Assembly: GCA_963514005.1 (NCBI GenBank)
Contig: OY740795.1
Coordinates: 744,001 to 808,000 of the forward strand
DNA length: 64,000 nt
Source of the DNA: Raja brachyura
Taxonomy: Eukaryota
Direction of reading: 5' to 3'
The position numbers were made by a program, and so were the translations under genes. Shown here in pieces: positions 1 through 64,000 of the stretch (position 1 is its first letter; every line of letters begins with the position of its first letter). Below the pieces are notes generated by a model. The model made no database searches, was not told the DNA's origin, and was given only the letters and a program-made list of their open reading frames with translations.

Positions 1-28
1 TGTGGGAGGTAGAAGAGGGGAAACGTTT

Positions 29-2246
29 TAGAAACATAGAAACATAGAAATTAGGTGCAGGAATACGCCATTCGGCCCTTCTAGCCTGCACCGCCATTCA
101 ATATGATCATGGCTGATCATCCAACTCAGCATCCCGTACCTGCCCTCTCTCCATACCCTCTAATCCCCCTAGCCACAAGGGCCACCTCTAACTCCCTCTT
201 AAATATATCCAATGAACTGGCCTCAACTACCCTCTGTGGCAGAGAGTTCCAGAGACCCACCACTCTCTGTGTGAAAAAAATCCTTCTCATCTCGGTCCAA
301 AAGGATTTCCCCCTTATCCTTAAGCTGTGACCCCTTGTCCTGGACCTCCCCAACATCGGGAACAATCTTCCTGCATCTAGCCTGTCCAACCCCTTAAGAA
401 TCTTGTAAGTTTCTATAAGATCCCCTCTCAATCTCCTAAATTCTAGAGAGTATAAACCGAGTCTATGCAGTCTTTGTTCATAAGACAGTCCTGACATCCC
501 AGGAATCAGTCTGGTGAACCTTCGCTGCACTCCCTCTATGGCAATAATGTCCTTCCTCAGATTTGGAGACCAGAACTGTACGCAATACTCCAGGTGTGGC
601 CTCACCAAGACCCTATACAACTGAAGAAGAACCTCCCTGCTCCTATACTCAAATCCTTTTGCTATGAAAGCTAACATACCATTGGCTTTCTTCACTGCCT
701 GCTGTACCTGCATGCCTACTTTCAATGACTGGTGTACCATGACACCCAGGTCGCGCTGCATCTCCCCTTTTCCTAATCGGCCACCATTTAGATAGTAGTC
801 GGTTTTCCTACTTTTGCCACCAAAGTGGATAACCTCACATTTATCCACATTATACAGCATCTGCCAAACATTTGCCCACTCACCCAGCCTATCCAAGTCA
901 CCTTGCAGTCTCCTAGCATCCTCCTCACAGCTAACACTGCCACCCAGCTTAGTGTCATCCGCAAACTTGGAGATATTGCCTTCAATTCCCTCATCCAGAT
1001 CATTTATGTATATTGTAAATAGCTGGGGTCCCAGCACTGAGCCTTGCGGTACCCCACTAGTCACTGCCTGCCATTGTGAAAACGACCCGTTAACTCCTAC
1101 TCTTTGCTTCCTGTTTGCCAGCCAGTTCTCTATCCACATCAATACTGAACCCCCAATGCCATATGCTTTAAGTTTATATACTAATCGCTTATGTGGGACC
1201 TTGTCGAAAGCCTTCTGGAAGTCCAGATACAGCACATCCACTGGTTCTCCCCCATCCACGCTACTAGTTACATCCTCGAAAAATTCCACAAGATTCGTCA
1301 GACATGATTTACCTTTCGTAAATCCATGCTGACTTTGTCCAATGATTTCACCACTTTCCAAATGTGCTGCTATCTCATCTTTAATAACTGACTCTAGCAG
1401 TTTCCCCACTACCGATGTTAGACTAACTGGTCTGTAATTCCCCGTTTTCTCTCTCCCCCTTCTTAAAAAGAGGGGTTACGTTTGCTACCCGCCAATCCTC
1501 AGGAACTACTCCAGAATCTAAAGAGGTTTGAAAGATTATGACTAATGCATCCACTATTTCCGGAGCTACTTCCTTAAGTACTCTGGGATGCAGCCTATCT
1601 GGCCCTGGGGATTTATCGGCCTTTAATCCATTCAATTTACCCAACACCACTTCCCGACTGACCTGGATTTCACTCAAGTACTCCTTTGACCTGCGGTCCC
1701 CTGCTATTTCCGGCAGATTATTTATGTCTTCCTTAGTGAAGACGGAACCAAAGTAGTTATTCAATTGGTCCGCCATATCCTTGTTCCCCATGATCAACTC
1801 ACCTGTTTCTGACTGCAAGGGACCTACATTTGTTTTAACTAATCTCTTTCTCTTCACATATCTATAAAAACTTTTGCAGACAGTTTTTATGTTCTCTGCC
1901 AGTTTTCTTTCGTAATCTATTTTTCCTTTCCTAATCAAGCCCTTTGTCCTTCTCTGCTGGTCTCTGAATTTCTCCCATTCCTCTGGTATGCTGCTTTTTC
2001 TGGCTACTTTGTACGCATCATCCTTTGCTTTGATACTATCCCTGATTTCCCTTGTTATCCACGGATGCACTACCTTCCCTGATCTATTCTTTTGCCAAAT
2101 TGGGATGAACAATTTTTGTAGTTCATCCATGCAGTCCTTAAATGTCCTCCATTGCGTATCCACCGTCAACCCTTTTAGAATTGATTGCCAGTCAATCTTG
2201 GCCAATTCACGTCTCATACCCTCAAAGTTACCTTTCCTTTAGTTCA
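29..2246 (-). mobile_element. Young 5'-truncated CR1 LINE; ORF2 split by one frameshift
   Basis: ORFs 1423..2217 and 126..1409 carry CR1 RT motifs (KSPGPD, QHGF, YLDFQKAFDKV, QGSVLGP, FADD). The 3' end is a (TTTCTATG)n tail at about 29-50. Frameshift near 1450. Confidence 0.95.
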
Positions 2247-2625
2247 GAGCCATTCCCAGTTACTACCTAGTCGATGGTGCGGCTTTCACCGATTCGCATC
2301 TTCACCCCCCCTCCCCCCACCACCTCCACCCCCCTCGCGGCCTACCATATGGATTGACGCGGCATTTCCTGTCGGACACCGGCCAGAGCTTCAAAAGCGC
2401 ACGCAGGATTCCATCATTGGGCCGCCCTTGCGGCGACTGCGGAGGATTCAAAGCCCCAACCACGGGTGAACAAAAGGAAGCTGACTGAACTTCATGGTCT
2501 TTCCTCACAATGGGAAAAGATAATTCCGCTGTGTGGGGATGTTCATGTTAACTTATATCATGCATTGTGCTCGTTTATGTGCCAATTGGTGCATGTGAAA
2601 ATAAATGTAACCTGAACTTGAACTT
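2247..2625 (+). mobile_element. 3' part of a non-autonomous interspersed repeat interrupted by the young CR1
   Basis: Ends in AATAAA plus an (AACTTG)n-like tail. In the duplicate, its GC-rich 5' part is seen at about 53755-53908, on the other side of the CR1. Family not identified. Confidence 0.5.
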
Positions 2626-3040
2626 AATTTTAACTGTTTCTGCCTTCAAAGAACCCACATTTGCCTTTACTAATATATTTTTTCTCTTAACATTCCTAAA
2701 TAAGCTTTTACTGCCCATACATTCCTGGCGTACTACATTTTTTCCCCTCGTATTGACATTTGTGTTACCTTCTGATGTCCTTTGAAAGTTTCCCTAGGGT
2801 CTGGCTTCCCGCCACTCTTTCCTGTGTTATATATCTTTTCTTTTAGTTTTATACTGTCCACAACTACAATTTACAGCCACGGTTACCTCTTACTCCCCTT
2901 AGAATCTATCTTCATCCTTGGAATGAAATGATCTTGCATCTTCTGCATTATGCCCAGAAATTCCTGCCATTGCTGTTCCTCCGTCACTTCTGCAAGGATT
3001 ATTTTCCAGTCGACCTTACCCGCTCTCCTCTCATACCGTA
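2626..3040 (-). mobile_element. Old degenerate CR1 ORF2 fragment
   Basis: Reverse complement resembles CR1 ORF2 between the endonuclease and RT. In copy C it continues the old CR1 at 52654-53755. Confidence 0.7.
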
Positions 3041-3284
3041 TCAATTTGTATCAGTACACGTTACGAAGAAGCAGCAGACGTAACAGTATGAAGATTGATG
3101 GACTGCCCACTATTTATTTGCTGGTGGGGGTGCACAATATGCAGAAGGTGGGAGCTGCTCAGTTCCGCACTGGAGAAAATCAAATATCCCCCTTCCCTGA
3201 ACGGAAATCGTATCCGGACCACTGGACCATGAGGGAAACTGACTTAATTACTATGCCTTAATCAACATAATTCATCCTGGCCAT

Positions 3285-3565
3285 GGTGGATACCCAGAAC
3301 ATAGTGAATCCCACCGCAAATTGGCGAAGTGGCACCTCATATTTCTCTTGCGTAGTTTACACCGCAGCGGTAAGAACATTGACTTCTCCAATTTCAGGTA
3401 GTCCTTGCTATCTCCCCCATCCCCTCCCCTTCCCAAATCTCCCACAGCCCACTACCTACCGCCTCTTCCATTCTCTACCCGCCCCCCCCCCCCCCCCCCC
3501 ACCAACCCTACATCAGTCTGCAGAGGGTCTCGACCCGAAACGTCTCTTATTCCTGCTCTCCATAC
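3285..3565 (+). mobile_element. Penelope-like element 3' remnant with degenerate hammerhead-type motif
   Basis: Degenerate GIY-YIG C-terminal coding (HRKL..HLIF..MNIDFSNFR type), then a C-rich tract and CTGCAGA-GGGTCTCGACCC-GAAAC. Paralogues at 26030-26288 and about 57165-57435. Confidence 0.65.
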
Positions 3566-3569
3566 ATCC

Positions 3570-4418
3570 CCGGTCCAAGGCTCCACTCCCCCCCCCAACT
3601 CCCCAGGACCTTCGTGTAGTCTCCCCCAGGACATCCCAGAAAACTCTACCGTCAGCCAATCCGGCTGGGGATTTGCCACTCCAGAGTCAACTCCTCCAAC
3701 GAAAATAGATCATCAAGGAGTTCAAACAACTCTCCATCTATAGTCAGTAGACCCTCTCATAGGACCAGCTGAGCCTTCCCGCTGAATCCATCTGGGGAGA
3801 ACAGAGACCCATAAAATGACCGAACTAACGCACTGATCTTCTCTGGGTCTTTGACAGAGGAGCCGTCATCCGCGCGCAGCTCGACGAACTGTTCGTGGAT
3901 TCAGATCGTGCAGCATCTGGACCCGCGACCTCCCGTAAGCATCTCGGGACCGCGCAAGCTGCAGGTCTCTCCGTGCTTCCTTCCTGTCATGATACTGTCC
4001 CCACTCACAGGAGTTCTCACCAATTCGACCCAAGCGAGTAATTCTCTGCGCCCCTCCTTCTGGTCGAACCCGACGTGAACTCCTGATAAAACGGACTGAT
4101 GTAAGCCTTTCCCACATCCCACCACTGCCTAAGGGAAGGAATACCACTCAGCCTCTCTCTTCACTTCACCCAAAGCCGACTGAATGACTCCTGAAATCGG
4201 CTATTCTCCAGCAGCTTGTTATGAAAGTGCCAGAACGCTGACCAGCTGGTGTGCGCGCTAGGACAAAGTCCACTCACACCAGACAGTGGTCATCGCACGC
4301 CACCGGCCGCACAGAGGCCACGAGACACAAGAAACATAAGATCTGGAGATGTACAAGCGATCGCTACGTGTACCACCCACCTCAGACCTCGCGTAAAAGC
4401 GTTGGAATCAGGGTGGAG
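3570..4418 (-). mobile_element. Degenerate Tx1/L1-clade ORF2 fragment
   Basis: Paralogue of 26290-27192, with an internal deletion of about 50 bp near 3900. Confidence 0.75.
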
Positions 4419-5619
4419 CTGAAATAATAATGCAAAAGTGTCATACAACCAATTTTTACCTTTATTTAGCAGGAAAGAAACATCCAAATTCGTCTCACGA
4501 GAGATCAGCAAGTTTTAAAAATCCCGCATAGTTTGGCTTTGTGGAGTTGATCGGGAGAATCATCAATATATATGGGACATGCAATATACTTTCCAAGGGA
4601 ACAACAGCGGAGAAGGTAAGACTTTACCAACTGAATTGAAGCAATTTTCACTATGGAGGCTGTTGCATTCAAAGAACTACACTCGTAGGAAAAGGGACAA
4701 TGGTCTTCGTTGCGATTGTGCCAACAAAATGGCGAGAAATATTGTTCACAATTTTCCCTATCACACAGAATAATTCCGCTCAGATTTACATTTCACGGAA
4801 TCCGCGACTAAACATGTCCCGGTGAGGGGATGCTGCATGATAATATTGGCAGAGTTGACATATGGACAGCTGGTGGAGTGTATTATCAGTTAATTGATTA
4901 ACAATTGGTTTGTTAGCAAGAGTGCACGAGCGATGATTTTTTTTAGAACAAGATATCTTCATTTTAATTCATCATTGACAGAATATTTTCTTTTCTTCAC
5001 AGATTGCGAGGGAAGAGGAGAAATGGGTAGGTACAAAGTTCACCCTCCACGTTGTAGTATCAGGGAAACATTATGCGGCTTACTGCCTCTTAACAGCAAA
5101 TTAACAGCAGGCAGTATCTCTGGAGCAAGAGGATAGATGACGTTTCTGGTCAGGATCATTCTTCCGCCGACAGTAGAACGAGGCCACTGGATGCAAGAGA
5201 AGGCCAGAACAAGGCAGGGAAGGCAACACATGTCTGAGAAAGAAATTAGCCCATAATCGCCCATTGTTGGCTGGGGGATACGTGGTAACAAACAACTAGT
5301 AGATGCGAACAGTACAACTGATGACTAGGTTGGGGGAGAGAGTGAGAGAAAGGTGTACACTAGCTATATACGATATGCTGTTCCTCCATTGATTGCGTGG
5401 CCTCGCACTAAAAGTTGAGAAGGACAACGGTAGAAGTGTTTATGTGGGAATTGGAAGATGTGTTAAAATGTTTGCCCTCTGCGAGAACGTAAAGGCAAAT
5501 GGAGAAATTGATATGTTATCGTAGATAGGACTATAGAATCACAGTCATAGAGTGATACAGTGTGGTAGCAGGACCTTACGCCCAACTCGCCACACCGGCC
5601 AACAATATCTCAGTACACT

Positions 5620-8600
5620 AGTCTGGAGGGGGACCGACTTAAATGGACGGGGACCGACCTTCTGGCAGGTAGGTTTGCTAGGGCTTCACGTGTGGATTTA
5701 ACTAAATAGTGGCGGGGGGGGGGGGGGGGTGGGGGGGCGGCGGATTGACAAATCGGGACGACAAAGATTGAGTTGAGGTGGAAATGGCTACAGGAAAAAT
5801 ACAAAAGATTCTCGAATTAACGGAAAGGAAAGAGAACGGACACAAGAGTATTTAGGGACAATTGCGAGTGGTGCGAGGGGGTGAGTGAATATGGAGGTGA
5901 AGTGCTCTATGTGAATGCGCGAAGTGTAAGGAGAAACGTGAACGAGCTTGAGGCTCAGTTAGAAACTGGCAAGTATGATGTTGTGGGAATTACTGAGACA
6001 TGGCTGCAAGAGGGCCAAGGTTGGGAACTGAATATTCAAGGGTATACCTCCTATAGAAAAAAAATATGGAGGTAGGCAGAGGGGGTGGGGTTACCCTGTT
6101 GGTGAGGTATTGAATTCAGTTGCTTGCAAGGGATGGCATTGAAACAGGAGATGCGGAGTCTGTGTGGATAGAATAAGGAATTGTAAGGGTACAAATACCC
6201 TAATAGGAATATTCTACAGGCCACTAAACGGCAGCGTGGACATAGGGCGCTAGTTGAATCAGGAGTTAAAATTGGCATGTAGCAAAAGTAATGTTGTGGT
6301 TGTTGTGGGAGATTTCAGCATGCAGCTAGACTGGGAAAATCAGGTTGGTACTGGACCCCAAGAAACGGACTTTGTAGAGGGTCTTCGTGATCGATTGTCT
6401 TTTGTCTTCGTGATCGATCTTTTATAATTGACCCCAGCATCTTCACCACCACCGATGTCATGCTAACTGGTCTGTAATTCCCTGTTTGCTCTCTCCCACC
6501 TTTCTTAAACATTAGGATAACATTAGCTACCCTCCAATCCACAGGAACTGATCCTGAGTCTGTAGAACATTGGAAAATTAGAGCAGTTAGATTGTCAGAG
6601 CAGCTTGTTTTGGAGCCTACCAGAGAGAAGGCAATACTGGATTTCGTGTTATGTAATGAACCTCATTTGATAAAGGACCTCGAGGTTAATGAGCCATTAG
6701 GACGCAGTGGCCATAACATGGTTCGGTTTATTCTACAATTGGAGAGAGATAAGTGCAGCTCGGAGGTGTTAGAGTTGCAGTTGAATAAAGGGGACAATGG
6801 GGCTATGAGAGAGGAGCTGGCCAATGTTGCCTGGAAAGATACACTAGCAGGGATGACAATGGAACAAATATGGCAGGTGTTTCTAGGAATAATACAGAAG
6901 GTGCAGGATCAGTTCATTCCTAGGAGGAAGAAAGATTCCAAGGGGAGAAAAGGACGTTCGTGTCTCACAAGGGACGTCAGTGACAGTATAAAAAGTAAAG
7001 CGAAGAAGTACATCATAGCAAAGATGAGCGGGAAGCAAGAGGATTGGGTAATGTTTACAGAACAACAGAAGATAACTATAAATAATATACGGGGAGAAAA
7101 GATGAGGTACGAAGGTAAACTAGCCAAGAATATAAAGCAGGATATTAAAAGTTAGGTACGTGAAGAGGAAACAATTAGTTCCATTTTTGGACCATTGAAG
7201 ACCGACAAAGGTGAATTTATTATGGACCAAGGAGATGGCAGAGGAGTTGAACAGGTACTTTGGATCTGTCTTCACTAAGGAGGACACAAACAATCATCCT
7301 GTTATAGTTGTGGCCAGAGGATCTGTGGTGACGAAGGAACTGAAGGTCATCCACATTAGGTAGGACATTGTGTTGGATAGACCGATGGGACTGAAGGCTG
7401 ATACATCCCCAAGCCTGATGGTCTGCATCCTAGGGTACATAAGGAAGTGGCTCAAGAAATTGTGGATGCATTGGTGATCATTTTCCAATGTTCTACAGAC
7501 TCAGGATCAGTTCCTGTGGATTGGAGGGTAGCTAATGTTATCCTAATGTTTAAGAAAGGTGGGAGAGAGCAAACAGGGAATTACAGACCAGTTAGCATGA
7601 CATCGGTGGTGGTGAAGATGCTGGGGTCAATTATAAAAGATGAAATAGCCGAACATTTGGATAGTAGTAACAGGATCGGTCCGAGTCAGCATGGATTTAC
7701 GAAGGGGAAATCATGCTTGACAAATTTTCTGGAATTTTTTGAAGATGTAGCTAGGAAAATGGACAAGGGAGAGTCAGTGGATGTAATATACCTTGACTTT
7801 AAGAAAACATTTGGTAAGGTCCCGCATAGAAGATTAGTGGGCAGAATTAGGGCGCATGGTAGTGGGGGTATAGTGCTGACATGGATAGAGAACTGGTTGG
7901 CAGACAGGAAACAAAGAGTGGGGATTAACTGTCCCTTTCAGAATGGCAGGCAGTGACTAGTGGGGTACCGCAAAGCTCGGTTCTGGGACCGCATCTATTT
8001 ACAGGATAAATCAATGATTTGGATGAGCGGATTCAAAGTAACATTAGCAAATTTGCAGATGACACAAAGCTGGGTGGCAGTGTGAACTGTGAGGAGGATG
8101 CTATGGGAATTCAGTGTGACTTGGACAGGTTGGGAGAGTGGGCAGTTGAATGGCAGATGACGTTTAATGCGGATAAATGTGAGGTTAACCACTTCGGTAG
8201 CAAAAACAGGAAGGCAGATTACTGTCTTAATGGCGTCAATTTGGGAAAAGGGGAAGTATCACGTGATCTATGAAAGTAGGCATGCAGGTACAGCAGGCAG
8301 TGAAGAAAGCGAATGGCATGCTGGCCTTCATAACAAGTGCAATCCAATATCGGAGCAAAGAGGTCCTTCTGCAGTTGTGCAGAGCCCGACTGAGACCACA
8401 CCTGGAGTATTGTGTGCAGTGTTGGTCCCCTAATTTGAGGAAGAACATTCTTGCTATTGAGCGCGTGCAGCGTAGGTTTACATGGTTAATTCCTGGGATG
8501 GCGGGACTGTGAATGCTGAAAGAATGGAGCTGCTGGACCTGTACACTCTGGAGTTTAGAAGGATGAGAGGGCATCGGTTTGAAAGACATAAGATTGTCAA

Positions 8601-8945
8601 AGTCTTGGACACGCTAGAGGCAGGAAACATGTTGACGATATTGGGGGAGACCTGTACCAGGGGCCACATTTTAAGAATAAAGCGTAAGCCATTTAGAACG
8701 GAGAAGAGGAAACACTTTTTCTCACAGAGAGTGGCGAGACTGTGGATTTCTCTGCCTCAGAGGGCGGTGGAGGCGGGTTCTCTGCATGCTCACAGAGAGC
8801 TAGATAGGGCTCTTGAAATAGTGGAGTCAGTGGATATGGCGAGAAGGCGGGAACGTGGCAATGATTGTGGATATTCAGCCATGATCACAATGAATGGCGG
8901 TGCTGGCTCGAAGGCCCGAATGGCCTAATCCTGCAGCTATTCTCT
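5620..8945 (+). mobile_element. Old degenerate CR1 LINE (end of ORF1 plus ORF2)
   Basis: Fragmented ORFs with YVNARS/GITETWL (endonuclease), QHGFTKGKSCLTN and FADD (RT). Many stops and frameshifts. Same ancestral insertion as 28400-35403. Confidence 0.9.
6417..6580 (-). repeat. Inverted copy (about 164 bp) of 7478-7641 inserted in the same CR1
   Basis: Reverse complement matches 7478-7641 essentially perfectly. Short local duplications at both junctions. Confidence 0.9.
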
Positions 8946-9329
8946 AGTGTCACTTGCCTGCCCTTGGTCCATATCCCTTCAAATCTCTCCTATCCATGTA
9001 CCTGTCTAACCGTTTATTAAACGATGGGATAGTCCCAGCCTCGTCTACCTCGTGTGGCAGCTTGTTCTATACACCCACTACCCTTTTTTGTGAAAATGTT
9101 TCCCCACGGATTGCTATTGAATATTTTTCCCTTCTCCTTGAACCTTGTCATATGGTGGTCGATTCGCTGGGTAAAAGACACTGTGCATCTACCTGGTCTA
9201 TTGCTCTCATGATTTTGTATTTCTGGCACACCTCACCTATAGCTTTATTTTCGATAGATGTTTTCCGCATAGAGAAGGTATTTTAAGCACGGTATCTGTA
9301 TGGAACTTTGCACACCCTAGATCATCCTG

Positions 9330-9695
9330 ATACCTGACTGATTCCTGGGATGTCAGGACTTCCATATGAAGAAAGACAGTATAGAAAGGGTCACAGTTTA
9401 AGGATAAGGGGGAAATCTTTTTTAGGACCGAGATAAGAAAAACATTTTTCACGCAGAGAGTGGTGAATCTCTGGAATTCTCTGCCACAGAAGGTAGTTGA
9501 GGCCAGTTAATTGGCTATATTTAAGAGGGAGTTAGATGTGGCCCTTGTGGCTAAATGTATCAGGGGGTATGAAGAGAAGGCAGGTAAGGGACACTGAGTT
9601 GGATGATCAGCCATGATCATATTGAATGGCGGTGCAGGCTCGAAGGACCGAATGGCCTACTCCTCCACCTATTTTCTATGTTTCTATGTTTCTAT
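9330..9695 (+). mobile_element. CR1 3'-end fragment
   Basis: CR1 ORF2 C-terminus and 3' UTR ending in TTTCTATG repeats. Absent at the paralogous position near 35780, so inserted after the older duplication. Confidence 0.85.
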
Positions 9696-11902
9696 CCGCT
9701 GCAAAAACAGCAGATTATCTTTGAAAAGAATACCTCGTTATTGTGCCATGATATGTCTTTTCAATGATGAAAGGAAATCATAAATATAACCCGTTGCACC
9801 TATTCAACAACAAATCTTCACTCGTTTTCAAAGCAATATGTCCCAGGCGTGTGTACACATATCATGAAAACACAGAAGTTGAATGATTGAACGGGGTACA
9901 TGATGATATCTACAAGACGTTCGACTCAATTGAGCCCATGAACCTACTTTGCAGGTGTGCGTGCCCGACAGGGCGAATGGACATAAAATGTCTACACATT
10001 AAATGCTGTCTTTTCGCATAAACCCTACAGCAAAGCAACGCATGAAACCCAGCTGGTCACTCGTTTTTGTTATATTATTTTAACTTACACTTTACCGATT
10101 TTAATATCTTTCCAGGGTAAATGACCGGAAAAAGTCTGTCCAGGCATTGCTCATAAACACGTTCAAACTTCGATACGCAATAAAATGTACAACACTTGTG
10201 GCGCAGAGCAGGATGATGCAGCTCGAGATTGCCAGAAATAAAACGGCCGACCGTCTGCGATTCACCATCTCCTGGACTTTCTTTTTCTCCCCACCGCTGA
10301 AGTCTCGGAAATTTCTGTGGATTCGACTGGCCACGAAAATACGTCTTGCAGTGAGCGCGTTAAACAACAAAATCAGGCGGAATGGTATCGCCAGGGTGAA
10401 AAACTGTTCGGTCCAAGAGAACACCATCCATTCTGGACGCATGTACAAATGGACACGTTTCCGGCAGCCATGCGGTCCACCCCATCCGGGATAAGGAAAG
10501 TAGGCGAAGGGCATGGGTGGGGTTTTGAGGCAGACGAATGGGATCACTGTGAGGATAACATTCGATGCGGTTCTCTCGGTGCAATATTTAGTTTTCATGC
10601 CCTGAGTAGAGATCGCAACAAAGCGATCAAACGTGAAAGCGACTGTGAATAATACAGAACAATTCACCGTGACGGATACCAGGAAGATTGTTATTTTGCA
10701 CACAGGGGTGTAGTGCAAGGAAGCATGCCACCAATACAGATCAGCAATGCGGTGAAATATAACCTCACAGAGAATCACAGAGAGGTCCGCGTTCGCCATG
10801 GCTACCATGTAACGAGTGATGCACTTGGAAAGGCCGCACTTGCAACGGGACAATATCAAAATCGCCATCAGATTCACTGGGAAAGAATGAAAACAGAAAT
10901 TAATTAATTGTCTGGTGTACGGGCTGGTGGGAGGAAGCGGACCGAGTAATTTAACCCTGAGACGCCAGTAGTAGAGACAATTTATTTAACGAATTAATAT
11001 TTGGGAGAATCATCCGTCATTCGTTTGCCAGAAAAATGTTTAATCATTAAATTTTAAATAGGTGATTACCAAAATTAGTGGGATTGCCTTATGAAGATCG
11101 AAAGAGAAGGACATGAAGATGGAAAGAGGCAATCCAATTTTGGTAAACAGGAATGTAATCTGCAAATGATTAAAATCCTGTTTACCAAAATTAGTGGGAT
11201 TGCCTTTTCTACTAATATTCACAACATAATGCCAATCGTTTGATTTTGATGTAAAATATAGAACATATTCAACAGGACAGTCAGTTTCTCAAAAATGAAA
11301 TTAACACTCGAAATTACCGTCGATCAAATCAGAATTAAGAGGGGATCCTTCCAGTATCAAATATTTGATATAATTTTTATAACGGTAAATTCTAATGCAC
11401 AGTATAATTTTTATTGCTGAGACGTGAGCAACTTTTGCATCGGGCACTGAGTCAATCGTGGTCTGGATTAACGCGACCTGTTTTCCAATGGGCCTTCGAG
11501 AATGCATTTCCGAACATGAGACCAAGGAAATGGATTCAGTGAAGCACTGCAAATATAATTACAAACACCCTTCACAAACACGGCTAACACTATTTTGGCA
11601 GGTAGTTTCTCCGAACAGCGGGCGGAATTCCGTATCGTACCTGAAAAGAACAAGTCCTGGAGTATCTCAGTGGCGCAATCAACATTTCTGGACGACACAC
11701 ATCGGCGATGTATCATCTCGAGCCCCTTTTTTCAGAATCCGATTGGAAGAATGATATCAAACCGATACGTCAACTTCGTCGGTCCTCCAGAGATGCTGCA
11801 AGACTGACTGAGTTAACCAGTTCTTTGTTTTCACTGGAGCAGATTGTTGTGGAACAGTTTGATTGTACGACCTTCAAATCTGTCCCAGCATTCCTGTGAG
11901 AA

Positions 11903-12258
11903 GAACAGGTGAAGCTCGCCGTTTGACCTGTTTTTACAAAATGTTAAATGGTCAGCTAGACATAGATCACAAGACCTACACCAACCTAAAACCAATTAGG
12001 AGCAGACGAGGGCATTCGATCCAATTTGTGGTCCCAGCCACAAAGACAGATGTGTGCAGCAATTCGTTCTTCCCACGCACTATTAAAGCATGGAATAAAC
12101 TCCACCAAACCACGGTTTCCCAGCCAGATGCAAATCAATTTAAAGTGGCACTTTCTTCCAAATAATCCTCTCTGGCTTACCACTCCCTTCACCACCTCCA
12201 GTTTAAATTCCAGTTGGAATATTTTGGAGGACCAAGTAACCACGAACCAAGAACAAAT
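11903..12258 (+). mobile_element. LINE 3'-end fragment (CR1/L2 supergroup) in the GPCR intron
   Basis: Encodes FYKMLNG...NSFFPRTIKAWNKL, then an AACCAAG-like tail. Absent from the paralogous intron near 38100. Confidence 0.75.
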
Positions 12259-12529
12259 AATTTAAGAGCGATACAGAAAATGCAGTGTAAAATTACTGGA
12301 CGGGGTGCATTCCTCGTTCTGTCGAATGCAGAACGCACAGTGGATCAGAAATTGCCACTGACAGCGAGGACCAAGTTGCCCTTCACTTCGCAACAGTGCA
12401 TGTACGGGCATTGAGTTTGGTAAAACGCCGTGAAGGCTACATTTCTCCAGCTTCACTGAACGACATCCATCGAATATACCAACGCGCTTCCTCGCTGCTA
12501 AGATGTGTATTCCTTGTTTCGTTTTAGTT

Positions 12530-12715
12530 AAGGGATACAGCGCGCACACTAACACCAGCTCCCGCACACAAGGGACAATTTATTTTATTTTATGGAGTGA
12601 GGAGGAAATCAGAAGATGTCGGGGAAAACCCAGAAGGTAACGGGGAGGACGTACACACTCCGTACAGACAAGCGCAGTAAGATAACTATTCTGGTGCTGC
12701 GCCACCGTGCCGCCC
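12530..12715 (-). mobile_element. tRNA-derived SINE (V-SINE/HE1-like), degenerate
   Basis: Reverse complement starts GGGCGGCACGGTGGCGCAGC and contains the GTACGTCCTCCCCG..GGGTTTTCCCCG core. Paralogue at 38380-38595. Confidence 0.7.
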
Positions 12716-13195
12716 TAACTCCTGCTGGGCTATTCGGTATGTTCTCTTAACCTTTAATACTCTGCGCTTTTCAAACAGTCTTTGTAAGTTCCATGAGATG
12801 TGCTGACAATTACCTACCAGGTAAACCGATTGCTGCCAGAATCGGATAATACACAAGTCCTATTTTTTCCTCGATCGGAATACCGTGCATTTTAATGCGA
12901 AAGTCCAGGCGATCACGGCAGATGGAGCCGCCCTGCGGTTGTCAGCGAAACAAACCAATATCTGGCATATCTATAATGAAAATAATGGAGAACGCAGACA
13001 AGGAGATTACATCCCTGAGGGCTTAACTTACACATTTTTGAACAAACTTCTACTGTTTTCCATGTAATATTCAAAATCACTATCATGGTGTCGACATTTC
13101 CAACAGCAGACAGTGAACCATGGATTTTGCAAATCCCAAACTATCGCGCGCGCAGCGAAATTGCCGGCGAGGGTTGTACCTGTTCTACTCGCGTT

Positions 13196-13485
13196 TCCAA
13201 ACCTACACAAACCCCAAACCAATTAGGAGCAGGCTAGGGCATTCGATCAAATTAGTGGTCCCAGCCACAAAGACAGATGTGTGCAGCAATTCGTTCTTCC
13301 CACGCACTATTAAAGCATGGAATAATCTCCACCAAACCACGGTTGCCCAGCCAGATGCAACTAAATTGTAAGTGGCACTTTCTTCCTAATAACCCTCTCT
13401 GGCTTACCCGCTCCCTTCACCCTCCAGTATAAATTCCAGTTGGAATATTTTGGAGGACCAAGTAACCAAGAACCAAGAACCAAAC
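13196..13485 (+). mobile_element. Second copy of the same LINE 3'-end fragment
   Basis: Near-identical to about 11970-12255 (SNSFFPRTIKAWNNL; AACCAAG repeats). Confidence 0.75.
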
Positions 13486-13959
13486 AGCGATAACAGGGAG
13501 AGAGCGGGACGCAGGGCAGGCACCTCACCTTATCTACGGGTAACACAGGGTACACAGGGTCGGATATCTCCGAAAAGTGGCGGTTTGGGGGAAAGAGCAA
13601 CAAAAGAGAGAAGACCAGGAGCCGGATCCGCCTCCAAATAAGTAGTTGATTACTTGAGAAAATCTGAATCTACAATATGAGAGAAGGGCCTTTTGGCAGA
13701 GATGCTGAGCGATGTGATTGTTTAGTCAGGGGAGAATTAATCTCCACAGGCCAGATCTCTGGGTAAGGTGCCCGCCATTTAAAACGAGTTGACATTAATA
13801 TATGCGATAATCTGTCCCAATGGCAAGTAGACGTCCTGTCATTAAATATTCAAGCACGAGACGGATATGTTTTGAGATGGGAATCATTGCATTGAAGGGG
13901 AATACAATCTAATCTGATATCAATAAAATCTAGAACAGTTTTGAACAGTCGAGCACATG

Positions 13960-15280
13960 AGTGGCTGATGCTGTACAATGTGGATATATGTGAGGTTATC
14001 CACTTCGATGGCAAGAACGAGAAAGCGGATTATTATCTGAATGGTGTCAGATTCTGAAAAAGGGAGGTGCAACGAGACCTGGATGCAGACTGAAAGTATG
14101 CATGCAGGTGCAGATGTCAGCGAAGAGAACTAATGGCATGTTGTCCTTCATAGCGAGAAGATTTAAGTTGACGAGCAAAGAGGTCCAACTGCAGTTGCAC
14201 AAGGCCCTGGTGAAACCACAACTGGAACATTGTGTGCAGTTTTGGTCTCCTAATTCTTGTTGGAGAGGAAGTGAAGTGCAGGTTTACCAGATTAATTTCC
14301 GGGATGCCGGAAAAGACACATCTTGAAGCAATGGGGTTGCTGGGTTTGTAATCACTGGAATTTAGGATGAGAGGGTAGCATATGGAAACATAACATTCTT
14401 AGCGCATTAGACAATACACAATGGACAATAGGTGCAGGGGGAGGCCAGACTGCCCTTCAAGCCAGCACACCCATTCAATGTAATCATGGCTGATCATTCA
14501 CAATCAGTACCCCGTTCCTGCTTTCTCCCCATATTCCCTGACTCCGCTATCTTCAAGAAACCTATCTAGCTCTCTCTTGAAAGTATCCAGATAACCGGCC
14601 CCCACCGCACTCTGAGCTAGACAATTACACAGACCCACAACTCTCGGTGTGAAAAAGTATTTCCTCTTCTCAGTTCAAAACGGCTTACCCCTTATTCTTA
14701 AACGGTGCCCCTGGTTCTGGACTACCCCAACATCGGGAACATGTTTCCTGCCTCTTGCTTGTCCAAACACGTAATAATATTTTATGTTTCAATAAGATCC
14801 TCTCTCACCCAACTAAATTCCAGAGTAAAACAAGCCCAGCCGCTCCATTCTCTCAGCACGTGACAGTCACATCATCGCGGGAATTAAGCTTGTGAACCTA
14901 CGCTGCACTCCCTGAAAAACAAAAAAATTGGAGCGGCTAGATGCAGGACATTTCTTGCGAATATTGAGGGAGTCCAGAAACCGAGGGTCGCAGTTTACGA
15001 ATAAGGGGTAGGCTAGTTAGAAACAATGAAACAAAAAAATCAATGCAGGAGTAGGCCATTCGGCCCTTCGACCCAGAACCGCCATTCAATATGATTATGG
15101 ATGATCATCTAAAATTAGTACCCCGTTCCTGTTTACTCCCCGTATCCCTTGATTCCTTTAGCCCCAAGAGCTAAATCTACGTTTTTCTTGAAGTATCCAG
15201 TGAATTGACCTTCACTGTCTTCTGTGGCGGAGAATTCTACAGATTCACAACTCTCTGGGTGAGGAAGTTTTTTCTCACGA
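13960..15280. mobile_element. Cluster of old nested CR1 3' fragments on both strands
   Basis: Degenerate CR1 ORF2 C-terminal and 3' UTR sequence. Partly paralogous to 38970-39560. Confidence 0.75.
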
Positions 15281-15486
15281 GGTAGATAGTTTTGCAGGAC
15301 TGCTCTCGAGTTGTGTTAGGATGGTTCAGTTGCCTGATAACTGCAGGGAAACAACTTTCCCTAAATCTGGATGAGTGAGTTTTGCACACATCTGTACCTT
15401 CTGCCAGATTGGAGAGGGGACTGTGCCTTCACCCTATCTACTACCCCCATATGTTCAGTTGACTGAATGGTTCAAATAGTCTACTG

Positions 15487-15730
15487 AACGTCAGAGAAAC
15501 GTCAGAGCCACATCAGATGCTTCACATCAGATGCCAGGCCACCAAACAAAGCAGCAGATTTAACGATCCTCTTCTCAAACTCTCCATCACCTCGAACATC
15601 GATTTTCAGAAATTCCCAGAACACCGCCCGCAACGAAACGAACAGGCCAGCCGAGGTTCCGGCTCATTCTCCGAGACAGGGGCAGTATCTGCCGGGGGAC
15701 CTGGACTCCAGCATCTTGTCACGTAACCCA
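15487..15730 (+). promoter_or_regulatory. Putative NAR-TCR V promoter region
   Basis: Tandem AACGTCAGAG x2 (CRE half-sites) and CACATCAGATGC x2 (E-box CAGATG) at 15487-15534. CRE-like TGTCACGTAA at 15717-15726, about 30 bp before the leader ATG. Motif inference only. Confidence 0.4.
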
Positions 15731-15752
15731 TTATTTTCCCGGAGAACGCGCG

Positions 15753-15795
15753 ATGGGAATCCTCCTGTTTTTTGTACTGTCACTCTGCTTACGCC
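15753..15795 (+). CDS. NAR-TCR V leader exon (MGILLFFVLSLCLR, phase 1)
   Basis: ATG, a hydrophobic stretch and a GTGAGT donor at 15796. A 153-bp intron ends in a pyrimidine tract and CACAG at 15948, in frame with the V exon. Confidence 0.92.
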
Positions 15796-15948
15796 GTGAG
15801 TACCGGTCCCCTACTCCCGCACAGTTCGGGTTGAACATAAAACAACCCGAGTCCACTCCGACCTGAATTTCAAACACTGTCCGCGATTTATCCTTCTTCC
15901 GTGGTTCGCGCGAATTCCCACTCACCTCTCCCTGTGTTTCATCCACAG

Positions 15949-16241
15949 ACACCTTCAGTCAGTCAGTGACCCAGAGCCCGAGTACGGTGACTGGAAAAGA
16001 GTGCCAACCTGTCACCATCACCTGCCTTTTCAATGAAGGTTCCTGGGGTAACTACGAATTTAAGGTTGGACATTTCTTCAAGCGTGCACAACCCGGTGCT
16101 GAACGGCAGCGGATCACAACAGGTGGACGGGTTGTTGTGTCGACCAATAAAGCGGAAAATACCTTTACGTTGAAAATTCTTGGTTTAAGAGTTGAGGACA
16201 TGGCCACCTATATCTGTCAAGCTGAGTACTGGTGGAGAGAG
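15949..16241 (+). CDS. NAR-TCR V segment (IgNAR-like variable domain), germline, open
   Basis: Encodes (H)TFSQSVTQSPSTVTGKECQPVTITC...GHFFKR...RITTGGRVVVSTNKAENTFTLKILGLRVEDMATYICQAEYWWRE. 63 residues lie between the canonical cysteines, with no conventional CDR2 (vNAR-like). Extra FR1 Cys. RSS directly follows. Confidence 0.9.
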
Positions 16242-16279
16242 CACAGTGATGGGACTGCGGTTCCAGCAATACAAAAATC
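16242..16279 (+). other. 23-type RSS of NAR-TCR V
   Basis: CACAGTG, 22-bp spacer, ACAAAAATC. Confidence 0.95.
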
Positions 16280-16601
16280 CTGACGGCAGAATCTAGTAGC
16301 AACGTGTGGACGCGAGGTGAATCCACCGGGTAACCCACGGTTCCGCCTTGTCCCGCCTGCACTTCATTTTGGGTTGTACCGGATGAAATGCTTGCGATTC
16401 AAACAATGGGGTTTCTCTATTTGGCGAATGCGGCTGGATAATGCCCCCTTTACCTACAATGGTGTAAACGAACTGCCATCGAGAATGACTGACCACTCTT
16501 CTAATGCACAACTCCAGACAGGATCTAGTTACAGAAACTGCAATCTGAAAATGCATTCGCTGAACGTTAATCTCCTGCCCGCCCGTCTCGCCGGGCGCCT
16601 G

Positions 16602-16630
16602 GGGATATGTAAGCGACGTGAAACAACGTG
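16602..16630 (+). other. 5' 12-type RSS of the D segment (non-consensus)
   Basis: GGGATATGT (6/9 to GGTTTTTGT), 13-bp spacer, CAACGTG (consensus CACTGTG, terminal GTG kept). Confidence 0.65.
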
Positions 16631-16645
16631 TGGGACTGGAATATC
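16631..16645 (+). CDS. NAR-TCR D segment TGGGACTGGAATATC
   Basis: 15 bp between two heptamers, located between V and J. Reads WDWNI, GTGI or GLEY; all frames open. Confidence 0.88.
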
Positions 16646-16673
16646 CACAGTGGAACAGAGTCGAATAAAAACT
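16646..16673 (+). other. 3' 12-RSS of the D segment
   Basis: CACAGTG, 12-bp spacer, ATAAAAACT (7/9). Confidence 0.9.
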
Positions 16674-16987
16674 CACCCCATTTAAGATATATATATGTTC
16701 GTGGGTTCTGGAACCAAAATCAAATGATTGTTGTCCGTGACGCTGTAGTCCAGATAAATTGCATAGGGATTGCCACATTCCCGTTAATATTCCTTATAAT
16801 TGTTTCCGTGTTTGTCAAAGCACACCAGTCTGCGCGGGGGATCACTCTGCTCTTAGCTCTGTTTCTTTGGGGGGGAACAGGTCGACCACCGAGGATTGGG
16901 GAGCAAGGACAGTTACTGGTTGGTCTGAAACGCCTTGAATAATTGGACAGCGCGTCTTATGTTTCCCGGGCAAATCAAGGTGAGAAC

Positions 16988-17026
16988 TGTTCTTGTACTG
17001 CGAGCATCGAGAGACGGGGCACTGTG
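16988..17026 (+). other. 23-RSS of NAR-TCR J
   Basis: TGTTCTTGT, 23-bp spacer, perfect CACTGTG. Confidence 0.93.
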
Positions 17027-17084
17027 GCTTCATGGGCCACTTACTATCAGGATGGGACGGGGACTACGGTGACTGTCACAGCCG
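17027..17084 (+). CDS. NAR-TCR J segment (ASWATYYQDGTGTTVTVTA)
   Basis: Follows the RSS. IgNAR-type DGxGTxVTV motif instead of W/FGxG. Phase-1 GTGAGT donor at 17085. Confidence 0.93.
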
Positions 17085-17619
17085 GTGAGTAGCATAATCC
17101 ACTCTTATCCACTGCTGTTCTTGGAAATATGCCGTTTCCTTTAATATTGGGTCATGAGGCATCAATTGGTTTCCAATTGGAACAGATCCTATTTGTAAAA
17201 GGGATCCAGCAACTTGGTACAGATGTTACGGTACGGGCGAGTCCACGGAGAGGATATGTGGGGCTCCACGGGAGAACAAAGCTAATCAGGTTCAATAATA
17301 GCCTCTTCCCTAAAACAATCAGGGTCGGGAACACCACGCAGTGCAAACCACAGCTATGAATTTCTATGCAGACACAAGGAAATACGGAAGCTGAAATCGG
17401 AATCTGAAGTCAAGATACCAAATGTCGGCTATCAATGTTCTCCCGAAATACTGCTGACCCGCGCAGTTAATGCTGCCACCAAACCACCGGCTTGCTCCAA
17501 AACACTATGTGAATTCACCCTCTTCGTCGACAAGTTACTGCACTACGTTCTGTTGATAAACTTTTCATAATTGTCTATACAAAGGATTTGTTTTTTTTGT
17601 TGCCCTAGGATTGTGGCCA

Positions 17620-19920
17620 TTGAATTATTGAGTTCGTTTTTGGATCATATAGTATGAGAAGAATGGGGTAATCGTACGGAAGTGTAGAAAATCATGGAAA
17701 GAATACATCGGGTAGATACGCAGAGTCCCTTGTGAAGAGTTGGAGAGTCGAGATCCGGAGGACACAGGTTTAAGCTGAAGGGGAAGATTTAATACGATTT
17801 GAGGGGTAACGTTTTCACACGGAGAGTACTGGGTGTACAGAACAAGTTGCCAGAGCACATAATTGAAGCTGACACTATCCCACTGTTTAAGAATCAGTTA
17901 GACAAGTACATGGACAGGACAGGTTTGTATGGATTTGGAACAAACGCGGGCAGCTGGCACTAATGCAGCTGTGACATGTTGGACGGTTGGGCGACGTGAG
18001 CCGAAGAACCAGTTTCCGCGATATATCGCTCCATGACTCTATGACGGTGTTATCTGATAAAGCATATTTCATTTCTAGGCCTGTGTAGATCTACAAGTAA
18101 GAATGTCACTGTTCTATTGTCGGAACAGATTACATTTGAACACCCTGGAATAGTAACTTTTGATTCTAGCGGGCAATGACTGTTGGCCTTAACAACTATG
18201 CCCACATCCAATATAAAGAAAAAACCATAACGCATAGAAGCAGAGTTAGGCCATTTGCTCGCTGTCGGAAATGAAAACGAAAAGTTCGTGGGTGTAGACT
18301 GCGATATGTACCAAGAGTCAATTCAGAGAAAATGGGGAAAGTATCCGAGTTTGGAGTGTGAGGACGAAATGCCGAGTCAATGCTGCTCAAATCTCAGTCA
18401 GAGTAACCAGAGTGATCAAAACGTATCCTTCTCAAGTCCAGTCCTAGTGTGACGGCTAGGAGTTAGCAAACGCTTCTGATGCGCGACCGAATGATCCCCT
18501 ACATAATTCGCGTAAACTTCCGTTTGGCAATCTCCAAAGCCACCATATCCTTCCACAGATACGGGGCCCAAAACTGCGCGCGATATTCCAAATGTGATCA
18601 AATCAGTGCCTAAAAAACGACCATTTGCATTAGATCCCTGTTACCATATTCTAGTCATCTCGAAATGAATGCTAAAATGTAATATGTCACCCTCAACGAC
18701 GATTCACTCTGGAATTCTGGAATTTTGGAATTCCCGCACCAATTTTCCCAAGTCTCTTTGCAGCTCAATTTCTGAATCCTCTCCTGATACAGAAAATAAT
18801 CGACATCGTTATTCCTTCCGCCAAAGTGCATGGACGTATAGTGTGCTGTGGAGTATTCCATCTGCCACTATTTGCCCCCTCTTCCAACCTGTTCAAGTAA
18901 CTCTGCAGACTCCATGCTTGCTCAACACTACATGCCCCTTCACCTATGTTTGGCATCGTCCGCGATATCAGCCGCAAAGCCATCAATTCCATCATCCAGC
19001 TCGTAAACATACAACGGGAAAAGTAGTGGACACAACATTGACCCATTAGTCAAAGGCAGCAAGAGAAAAAGATAACATTTGACCTGAAACGGACAGCCTA
19101 TCCACATTGACACCTTATCTATAACACCAATACTCCAATCTTAATTAGCGGCATCGCGTCCTGCACCGTTTAATATGCATCAGAAAATTTAAGTAAGCAG
19201 CATTCCTGACTTTCCTTTGTCCATCCTGCTTGTTACGTTCACAAAGAATGTCAACAGATTTGAAAGGCAAGAGCCCCCCCCCCCCCCCCCAACCCCTGCT
19301 GACTTCCCCGCTTTTAACGTGTTTTATCATGTGCTTCAAGGTAATTAGAACCTCATTTTTACTAAGGGTCTCTAAAATCTTACCAACTATTGAAGTCATG
19401 CTAACGGCCTTATCATTACAGCGGGCTGCGAGTGAAGCTGGACCCACTGTAAACATTCCACAAACTGAAATCAAACGACAGCTGCCAGAACTGTTGAAAC
19501 GGTTCTCGGGAGGGGAAAATATGAACCGCAAGCAGCAAAAAGCGGGCGACCAAGATTGAAAACTAAAACTGTTCTTCAATTAAATGAAAGTAAAACGTAG
19601 AAGTACGTGGCCCAGTAAAAATAAAAACAACTCTTAATACAAAGCATTTATCCCGGTTTGTGTAAATTGCACTTACAAGATGACTATCCAGTTGTTAAAC
19701 ACGGAAGGCAGTGGAGGCCAAGTCAGGGGTAAAAAATAAAGCAGCGATTGATAGATTCACGATTAGTCGAAGCGTCAGAGGTTATTGTTATTGCGGAGAA
19801 TGCAGGAGAATTGGGTTCGCAAGGTGAGATAGTTCAGCCATCATTGAATGGCGGAGTAGCCTTGATGGATCGAATGGCCTAATTATACTTCTATCACATG
19901 ACCTTATTACCTTATGCCTT
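17620..19920. mobile_element. Old CR1 and SINE fragments in the J to V-delta intron
   Basis: CR1 3' ends on + (about 17620-18040 and 19700-19915). Degenerate RT on - (about 18440-19410; MHFGGRNNDVDYFL). Confidence 0.6.
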
Positions 19921-20204
19921 AAATGCGAACACATCACTGTTGAACTTTAATTATATCCAGGAAGGATACACTGCAGTCGAGCTGTAGGGAGAATGACTAG
20001 TGCTATTGTTTTAACGCGAAGAACCAATTACAAAATGTTACAGATCCAAGTAAGGTAATGTGGCTCATTCACCGGATCCCTACTCTCTAAATCAGCGCCA
20101 CGATTATTCCATGCTCGCTTTGACTGTTCCCACAGCGTGGGATGTTTCCAATTTCCCTTTCATAATCAGAGTTTGACCTCGCGGATATTCGTCAGTGATT
20201 TTCA

Positions 20205-20540
20205 CCACGGTGGCGCAACGGTGGAGCTGCTGCTCAACAGCGCTGTTAGCACCTGAGACAGGAGTTCGATCCCGACTCCGGGTATGTCTCTCCAGACTTT
20301 ATCTGTTGTCCCCATAATCTGCGTGGGTTTTCTCCGAGATCTAGGGTTTCTTCCCACACTCCAAATACGGACAGTTTTGAAGGGTATTTGGATTCTATAA
20401 ATGCAAATTATCCATCGTGTGTGTGGGATAGTGTTAATGTGCGGGGATTGCAGGGCGCCGCTAACGGTGGGCCGAACGGGTCCGTTCCCGCGCTGTGTCC
20501 CTAAACTCAACTAAACTGAACTAAATTAAACTAAACTGAA
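20205..20540 (+). mobile_element. tRNA-derived SINE (V-SINE/HE1-like)
   Basis: A-box GGTGGCGCAACGG, B-box GTTCGATCC, core TGCGTGGGTTTTCTCCG..TTCCCACACTCCAAA, and a (CTAAA)n tail. Confidence 0.85.
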
Positions 20541-20692
20541 GGAAATTAAAAGTCAACACGTCGCAGGAACAGTTTCCATACATTTTGCTAAAATGTGATG
20601 AAGTACCGGAGACGGTAACCAGCTTCTCCGCATGTCACAGTCTCCAACAGTCAATGTTAAAACAATAACAATTCCCCTGTTATTTTCTGCAG

Positions 20693-20998
20693 ACTCAATT
20701 TCCGCGGGTTCCCAGAGTTCGCCTCAACAATCCTCTCTTTCTGGTGACACTGTTACTCTTAACTGCGAATATTCCGGATTCTGCTCGTACACAGTACACT
20801 GGTACCGACAGTTCCCAGGGCAGGCTCTGGAATTCCTGCTCCAAAGACACACTTCAGGAAAACAAGATAAGGAAGAGGCTGCCGAAGGCCGTATTACCGG
20901 TTCACTCGATCCTGACCAGAAAATCAGTCAGTTAACGTTATCTGAATTACTGCCGAGCGACGAGGCTGTGTATTACTGTGGGATGAGTCCACGCATCG
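20693..20998 (+). CDS. Leaderless supporting TCR-delta V exon of the NAR-TCR cassette
   Basis: TTATTTTCTGCAG acceptor, phase 1, in frame with the J donor. Encodes DSISAGSQ...VTLNCEYSGFCSYTVHWYRQFPGQALEFLL...DEAVYYCGMSPRI, with canonical C/W/YYC and an extra CDR1 Cys. No leader exon seen upstream. Confidence 0.92.
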
Positions 20999-21037
20999 CA
21001 CAGTGACACCGCGCAGTGAGATAGCTGTACCAAAACC
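20999..21037 (+). other. 23-RSS of supporting V-delta
   Basis: CACAGTG, 23-bp spacer, ACCAAAACC (8/9). Confidence 0.95.
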
Positions 21038-21185
21038 TCAGCGTGGCGGAATACAGGCACTCAGCATTGCAGAACATCTGCGGCGCTATCCGAGAACCTC
21101 AGTGTCGTATGGATCGATTACACGTTGCGAGGGAAGGAAGAGAAAGATAAAGCTTAGAAAGATAAATTATGTTCAAACGTACAGA

Positions 21186-21430
21186 NNNNNNNNNNNNNNN
21201 NNNNNNNNNNNNNNNNNNNNNNNNNNNNNNNNNNNNNNNNNNNNNNNNNNNNNNNNNNNNNNNNNNNNNNNNNNNNNNNNNNNNNNNNNNNNNNNNNNNN
21301 NNNNNNNNNNNNNNNNNNNNNNNNNNNNNNNNNNNNNNNNNNNNNNNNNNNNNNNNNNNNNNNNNNNNNNNNNNNNNNNNNNNNNNNNNNNNNNNNNNNN
21401 NNNNNNNNNNNNNNNNNNNNNNNNNNNNNN
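21186..21430. other. Assembly gap (245 N)
   Basis: Run of N. Confidence 1.
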
Positions 21431-21609
21431 TCTGGGGATAATAGGCGGAAATGGAGGTGAAGTTGAAAATCGGCCCTGGCTTTAAATATCTGAGTGCTCG
21501 TCAGTGGGTAGGTAAACATCAGCCGCTGATTTTCATTCCCACCATTCTTCATACACACGAGCAGAACACAAACACACACATACTAACACGGTTTAAAAAT
21601 CTCATTCAC

Positions 21610-21694
21610 CTACTGCTGCCAATTTGTTCCAGTATACTTTACGAAGCAGCGGCAGACGTATCAGTATGAAGACTGATGGAGTGCCTCTATTCAT
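21610..21694 (-). other. Candidate orphan first or leader-like exon (MNRGTPSVFILIRLPLLRKVYWNKLAAV, phase 1)
   Basis: ATG at 21694, 85 nt, donor G|GTGAAT. A 178-bp intron ends in a pyrimidine-rich tract and CCCCAG one base before the gap. Only weakly signal-peptide-like. Confidence 0.35.
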
Positions 21695-24600
21695 GCGCTG
21701 GTGGGGGTGCACACTGTGCAGAAGGTTGGAGCTGCTCAGTTCCGCACTGGAGAACATAAAATCTCCCCCTTCCCTGAACAGAAATGGAATCCGGACGACT
21801 GGACCATGAGGGAAACTGGCTTAATTATTGTGCCTTACTCTACGTAACTAATTCTCATAGAATCATTGATTCATAGAAAATAGGTGCAGGAGTAGGCCAT
21901 TCGGCCCTTCGATCCTGCACCGCCATTCAATATGATCATGGCTGATCATCCAACTCAGTATCCTGTACCTGCCTTCTCTCCATACCCCCTGATCCCTTAA
22001 GCCACAAGAGCCACATCTAGCTCCCTCTTCAATATAGCCAATGAACTGGCCTCAACTATCTTCTGTGGCAGGGAATTGCACAGACTCACCACTCTCTGTG
22101 TGAAAAAACATCTTCTCATCTCGGTCCTAAAATACTTCCCCCTTATCCTTAAACTGTGACCCCTTGTTCTGGACTTCCTGATCGGGAACATTCTTCCTGC
22201 ATCTAGCCTTTCCAAACCCTTAAGAATTTTGGAAGCCTCTATAAGATGCCCACTCCATCGCCTAAATTCCAGCGAGTACAAGCCGAATCCATCTAGTCTT
22301 TCTTCATTTGGAAGTCCTCCCATCCCAGGAATCAGTCTCGTGAACCTTCTCTGTACTCCCTCTATGGCAAGAATGTATTTCCTCAGATTAGGAGACCAAA
22401 ACTGTACGCAATACTCCAGGTATGGCCTCACCAAGCCCCTGTACAACTGAAGTACAACCTCCCTGCTGTTGTACTCAAATACTTTTGCTATGAATGCCAA
22501 CATACCATTCGCTTCCTTCACAGCCTGCTGCACCTGCATGCCTACTTTCAATGACTGGTGTACCAAGTCACCCAGGTCTCGTTGCATCTCCCCTTTTCCT
22601 AATCGGCCACAATTCAGATGATAATCTACCCTCCTGTTTTTGCTGCCAAAGTAGATAACCTCACATTTATCCACATTATACTGCATCTGCCATGCATTTG
22701 CCCACTCACCCAAACTATCCACTCACCTTGCAGCCTGCTAGCATCCTTCTCACAGCTAACACTGCCCCCCAGCTTCGCGCCATCCGCCAACTTGGAGATG
22801 TTGCATTTAATTCCCTCATCCAGATCACTAATATATAATGTAAATAGCTGGGGTCCAAGCACTGAGCCTTGTGGTACCCCATTAGTCACTGCCTGCCATT
22901 CTGAAAATGACCCGTTTACTCGTACTCTTTGCTTCATGTCTGCCAGCCAGTTCTCTATCCACATCAATACTGAACCCCCAATACCGTGTGCTTTAAGTTT
23001 GTATACTAATCTCTGATGTGGGACATGTCGAAAGCCTTCTGAAAGTCCAGATATAACACATCCACGGGTTCTCCCTTATCCACTCTACTAGTTACATCCT
23101 CAAAAACTTCTATAAGATTCGTCAGGCATGTTTTACCTTTCATAAATCCACGTTGGCTTTGTCCAATGATTTTACCGCTTTCCAAATGTGCTGCTATCCC
23201 ATCTTAAATAACTGACTCGCATTTTCCCCACTACCGATGTTAGACTAATTGGCTTGTAATTCCCCGTTTTCTCTCTCCCACCCTTTTAAAAAAAGTTGGG
23301 TTACATTAACTACCCTCCAATCCTCAGGAACTACTCCAGAATCTAAAGATTTTTGGAAAATTATCACTAATGCATCCACTATTTCTGGGGCTACTTCCGT
23401 AAGTACACTGTGATGCAGACTCTCTGGCCCTGGGGATTTATCGGCCTTTAATCCATTCAATTTACCTAACACCACTTCCCGGATAACCTGGATTTCACTC
23501 AGTTCCTTAATCTCATTTGACCCGCGGTCCCCTGCTATTTCTGGCAGATTATTGATGTCTTCCTTTGTGAAGACAGAACCAAAGTAGCTTTTCAATCGGT
23601 CTGCATGTCCTAGTTCCCCATAATCAATTCACCTTTTTCTGACTGCATGGGACATACATTTGTTTAAACTAAGCTTTTTCTCTTCACATGTCTGTAAAAA
23701 CTTTTGCAGTCCGTTTTTATTTTCCAGTTTTCTTTCATAATCTATTTTCCCTTTCCTAATTAACAAGACTGCTAACTAACCCTTCCTCATTACTCAGTAC
23801 CCAGTCTAGAATAGCCTGTTCTCTCGTTGGTTCCTCGACATGTTGGTTTAGAAAACTATGCCGCATATATTCCAATAAATCCTCTTCCTCAGCACCCCTG
23901 CCAATTTGATTCACCCCATCTATATGTGGATTGAAGTCACCCATTATAACTGTTTTACCCTTGTTGCACGCATTTATAATTTCATGTTTGATGCCATCCC
24001 CAACTCCACTACTAATGTTAGGTGGCCAGTACACGACTCCCACTAGCGTTTTCTGCCCCTTAGTGTTTCGCAGATCTACCCAGATCGATTCCACATCCTC
24101 CAAGCTAATGTCCTTCCTTTTTATTGCGTTAATCTCCTCTCTAACCAGCAACGATGCTCCACCTCATTTTCCTTTCTGTCTATCCCTCCTGAATATTGAA
24201 TATCCCTGGATGTTCAGCTCCCAGCCTTGGTCGGCCTGGAGTCATGTCACCGTGATCCCAACTATATCACATTCATTAATAACTATCTGTACATTCAACT
24301 CATCCACCTTATTACGAATGCTCCTTGCATTGAGAAACCAATTCTTCAGGCTTGTTTTTACAACACTCTTACCACTTATGCAATTATGTTGAAAAGTGGC
24401 CCTTTTTGATTTTTGCCCTGGGTTTTTCTGCCTGCCACTTTTACTTTTCATCTTGCTACCTATTTCTTCTAACCTCATCTTACATCCCTCTGTCTCTCTG
24501 CTCATGCTCCCACCCCCCTGCCGCGTTAGTTTAAATCCTCCCTGACAGCAGTAGCAAACACTCTCCCAAGGACATTGGTTCCCTTCAAGCCCAGGCGCAG

Positions 24601-25537
24601 ACCGTCCTGTTCGTACTGGTCCCACCTCCCCCTGAACTGATTCCAATGCCCGGGAAATTTGAATCCCTCCCCTTTGCACCATTTTTCAAGCCACGTATTC
24701 ATCTGCAATATCCTCCTATTTCTACTGTGACTAGCACGTGGCACCGGTATTAATCCATAGATTATTACCTTTGAGGTCCTACTTTTACGTTTATCTCGCA
24801 GCTCCCCAAATTCGCCTTGAAGGACCTCATCCCGTTTTTTACCTATATCGTTGGTGCCATGTTCACCACGACAGCTGGCTGTTCACCCGCCCCTTCCAGA
24901 ATGTTCTGCGGCCGTTCAGTGACATCCCTGACCCTTGCATCAGGGAGGCAACATACCATCCTGGAGTCTCGTTTGCGGCCGCAGAAACGCCAACCTATTC
25001 CCCTTACTATTGAATCCCCTATTACAATAGCCCTTCCACACTTCTTTCTCCCCTCCTGTGCCGCAGAGCCACCAATCGTGCCATGAACTTGGCTGCTGCT
25101 GCCTTCCTCTGATGAGCCATCTCCCCCAACAGTATCCAAAATGGTATATCTGTTTAGGAGGGAGATGACCGCAGGGGATTCCTGCACCACCTGCCTACTG
25201 CTACGCTGGGTAATGGCCACCCGTTCCCTGTCTGGCCGCTTAACCTTCGGTGCGACCAACTCACTGTACGTGCTTTTCACGAGCTTCTCAGCACCGTGGA
25301 TGCTCCAGTATGAATCCAACCGCAGCTCCAATCGTTCAATGCGGTCTGCCAGGAGCTGCAGCGGGACACACTTCCTGCAAATGTAGTCACTAAGGACACC
25401 GACAATATCCCTGATCTCCCACATGTTGCAGGATGATCAAACCATGGGGCCGATCTCAAATCAATTGGCTTGTCCCCAAATTAAATCATCTCACACTATA
25501 AAAATCTTAATCCTTTAAACTAACTTTTACTAAAAAG

Positions 25538-25730
25538 CACTGAACCCTTTAGCTCACTGAACCCTTTAGCTCACTAAACCCTTTAGCTCACTGTACCTTT
25601 AACTCACTTTACCTTTAACTCACGGAACCCTTGAACTCACTTTACCTTTAACTCACTTTACCTTTAACTCACTTTACCCTTAACTCACTGAACTATTTAG
25701 TTCACTTTACCTTTAACCCACTTTATCTTT
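25538..25730. repeat. Minisatellite, 16-17 bp unit (CACTTTACCTTTAACT / CACTGAACCCTTTAGCT), about 12 copies, in the CR1 5' UTR
   Basis: Directly visible tandem array. Confidence 0.9.
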
Positions 25731-25819
25731 AATGCAAACCAGGGGTTGCACCCAATCAGCTGCTTCCATCAATCAGCGGCTTCCACCAGAACACTTGTGT
25801 TTAACGTTACAGGTTTGGG

Positions 25820-26015
25820 TTCCTCCTCCGCTTGCTCCAACCGCTCCCGGGCTTCTGTTAAAACAAAGCCCCGCGCTCGAGTTTTAAACTCACCACCCAG
25901 AGACTCCTCCTCTTGCTCCAACGTCTCCTCGGCCTTTGTTAAATCAAAGCCGCGCGTTCGATTTTTAAACTCAACACCCGGACACTCCTCCTTTTGCTCC
26001 AACGTCTCCTGGGCC
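25820..26015 (-). repeat. 81-bp tandem monomers (about 2.4 copies) at the CR1 5' end
   Basis: TTGCTCCAA recurs near 25832, 25913 and 25994. Confidence 0.85.
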
Positions 26016-26029
26016 TCTGGCCAAGAAGG

Positions 26030-26288
26030 AGGCTCAGAACATAGCGAGGCCCACCGCAAATTGGCACCTCATATTTCGTTTGGGTAGTTTACAACGCAGC
26101 GGTATGAACATTGACGTCTCCAATTTCAGGCAGTCCTTTCTTTCTCCCTCCATCCCCTCCCCTTCCAGGCTCCCCATAGCCCACTGTCCCCGCCAGTTCC
26201 ATTTTTCTTCCAGTCCCCACCCCACCCTACATCAGTCTGCAGAAGGGCCTCGTCCCGAAACGTCACCTATTCCTTCTCTCCATAGATC
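26030..26288 (+). mobile_element. Penelope-like 3' remnant
   Basis: SEAHRKL..HLIFRLGSLQRSGMNIDVSNFR-type sequence, then CTGCAGAAGGGCCTCGTCCCGAAACGTCACC. Confidence 0.7.
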
Positions 26289-26289
26289 G

Positions 26290-27192
26290 CCGGTCGCCAG
26301 GCTCCACTCCCTCCCCCACTCCCCAGGACCTTGATGTAGTCACCCCCAGGACATCCCAGAAAACTCTACCGTCTACCAAACCAGCTGGAGATTTGCCACT
26401 CCACCTTCAACTCCGCCAATGAAAAGTGGTCATCAAGGATTTCAAACAGCTCACTATCCACAGTTAGTAGACCATCCCGCAGAAGCAGCTGAGCCTTCCC
26501 GCTGCAACCAAGTGGCGGGAACAGAGACCTATAAAATGACCGAACTAAAGCACTGATCTTCTCTGGATCTTTAACAGGGGAGCCGTCATCCGCGAGCAGC
26601 TCGACGAGATGCTCGCGGATTCACAGCCCTTCATCCAGAGAGAAAAATAAAGGTGATGTATGGTCCGGATCGTGCAGCATCTGGACCCGCGACCTCACGT
26701 AAGCATTTCGGGACCGCTCAAGCTGCAGGTCTCTCCGTGCTTCCTTCCTGTCATGATACTCTCCCCACTCACAGGAGTCCTCACCAATCCGACACAAGCG
26801 AGACTCTGCGTCGAGTAATTCTCTGCTCCCCGCCTTCTGGTTGAACCCGTCGTAAACTCCTGATAAAAGGATGTAAGCCTTTCGCACATCCCACCACTGC
26901 CTAATGGAAGGGATACCACTCCGCCTCTCTCTTCGCTTCACCCAAAACCGACTGAATGACTCCTGGGATCAGCTATCCTCCAGCAGCTTGATATTAAAGT
27001 GCCAGAACGCTGACCCAGCTGCTGTGCGCGCTCGGATAAATCCACTCATACCAGATAGTGGTCCGAGCACGGCACCGGCCGCACAGAGGCCACGAGACAC
27101 GAGAGACATAAGCTCCGGAGATGTATATGCGATCGATACGGGAACTACCCCCTTCAGACTTGCGCGAAAAAGCGTTGGAATCAGGGTGGAAC
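26290..27192 (-). mobile_element. Degenerate Tx1/L1-clade ORF2 fragment
   Basis: With frameshifts it reads SSRIDRIYIS, CSDHYLV, GSAFWHFNIKLLED, RQWWDV, AYVRSRVQ, SPLFFSL, VRSFYRSLF and FWDVLG. This spans the endonuclease end to the RT start. Confidence 0.8.
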
Positions 27193-28990
27193 TGAAATAA
27201 AAATATAAAAGATTCATACCACCAATTTTCACCTTTATTTAGCTGGAACGAAACTTACAAATTCGTTTCACGAGAGATCAGCAAGCTTTAAAAATCCCAC
27301 ATTAAGGCTTTGTAGAGTTGATCGGGAGAATCATCAATATATATATAACACATGCAATATACTTTCAACGGGGACAACATCGGAGAAGGTAAGACTTTAC
27401 CAACTGAATTGAAGGCATTTGCACTATGCAGGCTGCTACATTCAAAGAAACACACTCGTAGGAAAATAGACAATTGTCTTCGTTGCGATTGTGCCAACTA
27501 AATGGCGAGAAATATGGTTCACAATTTTCCCCATCGCTTAGAATAATTCCGCTCAGATTTACTTTTCACGGAATCCGCGACAAAATATGTCCCGGTGAAG
27601 GGATGCTGCATGATAATATTGGCAGAGTTGACGTATGGACAGCTGGAGGAGTGTATTATCACTTAATTTATTAACAATTGGTTTGTTAAGAAGAGTGCGC
27701 GAGCGATGATTTTTTTTAGAACAAGATAACTTCATTTTAATTCATCATTGACAGAATATTTTATTTTCTTCACAGATTGCGAGGGAAGAGGAGAAATGGG
27801 TAGGTACAAAGATAACCCTCCACGTTGTAGTATCAGGGAAACATTATGCGGCTTACTGCCTCTTAACAGCAAATTAACAGAAGGCAGTATCTCTGGAGGA
27901 AAAGAATGGATGACGTTTCTGGTCAGGATCATTCTTCCCCCGAGAGTAGGACGAGGCCACTGGATGCAAGAGTAGGCCAGAACAAGGCATGGAAGGCAAC
28001 ACATGTCTGAGAAAGAAATTAGCCCATGATCGCCCATTGTTGGCTGGGAATACGTGGTAACGAACAACTACAAAGATGCGAACAGTACAACTAGCATGAT
28101 GACTTGGTTGGGGGAGAGATTGAGAGAATATTAGACATGCGACATACGAGATGCAGTTCCTCCATTGATTGCGTGGCCTCGCTCTAAAAGTTGAGGTGGA
28201 CAACGACAGAAGGGATTATATGGGAATGGGAAGAGGTATTAAAATGTTTGCCCTCTGGGAGAACGTAAAGGCAAATGCGGAAATTGATTTGTTACCGTAG
28301 ATAGGACCATAGAATCACAGTCATAGAGTGATACACTGTGGTAGCAGGACCTTCCGCCCATCTCGCCACACTGGCCAACAATATATCAGTTACACTAGTC
28401 TGGAAGGGGACCGACTTAACAAGAGGGGGACCGACCTTCTGGCAGGCAGGTTTGCTAGGGCTGCACGTGTGGGTTTAAACTAAATAGTGGGGGGAGGGAT
28501 TGACAAGTCGGGAGTATAAAGATGGAGTTGAGGGGGAAGTGGCTACAGGGAAAAATACAAAAGCTTCTCGATTTAATGGGATGGAAAGCTCGAGAATAGA
28601 CAAAAGATTATGGCCAGGGACAATTGCGAGTGGTGCGAGGGGGGAAGTGAATATGGAGGTGAAAGTGCTGTATATGAATGCACGAAGTATAAGGAATAAA
28701 GTGGACGAGCTTGAGGCACAGTTAGAAACTGGCAAGTGTGATGTTGTGGGAACTACTGAGACATGGCTGCAAGAGGGCCAAGGTTGGGAACTGAATTTTC
28801 AAGGGGGGAAGACAGACAGGTGGGTAGAGGGGATGGGGTTGTCATGTTGGTGAGGAATGAAATTCAGTCCCTTGCAAGGGGTGACATTGAAACACGAGAT
28901 GTGGAGTCAGTATGGATGGAACTATGGAATTGAAAGGGTAAGAAGACCCTAAAGGGACTAATCTACAGGTCCCAAACAGTAGCCTGGAGA

Positions 28991-29743
28991 TTGTTTCTCG
29001 ACAAGTCCTTCAGTGAGATTGTTACACCCAAGGCACTAGAAGAGAGAAGGTGGGTGACGGTGAGAAAGGGAGGAAAACATGGGATGCAAAGGTCCCCGGG
29101 TGTTGTACCTCTTGTGAACAGGTTCACCCACGTGGAAGCTGCCGGGACAGAAGACGGTATCCCACTGAGCGGCGGACTGGCTTGCCAAACAAAAAGGGCT
29201 GATGTGCCAAACCCACAGAGGCCAAAGTCGGGCAACGCCATTGTAGTTGGAGACTCCATTGTGAGAGGTACGGACAGGGGTTTTTGCGGCAACAGACGGG
29301 ATTCCAGGATGGTGTGCTGCCTTCCTGGTGCCAGGATCCAGGATGTTACGGACAGAGTGCAGACAATCCTCAAGGGCGAAGGTGACCAGCCGGAAGTGGT
29401 CGTGCATGTTGGCACAAATGATGTTGGAAAGAAGGAGATGAATTTTTTGCAGCGGGACTTCAGAGAGCTCGGAAAAATGCTGAAAAGCAGGACTTCCAGG
29501 GTTGTTATCTCCGGTTTGCTTCCAGTTCCTCGTGCTGGCGAGAGCAGGAACAGGGAGATATGGGACCTGAATGTGTGGCTGAGGAACTGGTGCAGGGGGC
29601 AGGGATTTAGATTCTTAGATCACTGGGATTCTTTTTATAGTAAGGGGGAACTGTACAAAAGGGACGGATTGCATCTTAACAGGTGGGGGACCAGCATTCT
29701 GGCCGGCAGGTTTGCCACTGCTACACGGATGGTTTTAAACTGA
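28991..29743 (+). CDS. CR1 ORF1 (SGNH/GDSL esterase-like), 5'-truncated
   Basis: Motifs VVGDSIVRG, LPGA, VVVHVGTNDV and DGLHLN. Confidence 0.88.
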   Translation: MFLDKSFSEIVTPKALEERRWVTVRKGGKHGMQRSPGVVPLVNRFTHVEAAGTEDGIPLSGGLACQTKRADVPNPQRPKSGNAIVVGDSIVRGTDRGFCGNRRDSRMVCCLPGARIQDVTDRVQTILKGEGDQPEVVVHVGTNDVGKKEMNFLQRDFRELGKMLKSRTSRVVISGLLPVPRAGESRNREIWDLNVWLRNWCRGQGFRFLDHWDSFYSKGELYKRDGLHLNRWGTSILAGRFATATRMVLN

Positions 29744-32700
29744 ATAAGGGGGGTGGGGTATCAAATGGGATAGTCGAGGACGGAGTTAGAGGGAAAGAGA
29801 GTAAAGCGATGGTTAATGACCCCAGAATTAACGGGGAAGAAAGCTCACAAAGGGATAGGAGAGTATGGCCAAGTGTAATAGGGATCGATGTGAAAGGGGC
29901 CACTTGTCAACATCATTGTATAAGGAGTAAGAGTGTTGTAAAAACAAGCCTGAAGGCTTTGTGTCTCAATGCGAGGAGCATTCGTAATAAGGTGGATGAG
30001 TTGAAGGTGCAGATAGCGATTAATGACTATGCTATAGTTGGAATCACGGAGACTTGGCTCCAGGATGACCAAGGTTGGGAGCTGAACATCCAGGGATATT
30101 CAATATTCAGGAGGGATAGACGAAAAGGAAAAGGAGGTGGGGTAGCGTTGCTGGTGAGAGAGGAGATTAATGCAATAGAAAGGAAGGACATTAGCGTGGA
30201 GGATGTGGAATCGATATGGGTAGAGCTGCGAAACTCTAAGGGGCAGAAAACGCTAGTGGGAACTGTGTACAGGCCACCTAACAGTAGTATTGGAGTTGGG
30301 GATGGCATCAAACAGGAAATTAGAAATGCGTGCAACAAGGGTAACACGGTTATAATGGGTGACTTCAATCTGCATGTAGATTGGGTGAATCAAATTGGCA
30401 GGGGTGCTGAGGAAGAGGATTTCCTGGAATGTATGCGGGATAGTTTTCTCAACCAACATGTGGAGGAACCAACGAGAGAGCAGGCTATCCTAGACTGGGT
30501 ATTGAGTAATGAGGAAGGGTTAGTTAGCAGTCTTGTTGTGCGTGGCCCCTTGGGCAAGAGTGACCATAATATGGTTGAGTTCTTCATTAGGATGGAGAGT
30601 GACAAAATTAAGTCAGAAACAAGGGTTCTGAACTTGAACAAAGGTAACTTTGAAGGTATGAGATGTGAATTGGCCAAGATAGACTGGCAGGTGATTCTTA
30701 AAGGGTTGACAGTGGATGTGCAATGGAAGGTATTTAAAGACTGCATGGATGAAGTACAAAAGTTGTTCATACCAGTTTGGCAAAAGAATAAATCGGGGAA
30801 GGTGGTGCATCCATGGATAACAAGGGAAATCAGGGATAGTATAAAAACAAAAGATGAGGCATACAAATTTGCCAGAAAAAGCAGCCTACCGGAGGACTGG
30901 GAGAAATTCAGAATCCAGCAGAGGAGGACAAAGGGCTTAATTAGGAAAGGGAAAATAGATTATGAAAGGAAACTGGCAGGGAACATAAAAACTGACTGCA
31001 AAAGTTTTTATAGATATGTAAAGAGAAAGAGACTAGTTAAAACAAATGTTGGTCCCTTGCAGTCAGAAACAGGTGAATTGATCATGGGGAACAAGGACAT
31101 GGCAGACCAATTGAATAACTACTTTGGTTCTGTCTTCACTAAGGAAGACATAAATAATCTGCCGGAAATAGCAGTGCAACGGGGGTCAAATAAGATGGAG
31201 GAACTGAGTGAAATCCAGGTTAGCCGGGAGGTGGTGTTGGGTAAATTGAACGGATTGAAGGCCGATAAATCCCCAGGGCCAGATAGTCTGCATCCCAGAG
31301 TACTCAAGGAGGTAGCCACAGAAATAGTGGATGCATTAGTGATAATTTTTCAAAATTCCTTAGATTCTGGAGTAGTTCCTGAGGATTGGAGGGTAGCTAA
31401 TGTAACCCCACTTTTTAAAAAAGGAGGGAGAGAGAAAGCGGGGAATTACAGACCAGTTAGTCTAACATCGGTAGTGGGGAAACTGCTAGAGTCAGTTATT
31501 AAAGATGGGATAGCAGCGCATTTGGAAAGTGGTGAAATCATTGGACAAAGTCAGCATGGATTTACGAAAGGTAAATCATGTCTGACAAATCTGATAGAAT
31601 TTTTCGAGGATGTAACTAGTAGAGTGGATAAGGGAGAACCAGTGGATGTGTTATATCTAGACTTTCAGAAGGCTTTCGACAAGGTCCCGCATAAGAGATT
31701 AGCATACAAACTTAAAGCACACGGTATTGGGGGTTCAGTATTGATGTGGATAGAGAACTGGCTAGCAGACAGGAGGCAAAGGGTAGGAGTAAACGGGTCC
31801 TTTTCAGAATGGCAGGCAGTGACTAGTGGGGTGCCGCAAGGCTCAGTGCTGGGACCCCAGCTATTTACAATATATATTAATGATTTGGACGAGGGAATTC
31901 AATGCAACATCTCCAAATTTGCAGATGATACCAAGCTGGGGGGTATAGTTAGGTGTGAGGAGGATGCTTGGAGGCTGCAGGGTGATTTGGATAGGCTGAG
32001 TGAATGGGCAGATGCATGGCAGATGCAGTACAATGTGGATAAATGTGAGGTTATCCACTTTGGTGGCAAAAACATGAGGGTAGACTATTATCTGAATGGT
32101 GGCAGATTAGGTAAGGGGGAGATGCAACGAGACCTGGGTGTCATGGTACACCAGTCATTGAAAGTAGGCATGCAGGTGCAGCAGGCAGTGAAGAAAGCAA
32201 ATGGTATGTTAGCATTCATAGCGAAAGGATTTGAGTATAGGAGCAGGGAGGTTCTACTGCAGTTGTACAGGGTTTTGGTGAGGCCACACCTGGAGTACTG
32301 CGTACAGTTTTGGTCTCCAAATCTGAGGAAAGACATCCTTGCCATAGAGGGGGTACAGAGAAGATTCACCAGACTGATTCCTGGGATGTCAGGACTTTCA
32401 TATGAGGAAAGATTGGATAGACTCGGTTTGTACTCGATGGAATTTAGAAGATTGAGGGGGGATCTTATAGAAACCTACAAAATTCTTAAGGGGTTGGACA
32501 AGCTAGATGCTGGAAGATTGTTCCCGATGTTGGGGGAGTCCAGAACAAGGGGTCACAGTCTAAGGATAAGGGGGAATTCCTTTAGGACCGAAATGAGGAA
32601 AACATTCTTTACACAGAGAGTGGTGAGTCTCTGGAATTCTCTGCCACAGAAGGTAGTTGAGGCCAGTTCATTGGCTATATTTAAGAGGGCATTAGATGTG

Positions 32701-32853
32701 GCACTTGTGGCTAAAGGGATCAGGGGGTATGGAGAGAAGGCAGGTACGGGATACTGAGTTGGATGATCAGCCATGATCACATTGAATGGCGGTGCAGGCT
32801 CGAAGGGCCGAATGGCCTACTCCTGCACCTATTTTCTATGTCTATTTTCTATG
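28992..32853 (+). mobile_element. Young CR1 LINE, 5'-truncated in ORF1, with intact ORF2
   Basis: Inserted at GGAGAT|AGG of the host CR1; the empty site is seen near 6240. TTCTATG tail at the 3' end. Confidence 0.95.
29683..32757 (+). CDS. CR1 ORF2: APE endonuclease plus reverse transcriptase, uninterrupted (1024 codons; true start uncertain)
   Basis: Endonuclease motifs LNARS, GITETWL, GDFN, SDHN. RT motifs KSPGPD, NYRPVSLTS, QGSVLGP, FADD. No stops. Confidence 0.95.
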   Translation: MGDQHSGRQVCHCYTDGFKLNKGGGVSNGIVEDGVRGKESKAMVNDPRINGEESSQRDRRVWPSVIGIDVKGATCQHHCIRSKSVVKTSLKALCLNARSIRNKVDELKVQIAINDYAIVGITETWLQDDQGWELNIQGYSIFRRDRRKGKGGGVALLVREEINAIERKDISVEDVESIWVELRNSKGQKTLVGTVYRPPNSSIGVGDGIKQEIRNACNKGNTVIMGDFNLHVDWVNQIGRGAEEEDFLECMRDSFLNQHVEEPTREQAILDWVLSNEEGLVSSLVVRGPLGKSDHNMVEFFIRMESDKIKSETRVLNLNKGNFEGMRCELAKIDWQVILKGLTVDVQWKVFKDCMDEVQKLFIPVWQKNKSGKVVHPWITREIRDSIKTKDEAYKFARKSSLPEDWEKFRIQQRRTKGLIRKGKIDYERKLAGNIKTDCKSFYRYVKRKRLVKTNVGPLQSETGELIMGNKDMADQLNNYFGSVFTKEDINNLPEIAVQRGSNKMEELSEIQVSREVVLGKLNGLKADKSPGPDSLHPRVLKEVATEIVDALVIIFQNSLDSGVVPEDWRVANVTPLFKKGGREKAGNYRPVSLTSVVGKLLESVIKDGIAAHLESGEIIGQSQHGFTKGKSCLTNLIEFFEDVTSRVDKGEPVDVLYLDFQKAFDKVPHKRLAYKLKAHGIGGSVLMWIENWLADRRQRVGVNGSFSEWQAVTSGVPQGSVLGPQLFTIYINDLDEGIQCNISKFADDTKLGGIVRCEEDAWRLQGDLDRLSEWADAWQMQYNVDKCEVIHFGGKNMRVDYYLNGGRLGKGEMQRDLGVMVHQSLKVGMQVQQAVKKANGMLAFIAKGFEYRSREVLLQLYRVLVRPHLEYCVQFWSPNLRKDILAIEGVQRRFTRLIPGMSGLSYEERLDRLGLYSMEFRRLRGDLIETYKILKGLDKLDAGRLFPMLGESRTRGHSLRIRGNSFRTEMRKTFFTQRVVSLWNSLPQKVVEASSLAIFKRALDVALVAKGIRGYGEKAGTGY

Positions 32854-35800
32854 ATAGGTCGCAAGTTGAATCAGGAGTTAAAATGGGCAAGTAGTAAACG
32901 TACTTCTGTGGTGGTTATCGGAGATTTCAACATGCAGATGGACTGGGAAAATCAGGTTGGTACTGGAGCCCAAGAAACGGACTTTGTAGAGTGCCTTCGT
33001 AATGGATTATTTGAACAGCTTGTATTGGAGCCTACAAGAGAGAAGGCAATTCTGGATTTAGTGTTATGTAATGAACCGGATTTTATAAAGGACCTCGAGG
33101 TTAATGAGCCATTAGGAGGCAGTGACCATAACATGGTCAGGTTTCCTCCACAATTGGAGAGGGAGAAGGGTAGATCGGAGGTGTCGGTGTTATAGTTGAA
33201 TAAATGGGACTAAGGGGCCATGAGCGATGAGCTGGCCAGTGTTGACTGGAAATATACACTAGCAGGGACAAAAATGGTAGGTTGTTCTAGGAATAATACA
33301 GAAGGTGCAGGATCATTTCATTCCTAGGAGGAAGAAAGATTCCAAGGGGAGAAAATTACGTCCATGGCTTAGAAGGGACGTTAGTGACATTATAAAAATT
33401 AAAGCGAAGAAGTACATCGTATCAAAGATGAGCGGGTAGCAAGTAGATCGGGTAATGTTTAAGGAACAACAGAAGATAACTAAAAATACAATACCGGAAG
33501 AAATATGAAGTACCAAGATAAGCTAGCCAAGAATATAAAGCAGGATATTAAAAGCGTGTTTAGGTATGTGAAGAGGAAAGAAATAGTAAAGACCAAAGTT
33601 GGACCCTTGAAGACCGAAAAAGGTGCATTTATTATGGAGAACATGGAAATGGCAGATGATTTGAACAGTTACTTTGGATCTGTCTTCACTAAGTAGGACA
33701 CAAACAATCTTCCTGATATAGTATTGGCCAGAGGATCTGGGGTGACGGAGGAACTGAAGGAAATCCACATTAGGCAGGAAATGGTGTTGGATAGACCTAT
33801 GGGACTGAAGGCTGTTAAATACCCAAGCCTGATGGTTTGCATCAGAAGGGTACTTCAGGACGTGGCTCCAGAAATGCATTGATGCATTGGTGATATTTTT
33901 CCAATGTTCTATAGCCTCAGGATCTGTCCCTGTGGATTGGAGGGTTGCTAATGATATCCTACTTTTAAGAAAGGTGGGAGAGAGAAAACAGGGGATTACA
34001 GACCAGTTAGCCTGACATAGGTGGTGGTGAAGATGCTGGAGACAATTATAAAACATGAAATAGCCGAACATTTGGATAGTAGTAACAGGATCGGTCCGAA
34101 TCAGCATGCGTTTACGAAGGGGAAATCATGCTTGACTAATCTTCTGGAATTTTTTTGAAGATATAACTAGGAAAATGGACAAAGGAGAGCCAGTGGATGT
34201 AGTGTATCTGGAATTTCAGAAAACATTTCATAAGGTCCGACATAGGAAATTAGTGGGCAAAATTAGGGCGCATGGTATTGGGGGTAGAGTGCTGACATGG
34301 ATAAAGAAGTGGTTGCCAGACAGGAAACAACGAGTAGGGATTAACCGGTCCCTTTCAGAATTGCAGGCAGTGACTAGTGGGGTAGCGCAAGGCTCGGTGC
34401 TGGGACAGCAGCTATTTACAATATACATGAATGATTTGGATGAAGGGATTCAAAGTAACATCAGCAAATTTGCAGATGACATGAAGCTGGGTGGCAGTGT
34501 GAACTATGAGGAGGATGCTATAAGAATGCAGGGTGACTTGGACAGGTTGGGGGAGTGGGCAGATGCATGGCAGATGAAGTTTAATGCGGATAAATGTGAG
34601 GTTATCCAGCTTGGCAGCAAAAACAGGAAGGCACATTACTGTCTAAATGGTATCAATTTGGAAAAAACGGAAATACAACGGGATCTGTGGGTCCTTGTGC
34701 ATCAGTCTATGAAAGTAAGCATGCAGGTAAAGCAGGCAGTGAAGAAAGCGAATGGCATGCTGGCCTGTATAACCTTGGAATCTAATATAAGAACAAAGAC
34801 GTCCTTCCGCAGTTGTGCAGAGCCCTAGTGAGACCACACCTGGAGTATTGTGTGCAGTTTTGGTCCCCTAATTTGAGGAAGGACTTTCTTGCTATTGAGG
34901 GAGTGCAGCGTAGGTTTACAAGGTTAATTCCCGGGATGCCGGGACTGTCATGTGCTGAAAGAATGGAGGAGCTGGGCTTGAACGCTCTGGAGTTTAGAAG
35001 GATGAGAGGGGATCTCATTGAAAGACATAGGATTTTCAAGGGCTTGGACAGCCTAGAGGCAGGAAACATGTTGCCGATGTTTGGGGAAACTGGAATCAGA
35101 GGCCACATTTTAAGTATAAGGAGTAAGCCGTTTCGAACGCAGAAGAGAAAACACTTTTACTCACAGAGAGTGGCGAGTCTGTGGAATTCTCTGCCTCACA
35201 GGGCGATGGAGGCGGATTCTCTGGATGCTGACAAGAGAGAACTGGATAGGTCTCTTAAAAATAGTGGAGTCAGGGGATATGGGGAGAAGGCGGGAACGAG
35301 GCACTGATTGGGGATGATCAGCCATGATCACAATGAATGGCGGTGCTGGCTCGAAGGGCCGAATGGCCTACTCCTGCAGCTATTCTCTATTGTCTATTGT
35401 CTATATTCCAGTCCCACTTGCCTGCACTTGGGCCATATCCCTTCAAATCTCTCCTATTCTATCTAACTGTTTCTTAATCGATTGGATAGTCCCAGCCTCA
35501 CTACCTCCTGTCGCAGCTTGTTCCATACACCCACTACCCTTTGTGTGGAAATGTTTCCCCACGGATTGCTATTGAATATCTTTCCTTTCTCCTTGAACCT
35601 ATGTCCTCTGGTAGTCGATTCGCTGGGCAAAAGACTCTGTGCATCTACCCGGTGTATTCCTCTCATGATTTTGTATTTCTGGCACACCTCACCTGTAGCT
35701 TTACTTTCGATAGAAGTTTTCCGCATAGAGAAGGTATTTTAAGCACGGTATCAATATGGAACTTTACACAATCTAGATCATCCGCTGTTGAAACAGCAGA

Positions 35801-36160
35801 TTCTCTTTAAGCCGTAAACCTCGTTAATGTGCAACGATACGTGTTTTCAATGATGAAAGGAAATCATAAATACAACTTGTTGCACTTATTCAACAAAAAA
35901 TCTTCACTCGTTTGAAAACATGTATGTTCCAGGCATATGTATACATATTCAAGAAAGCACATAAGTTGAATGATTGAACGGGGCACATGATGATACGTAC
36001 AAGAGGTGAGACTCAATTGAGCCCAAGAACCTACTAAGCAGGTGGGCGTGCACGACAGTGCGAATGGACATAAAATGTCCACACATTAAATGTTGTCTTT
36101 TCACACAAACGCTACCGCAAAGCAACGTATGGAGCTAGCTGGTCACTCGTTTTTGTTATA

Positions 36161-37080
36161 TTATTTGAACTTACACTTTACCGATATAAATATCTTTCCA
36201 GTGCAAATGACCGGATAGGTTAGCAGACGGGACAGATCCTCTCTGAACTTGCTCTGTGTCACAGTGTAAATCGCCGTATTGGTGCAGGAGCTCAGCAGCT
36301 GAAGCATCAATCCAACCCTTTCCAATCCACCCACATAGTCTATCCAGGTCTTGCGCATAAACACTTTCAAACTTCGATACGCTATAAAATATGCCACACT
36401 TGTGGCCCAGAGAAGGATGAAGCAGCTCGATATTGCCAGAAGTAAAACGACCGACCGTCTGCGATTCACCATCTCCTGGTCTTTATTTTTCTGCCCACCG
36501 CTGAGGTCTCGGAGATTCCTGCGGATTCGACTGGCCACGAAAATACGTCTGACGGTGAGCGTGTTAAACAACAAAATCAGGCAGAATGGAATCACCGGGG
36601 TGAACAACTGTTCGGTCCAAGAGAATGCCATCCATTCGAGGCGCATGAAAAAATGGACAAGTTTGCGGCAACCATGCGGTCTACCCCATCCGGAATAAGG
36701 AACGTAGGCGAAGGGCAAGGGTAGGTTTTTGAGGCAGACTAATGGGATCACTGTCAGGATAACAATTGACGCGGTTCTCTCGGTGCAATATTTAGTTTTC
36801 ATGTTCTGAGTAGAGATCGCAACAAAGCGATCAAAAGTGAAAGCGACTGTGAACCATACAGAGCAATTCACCGTGACGGATGCCAGGAAGATCGTTATTT
36901 TGCACACAGGAGTGTAGGGCAAGGAAGCATGCCACCAATACAGCTCAGCAATCCGGTGAAATATCACCTCACAGAGAATCACAGAGAGGTCCGCGGTCGC
37001 CATGGCAACCATGTAACGAGTGATGCGCTTGGAAAGGCCGCACTTGCCACGGGACAGGATAACAATCGCCATCAGATTCA
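36161..37080 (-). CDS. GPR139-like class A GPCR, exon 2 (intact gene, 330 aa)
   Basis: Acceptor TTTCCCAG at 37081. Hydrophobic TM segments with MAxADL (TM2), FTFDRFVAI (DRY variant), an ECL2 Cys, SSCTNTAIY (NPxxY variant) and KFR helix 8. Exons of 73 + 920 nt make 331 codons including the stop. Confidence 0.9.
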
Positions 37081-38379
37081 CTGGGAAAGGATGAAAACAG
37101 AAATCGTTTAATTGTGTGGTGTCCGCGTTGGTGGGAGGGAGCAGACGGAATAATTTAACCCTGTGTCGCCGATAGTAGAGATTATTTATGTAACGAATCA
37201 ATATTTGGGACAATCACCCGTCAAACGTTTGCCAGAGAGATGTTCATTTAGTAAATTATTCAGTTCGTGATTACCAAAATTAGTAGGATTGTCTTATGTA
37301 TAAAAGCATGACATAAAGATGGAAATATCAGTACAAAGAGTAATCCAATTTTGGTATTCAGTAATTAAATCTGCAAATGATTAAAATCCTGTTTAACAAA
37401 ATTAGTGGGATTGCCTTTTGTACTAATCGGCACAATATTATATCAATCGTTTGATGTTGATGTAAAATATAGAACATTTTCAACAGGACGGACATTGTAT
37501 CTAAAAAAAAAGAAATCAACAATCCAAATTACGGTCGGTCAAATCAGAATTAAGAGGGGATCCTCCCAATATCAAATATTTGATTTCATTTTTATAACGG
37601 TAAATGCAAATGCGCATCGTTATTTTTATTGCTGAGACGTGAGCAACGTTTGCGTCGGGGCATTGAGTCAATCGAGGTCTGTATTAACGCGGTCTGTTTT
37701 GCATTGGGCCTTCGAGAATGCATTTCCGAACATGAGACCAAGGTAAGGATTTCAGTGCAGCGCTGCAAATATAATTACAAACACCCTTCACAAACACGGC
37801 TAACAACATAACGGGCAGGTATTTTCTGCCGAACAGCGGCGCAAACAATGTCTCATGAGGACATAGGCGACGTATCAGCTCGAGCCCCTTCTTCAGACTC
37901 CGATCGGAAGAATGATCCCAACTCGATACGTCGACTGCGTCGGTCCTCCAGAGATGCTGCAAGACTGGCTGAGTTTTAACCAGATCTCTGTTGTTACTGC
38001 ACGATCGCTGCTCTTGTAGTTTACAATATCTGTATTTCTTTTTTGACCAGCAGGTTGTTCGTACGACCTTCAAATCTGTCTCCGGAAACTATCCCTATGA
38101 GAATTTAAGAGCGATACAGAAAGTGCAGTATCAAAATGTCTGGACGGGGTGTATTTAGCGTTCTGCCCAATGCAGTACGCACAGTGGGACATAAGCTGCC
38201 ACTCACAGCGAGGACGAAGTTTCGCTTCACCTCGCTACAGCGCAAGTACCGGCATTGAATTTGGAAAAACAAGCTGCGAGGGCTACATTTCTGCGAACTT
38301 CAATGAGCGGCATCGATCATATATACCAACGCGCTACCTCGCGCCCAAGATGCACATCGCTGACTTTATTTTAGTTTAG

Positions 38380-38595
38380 GGATATAGCGCGAAAACGGGA
38401 CCATCGACGCATCAAATCAGCACCGATCACGCGCCTACACACACACAAGGGGCAATTCATTTTTATTTTATGGAGCATGGGAGCAAATCGAAGATCTCGG
38501 GGAAAACCCAAAAAGATACGGAGATAACGTACAACCTCCGTACAGACAAACGCTGTAAGACAATTGCTCAAGCGCTGCGCCAGCGTGCCGCCCTA
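38380..38595 (-). mobile_element. tRNA-derived SINE in the GPCR intron
   Basis: Paralogue of 12530-12715. Confidence 0.65.
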
Positions 38596-38695
38596 ACCCG
38601 TGCTGGGCTACCCGGTATGTTCTCTTAATCTTTAATATTCTACGCTTTTCAAACAGTCTTTGTTAGTTCCATGCGATGTGCCGACCATTACATAC

Positions 38696-38768
38696 CAGGT
38701 ATACCGATTGCTGCCAAAATCGGATAATACACAAGTCCTATTTGTTCCTCAATCGGAATGCCGTGCAT
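38696..38768 (-). CDS. GPR139-like GPCR, exon 1 (MHGIPIEEQIGLVYYPILAAIGIP, phase 1)
   Basis: ATG at 38768 and a GTATGT donor. Splices in frame across a 1615-bp intron to give ...IGIP-V-NLMAIV (complete TM1). Conserved in the paralogue at 12818-12890. Confidence 0.9.
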
Positions 38769-41700
38769 TTTAATGCAAAGGTCCAAGCGATCACTCCTTG
38801 TACTGCCGCTCAGCGGTTGTTAGCGAAATAAACAGATATATGGCATATTTATAAAGTGAATGACGGGGAAAACAGGCAACGAGCTAACATCCCTGTGGAC
38901 ATTACTTACACATTTTTGAACAAACATCTACTGTTTTTCACGTAATGCTCAACATCACCGTATTCGCAAACTGTGGCCCCCTGGTTCTGGACTTCCCCAA
39001 CATTGGAAACATGGATCGTGCCTCTTGCGTGTCCAAACCATTAATACTCGTATATGTTTCAATCAGATTCCCTCTCATCCTTCTAAATTCCAGAGTATAC
39101 AAGCCCAGCCGCTCCATTCTCTCAGCATATTACAGCCCCGCCATCTTTGGAAAATAACCATGTGAACGTACGCTGCATTCCTTCAGTACAAGACTATTGG
39201 ACCGGCTAGATGCAGTCAAAAATATTCCGGACATTGAGGGAGTCCAGAAACAGAGGTCACAGTGTACGAATGATGGTTAGGCCATTTAGAAACATAGAAA
39301 CAGAAAATTCGATGCAGTAGTATCACGCTCGCCCCCTCGAGCAGCAACGCCATTCAATATGGTTCATTATGGTTGATCATCTAAAATGATCATGTTTATT
39401 CCAATATTCCTGTTTATTCCACATATCCCTTGATTCATTTGGGCCCAAGAGCTAAATATAACTATTTGAAACGTGCAGTGAATTGTCCTCCGTTGTATTC
39501 TGTGGCCGGAAATTCCACAGATTCACAATTCTCTGGGTGAATTACGTTTTCCCTCATCACAGTCCTAAATGGCCTATCCTTCTCCATAAATGTTGAGCCC
39601 TTGCTCTGGACTGCACGAACATCGGGAGCACGTTTCATGCATCTAGCTTGTGTACAATCCTTTAATAATATTATATGTTTCTATCAGATCCCCTCTCATC
39701 CTTCTAATTGGCAGTGAATACAAGGCGACTCAACCCATTATTTTACCATATGCCAGTCCCGCCATCGCGGGAATTAACCTGGAGTACCGGCGCTAACCTT
39801 CCTCAATAACAATCATGTCCTTTCTCAAATTAGGAGACCAAATGGCTCACCAATACGGTCCCATCAGGGCCCAACGCAACTTAGGACTGAGATGTGGAAA
39901 ATCTGTTTGACCCAGAGTGTTGTGAATCTGTGGAATGCTGTACCACAAAAGGAAGTAGAGGCCAATTCAGTGGAAGATTTCACGAGAGAGTTAAGGTTAG
40001 CTCTTAGGACTAAAGTGATCGAGGGATATGGGGAGAAAACAGGAACGGGGTATTGATTTTAAATAGAGACATCGAAGCATAGAAATAGCTGGTGCTGTCC
40101 ATTCGGCCGTTGAACAGACATGCATTTTGATCATGGTTGATGAGCCACCATCAGTGATCCGTGCCCGACATCCCCCCATGAATCTTGATTCTCCCAGGGC
40201 CAAGAGCACTATCTAGCTCTCTTTTCATTTCATTCCATTAATTAGCCTCCGCTGCCTTCTGTAGCAGAGAATTCCATAAATCCACAAATCTCTGGCTGAA
40301 AAAGATTGTGCTCATCTCAGTTTTAAATGCCCTCCCCTTTACTCTTAGACGGTGGACCCTGGTTCTGGACTCCCCCGGCACTAGGATGGGTTTTCCTCCA
40401 TCTAGCTTGACCAATCGTTTTATAATTTTAAATGTTTCTACACGATTCCCCCTCATTCTTCTCAAATCCATCTTTCCAATTTTTCCTCGTATGACAGTCC
40501 CGTCATACCGCGGATTTTACTTCGGAGTCACGTGAGTGATTCCCTGAAGAAGACTCGTCAGGCCGCATGCGCGTCAGTACGTCAGGCGCATTGACGCACG
40601 GAGGCTGTGTGGAACAGAGCTCCTCCAGCGATAAGAATTCAGACTCCTGGTAAGTGAAAAACTTTCACTGGAGTTCAATTCTGTTCTTGCCGGTACGCTT
40701 ATCTACCGATCGCTAGCAATGGACAAAAAAGGGAAAGGAAAGCGGCTAGCCGCAGCCAGCCGCGGTAGTACAGGTTTGGAATCGCTGCCACATACCCCTG
40801 ACACAGTCGCTAGCTACAGAGTTATCGACTGCAAACTTAGTGCTGCACAGCACAGACACAGCGCCATTAGATCTGCTAGGCCCACGGAGTCGGGGATGAT
40901 TCCTCACCGGGGCTGGATAGAGTGTGTTCACGCCTATCCCAAGTGGAGGATATGTTGTGCACAGTACTCCAGCAAACTACACTCCAGGAGAAGGATTGTC
41001 ATCGCCACTCAGAGCCAGACGCGCCAGATAACCCCTTCACATTTGAGGGGAGTATAATGGGTCAGATTAGTCCTGACCTCGAGTTTGATGGGCAGGTCCA
41101 GCCAGGAGAAACAATGGATTTACCAGATGTTCCACCCCTGGCAGTACCATTTGCTGTCCCATCGGGAGCAGGAGAGCCGCTAAGAGAAGAACTGGGCGCT
41201 CCAATGTATTATATGGTTTGTCACCAGCTCCAGGTGCTCACTGTGGAAGAGACAGCCAAAAAACATCAGCCTCCTAAAAATTGTGAGTTGTTAAATGTAA
41301 CAACTGTTAATCAGGTCGTATGGGGTCAGATGGGAACCGGCATGCGAAATCAAGAGATCAAGTTGCAGAGGGCCGTAAAATTATTGGGCTCTGGAAGCAC
41401 GGCGTTCGCAAGAACAATGGATGGTGGTTATGTGACTCGAACACATTAAGAGTTTCTGGGGTTGCTAGGTCGCACCCATTTTGAGATTAACTGTATTAGA
41501 AAAAGGGCTATTAGTCCCACCACGAATCCTAGATTTGCTGCGCTTTTCAAGACAACAAATATCCATCCACCCAACCCACTGTTTGGTGCAAACCTTACTA
41601 AGCAGGTCAAGGAATGAAGAAACAAAAACGATGAGCCTGATGAGACCAATGTTGACCGGCAGACTACTGAAGAGGAAATATCCTTACAGAATGACCACAG

Positions 41701-43398
41701 CTTCCGGGGTTACACCAGGGACAAGCTGGTATTCCATGCTGGGTCGTGGTTGGTACCCTTTGACAGGAGCACGAACAACCATGGGGGCCCCTGCCAGGAG
41801 CTGGGGTCAGCAGGACGCATTAGTGACCAGGGAAGTACTCTTAAGAACATATTAAGTATAACACAGGGGGAAAAATGGTGGTAGATTACGTCTATTTTAT
41901 GAAGAATGGAAGCAGCTTACTTCAGATCTCTTTATCAGGAGTGTGATTCAAGGGTTTCGGATTGAATTCAATCCAAATGATGATTTGCCTCGCCAACATG
42001 TTCTTAGCAGACCACTTTATTTTTTCACAAACAGAGGTAGTACAGGTTCAGGCTGAACTTTAAAATGTGTGTAACAAATGGGTAATTGAGAAGACAGTTT
42101 ATCAAGTCCGTCAATTTGTATCACATATATTTTCCCGTCCCAAAAAAGACGGAGGTGCAGAATTATTTTGGACCTTACAAGGTCAAATCCATTTGTAATC
42201 TGTGGACACTTCAAAATGGAACCGTTGGTTACGGCCAAGCAACTGATTTCCAGGGGTTGTTATATGGCAACCATAGATCTGAAATATGCTTCCTACTCAG
42301 TGCCTGTTCATTGCGAGCATAGAAAGTATTTTAAATTTTAAATACAGGAGCTGTTGAAAGAGAAGGAGGGGGAGGAGCGACACACGACCGGGAAGGATAA
42401 AAATCCAGCGCGGGGCTTACTTTTTCTGAGGCCCACAGTAGCCGTTGGAAGAGAAGGGGGAGGAGCGACACCCAACCGGTAAGGATAAAAATCCAGCGCG
42501 GGGCTTGCTTTTTTAGAGGCCCACAGGAGCCGTTGGAAGAGAAGGAATGGGAGGAGCGACACCCGACCGGTAAGGATAAAAATCCAGCGCAGGGCTTGTT
42601 TACCAAAATCCATAACATTCCATTCGGAGAAGTGGATTTTTTTGGGGGGGGGGTTTAGGAAGCCGCTGATTGGTGGGAAGGGGACTAGGGTAAGCAACTG
42701 ATTGGCCGTCAGATTCCTAGCTGTTTGTAGTGTATTTTGTGTTGAGATTTTATCCTTCGTAAGGGGCGAGTATGAAGGCCAGGGCAGTGCACTGTTTCGA
42801 ATATCAGATGTGGGAGGTCAGGGAAGCTGATAGCCCACCAGACGTCCAGGTGTGGTGAGCCAGGTGTGTCGAGATGGGGCTCCTAAAGGACAGTGTTAGG
42901 AACCTGCAGCGACAGCTCGAGGACCTCCGTCTGGTCAGGGAGAGTGAGGTGGTCATAGAGAGGAGTTACAGGGAGGTGGTCACTCCCGGACCACGGGACG
43001 CAGACAAGTGGGTCACTGTTAGGAAGGGCAAGGGGCAGAGGCAGGGAATGGAGAGTATCCCGGTGGCTGTACACCAGGAAAATAGGTACTCATGTTTGTG
43101 ATCAAATGGAGCGGACAGCAGGGGGCAGCAACAGCGGCCGGGCCTCCGGCACAGAGAAGGGCCCTGATGCTCAGAAGGGTAGCAAAAATAGGACGGAATT
43201 GTAATAGGGGACTCCATAGTTAGGGGGTCAGATTGGCGATTCTGTGGACGCAGTCGGGAGACCCGGATGGTAGTTTGCCTCCCTGGTGCCAGGGTTTCGG
43301 ATGAGTCGGAACGTGTCGAAAAGATTCTGAAAAGAGAGGGAGAGGAGCCTGATGTTGTGGTGCACATTGGTACAAATGACATAGGCAGAAAAAGAGAA

Positions 43399-46300
43399 TG
43401 CTCCACTAACATTCAAGATAAAACTAAAATATATACTTAATAAAATGACTACTTGGAGATTTAATCTCCAGATATTACAGGATAAAGACTGTTGTAAATA
43501 CGTAATGGAACAGATTAAATTATTTTTTGAAACTAATGACAAACCTGAGGTTTCATCAGCATTACTTTGGGACACATTTAAAGCGTATATGCGTGGTGCA
43601 ATAATATCAGCACAGGCTCATTTTAATAAAGAAAATAGAAAGCTGGAACAAAAGTTAGAAAATGAGATAAAACAACTGGACAGTGAAAACATAAAACACC
43701 CTTCTAAAGAGCTAAGTAATAAAATTGCAATAGCTAAATATAGACTTAATAAAATATATTCTAATCAAGTCATTAAACTATTTCAACAAACCAAGCAAGT
43801 GTACTTTGAGTTTGGAGACAAACCACAAAAACTGTTAGCACGACAGCTTAGAAAATCAGAAGATGAAAAATTGATACATAGAATTAGATCTACGGATGGA
43901 AATATATTGACGATACCAAAAGATATTAATGACAGATTTTTACAATACTATCAAAATCTTTATTCATCTAAGGTAACATGTCAAAAACAGTTGGTATTGA
44001 TACATTTCTGCAAGAGTGTCAAATTAATAATCTAGATCAGGAAGGTAGACATTTGTTAAACGCTGAAATAACAGTAAAAGATATTGAAGAAGCAATTAGT
44101 TTGTTAAAGAATGGAAAAGCAGCGGGCCCTGATGGCCTGAGTGCTGAATTTTATAAAAAAATTCAAGACTTGATTTCCCCAAGACTACATACAGTATATA
44201 GATACGCATATGAACAAGGCAAATTACCAGACTCTTTAAACGAATCCACAATTACACTCATACCTAAGGTAGATAAGGATTTGGAAGATCCAGGATCATA
44301 TAGAGCGATCGCACTTCTGAATACAGATAAAAAAATATTAACTAAAGTTTTATCTCAGAGATTAAGATTAGTGATTTCTAAATTAATACATCATGATCAA
44401 ACATGTTTTATTCCAAAACGCTATTCATCCCATAATCTTAGACGCCTGTTTAATATTATATATTCAAAAAAAGTACGGGACGGGGATCTAGCAGTTATAT
44501 CGCTAGATGCGGAAAAAGCATTCGATCAGGTGGAATGGTTATATTTATTTAATATAATGGAAAAGTATCAATTGGGGGATAGATTCTGTAAATGGATAAG
44601 AATTCTATATTCGAATCCAACGGCAAGAATCTTAACTAATCAAATGTTATCAGCTAAATTTAAACTCTTTAGGGGTTGTAGACAGGGATGTCCATTATCG
44701 CCTTTATTATTCGCTTTGATGATAGAGCCTTTGGCGGAAAGAATCAGATCTGAACCTGAAATCTATGGCTATAATACCGACACTACAACCAACAAAATAT
44801 CTTTATATGCAGATGACGTGTTGATTTATATTACAAAACCGGAAATTAGTATACCAAAGCTGTTTAATGTTATAACTAAATTTGGTACATTTTCTGGATT
44901 TAGGATTAATTGGAACAAAAGTGATATTATGCCTATAACAGGAATTAATTTAAACATATTACAACAATATCCATTAAAATTAGTTAAAGATACATTTAAA
45001 TATTTAGGAATTAATGTAACTAAATCTTATAACTCGCTAATTAAATCTAATTACCCTCTACTATTAGATAAACTTAAAAAAAATATTCTGTATTGGAAAA
45101 CACTTCCTATATCCATGATTGGTAGAATAAATGCTGTAAAGATGGTGTTTTTACCACAATTATTATATTTGTTTCAGGCTATTCCTTTTTTTCTCCCAAA
45201 GACTTTTTAAAAAAAAATAGATAATATTATTTATAGTTTTATTTGGGATTATAAAAATCATAGAATAAGTAAAAAACATTTATGTAAATCTAAGATAAAT
45301 GGAGGATTAGCAATTCCAAATTTTTTATATTACTTTTGGGCAGTTCAGATTAAGAATATGAATTTTTGGTGGGTAAATGTGGATCAGGAACCAATGTGGT
45401 TAAAGATGGAAAAGGAAGATTGTTTACCTTATAAGGTAGGCTCGATTCTCTTTGCTCCAAAGGATGTACAAAAAAAAATGTATAGGGATAACCCTATAAT
45501 TTATAATAATGGACGTATTTGGAAACAAATAGTTAAGACTTTACAATTAGATAATCTTTCATTCAGACTACCAATAATGAAAAACCCATTATTTAGACCC
45601 TCTATATTGGATGGAGGGTTTAGACATTGGGACGATTTAGGAATTAAAAGGATAGAACACCTTTATAGTAAAGGAAAATTTCTTTTATTTCAAGAGTTAC
45701 AAGAGATTTACGGACTGTCTCCGCAACATTTGTTTAGGTACTTACAAATTAGAGATTATATAAAATCCAACACACAAGATTACAAAAATAAAGTACCAGG
45801 ATTATTAGATGATGTGTTTAATTTACATCCAAATACAGAAAAATTAATAGCATATATATATAACATAATTTTGGATAAGGAGAAACCAACAACTGAAACA
45901 TATCGGCAAGTATGGGACAAAGAAATTGGGTTATCTATATCAAAAGAAATCTGGGAAGAAAGTTTACAGCAAATACATCGGTGTTCGTTAAATGCCAGAC
46001 ATACACTGAAACAATTTAAAGTATTATATAGATTACATTACTCAAAAACTAAATTAAATAGTATCTTTCCCAATCTCTCTGCAATCTGTGATAAATGTAA
46101 GAATTTAGAAGCAAATTTAACACACAGTTTTGCTACATGTTCCAAATTGAATCATTACTGGACAGAAATTTTTAAGGTTATCTCTGAGGTTTTTAAAATT
46201 AGATTGGATCCAGACCCAAAGATAATAATACTTGGAATTTTGGATTCAAACTCGGTCCTTACAGTAAATCAAATAAATTGCTTTGATTACTGTTTGATAA

Positions 46301-46892
46301 TAGGGAAAAAATTAATATTGAAATTTTGGAAGGGAACTTTAACCCCCACAATTAAAATGTGGGCGGCAGAAATGTTGGAGACGTTACAATTGGAAAGAAT
46401 CAGATTTGTCCTACTGGACAAATATAATTATTTCGAACAAATATGGTCTCCATATATACAGTACCTAGAGATGTAGCTGCTCTTGACAACACAGCTTGAC
46501 GGGTACCCTGCGGGACTTGATGAGATTAACATATTCTTATACTAGGATAAATAAGCATGTCTTCATTGATACTATTATTTGTAATAGTTCTAGATAAAAC
46601 ATATCTGGTTGTTTTTCATTTATATATATATATAATATTTTTTTATTTTTCTGGTAACTTTATTTTCTTTTTCTATTTTCTTTTTCTCTTTTATATAATC
46701 AAATTATTATTTAATCACTCTCTTATTGATTTAAAACTACTCTATCTCTATCTTTTTTTCCTAAAAAATAGAAGATAATATCTTTCAATGGGTTATTAAC
46801 AAAATATTTTGGAATTAAGTTGATGTTTGCAAAACTGTTTACAATATTGTAAATCGATTACTTCTAATAAAAGAAATTAAACAAAAAAAAAA
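43399..46892 (+). mobile_element. 5'-truncated L1-clade LINE; ORF2 with two frameshifts
   Basis: ORFs 43445..44035, 43978..45210 and 45358..46476 carry WRFN, KAAGPDG, DAEKAFD, RQGCPLSP, LYADD and a C-terminal CxxC..HxxxxC. AT-rich 3' UTR, AATAAA near 46867 and an A-tail. Confidence 0.93.
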
Positions 46893-47360
46893 GATAGTCC
46901 GAGGTAGACAAAATTGCTGGAGGAACTCAGCGGGTGCGGCAGCATCCATGGAGCGAAGGAAGTAGGCAGCGTTTCGGGCCGAAACCCGGAAGGAAATAGG
47001 CAACGTTTCGGGCCGAAACCCGGAAGGAAATAGGCAACGTTTCGGGCCGAAACCCGGAAGGAAATAGGCAACGTTTCGGGCCGAAACCCTTCCGGGTTTC
47101 GGCCGAAGCGTTGCCTATTTCCTTCGCTCCATAGATGCTGTCGATTTTCCAGCATCTGCAGTTCCTTCTTGAACAAGGGTCACTAATCAGGCAGATAGAA
47201 GTTCTGACTGTCTGACCTTTTTTTGGGGAGAGCATCCGTAACAGGGATTAACGCATTTACACAGATCTACAAGACTAAAATCTGCAGATCTGAAGGTTCA
47301 GAAATTAAAAAAAAAAGTTTTCTTTCAATAAAAGTAAATTGAAATTTAAAAAAAAAAAAA
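46893..47360 (+). other. 3'-transduced flank carried by the L1
   Basis: Lies between the L1 A-tail and a second AATAAA (47327) plus A-tail (47348-47360). The 12-bp TSD AGAAAAAGAGAA occurs at 43387-43398 and 47361-47372. Confidence 0.8.
46903..47175. repeat. Palindromic Penelope-derived repeat with a 34-bp tandem array (AAGGAAATAGGCAACGTTTCGGGCCGAAACCCGG x4)
   Basis: Left and right arms are reverse complements; the tandem unit is directly visible. Confidence 0.8.
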
Positions 47361-50300
47361 AGAAAAAGAGAAGAGGACCTGAAAGGGGAACTTAGGGAGT
47401 TGGGGGGGAAGTTAAGGAGAAGGACCAAATGAGTAACAATTTTAGGATTACTGCCTGTGTCACGTGACAGTGAGAGTAGAAATGGAATGAGGATAAATGC
47501 GTTGCTGAGGGACTGGTGCAGTGGGCAAGGATTCAAGTTTCTTGATCACTGGGACCTCTTTTACGGAAGGCATTATCTGTATAAAAAGGACGTGTTGCAC
47601 TTGAACCCGAGGAGGACTAATATCCTGGTGGGGAGATATGCAAAGGAGACTTTAAACTAGAAAGGCTGGGGGGAAGGACTCGGGGAGAGGGGGCTAGGGG
47701 ACGGGGTGAGGGGCAAGAGGCAGAGAAGGGAAGCACTCGGACCCACATGTAGGCGAGAAAGAGGAAAAAGATAATAAACTGAGAATAAGGGATGGTGGGT
47801 TTCTAAAATGTGTTTATTTTAATGCTAGGAGCATTGTAAGAAAGGTGGATGAACTTAGAGCCTGGATTGATACCAGGAAATATGATGTTGTGGCAATCAG
47901 TGAAACATGGTTGCGGGATGGGTGTGATTGGAAACTAAATATTCCAGGATTCCGTTGCTTCAGGTGTGATAGAATTGGAGGGAGCAGAGGTGGAGGGGTT
48001 GCATTGGTTGTCAGAGAAGATATTACATCAGTGCTTTGGCAGGACAGATTAGAGGGCTCGTCTTGGGAGGCTATTTGGGTGGAACTGAGAAGTGGGAACG
48101 GTATAGCAACACTTTTAGGGATGTATTATAGACCGCCAAATGGTGAGCGAGAATTGGAAGAGCTAATATGTAAGGAGACAGCAGATATTAGTAGTAAGCA
48201 CAAGGTAGTGATTGTGGGAGATTTCAATTTTCCAAAAATAGACTGGGAAGCACATTCTGTAAATGGGCTGGATGGTTTGAAATTTGTTAAATGTGTGCAG
48301 GTTAGTTCTTTTCTGCAATACCTAGACGTATCGACCAGAGAAGGGGCAGTGCTGGACCTCCTGGTAGGAAATGAGGCAGCACAGGTGACGGATGTATGTG
48401 TTGGTGAGAACTTCGGGACCAGTGATCACAATACCATTAGTTTCAATATAATTATGGAGAGAGTCAGAACTGGACCTAGGGTTGAGATTTTTGATTGGAG
48501 AAATGCTAACTTTGAGGGAATGCGTAATGATTTAAAAATAGTGAATTGGGATATTTTGTTTTATGGGAATGATGTAGAAGAGAAATGGAGGACATTTAAA
48601 GGGGAAATTGTAAGAGTACAGAATCTTTATGTCCCTGTTCGGTTGAAAGGAAATAATAAAAATCAGAAAGGGCCATGGTTTTCAAGGGATATTGGACACT
48701 TGGTTCGAAAAAATAGAGACATCTACAATAATTATAGGAGGCATGGAGTTAATGAGGTGCTGGATGAGTATAAAGAATGTAAAAAGAATCTTAAGAAAGA
48801 AATAATAAAAGCTAAAAGATATGAGGTAGCTTTGACAAGAAAGGTGAGATAGTAAATCACCTGCCACAGCTATATTAATAGCAAAAGGATAACGAGGGAT
48901 AACATTGGACCATGAGAGAGCCAGAATAGGCAGCTGTCTGCAGAGCCAAAAGAGATGGGGGAGATATTGAACAATTTATTTCCTTCGGTGTTCACCAAGG
49001 AGAAGGATATTGAACTCTGTGAGGTATCGGAAAAAATAGAGTAGCTATGGAAACTATGAGATTCATAGAGGAGGAAGTACTGACACTTCTGAAAAATATA
49101 AAAGTGGATAAGTCTCCAAGTCCTGACAGGATATTCCCTAAGGCATTGAGGGAAGTTAGTGTATAAATAGCAGGGGCTCTGACAGAAATATTTCAGATGT
49201 CATTAGAAACGGGAATAGTGCCGGAGGATTGGCGTACTGCGCATGTTGTTCCATTGTTTAAAAAAGGGTTCAAGGAATAAACCTAGCAATTATAGACCTC
49301 ACAATTAGTTTGACGTCAGTGGTGGGCAAATTAATGGAAATAATACTTAGCGATAATATATATAAGCATCTGGATAAACAGAGTCTGATCAAGAACAGAC
49401 AACATGGATTTGTGACTGGAAGGTCATCTTTGACAAACCGTCTTGAATTTTTTGAAGAGGTTACCAGGGAAATTGATGAGGGTGAAGCAGTGGATGTTGT
49501 CTATATGGATTTCAGTAACGCCTTTGACAAGGTTCCCCATGGAAGGTTGGTTAAGAAGGTTCAATCTTTGGGTGTTAATAGCGGAGTAGCAAGATGGATC
49601 CAACAGTGGCTGAATGGGAGATGCCAAAGAGTAATGGTGGATGGCTGTTTGTCAGGTTAGAAGCCGGTGACGAGTGGGGTGCCTCATGATCTGTGTTGGG
49701 TCCACTGTTTTTTGTCATGTATATCAATGATCTAGATGATGGGTTGGAAAATTGGATCAGTAAGTATGCAGATGATATTAAGATAGGGGGTGCTGTGGAT
49801 AATGAAGTAGATTTTTAAAGTCTACAGAGAGATTTCGGACATTTTGAAGTGGGCTGAAGGATGGCAGATGGAGTTTAATGCTGATAAGTGTGAGGTGCTA
49901 CATCTTGGCAGGACAAATCAAAATAGGACCTACATGGTAAATGGTAGGGAATTGAGGAATGCTGTGGAGCAGAGGGATCTAGGAATAACTGTGCATAGTC
50001 CCCTGAAGGTGGAATCGCATGTAGATAGGGTGGTAAAGAAAACTTTTGGTGTGCTGGCCTTTATAATTCAGAGCATTGTTTATAGGAGTGGGGAAGTAAT
50101 GTTAAAATTGTACAAGGCATTGGTAAGACCAATTCTGGAGTATGGTGTACAATGTTGGTTCTACTTATAGGAAGGAGGTCAACAAAATAGAGAGAGTACA
50201 GAGGAGATTTACTATAATGTTGCCTGGGTTCCTGCAACTAAGTTACAGAGAAAGGTTGAACAAGTTAGGTCTTTATTCTTTGGAGCGCAGGAGGTTAAGG

Positions 50301-53300
50301 GGGGACTTGATTGAGGTCTTTAAAATGATGAAAGGGATAGACAGATTTGACGTGGATACGCTTTTCCCATTGAGGGTGGGAAAGATTCAAACAAGAGGGC
50401 ATGACATGCGAATTAAGGGACAGAAATTTAGGAGTAACATGAGGGCGAACTTCTTTACTCAGAGAGTGGTGGCTGTGTGGAATGATACGAGTTCAAGTTG
50501 TGTGGGATGATTGAGTATGGAGAAGCTTTGCTTCTGCAAACATGGGGAATAAAACATTTAGAGCTTTTAGGAGCGTTTTATGGGCTAAAGGCTTATTGTT
50601 CTAACGCAAGTAGTCTGCATGTTCAGCTCCAAATTGATAACACTACGGCAGTAGCATATGTCAATCACGTGGGTGGTATCAAGTCGTTATTTTGTGACCA
50701 ACTGGATCTGGGGTATTGGCAAGCACATTTGGCTCTCAACTATGTATCTACCAGGGAGGTTCAATACAGACACCAGGTCACGAACGTTCCATGACAACAT
50801 GGAGTGGATGTTGAATCGGATGATGACTTGTTGGCATCCAGCCTGAACTACCAGCTACCCAAATATGTGTAATGGGAACCAGATCCTGGGGCGGTAGCGA
50901 TTGACGCTTTCTCGCCGCATTGGTGTGGTATGTTTATGTATGCGTTTCCACCGTTTTGTCTCACAAATCGTTGACTGCTTAAATTCAAGCAGGGTGATGC
51001 TTCAGGGGTGCTGGTGATAGATACCCGACTGGCCTACCCAGCCACGGTATCCTTTGATCTTGCAACTGATGACTCAATCCCTGATGGCTGTTCCCAAACG
51101 AAGGGATTTATTGGTGCATCCGGTAACTGGCGAATGTCTTTCGTTCTATGACTGTATTGATTTGTTAATTTGCAGATTTTAAGAAGGCCATGTCTGGGGC
51201 GTGGATTATCGGGTGGAACTGTGGACATGCTTATTGCATCTTGGAGATCCAGTACTCAAATCAGTATCTTTGTTATGTAAAAAAATGGGAGGTTTACTGT
51301 GTACAAAATAATATTGACTATTGTACAAAATAATATTGACTATTGTACAGCAGGTACTTCGCACGTTCTAGAGTTTCTGTCAACCCTCTACTATGATGAA
51401 GGGCTGCGTTGTAGTGCAATTAACACAGCTAGAAGTGTTTTGTCATCATATTAATTGATGAAGTCAGACAAATATTCTATTGGATCTCACCCTCTCGTTA
51501 TCCGGTTAATGAAAGGGATTTTTAATTACAGACTTCCCAAACCTAGGTATATGGCAATTTGGGATGTGAGTATGGTTCTTAGACAACTGCGTGAGTGGTC
51601 TCCTGTCTCGTCTTTGCCCTTGACCAAAATCAACATGAAGCTGGCCATGAGAGTACAGACGTTGCAACAACTACAGCTATATAGAATGGAACAGCTGCAG
51701 ACAATGTAACGTTTTACATGTATGACCTCCTCAAACAAAGCAGACCAGGTGTCACAGGGTTTAAAATAATATTCTTAGCATATCCCACGGATCTATACTT
51801 ATGCGTAAAAACGCATTTGATGCAATACATTGCAGCTACGGGGGCTTTACGTAACATGGACGCAGGATACAAAAACACATAAGAGAGTATCAGTTACAAA
51901 AAACACATAAGAGAGTATCAGTTAATACTATTTCGAGATGGTTGAAATAGGTCTTGATTGATGCAGGTATTAACACTGATATGTTCACATCTTATTCCAC
52001 TAGGGCAACAGCTACGACTGCGGCCAAGGCGAGGGACGTGCCCGTCGACAATATTTTTGCGGCCGCCGGATGGGCAAATGAGCTAATGTTTCAGAGTTTC
52101 TATCTTCGGCCGATTGTCGATCCAGGGCTGTTTGCCAATGCTATTTTAAGGTCTGCTTGAAGTGCCCTCTGGGATAGAGGCGTACTGTTGTTTTGTTTAT
52201 AATTTCAAATAAACGTTATTTAAGCATTAAATGCAATGTCATTACTAATGCATTATTTTCTCAACCGAATCAATCAATGCGGTGGGAAGCCGGGATTTGA
52301 AATGTGCGGCACGAAATCACAAATCTTTGAACGCTTCACGGTATCACTCACGTGACTCCGAAGCAAAATAGTAATATTAGTCGAGAACTTACCAGTAATG
52401 TTAAACGAGAACTTACCAAACGAGAACGTGCCCGCCACGCCCAAACCTCTCTCATAGAAGATCATCTGGTAGTGCTCGAGTCACCCATCTTACCATGTCA
52501 CTTCCGTGCTTGTTAATTGTGATTTCATACCGCTGCTTTGAAGATTGACGCGCATGCGTCCTGACGGGTCTTCTTCACTTAATCACCAAAGTAACTCCTC
52601 ATAAAATCAATATCAAACTTCAAACTGGTAAGTTATCGTTTAATCTTACTATTAACCTTGTGAACCTACGCTGCACTCCCTCAAAAGCAAGGATGTCCTT
52701 CCCCAAATGAGTAGGCCAAAACTGCAAACAATACTGCAGTTGTTGTCAAATCAAAGCCCTGTACAACTGCATAAGGCCTCTACTCCTTTACTCAAATCAC
52801 CTCCTTATGAAGGCGATCATGCCATTAGGTTTCTTCACTACCTGATGTACCTGAACGTTAACTTTCTGTGACTGGTGTACAAGTACACCCATGTCTCGTT
52901 GCATGTCCCTTTATCGCCAATCTGACACAACTGGGATGATAATCTGTTTCCATGTTCTTGCCGTCAAAGTGGATAACATCACATTTACCTGCATTATACA
53001 GCATCTGCCATGTATCTGCCCACTCACTCAACCTGTTCAGGTCACCCTGCCACCACCTAGCATTCAGAAGTTTGTTCACGTTACTTTTAAATCATTTATA
53101 TAAATTGTCAAGCGTTTCAGTGCCTGCACCGAGCCTTGCGGCACAAGTCTCGCCACTGCCTGCCATTCTGACAGGGACCGCCTTCATCAATTTCACTTGT
53201 CACATTCTCAAAACATGCCAGCCGATAAGTCAACCAGGATTTCCCCTTCATAAATCCATACGGACTTGGACTAATCCTTTAAATGTTAAGCAAATATGCC

Positions 53301-53879
53301 GTTATCACATCTTTAATAATTAACTCCAGCATGTTCCCCAGTTCCGATATCAGCCTAATTGGTCTATAGTTTCCCGATTTCTTTCTCGCTCCTTTCTTGA
53401 AAAGTGGGATAACATTAGCTACCCTCCAATCGACAGGAACTGATCCTGAATCTATAGACCATTGCGAAGCATCACCAATACGTCCACGATTTCTAGAGCC
53501 ACCTCCTTGAGTACCGTGCGATGTAGAGCGTCAGGTCCTGGGGATTTTTAGCCTTAATTGCCATCAGTTTACCCAATAATATTTCTCGCCCAATGAAAAT
53601 TTATTACAGTTATTCTGTCTCACGAGATCCTCTGTCCTCTAGTACATAAGGATCCTAATTTTCCGTCTCCCTAAGCGAAGATAGAACGAGTACTACCTGT
53701 TCTACTCTTCTGCCATTTCTTTGTTCCCCATAATAATTCCTTGTTCCCCATCTATCGTCATCGGATGGGGCCGCGCGCGGCCGCCTCGCCAGCAATATGC
53801 CCGTCCTTTCATTCTTATTGTTATTATAGTCTGTCAAAAAAGTTTGTTCCTGAAGGTTATTTAGTCTTTTTATGTGGGC

Positions 53880-56800
53880 TGTGGGAGGTAGAAGAGGGGA
53901 AACGTTTTAGAAACATAGAAACATAGAAATTAGGTGCAGGAATAGGCCATTCGGCCCTTCGAGCCTGCACCGCCATTCAATATGATCATGGCTGATCATC
54001 CAACTCAGCATCCCGTACCTGCCCTCTCTCCATACCCTCTAATCCCCCTAGCCACAAGGGCCACATCTAACTCCCTCTTAAATATATCCAATGAACTGGC
54101 CTCAACTACCCTCTGTGGCAGAGAGTTCCAGAGACCCACCACTCTCTGTGTGAAAAAAATCCTTCTCATCTCGGTCCTAAAAGATTTCCCCCTTATCCTT
54201 AAGCTGTGACCCCTTGTCCTGGACCTCCCCAACATCGGGAACAATCTTCCTGCATCTAGCCTGTCCAACCCCTTAAGAATCTTGTAAGTTTCTATAAGAT
54301 CCCCTCTCAATCTCCTAAATTCTATAGAGTATAAACCGAGTCTATGCAGTCTTTGTTCATAAGACAGTCCTGACATCCCAGGAATCAGTCTGGTGAACCT
54401 TCGCTGCACTCCCTCTATGGCAATAATGTCCTTCCTCAGATTTGGAGACCAGAACTGTACGCAATACTCCAGGTGTGGCCTCACCAAGACCCTATACAAC
54501 TGAAGTAGAACCTCCCTGCTCCTATACTCAAATCCTTTTGCTATGAAACCTAACATACCATTGGCTTTCTTCACTGCCTGCTGTACCTGCATGCCTACTT
54601 TCAATGACTGGTGTACCATGACACCCAGGTCGCGCTGCATCTCCCCTTTTCCTAATCCGCCACCATTTAGATAGTAGTCGGTTTTCCTATTTTTGCCACC
54701 AAAGTGGATAACCTCACATTTATCCACATTATACAGCATCTGCCCAACATTTGCCCACTCACCCAGCCTATCCAAGTCACCTTGCAGTCTCCTAGCATCC
54801 TCCTCACAGCTAACACTGCCACCCAGCTTAGTGTCATCCGCAAACTTGGAGATATTGCCTTCAATTCCCTCATCCAGATCATTTATGTATATTGTAAATA
54901 GCTGGGGTCCCAGCACTGAGCCTTGCGGTACCCCACTAGTCACTGCCTGCCATTGTGAAAACGACCCGTTAACTCCTACTCTTTGCTTCCTGTTTGCCAG
55001 CCAGTTCTCTATCCACATCAATACTGAACCCCCAATGCCATATGCTTTAAGTTTATATACTAATCGCTTATGTGGGACCTTGTCGAAAGCCTTCTGGAAG
55101 TCCAGATACAGCACATCCACTGGTTCTCCCCCATCCACGCTACTAGTTACATCCTCGAAAAATTCCACAAGATTCGTCAGACATGATTTACCTTTCGTAA
55201 ATCCATGCTGACTTTGTCCAATGATTTCACCACTTTCCAAATGTGCTGCTATCTCATCTTTAATAACTGACTCTAGCAGTTTCCCCACTACCGATGTTAG
55301 ACTAACTGGTCTGTAATTCCCCGTTTTCTCTCTCCCCCTTCTTAAAAAGAGGGGTTACGTTTGCTACCCGCCAATCCTCAGGAACTACTCCAGAATCTAA
55401 AGAGTTTTGAAAGATTATGACTAATGCATCCACTATTTCCGGAGCTACTTCCTTAAGTACTCTGGGATGCAGCCTATCTGGCCCTGGGGATTTATCGGCC
55501 TTTAATCCATTCAATTTACCCAACACCACTTCCCGACTGACCTGGATTTCACTCAAGTACTCCTTTGACCTGCGGTCCCCTGCTATTTCCGGCAGATTAT
55601 TTATGTCTTCCTTAGTGAAGACGGAACCAAAGTAGTTATTCAATTGGTCCGCCATATCCTTGTTCCCCATGATCAACTCACCTGTTTCTGACTGCAAGGG
55701 ACCTACATTTGTTTTAACTAATCTCTTTCTCTTCACATATCTATAAAAACTTTTGCAGTCAGTTTTTATGTTCTCTGCCAGTTTTCTTTCGTAATCTATT
55801 TTTCCTTTCCTAATCAAGCCCTTTGTCCTTCTCTGCTGGTCTCTGAATTTCTCCCATTCCTCTGGTATGCTGCTTTTTCTGGCTACTTTGTACGCATCAT
55901 CCTTTGCTTTGATACTATCCCTGATTTCCCTTGTTATCCACGGATGCACTACCTTCCCTGATCTATTCTTTTGCCAAATTGGGATGAACAATTTTTGTAG
56001 TTCATCCATGCAGTCCTTAAATGTCTTCCATTGCGTATCCACCGTCAACCCTTTTAGAATTGATTGCCAGTCAATCTTGGCCAATTCACGTCTCATACCC
56101 TCAAAGTTACCTTTCCTTTAGTTCAGAGCCATTCCCAGTTACTACCTAGTCGATGGTGCGGCTTTCACCGATTCGCGTCTTCACCCCCCCTCCCCCCACC
56201 ACCTCCACCCCCCTCGCGGCCTACCATATGGATTGACGCGGCATTTCCTGTCGGACACCGGCCAGAGCTTCAAAAGCGCACGCAGGATTCCATCATTGGG
56301 CCGCCCTTGCGGCGACTGCGGATGATTCAAAGCCCCAACCACGGGTGAACAAAAGGAAGCTGACTGAACTTCATGGTCTTTCCTCACAATGGGAAAAGAT
56401 AATTCCGCTGTGTGGGGATGTTCATGTTAACTTATATCATGCATTGTGCTCGTTTATGTGCCAATTGGTGCATGTGAAAATAAATGTAACCTGAACTTGA
56501 ACTTAATTTTAACTGTTTCTGCCTTCAAAGAACCCACATTTGCCTTTACTAATATATTTTTTCTCTTAACATTCCTAAATAAGCTTTTACTGCCCATACA
56601 TTCCTGGCGTACTACATTTTTTCCCCTCGTATTGACATTTGTGTTACCTTCTGATGTCCTTTGAAAGTTTCCCTAGGGTCTGGCTTCCCGCCACTCTTTC
56701 CTGTGTTATATATCTTTTCTTTTAGTTTTATACTGTCCACAACTACAATTTACAGCCACGGTTACCTCTTACTCCCCTTAGAATCTATCTTCATCCTTGG

Positions 56801-59800
56801 AATGAAATGATCTTGCATCTTCTGCATTATGCCCAGAAATTCCTGCCATTGCTGTTCCTCCGTCACTTCTGCAAGGATTATTTTCCAGTCGACCTTACCC
56901 GCTCTCCTCTCATACCGTATCAATTTGTATCAGTACACGTTACGAAGAAGCGGCAGACGTAACAGTATGAAGATTGATGGACTGCCCACTATTTATTTGC
57001 TGGTGGGGGTGCACAATATGCAGAAGGTGGGAGCTGCTCAGTTCCGCACTGGAGAAAATCAAATATCCCCCTTTCCTGAACGGAAATCGTATCCGGACCA
57101 CTGGACCATGAGGGAAACTGACTTAATTACTATGCCTTAATCAACATAATTCATCCTGGCCATGGTGGATACCCAGAACATAGTGAATCCCACCGCAAAT
57201 TGGCGAAGTGGCACCTCAAATTTCTCTTGCGTAGTTTACACCGCAGCGGTAAGAACATTGGCTTCTCCAATTTCAGGTAGTCCTTGCTATCTCCCCCATC
57301 CCCTCCCCTTCCCAAATCTCCCACAGCCCACTACCTACCGCCTCTTCCATTCTCTACCCGCCCCCCCCCCACCAACCCTACATCAGTCTGCAGAGGGTCT
57401 CGACCCGAAACGTCTCTTATTCCTGCTCTCCATACATCCCCGGTCCAAGGCTCCACTCCCCCCCCCCAACTCCCCAGGACCTTCGTGTAGTCTCCCCCAG
57501 GACATCCCAGAAAACTCTACCGTCAGCCAATCCGGCTGGGGATTTGCCACTCCAGAGTCAACTCCTCAAACGAAAATAGATCATCAAGGAGTTCAAACAA
57601 CTCTCCATCTATAGTCAGTAGACCCTCTCATAGGACCAGCTGAGCCTTCCCGCTGAATCCATCTGGGGAGAACAGAGACCCATAAAATGACCGAACTAAC
57701 GCACTGATCTTCTCTGGGTCTTTGACAGAGGAGCCGTCATCCGCGCGCAGCTCGACGAACTGTTCGTGGATTCAGATCGTGCAGCATCTGGACCCGCGAC
57801 CTCCCGTAAGCATCTCGGGACCGCGCAAGCTGCAGGTCTCTCCGTGCTTCCTTCCTGTCATGATACTGTCCCCACTCACAGGAGTTCTCACCAATTCGAC
57901 CCAAGCGAGTAATTCTCTGCGCCCCTCCTTCTGGTCGAACCCGACGTGAACTCCTGATAAAACGGACTGATGTAAGCCTTTCCCACATCCCACCACTGCC
58001 TAAGGGAAGGAATACCACTCAGCCTCTCTCTTCACTTCACCCAAAGCCGACTGAATGACTCCTGAAATCGGCTATTCTCCAGCAGCTTGTTATGAAAGTG
58101 CCAGAACGCTGACCAGCTGGTGTGCGCGCTAGGACAAAGTCCACTCACACCAGACAGTGGTCATCGCACGCCACCGGCCGCACAGAGGCCACGAGACACA
58201 AGAAACATAAGATCTGGAGATGTACAAGCGATCGCTACGTGTACCACCCACCTCAGACCTCGCGTAAAAGCGTTGGAATCAGGGTGGAGCTGAAATAATA
58301 ATGCAAAAGTGTCATACAACCAATTTTTACCTTTATTTAGCAGGAAAGAAACATCCAAATTCGTCTCACGAGAGATCAGCAAGTTTTAAAAATCCCGCAT
58401 AGTTTGGCTTTGTGGAGTTGATCGGGAGAATCATCAATATATATGGGACATGCAATATACTTTCCAAGGGAACAACAGCGGAGAAGGTAAGACTTTACCA
58501 ACTGAATTGAAGCAATTTTCACTATGGAGGCTGTTGCATTCAAAGAACTACACTCGTAGGAAAAGGGACAATGGTCTTCGTTGCGATTGTGCCAACAAAA
58601 TGGCGAGAAATATTGTTCACAATTTTCCCTATCACACAGAATAATTCCGCTCAGATTTACATTTCACGGAATCCGCGACTAAACATGTCCCGGTGAGGGG
58701 ATGCTGCATGATAATATTGGCAGAGTTGACATATGGACAGCTGGTGGAGTGTATTATCAGTTAATTGATTAACAATTGGTTTGTTAGCAAGAGTGCACGA
58801 GCGATGATTTTTTTTAGAACAAGATATCTTCATTTTAATTCATCATTGACAGAATATTTTCTTTTCTTCACAGATTGCGAGGGAAGAGGAGAAATGGGTA
58901 GGTACAAAGTTCACCCTCCACGTTGTAGTATCAGGGAAACATTATGCGGCTTACTGCCTCTTAACAGCAAATTAACAGCAGGCAGTATCTCTGGAGCAAG
59001 AGGATAGATGACGTTTCTGGTCAGGATCATTCTTCCGCCGACAGTAGAACGAGGCCACTGGATGCAAGAGTAGGCCAGAACAAGGCAGGGAAGGCAACAC
59101 ATGTCTGAGAAAGAAATTAGCCCATAATCGCCCATTGTTGGCTGGGGGATACGTGGTAACAAACAACTAGTAGATGCGAACAGTACAACTGATGACTAGG
59201 TTGGGGGAGAGAGTGAGAGAAAGGTGTACACTAGCTATATACGATATGCTGTTCCTCCATTGATTGCGTGGCCTCGCACTAAAGGTTGAGAAGGACAACG
59301 GTAGAAGTGTTTATGTGCGAATTGGAAGATGTGTTAAAATGTTTGCCCTCTGCGAGAACGTAAAGGCAAATGGAGAAATTGATGTTATCGTAGATAGGAC
59401 TATAGAATCACAGTCATAGAGTGATACAGTGTGGTAGCAGGACCTTACGCCCAACTCGCCACACCGGCCAACAATATCTCAGTACACTAGCCTGGAGGGG
59501 GACCGACTTAAATGGACGGGGACCGACCTTCTGGCAGGTAGGTTTGCTAGGGCTTCACGTGTGGATTTAACTAAATAGTGGCGGGGGGGGGGGGGGGTGG
59601 GGGGGCGGCGGATTGACAAATCGGGACGACAAAGATTGAGTTGAGGTGGAAGTGGCTACAGGAAAAATACAAAAGATTCTCGAATTAACGGAAAGGAAAG
59701 AGAACGGACACAAGAGTATTTAGGGACAATTGCGAGTGGTGCGAGGGGGTGAGTGAATATGGAGGTGAAGTGCTCTATGTGAATGCGCGAAGTGTAAGGA

Positions 59801-62800
59801 GAAACGTGAACGAGCTTGAGGCTCAGTTAGAAACTGGCAAGTATGATGTTGTGGGAATTACCGAGACATGGCTGCAAGAGGGCCAAGGTTGGGAACTGAA
59901 TATTCAAGGGTATACCTCCTATAGAAAAAAAATATGGAGGTAGGCAGAGGGGGTGGGGTTACCCTGTTGGTGAGGTATTAAATTCAGTTGCTTGCAAGGG
60001 ATGGCATTGAAACAGGAGATGCGGAGTCTGTGTGGATAGAATAAGGAATTGTAAGGGTACAAATACCCTAATAGGAATATTCTACAGGCCACTAAACGGC
60101 AGCGTGGACATAGGGCGCTAGTTGAATCAGGAGTTAAAATTGGCATGTAGCAAAAGTAATGCTGTGGTTGCTGTGGGAGATTTCAGCATGCAGCTAGACT
60201 GGGAAAATCAGGTTGGTACTGGACCCCAAGAAACGGACTTTGTAGAGGGTCTTCGTGATCGATTGTCTTTTGTCTTCGTGATCGATCTTTTATAATTGAC
60301 CCCAGCATCTTCACCACCACCGATGTCATGCTAACTGGTCTGTAATTTCCTGTTTGCTCTCTCCCACCTTTCTTAAATATTAGGATAACATTAGCTACCC
60401 TCCAATCCACAGGAACTGATCCTGAGTCTGTAGAACATTGGAAAATTAGAGCAGTTAGATTGTCAGAGCAGCTTGTTTTGGAGCCTACCAGAGAGAAGGC
60501 AATACTGGATTTCGTGTTATGTAATGAACCTCATTTGATAAAGGACCTCGAGGTTAATGAGCCATTAGGACGCAGTGGCCATAACATGGTTCGGTTTATT
60601 CTACAATTGGAGAGAGATAAGTGCAGCTCGGAGGTGTTAGAGTTGCAGTTGAATAAAGGGGACAATGGGGCTATGAGAGAGGAGCTGGCCAATGTTGCCT
60701 GGAAAGATACACTAGCAGGGATGACAATGGAACAAATATGGCAGGTGTTTCTAGGAATAATACAGAAGGTGCAGGATCAGTTCATTCCTAGGAGGAAGAA
60801 AGATTCCAAGGGGAGAAAAGGACGTTCGTGTCTCACAAGGGACGTCAGTGACAGTATAAAAAGTAAAGCGAAGAAGTACATCATAGCAAAGATGAGCGGG
60901 AAGCAAGAGGATTGGGTAATGTTTACAGAACAACAGAAGATAACTATAAATAATATACGGGGAGAAAAGATGAGGTACGAAGGTAAACTAGCCAAGAATA
61001 TAAAGCAGGATATTAAAAGTTAGGTACGTGAAGAGGAAACAATTAGTTCCATTTTTGGACCATTGAAGACCGACAAAGGTGAATTTATTATGGACCAAGG
61101 AGATGGCAGAGGAGTTGAACAGGTACTTTGGATCTGTCTTCACTAAGGAGGACACAAACAATCATCCTGTTATAGTTGTGGCCAGAGGATCTGTGGTGAC
61201 GAAGGAACTGAAGGGCATCCACATTAGGTAGGACATTGTGTTGGATAGACCGATGGGACTGAAGGCTGATACATCCCCAAGCCTGATGGTCTGCATCCTA
61301 GGGTACATAAGGAAGTGGCTCAAGAAATTGTGGATGCATTGGTGATAATTTTCCAATGTTCTACAGACTCAGGATCAGTTCCTGTGGATTGGAGGGTAGC
61401 TAATGTTATCCTAATGTTTATGAAAGGTGGGAGAGAGCAAACAGGGAATTACAGACCAGTTAGCATGACATCGGTGGTGGTGAAGATGCTGGGGTCAATT
61501 ATAAAAGATGAAATAGCCGAACATTTGGATAGTAGTAACAGGATCGGTCCGAGTCAGCATGGATTTACGAAGGGGAAATCATGCTTGACAAATTTTCTGG
61601 AATTTTTTGAAGATGTAGCTAGGAAAATGGACAAGGGAGAGTCAGTGGATGTAATATACCTTGACTTTAAGAAAACATTTGGTAAGGTCCCGCATAGAAG
61701 ATTAGTGGGCAGAATTAGGGCGCATGGTAGTGGGGGTATAGTGCTGACATGGACAGAGAACTGGTTGGCAGACAGGAAACAAAGAGTGGGGATTAACTGT
61801 CCCTTTCAGAATGGCAGGCAGTGACTAGTGGGGTACCGCAAAGCTCGGTTCTGGGACCGCATCTATTTACAGTATAAATCAATGATTTGGATGAGCGGAT
61901 TCAAAGTAACATTAGCAAATTTGCAGATGACACAAAGCTGGGTGGCAGTGTGAACTGTGAGGAGGATGCTATGGGAATTCAGTGTGACTTGGACAGGTTG
62001 GGAGAGTGGGCAGTTGAATGGCAGATGACGTTTAATGCGGATAAATGTGAGGTTAACCACTTCGGTAGCAAAAACAGGAAGGCAGATTACTGTCTTAATG
62101 GCGTCAATTTGGGAAAAGGGGAAGTATCACGTGATCTATGAAAGTAGGCATGCAGGTACAGCAGGCAGTGAAGAAAGCGAATGGCATGCTGGCCTTCATA
62201 ACAAGTGCAATCCAATATCGGAGCAAAGAGGTCCTTCTGCAGTTGTGCAGAGCCCGACTGAGACCACACCTGGAGTATTGTGTGCAGTGTTGGTCCCCTA
62301 ATTTGAGGAAGAACATTCTTGCTATTGAGCGCGTGCAGCGTAGGTTTACATGGTTAATTCCTGGGATGGCGGGACTGTGAATGCTGAAAGAATGGAGCTG
62401 CTGGACCTGTACACTCTGGAGTTTAGAAGGATGAGAGGGCATCGGTTTGAAAGACATAAGATTGTCAAAGTCTTGGACACGCTAGAGGCAGGAAACATGT
62501 TGACGATATTGGGGGAGACCTGTACCAGGGGCCACATTTTAAGAATAAAGCGTAAGCCATTTAGAACGGAGAAGAGGAAACACTTTTTCTCACAGAGAGT
62601 GGCGAGACTGTGGATTTCTCTGCCTCAGAGGGCGGTGGAGGCGGGTTCTCTGGATGCTCACAGAGAGCTAGATCGGGCTCTTTAAATAGTGGAGTCAGGG
62701 GATATGGCGAGAAGGCGGGAACGTGGCAATGATTGTGGATATTCAGCCATGATCACAATGAATGGCGGTGCTGGCTCGAAGGCCCGAATGGCCTAATCCT

Positions 62801-64000
62801 GCAGCTATTCTCTAGTGTCACTTGCCTGCCCTTGGTCCATATCCCTTCAAATCTCTCCTATCCATGTACCTGTCTAACCGTTTATTAAACGATGGGATAG
62901 TCCCAGCCTCGTCTACCTCGTGTGGCAGCTTGTTCTATACACCCACTACCCTTTTTGTGAAAATGTTTCCCCACGGATTGCTATTGAATATTTTTCCCTT
63001 CTCCTTGAACCTTGTCATATGGTGGTCGATTCGCTGGGTAAAAGACACTGTGCATCTACCTGGTCTATTGCTCTCATGATTTTGTATTTCTGGCACACCT
63101 CACCTATAGCTTTATTTTCGATAGATGTTTTCCGCATAGAGAAGGTATTTTAAGCACGGTATCTGTATGGAACTTTGCACACCCTAGATCATCCTGATAC
63201 CAGACTGATTCCTGGGATGTCAGGACTTCCATATGAAGAAAGACAGGATAGAAAGGGTCACATTTTAAGGATAAGGGGGAAATCATTTTAGGACCGAGAT
63301 TAGAAAAAACATTTTTTACACAGAGAGTGGTGAATCTCTGGAATTCTCTGCCACAGAAGGTAGTTGAGGCCAGTTAATTGGCTATATTTAAGAGGGAGTT
63401 AGATGTGGCCCTTGTGGCTAAATTTATCAGGGGGTATGAAGAGAAGGCAGGTAAGGGACACTGAGTTGGATGATCAGCCATGATCATATTGAATGGCGGT
63501 GCAGGCTCGAAGGACCGAATGGCCTACTCCTCCACCTATTTTCTATGTTTCTATGTTTCTATCCGCTGCTAAAACAGCAGATTATCTTTAAAACGAATAC
63601 CTCGTTATTGTGCCATGATACGTCTTTTCAATGATAAAAGGAAATCATAAATATAACCCGTTGCACCTATTCAACAAAAAATCTTCACTCGTTTTGAAAG
63701 CAATATGTCCCAGGCGTGTGTATACATATTCGTGAAAACACAGAAGTTGAATGATTTAACGGGGTACATGATGATATGTACAAGACGTGCGACTCAATTG
63801 AGCCCATGAACCTACTAAGCAGGTGGGCGTGCCCGAAAGGGGGAATGGCCGAATGCCCGAAAGAGCATAAAATGTCTGCACATTAAATGCTGTCTTTTCG
63901 CATAAACCCTACAGCAAAGCAACGCATGAAACCCAGCTGGTCACTAGTTTGTGTTATATTATTTTAACTTACACATTACCGATTTTAATATCTTTCTAGT
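53880..64000 (+). repeat. Recent segmental duplication, copy C (same CR1, Penelope, Tx1 and CR1 succession as 1-10116)
   Basis: Near-identical to 1-10116 and runs off the window end. Confidence 0.97.
63959..64000 (-). CDS. 3' end of a third GPR139-like copy (partial; status unknown)
   Basis: Reads TRKILKSVMCKLK-stop, matching TGKIFISVKCKFK-stop of the intact paralogue. Confidence 0.75.
   Translation of the reverse strand, partial: TRKILKSVMCKLK

Follow-up and report, generated by a model that had tools for sequence, protein, structure and literature searches.

An orphan class A GPCR gene family interleaved and co-duplicated with NAR-TCR cassettes in the TCR alpha/delta locus of the skate Raja brachyura

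In the skate Raja brachyura many members of a very large family of orphan class A GPCRs lie interspersed through the TCR alpha/delta V region, and members of this family have been duplicated together with NAR-TCR cassettes. The probable explanation is passive hitch-hiking, in which tandem duplications of 47-54 kb copied both kinds of gene as neighbours and the copies survived or decayed independently. The duplications presumably proceeded through unequal crossing-over, which the dense LINE content may have helped, and the outcome would be a birth-and-death array. The GPCR copies were broken independently, and those that are intact are under purifying selection.

The cassette and the GPCR loci of the window

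The window is the whole stretch of 64,000 nucleotides analysed, and bare positions refer to it; C-numbers with kb or Mb are contig coordinates, C15 being the contig of the window. One NAR-TCR cassette, apparently complete, is found in the window. The features are as follows:

1..10115, plus strand: duplicated block, copy 1, 99.0% identical to 53880-63999
10075..10876, minus strand: GPCR-A exon 2, with a 118-bp deletion near 10132
12818..12890, minus strand: exon 1 of GPCR-A (a pseudogene), 73 nt, ATG at 12890, phase-1 GT donor inside TM1
12891..15752, no strand: head-to-head spacer, 2,862 bp, of which 13953-15278 is a dispersed LINE-derived repeat (46%)
15753..15795, plus strand: NAR-TCR V leader exon, ATG at 15753; leader shared by Amblyraja models
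15949..16279, plus strand: NAR-type V exon and RSS; V open at 15949-16241, RSS with a 22-bp spacer
16626..16673, plus strand: D segment (D at 16633-16645), with a good 3' 12-RSS and a degenerate 5' RSS
16988..17084, plus strand: 23-RSS and NAR-TCR J segment (J at 17027-17084), GT donor
20693..21037, plus strand: leaderless supporting V-delta exon and 23-RSS; exon open at 20693-20998, Cys in CDR1
36161..37080, minus strand: GPCR-B exon 2, intact
38696..38768, minus strand: exon 1 of GPCR-B (intact); the spliced product is open, 330 aa
53880..63999, plus strand: second copy of the duplicated block; the unit is 53.9 kb long
63959..64000, minus strand: last 42 bp of a third GPCR, broken, whose remainder lies outside the window and reaches C15:810,685

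The top single-domain PDB matches to the NAR-V of the window are vNAR structures (E about 1e-11), i.e. it is an IgNAR-type V; the protein search with the NAR-V by itself returned no candidate. Splicing from the NAR J to the supporting V-delta is in frame (phase-1 donor at 17084, acceptor at 20693), no leader-like exon is present in the 390 nt upstream of the supporting V-delta, and RefSeq skate models splice the same parts together. A hallmark of NAR-TCR is a pair of extra cysteines, in framework 1 of NAR-V and in CDR1 of V-delta, and the translations carry both. The cassette lies upstream of, and in the same orientation as, a plus-strand group of three D segments, four J segments and one C1-like exon at C15:1.051-1.077 Mb. 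Judging by its position, this exon (20.7 bits, just below the cut-off of 21) is probably C-delta; a profile search with PF09291 gave no TCR-alpha constant exon.

The preliminary description placed three paralogous two-exon GPCR loci in the window (one broken, one intact and one partial at its end), and all are found there. The deletion in GPCR-A removes TM7 and shifts the frame, with a stop at 10101 after 282 aa, and the copy at C15:808 kb (~809) has the same 118-bp deletion. GPCR-B, 15 kb downstream of the cassette, scores 61.6 bits against PF00001 (cut-off 30.5). The third GPCR faces a truncated NAR-V head-to-head outside the window. In alignments of the GPCRs the characters of class A (rhodopsin) receptors are seen: the DR motif of TM3, the cysteines of TM3 and ECL2, and a TM7 motif of the NxxxY type.

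Tandem units and the separate fates of their parts

The duplicated blocks are real, and belong to a series of 47-54 kb units, holding the GPCRs and the cassette, repeated in tandem over C15:640-830 kb within the skate TCR alpha/delta locus. In three of four tandem units the supporting V-delta is followed by an intact GPCR within 8-15 kb. Identity tables of 4-6 copies agree with the blocks for NAR-V (760/813) and GPCR (755/809) but not for V-delta, where 765 is nearest to 722; the units are thus mosaics.

The GPCR-A and NAR-V genes were described as head-to-head, with their ATGs about 2.9 kb apart, and the measured distance is 2,863 bp. The same geometry is seen in five units, and in all five the GPCR facing NAR-V is broken (C15:649, 705, 755 and 809 kb; C1176). 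There are four different sets of lesions; one deletion is common to the genes at 755 and 809, which means that the gene was already dead when it was copied, and the five are not wholly independent cases. Spacer lengths are 2.9, 2.9, 6.5 and 13.3 kb, with a repeat content of 46-60%. Three of four cassettes have CRE-like half-sites roughly 250 bp ahead of the NAR-V ATG, between the LINE insert and the V. A bidirectional promoter for GPCR and NAR-V was rejected, since the partner is broken, the LINE lies inside the spacer and the spacer length varies. Concerning distance more generally, the median to the nearest GPCR exon 2 is about 8.7 kb for NAR-Vs (8/8); it is 6.7 kb for the remaining V segments located beyond 330 kb (33 in number), and random points give 5.7 kb (exon 2 alone was used, and two groups of fragments were merged as long intervals). 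NAR-Vs are therefore no closer to GPCRs than the local GPCR density gives.

Each partner also occurs alone. The GPCRs 828/854 have been copied to C15:157/182 kb, in the same clade and without a cassette (dS 0.03-0.09), and the cassettes at C15:493 and 571 kb are without a GPCR of the NAR-adjacent clade. Cassettes decay as well: on C15, the one at 664 kb lacks the D and the J RSS, a frameshift interrupts the V-delta at 722 kb and only a truncated NAR-V is left at 813 kb. An orphon on another chromosome (C3:128.5-128.9 Mb) matches two stretches of C15, 414-480 and 547-566 kb, collinearly at about 75-87%; there the full-length GPCRs are open (12/12 tested), and decay has affected the IgM C exons as well as NAR-V, of which five remnants are left. 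Splicing of a V exon to a GPCR on C3 was rejected, as the remnants bear stops or deletions. With regard to the proposal that a GPCR plus antigen-receptor module is the unit of duplication, tandem co-duplication is supported and an obligate module is not.

Intact GPCR copies are under purifying selection. The dN/dS that the preliminary description proposed to compute is 0.25-0.56 for intact pairs of the NAR-adjacent clade (p<0.03 in 8/8 pairs), and branch pN/pS is 0.26 in intact copies vs 0.65 in broken ones (p=0.012).

Identity and extent of the GPCR family

RefSeq does use the label 'GPR139-like' for these genes; orthology to GPR139 is rejected, since the match to human GPR139 is weak (E 4e-8 to 7e-7) and the paralogues number at least about 330 and are not one-to-one; the tree does not include human GPR139. 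Human GPR139 has two exons with the intron in TM1, a layout that the skate GPCRs share, and among solved structures it ranks first or second as a match to them. The differences are that the match is weak, with the prolactin-releasing peptide receptor scoring equally well in one search, and that the skate family has hundreds of copies, not one. The nearest bony-vertebrate relatives are newt, coelacanth and teleost genes (28-33% identity), themselves far from human GPR139 (E 1e-12 to 2e-18). Olfactory receptors have their own Pfam match and a single coding exon; this identity was rejected, as PF00001 is the sole match at E<=0.001 and there are two coding exons. The ESM Atlas search gave generic 7tm_1 clusters only.

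The family comprises at least about 330 copies on about 30 large contigs, and occupies the antigen-receptor end of C15. Between 50 and 978 kb of C15, 31 GPCR loci or fragments lie among 99 V segments, roughly one per three V segments, and 19 of the 31 have an open exon 2 of at least 299 codons. The C15 genes form at least two deep lineages in the tree; for a second subfamily, C15 has 94 of 131 scored matches, and 79 of these fall at 4.3-6.4 Mb. Over C15:0-6.4 Mb there are about 110 copies, in the neighbourhood of TCR V, IgM and IgNAR-like genes. At C25:11-25 Mb many copies are found among PF00129 (MHC class I-like) matches at 18.1-24.1 Mb, one of them 17 kb distant. A 100-kb stretch of C5 with such an array has no V and one of C22 has only a 25-residue V fragment, and the Ig clusters on C2, C8, C10 and C29 have no GPCR among the matches listed.

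This assembly is probably not alone in showing the linkage. RefSeq models used as proxies place GPCRs with NAR-TCR genes in Leucoraja and Amblyraja (skates) and in Pristis (a sawfish), which suggests that the interleaving extends to them. The NAR-adjacent GPCRs and their Leucoraja and Amblyraja neighbours form a single clade (100/100).

Competing explanations and known systems

The preliminary model takes GPCR and cassette as a selected unit, the head-to-head pair sharing a T-cell promoter or enhancer. The recurrent geometry, the co-duplication and the CRE-like half-sites (though the LINE insert lies between these and the GPCR) speak for it; the breakage of every facing GPCR, the variable, repeat-rich spacers and the occurrence of each partner without the other speak against it, and we regard it as improbable. 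That the units are haplotypes set in tandem by the assembly is hardly credible. Units 2 and 3 share about 17 kb at 98-99.9% identity, and public contigs are too short to span the region (they show no joint corresponding to the GPCR intron and none connects GPCR with NAR-V, which bears on neither expression nor linkage); however, the GPCR, NAR-V and V-delta parts of these units diverge by 2-8% and differ in structure, other unit pairs are 85-97% alike, and Amblyraja has 10 cassette models.

A somewhat less doubtful, still unlikely alternative is that the family is an immune-associated repertoire, in which shared regulation in lymphoid or barrier tissue, acting on whole chromosome regions and not on cassettes, holds the arrays next to MHC class I-like genes and the antigen-receptor complex. 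The arrays on C15 and C25, the constraint on intact copies and the linkage suggested by the proxies in three further batoids favour it, whereas the arrays on C5 and C22 have no immune gene in view, several Ig clusters have no GPCRs among the matches listed, and tandem gene families often share chromosome ends in any case. Counted against passive hitch-hiking are the age of the linkage, the intact GPCR that follows the supporting V-delta, and the arrays around the C25 MHC class I-like genes, which could exceed coincidence. Under passive hitch-hiking, the intact receptors may form an elasmobranch repertoire of ligand sensors outside the control of NAR-TCR promoters; distant kinship to GPR139/142 and peptide receptors, whose ligands we take to be amino acids or small peptides, would point to ligands of that kind. 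Bystander or genuine T-cell expression of the C15 GPCRs is possible. A bolder conjecture, which we think has a small chance of being right, is that an unrecognised elasmobranch repertoire of several hundred orphan receptors mislabelled 'GPR139', with its largest arrays running through the MHC class I-like region and the antigen-receptor complex, serves old immune-linked sensing, some members being T-cell-expressed under TCR alpha/delta enhancers and holding the place of the mammalian olfactory receptors beside TRA/D.

The overlooked receptor family is a better lead than the cassette pairing. Even if passive, the GPCR array is a missing layer in the map of the elasmobranch antigen-receptor complex, co-amplified with NAR-TCR, and it points to several hundred receptors under selection in a lineage that PMC8455134 describes as GPCR-poor. 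Were its expression lymphoid, the family would amount to a new repertoire of innate sensors linked to TCR, Ig and MHC. We found no description of it in cartilaginous fish or beside TCR genes in the open literature (subscription journals and most nurse-shark TCR-delta papers lie outside this), nor a match in a portion of the PMC12286861 supplements.

The arrangement agrees with the elasmobranch antigen-receptor complex of PMC12227049 and PMC5931798, as far as their accessible text goes, in having a NAR V-D-J cassette with supporting V-delta upstream of D-J-C delta, set among TCR alpha/delta V, IgH-like V and IgM genes. That text has no mention of GPCRs under the terms looked up, and table S1 of PMC12227049 (four non-skate species) holds Ig, TCR, VSIG1 and PSMB5 genes only. 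With orphon V segments and birth-and-death families the array has in common its tandem duplication, the independent decay of copies into pseudogenes and a copy moved to another chromosome (C3); the difference is that on C3 the passenger GPCRs survived and the antigen-receptor parts decayed. The statement that olfactory GPCR genes border mammalian TRA/TRD is correct according to PMC2275272, where olfactory receptor genes are interspersed with TRAV1. In both groups a multigene family of class A GPCRs is mixed among TCR alpha/delta V segments. The skate family, however, is not olfactory (PF00001 alone scored, and there are two exons). It also extends through the full V region, not just the 5' edge, and has been amplified along with NAR-TCR cassettes.

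Positions and condition of the genes

The preliminary description had placed GPCR loci on both sides of a NAR-TCR cassette, here meaning NAR-TCR V-D-J with its leaderless supporting V-delta, and they lie where it had put them: a broken copy (GPCR-A) head-to-head with the NAR-V, the two starts (ATG to ATG) being 2,863 bp apart, an intact paralogue (GPCR-B) and a piece of a third, broken copy.

Features of the window (window positions)
12890-10075, minus strand: GPCR-A, TM7 lost through a 118-bp deletion and a frameshift
15753-15795: NAR-TCR leader
15949-16241: NAR-type V with a 22-spacer RSS
16633-16645: D segment with a 3' 12-RSS
17027-17084: J segment preceded by a 23-RSS
20693-20998: leaderless V-delta with a 23-RSS
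38768-36161, minus strand: GPCR-B, two exons, class A receptor of 330 aa
window end: third GPCR copy, 42 bp

Among the four cassettes of the tandem array on contig C15, that of the window is the only one with every part open; the D RSS and J RSS are absent at 664 kb, the V-delta is frameshifted at 713 kb and the V is truncated at 813 kb. On its 5' side the NAR D has a degenerate RSS (16605-16632), without a recognisable nonamer at a 12-bp spacer, and so does the D of the 713-kb sister copy. Since V (22) and J (23) cannot join directly, use of the cassette would depend on this weak signal. A further NAR V-D-J cassette is found on a 28-kb scaffold (G000:C1176, L096-L098), where it faces a broken GPCR head-to-head at a distance of about 19 kb; the scaffold could represent either a unit left unplaced or a haplotype.

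The genome holding the window (G000:C15:744,001-808,000) measures 2.7 Gb. TCR alpha/delta-type V segments fill C15:50-1,035 kb; among them lie an IgM-like cluster (546-560 kb) and IgH-like Vs (1,013 and 1,033 kb). Next on the + strand come three D segments, four J segments and one C1-like exon (1,051-1,077 kb), an order which agrees with the elasmobranch antigen-receptor complex as laid out in section 6 and table S1 of PMC12227049. Also, V segments at 60-145 kb are duplicated in inverted orientation at 245-345 kb; both arms contain a divergent NAR-V pseudogene (87 and 327 kb), the J of which has a 12-RSS, not a 23-RSS.

Joint duplication and separate fates

Self-comparison of C15:640-870 kb reveals units of 47-54 kb in the order GPCR, NAR V-D-J, V-delta, GPCR. 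Identity is patchy over the length of the units (85% to 99.9%), as would be expected after repeated unequal exchange, and much of the window is LINE-derived sequence, which would favour such exchange. An open 1,025-codon endonuclease/reverse-transcriptase-like LINE frame, which we take to be CR1-like, lies at 29680-32757, and numerous degraded relatives of it are scattered over the window; another LINE type, rich in AT, is located at 43385-46476.

Of the proposed GPCR plus antigen-receptor duplication unit, the joint copying holds, but the partners break and also occur separately. All five GPCRs facing a NAR-V are broken, by four different sets of lesions; a deletion common to the 755- and 809-kb copies shows that an already dead gene was duplicated. 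The spacers between GPCR and NAR-V vary (2.9, 2.9, 6.5 and 13.3 kb) and consist of 46-60% dispersed repeat. The GPCRs at 828 and 854 kb have been copied to 157 and 182 kb without a cassette, in a duplicated block of two GPCRs and a V segment (156-198 vs 826-870 kb, 670 kb apart, dS 0.03-0.09), and no GPCR of the NAR clade (the clade adjoining NAR-TCR cassettes) accompanies the cassettes at 493 and 571 kb. Across C15:50-978 kb, where 99 V segments are interspersed with 31 GPCR loci or fragments, NAR-Vs are no closer to GPCRs than other Vs or random points are. C15:414-480 and 547-566 kb have a displaced counterpart on C3 (128.5-128.9 Mb):

G000:C3:128,525,000-128,910,000: TCR alpha/delta orphon (L001-L008, L061-L080)

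Here the full-length GPCRs are open in 12 of 12 tested, alongside broken fragments, and five NAR V-J remnants and the IgM C exons are decayed. For all these reasons, GPCR and NAR-TCR cassette are not an obligate module. One of the five remnants retains a leader-like exon, and Amblyraja GPCRs related to those of the orphon sit on a 131-Mb contig.

Concerning selection, pairs of NAR-clade genes have dN/dS values of 0.25-0.56 (8/8 pairs significant), those of a second C15 lineage 0.11-0.20 (5/5) and C3 copies 0.31-0.99 (clearly significant in 2/5). Measured on branches, pN/pS is 0.26 in the six intact copies vs 0.65 in five broken ones (p=0.012). Judged from sequence, the intact receptors are real genes; a guess from kinship is that they might sense amino acids or small peptides.

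Extent, identity and linkage of the GPCR family

Three genome searches gave at least 119, 131 and 118 places among the matches listed, of 2,276-2,655 first-look candidates each. A hand count, with overlaps and two outgroup genes removed, gives at least about 330 distinct places on some 30 large contigs; the searches set a lower bound, although certain unplaced scaffolds could be second haplotypes of regions already counted. At least 79 copies of the second lineage surround two IgNAR-like clusters (4.85-4.99 Mb) at C15:4.3-6.4 Mb. Large arrays at C25:11-25 Mb (L139-L145) are interleaved with MHC class I-like exons; PF00129 matches occur at 18.15, 20.65, 21.71, 22.90 and 24.05 Mb, and position 12.57 Mb holds a class II-like C1 exon. 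The same subfamily has further arrays at C22:44.4-44.95 Mb, which clusters with the C3 orphon lineage, and C5:30.55-30.71 Mb; the 100 kb examined at each contained no full V segment.

At E<=1e-20 the GPCR matches 1,998 database proteins; 118 of the best 120 bear elasmobranch names and the other two are unnamed, the best named ones being from the skates Leucoraja and Amblyraja. The 'GPR139-like' identity first given to the family did not survive comparison: the human GPR139 match is weak, the closest genes outside the family come from newt, coelacanth and teleosts (28-33%), and the coelacanth 'probable GPR139' (P0256) has its own single skate counterpart (61% identical, G000:C24:30,967,807-30,968,757). 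The latter represents a conserved lineage that is sister to the expanded family and distant from human GPR139, so 'GPR139' is a label of convenience.

The linkage is probably not unique to this assembly, as judged by two proxies in place of coordinates, contigs of equal size and neighbouring RefSeq accessions. By these, Leucoraja has XP_055522161 (GPCR), XP_055522162 (NAR-V and V-delta) and XP_055522163 (GPCR) on one 208,102-bp contig; Amblyraja has GPCRs XP_032890424 and XP_032890447 amid 10 cassette models (numbered 419-426 and 444-449) on a 59.9-Mb contig; and Pristis has GPCR XP_051882913 on the same 57.8-Mb contig as cassette models 916 and 923. In a 70-row tree, whose root is unsure owing to long outgroup branches and from which three near-identical own copies were omitted, six intact NAR-clade GPCRs cluster with four Leucoraja and Amblyraja proteins (support 100/100), nested by sequence kinship in a 41-row subfamily that includes sharks.

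Explanations and known systems

We consider it probable that two multigene families share one duplication-prone chromosome end, where they would have been duplicated jointly, their copies afterwards being sorted separately by selection and drift. A region-wide immune link of the GPCR family would be in keeping with the C15 and C25 arrays and with an old linkage, and is the foremost alternative, if an unlikely one on our assessment. Control shared between GPCR and NAR-TCR at the level of the cassette, as the preliminary description had envisaged, seems more doubtful still: the geometry fits, but an intact partner is absent.

RefSeq already annotates the skate GPCR genes singly. Our literature search, which had most subscription papers outside its reach, found no published account of the family's expansion or its interleaving with NAR-TCR; one shark genome paper describes cartilaginous fish as having few GPCRs (PMC8455134). 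According to PMC2275272, the GPCRs known among TRA/D V segments in mammals are olfactory genes, whereas those of skate C15 belong to an orphan family labelled 'GPR139'.
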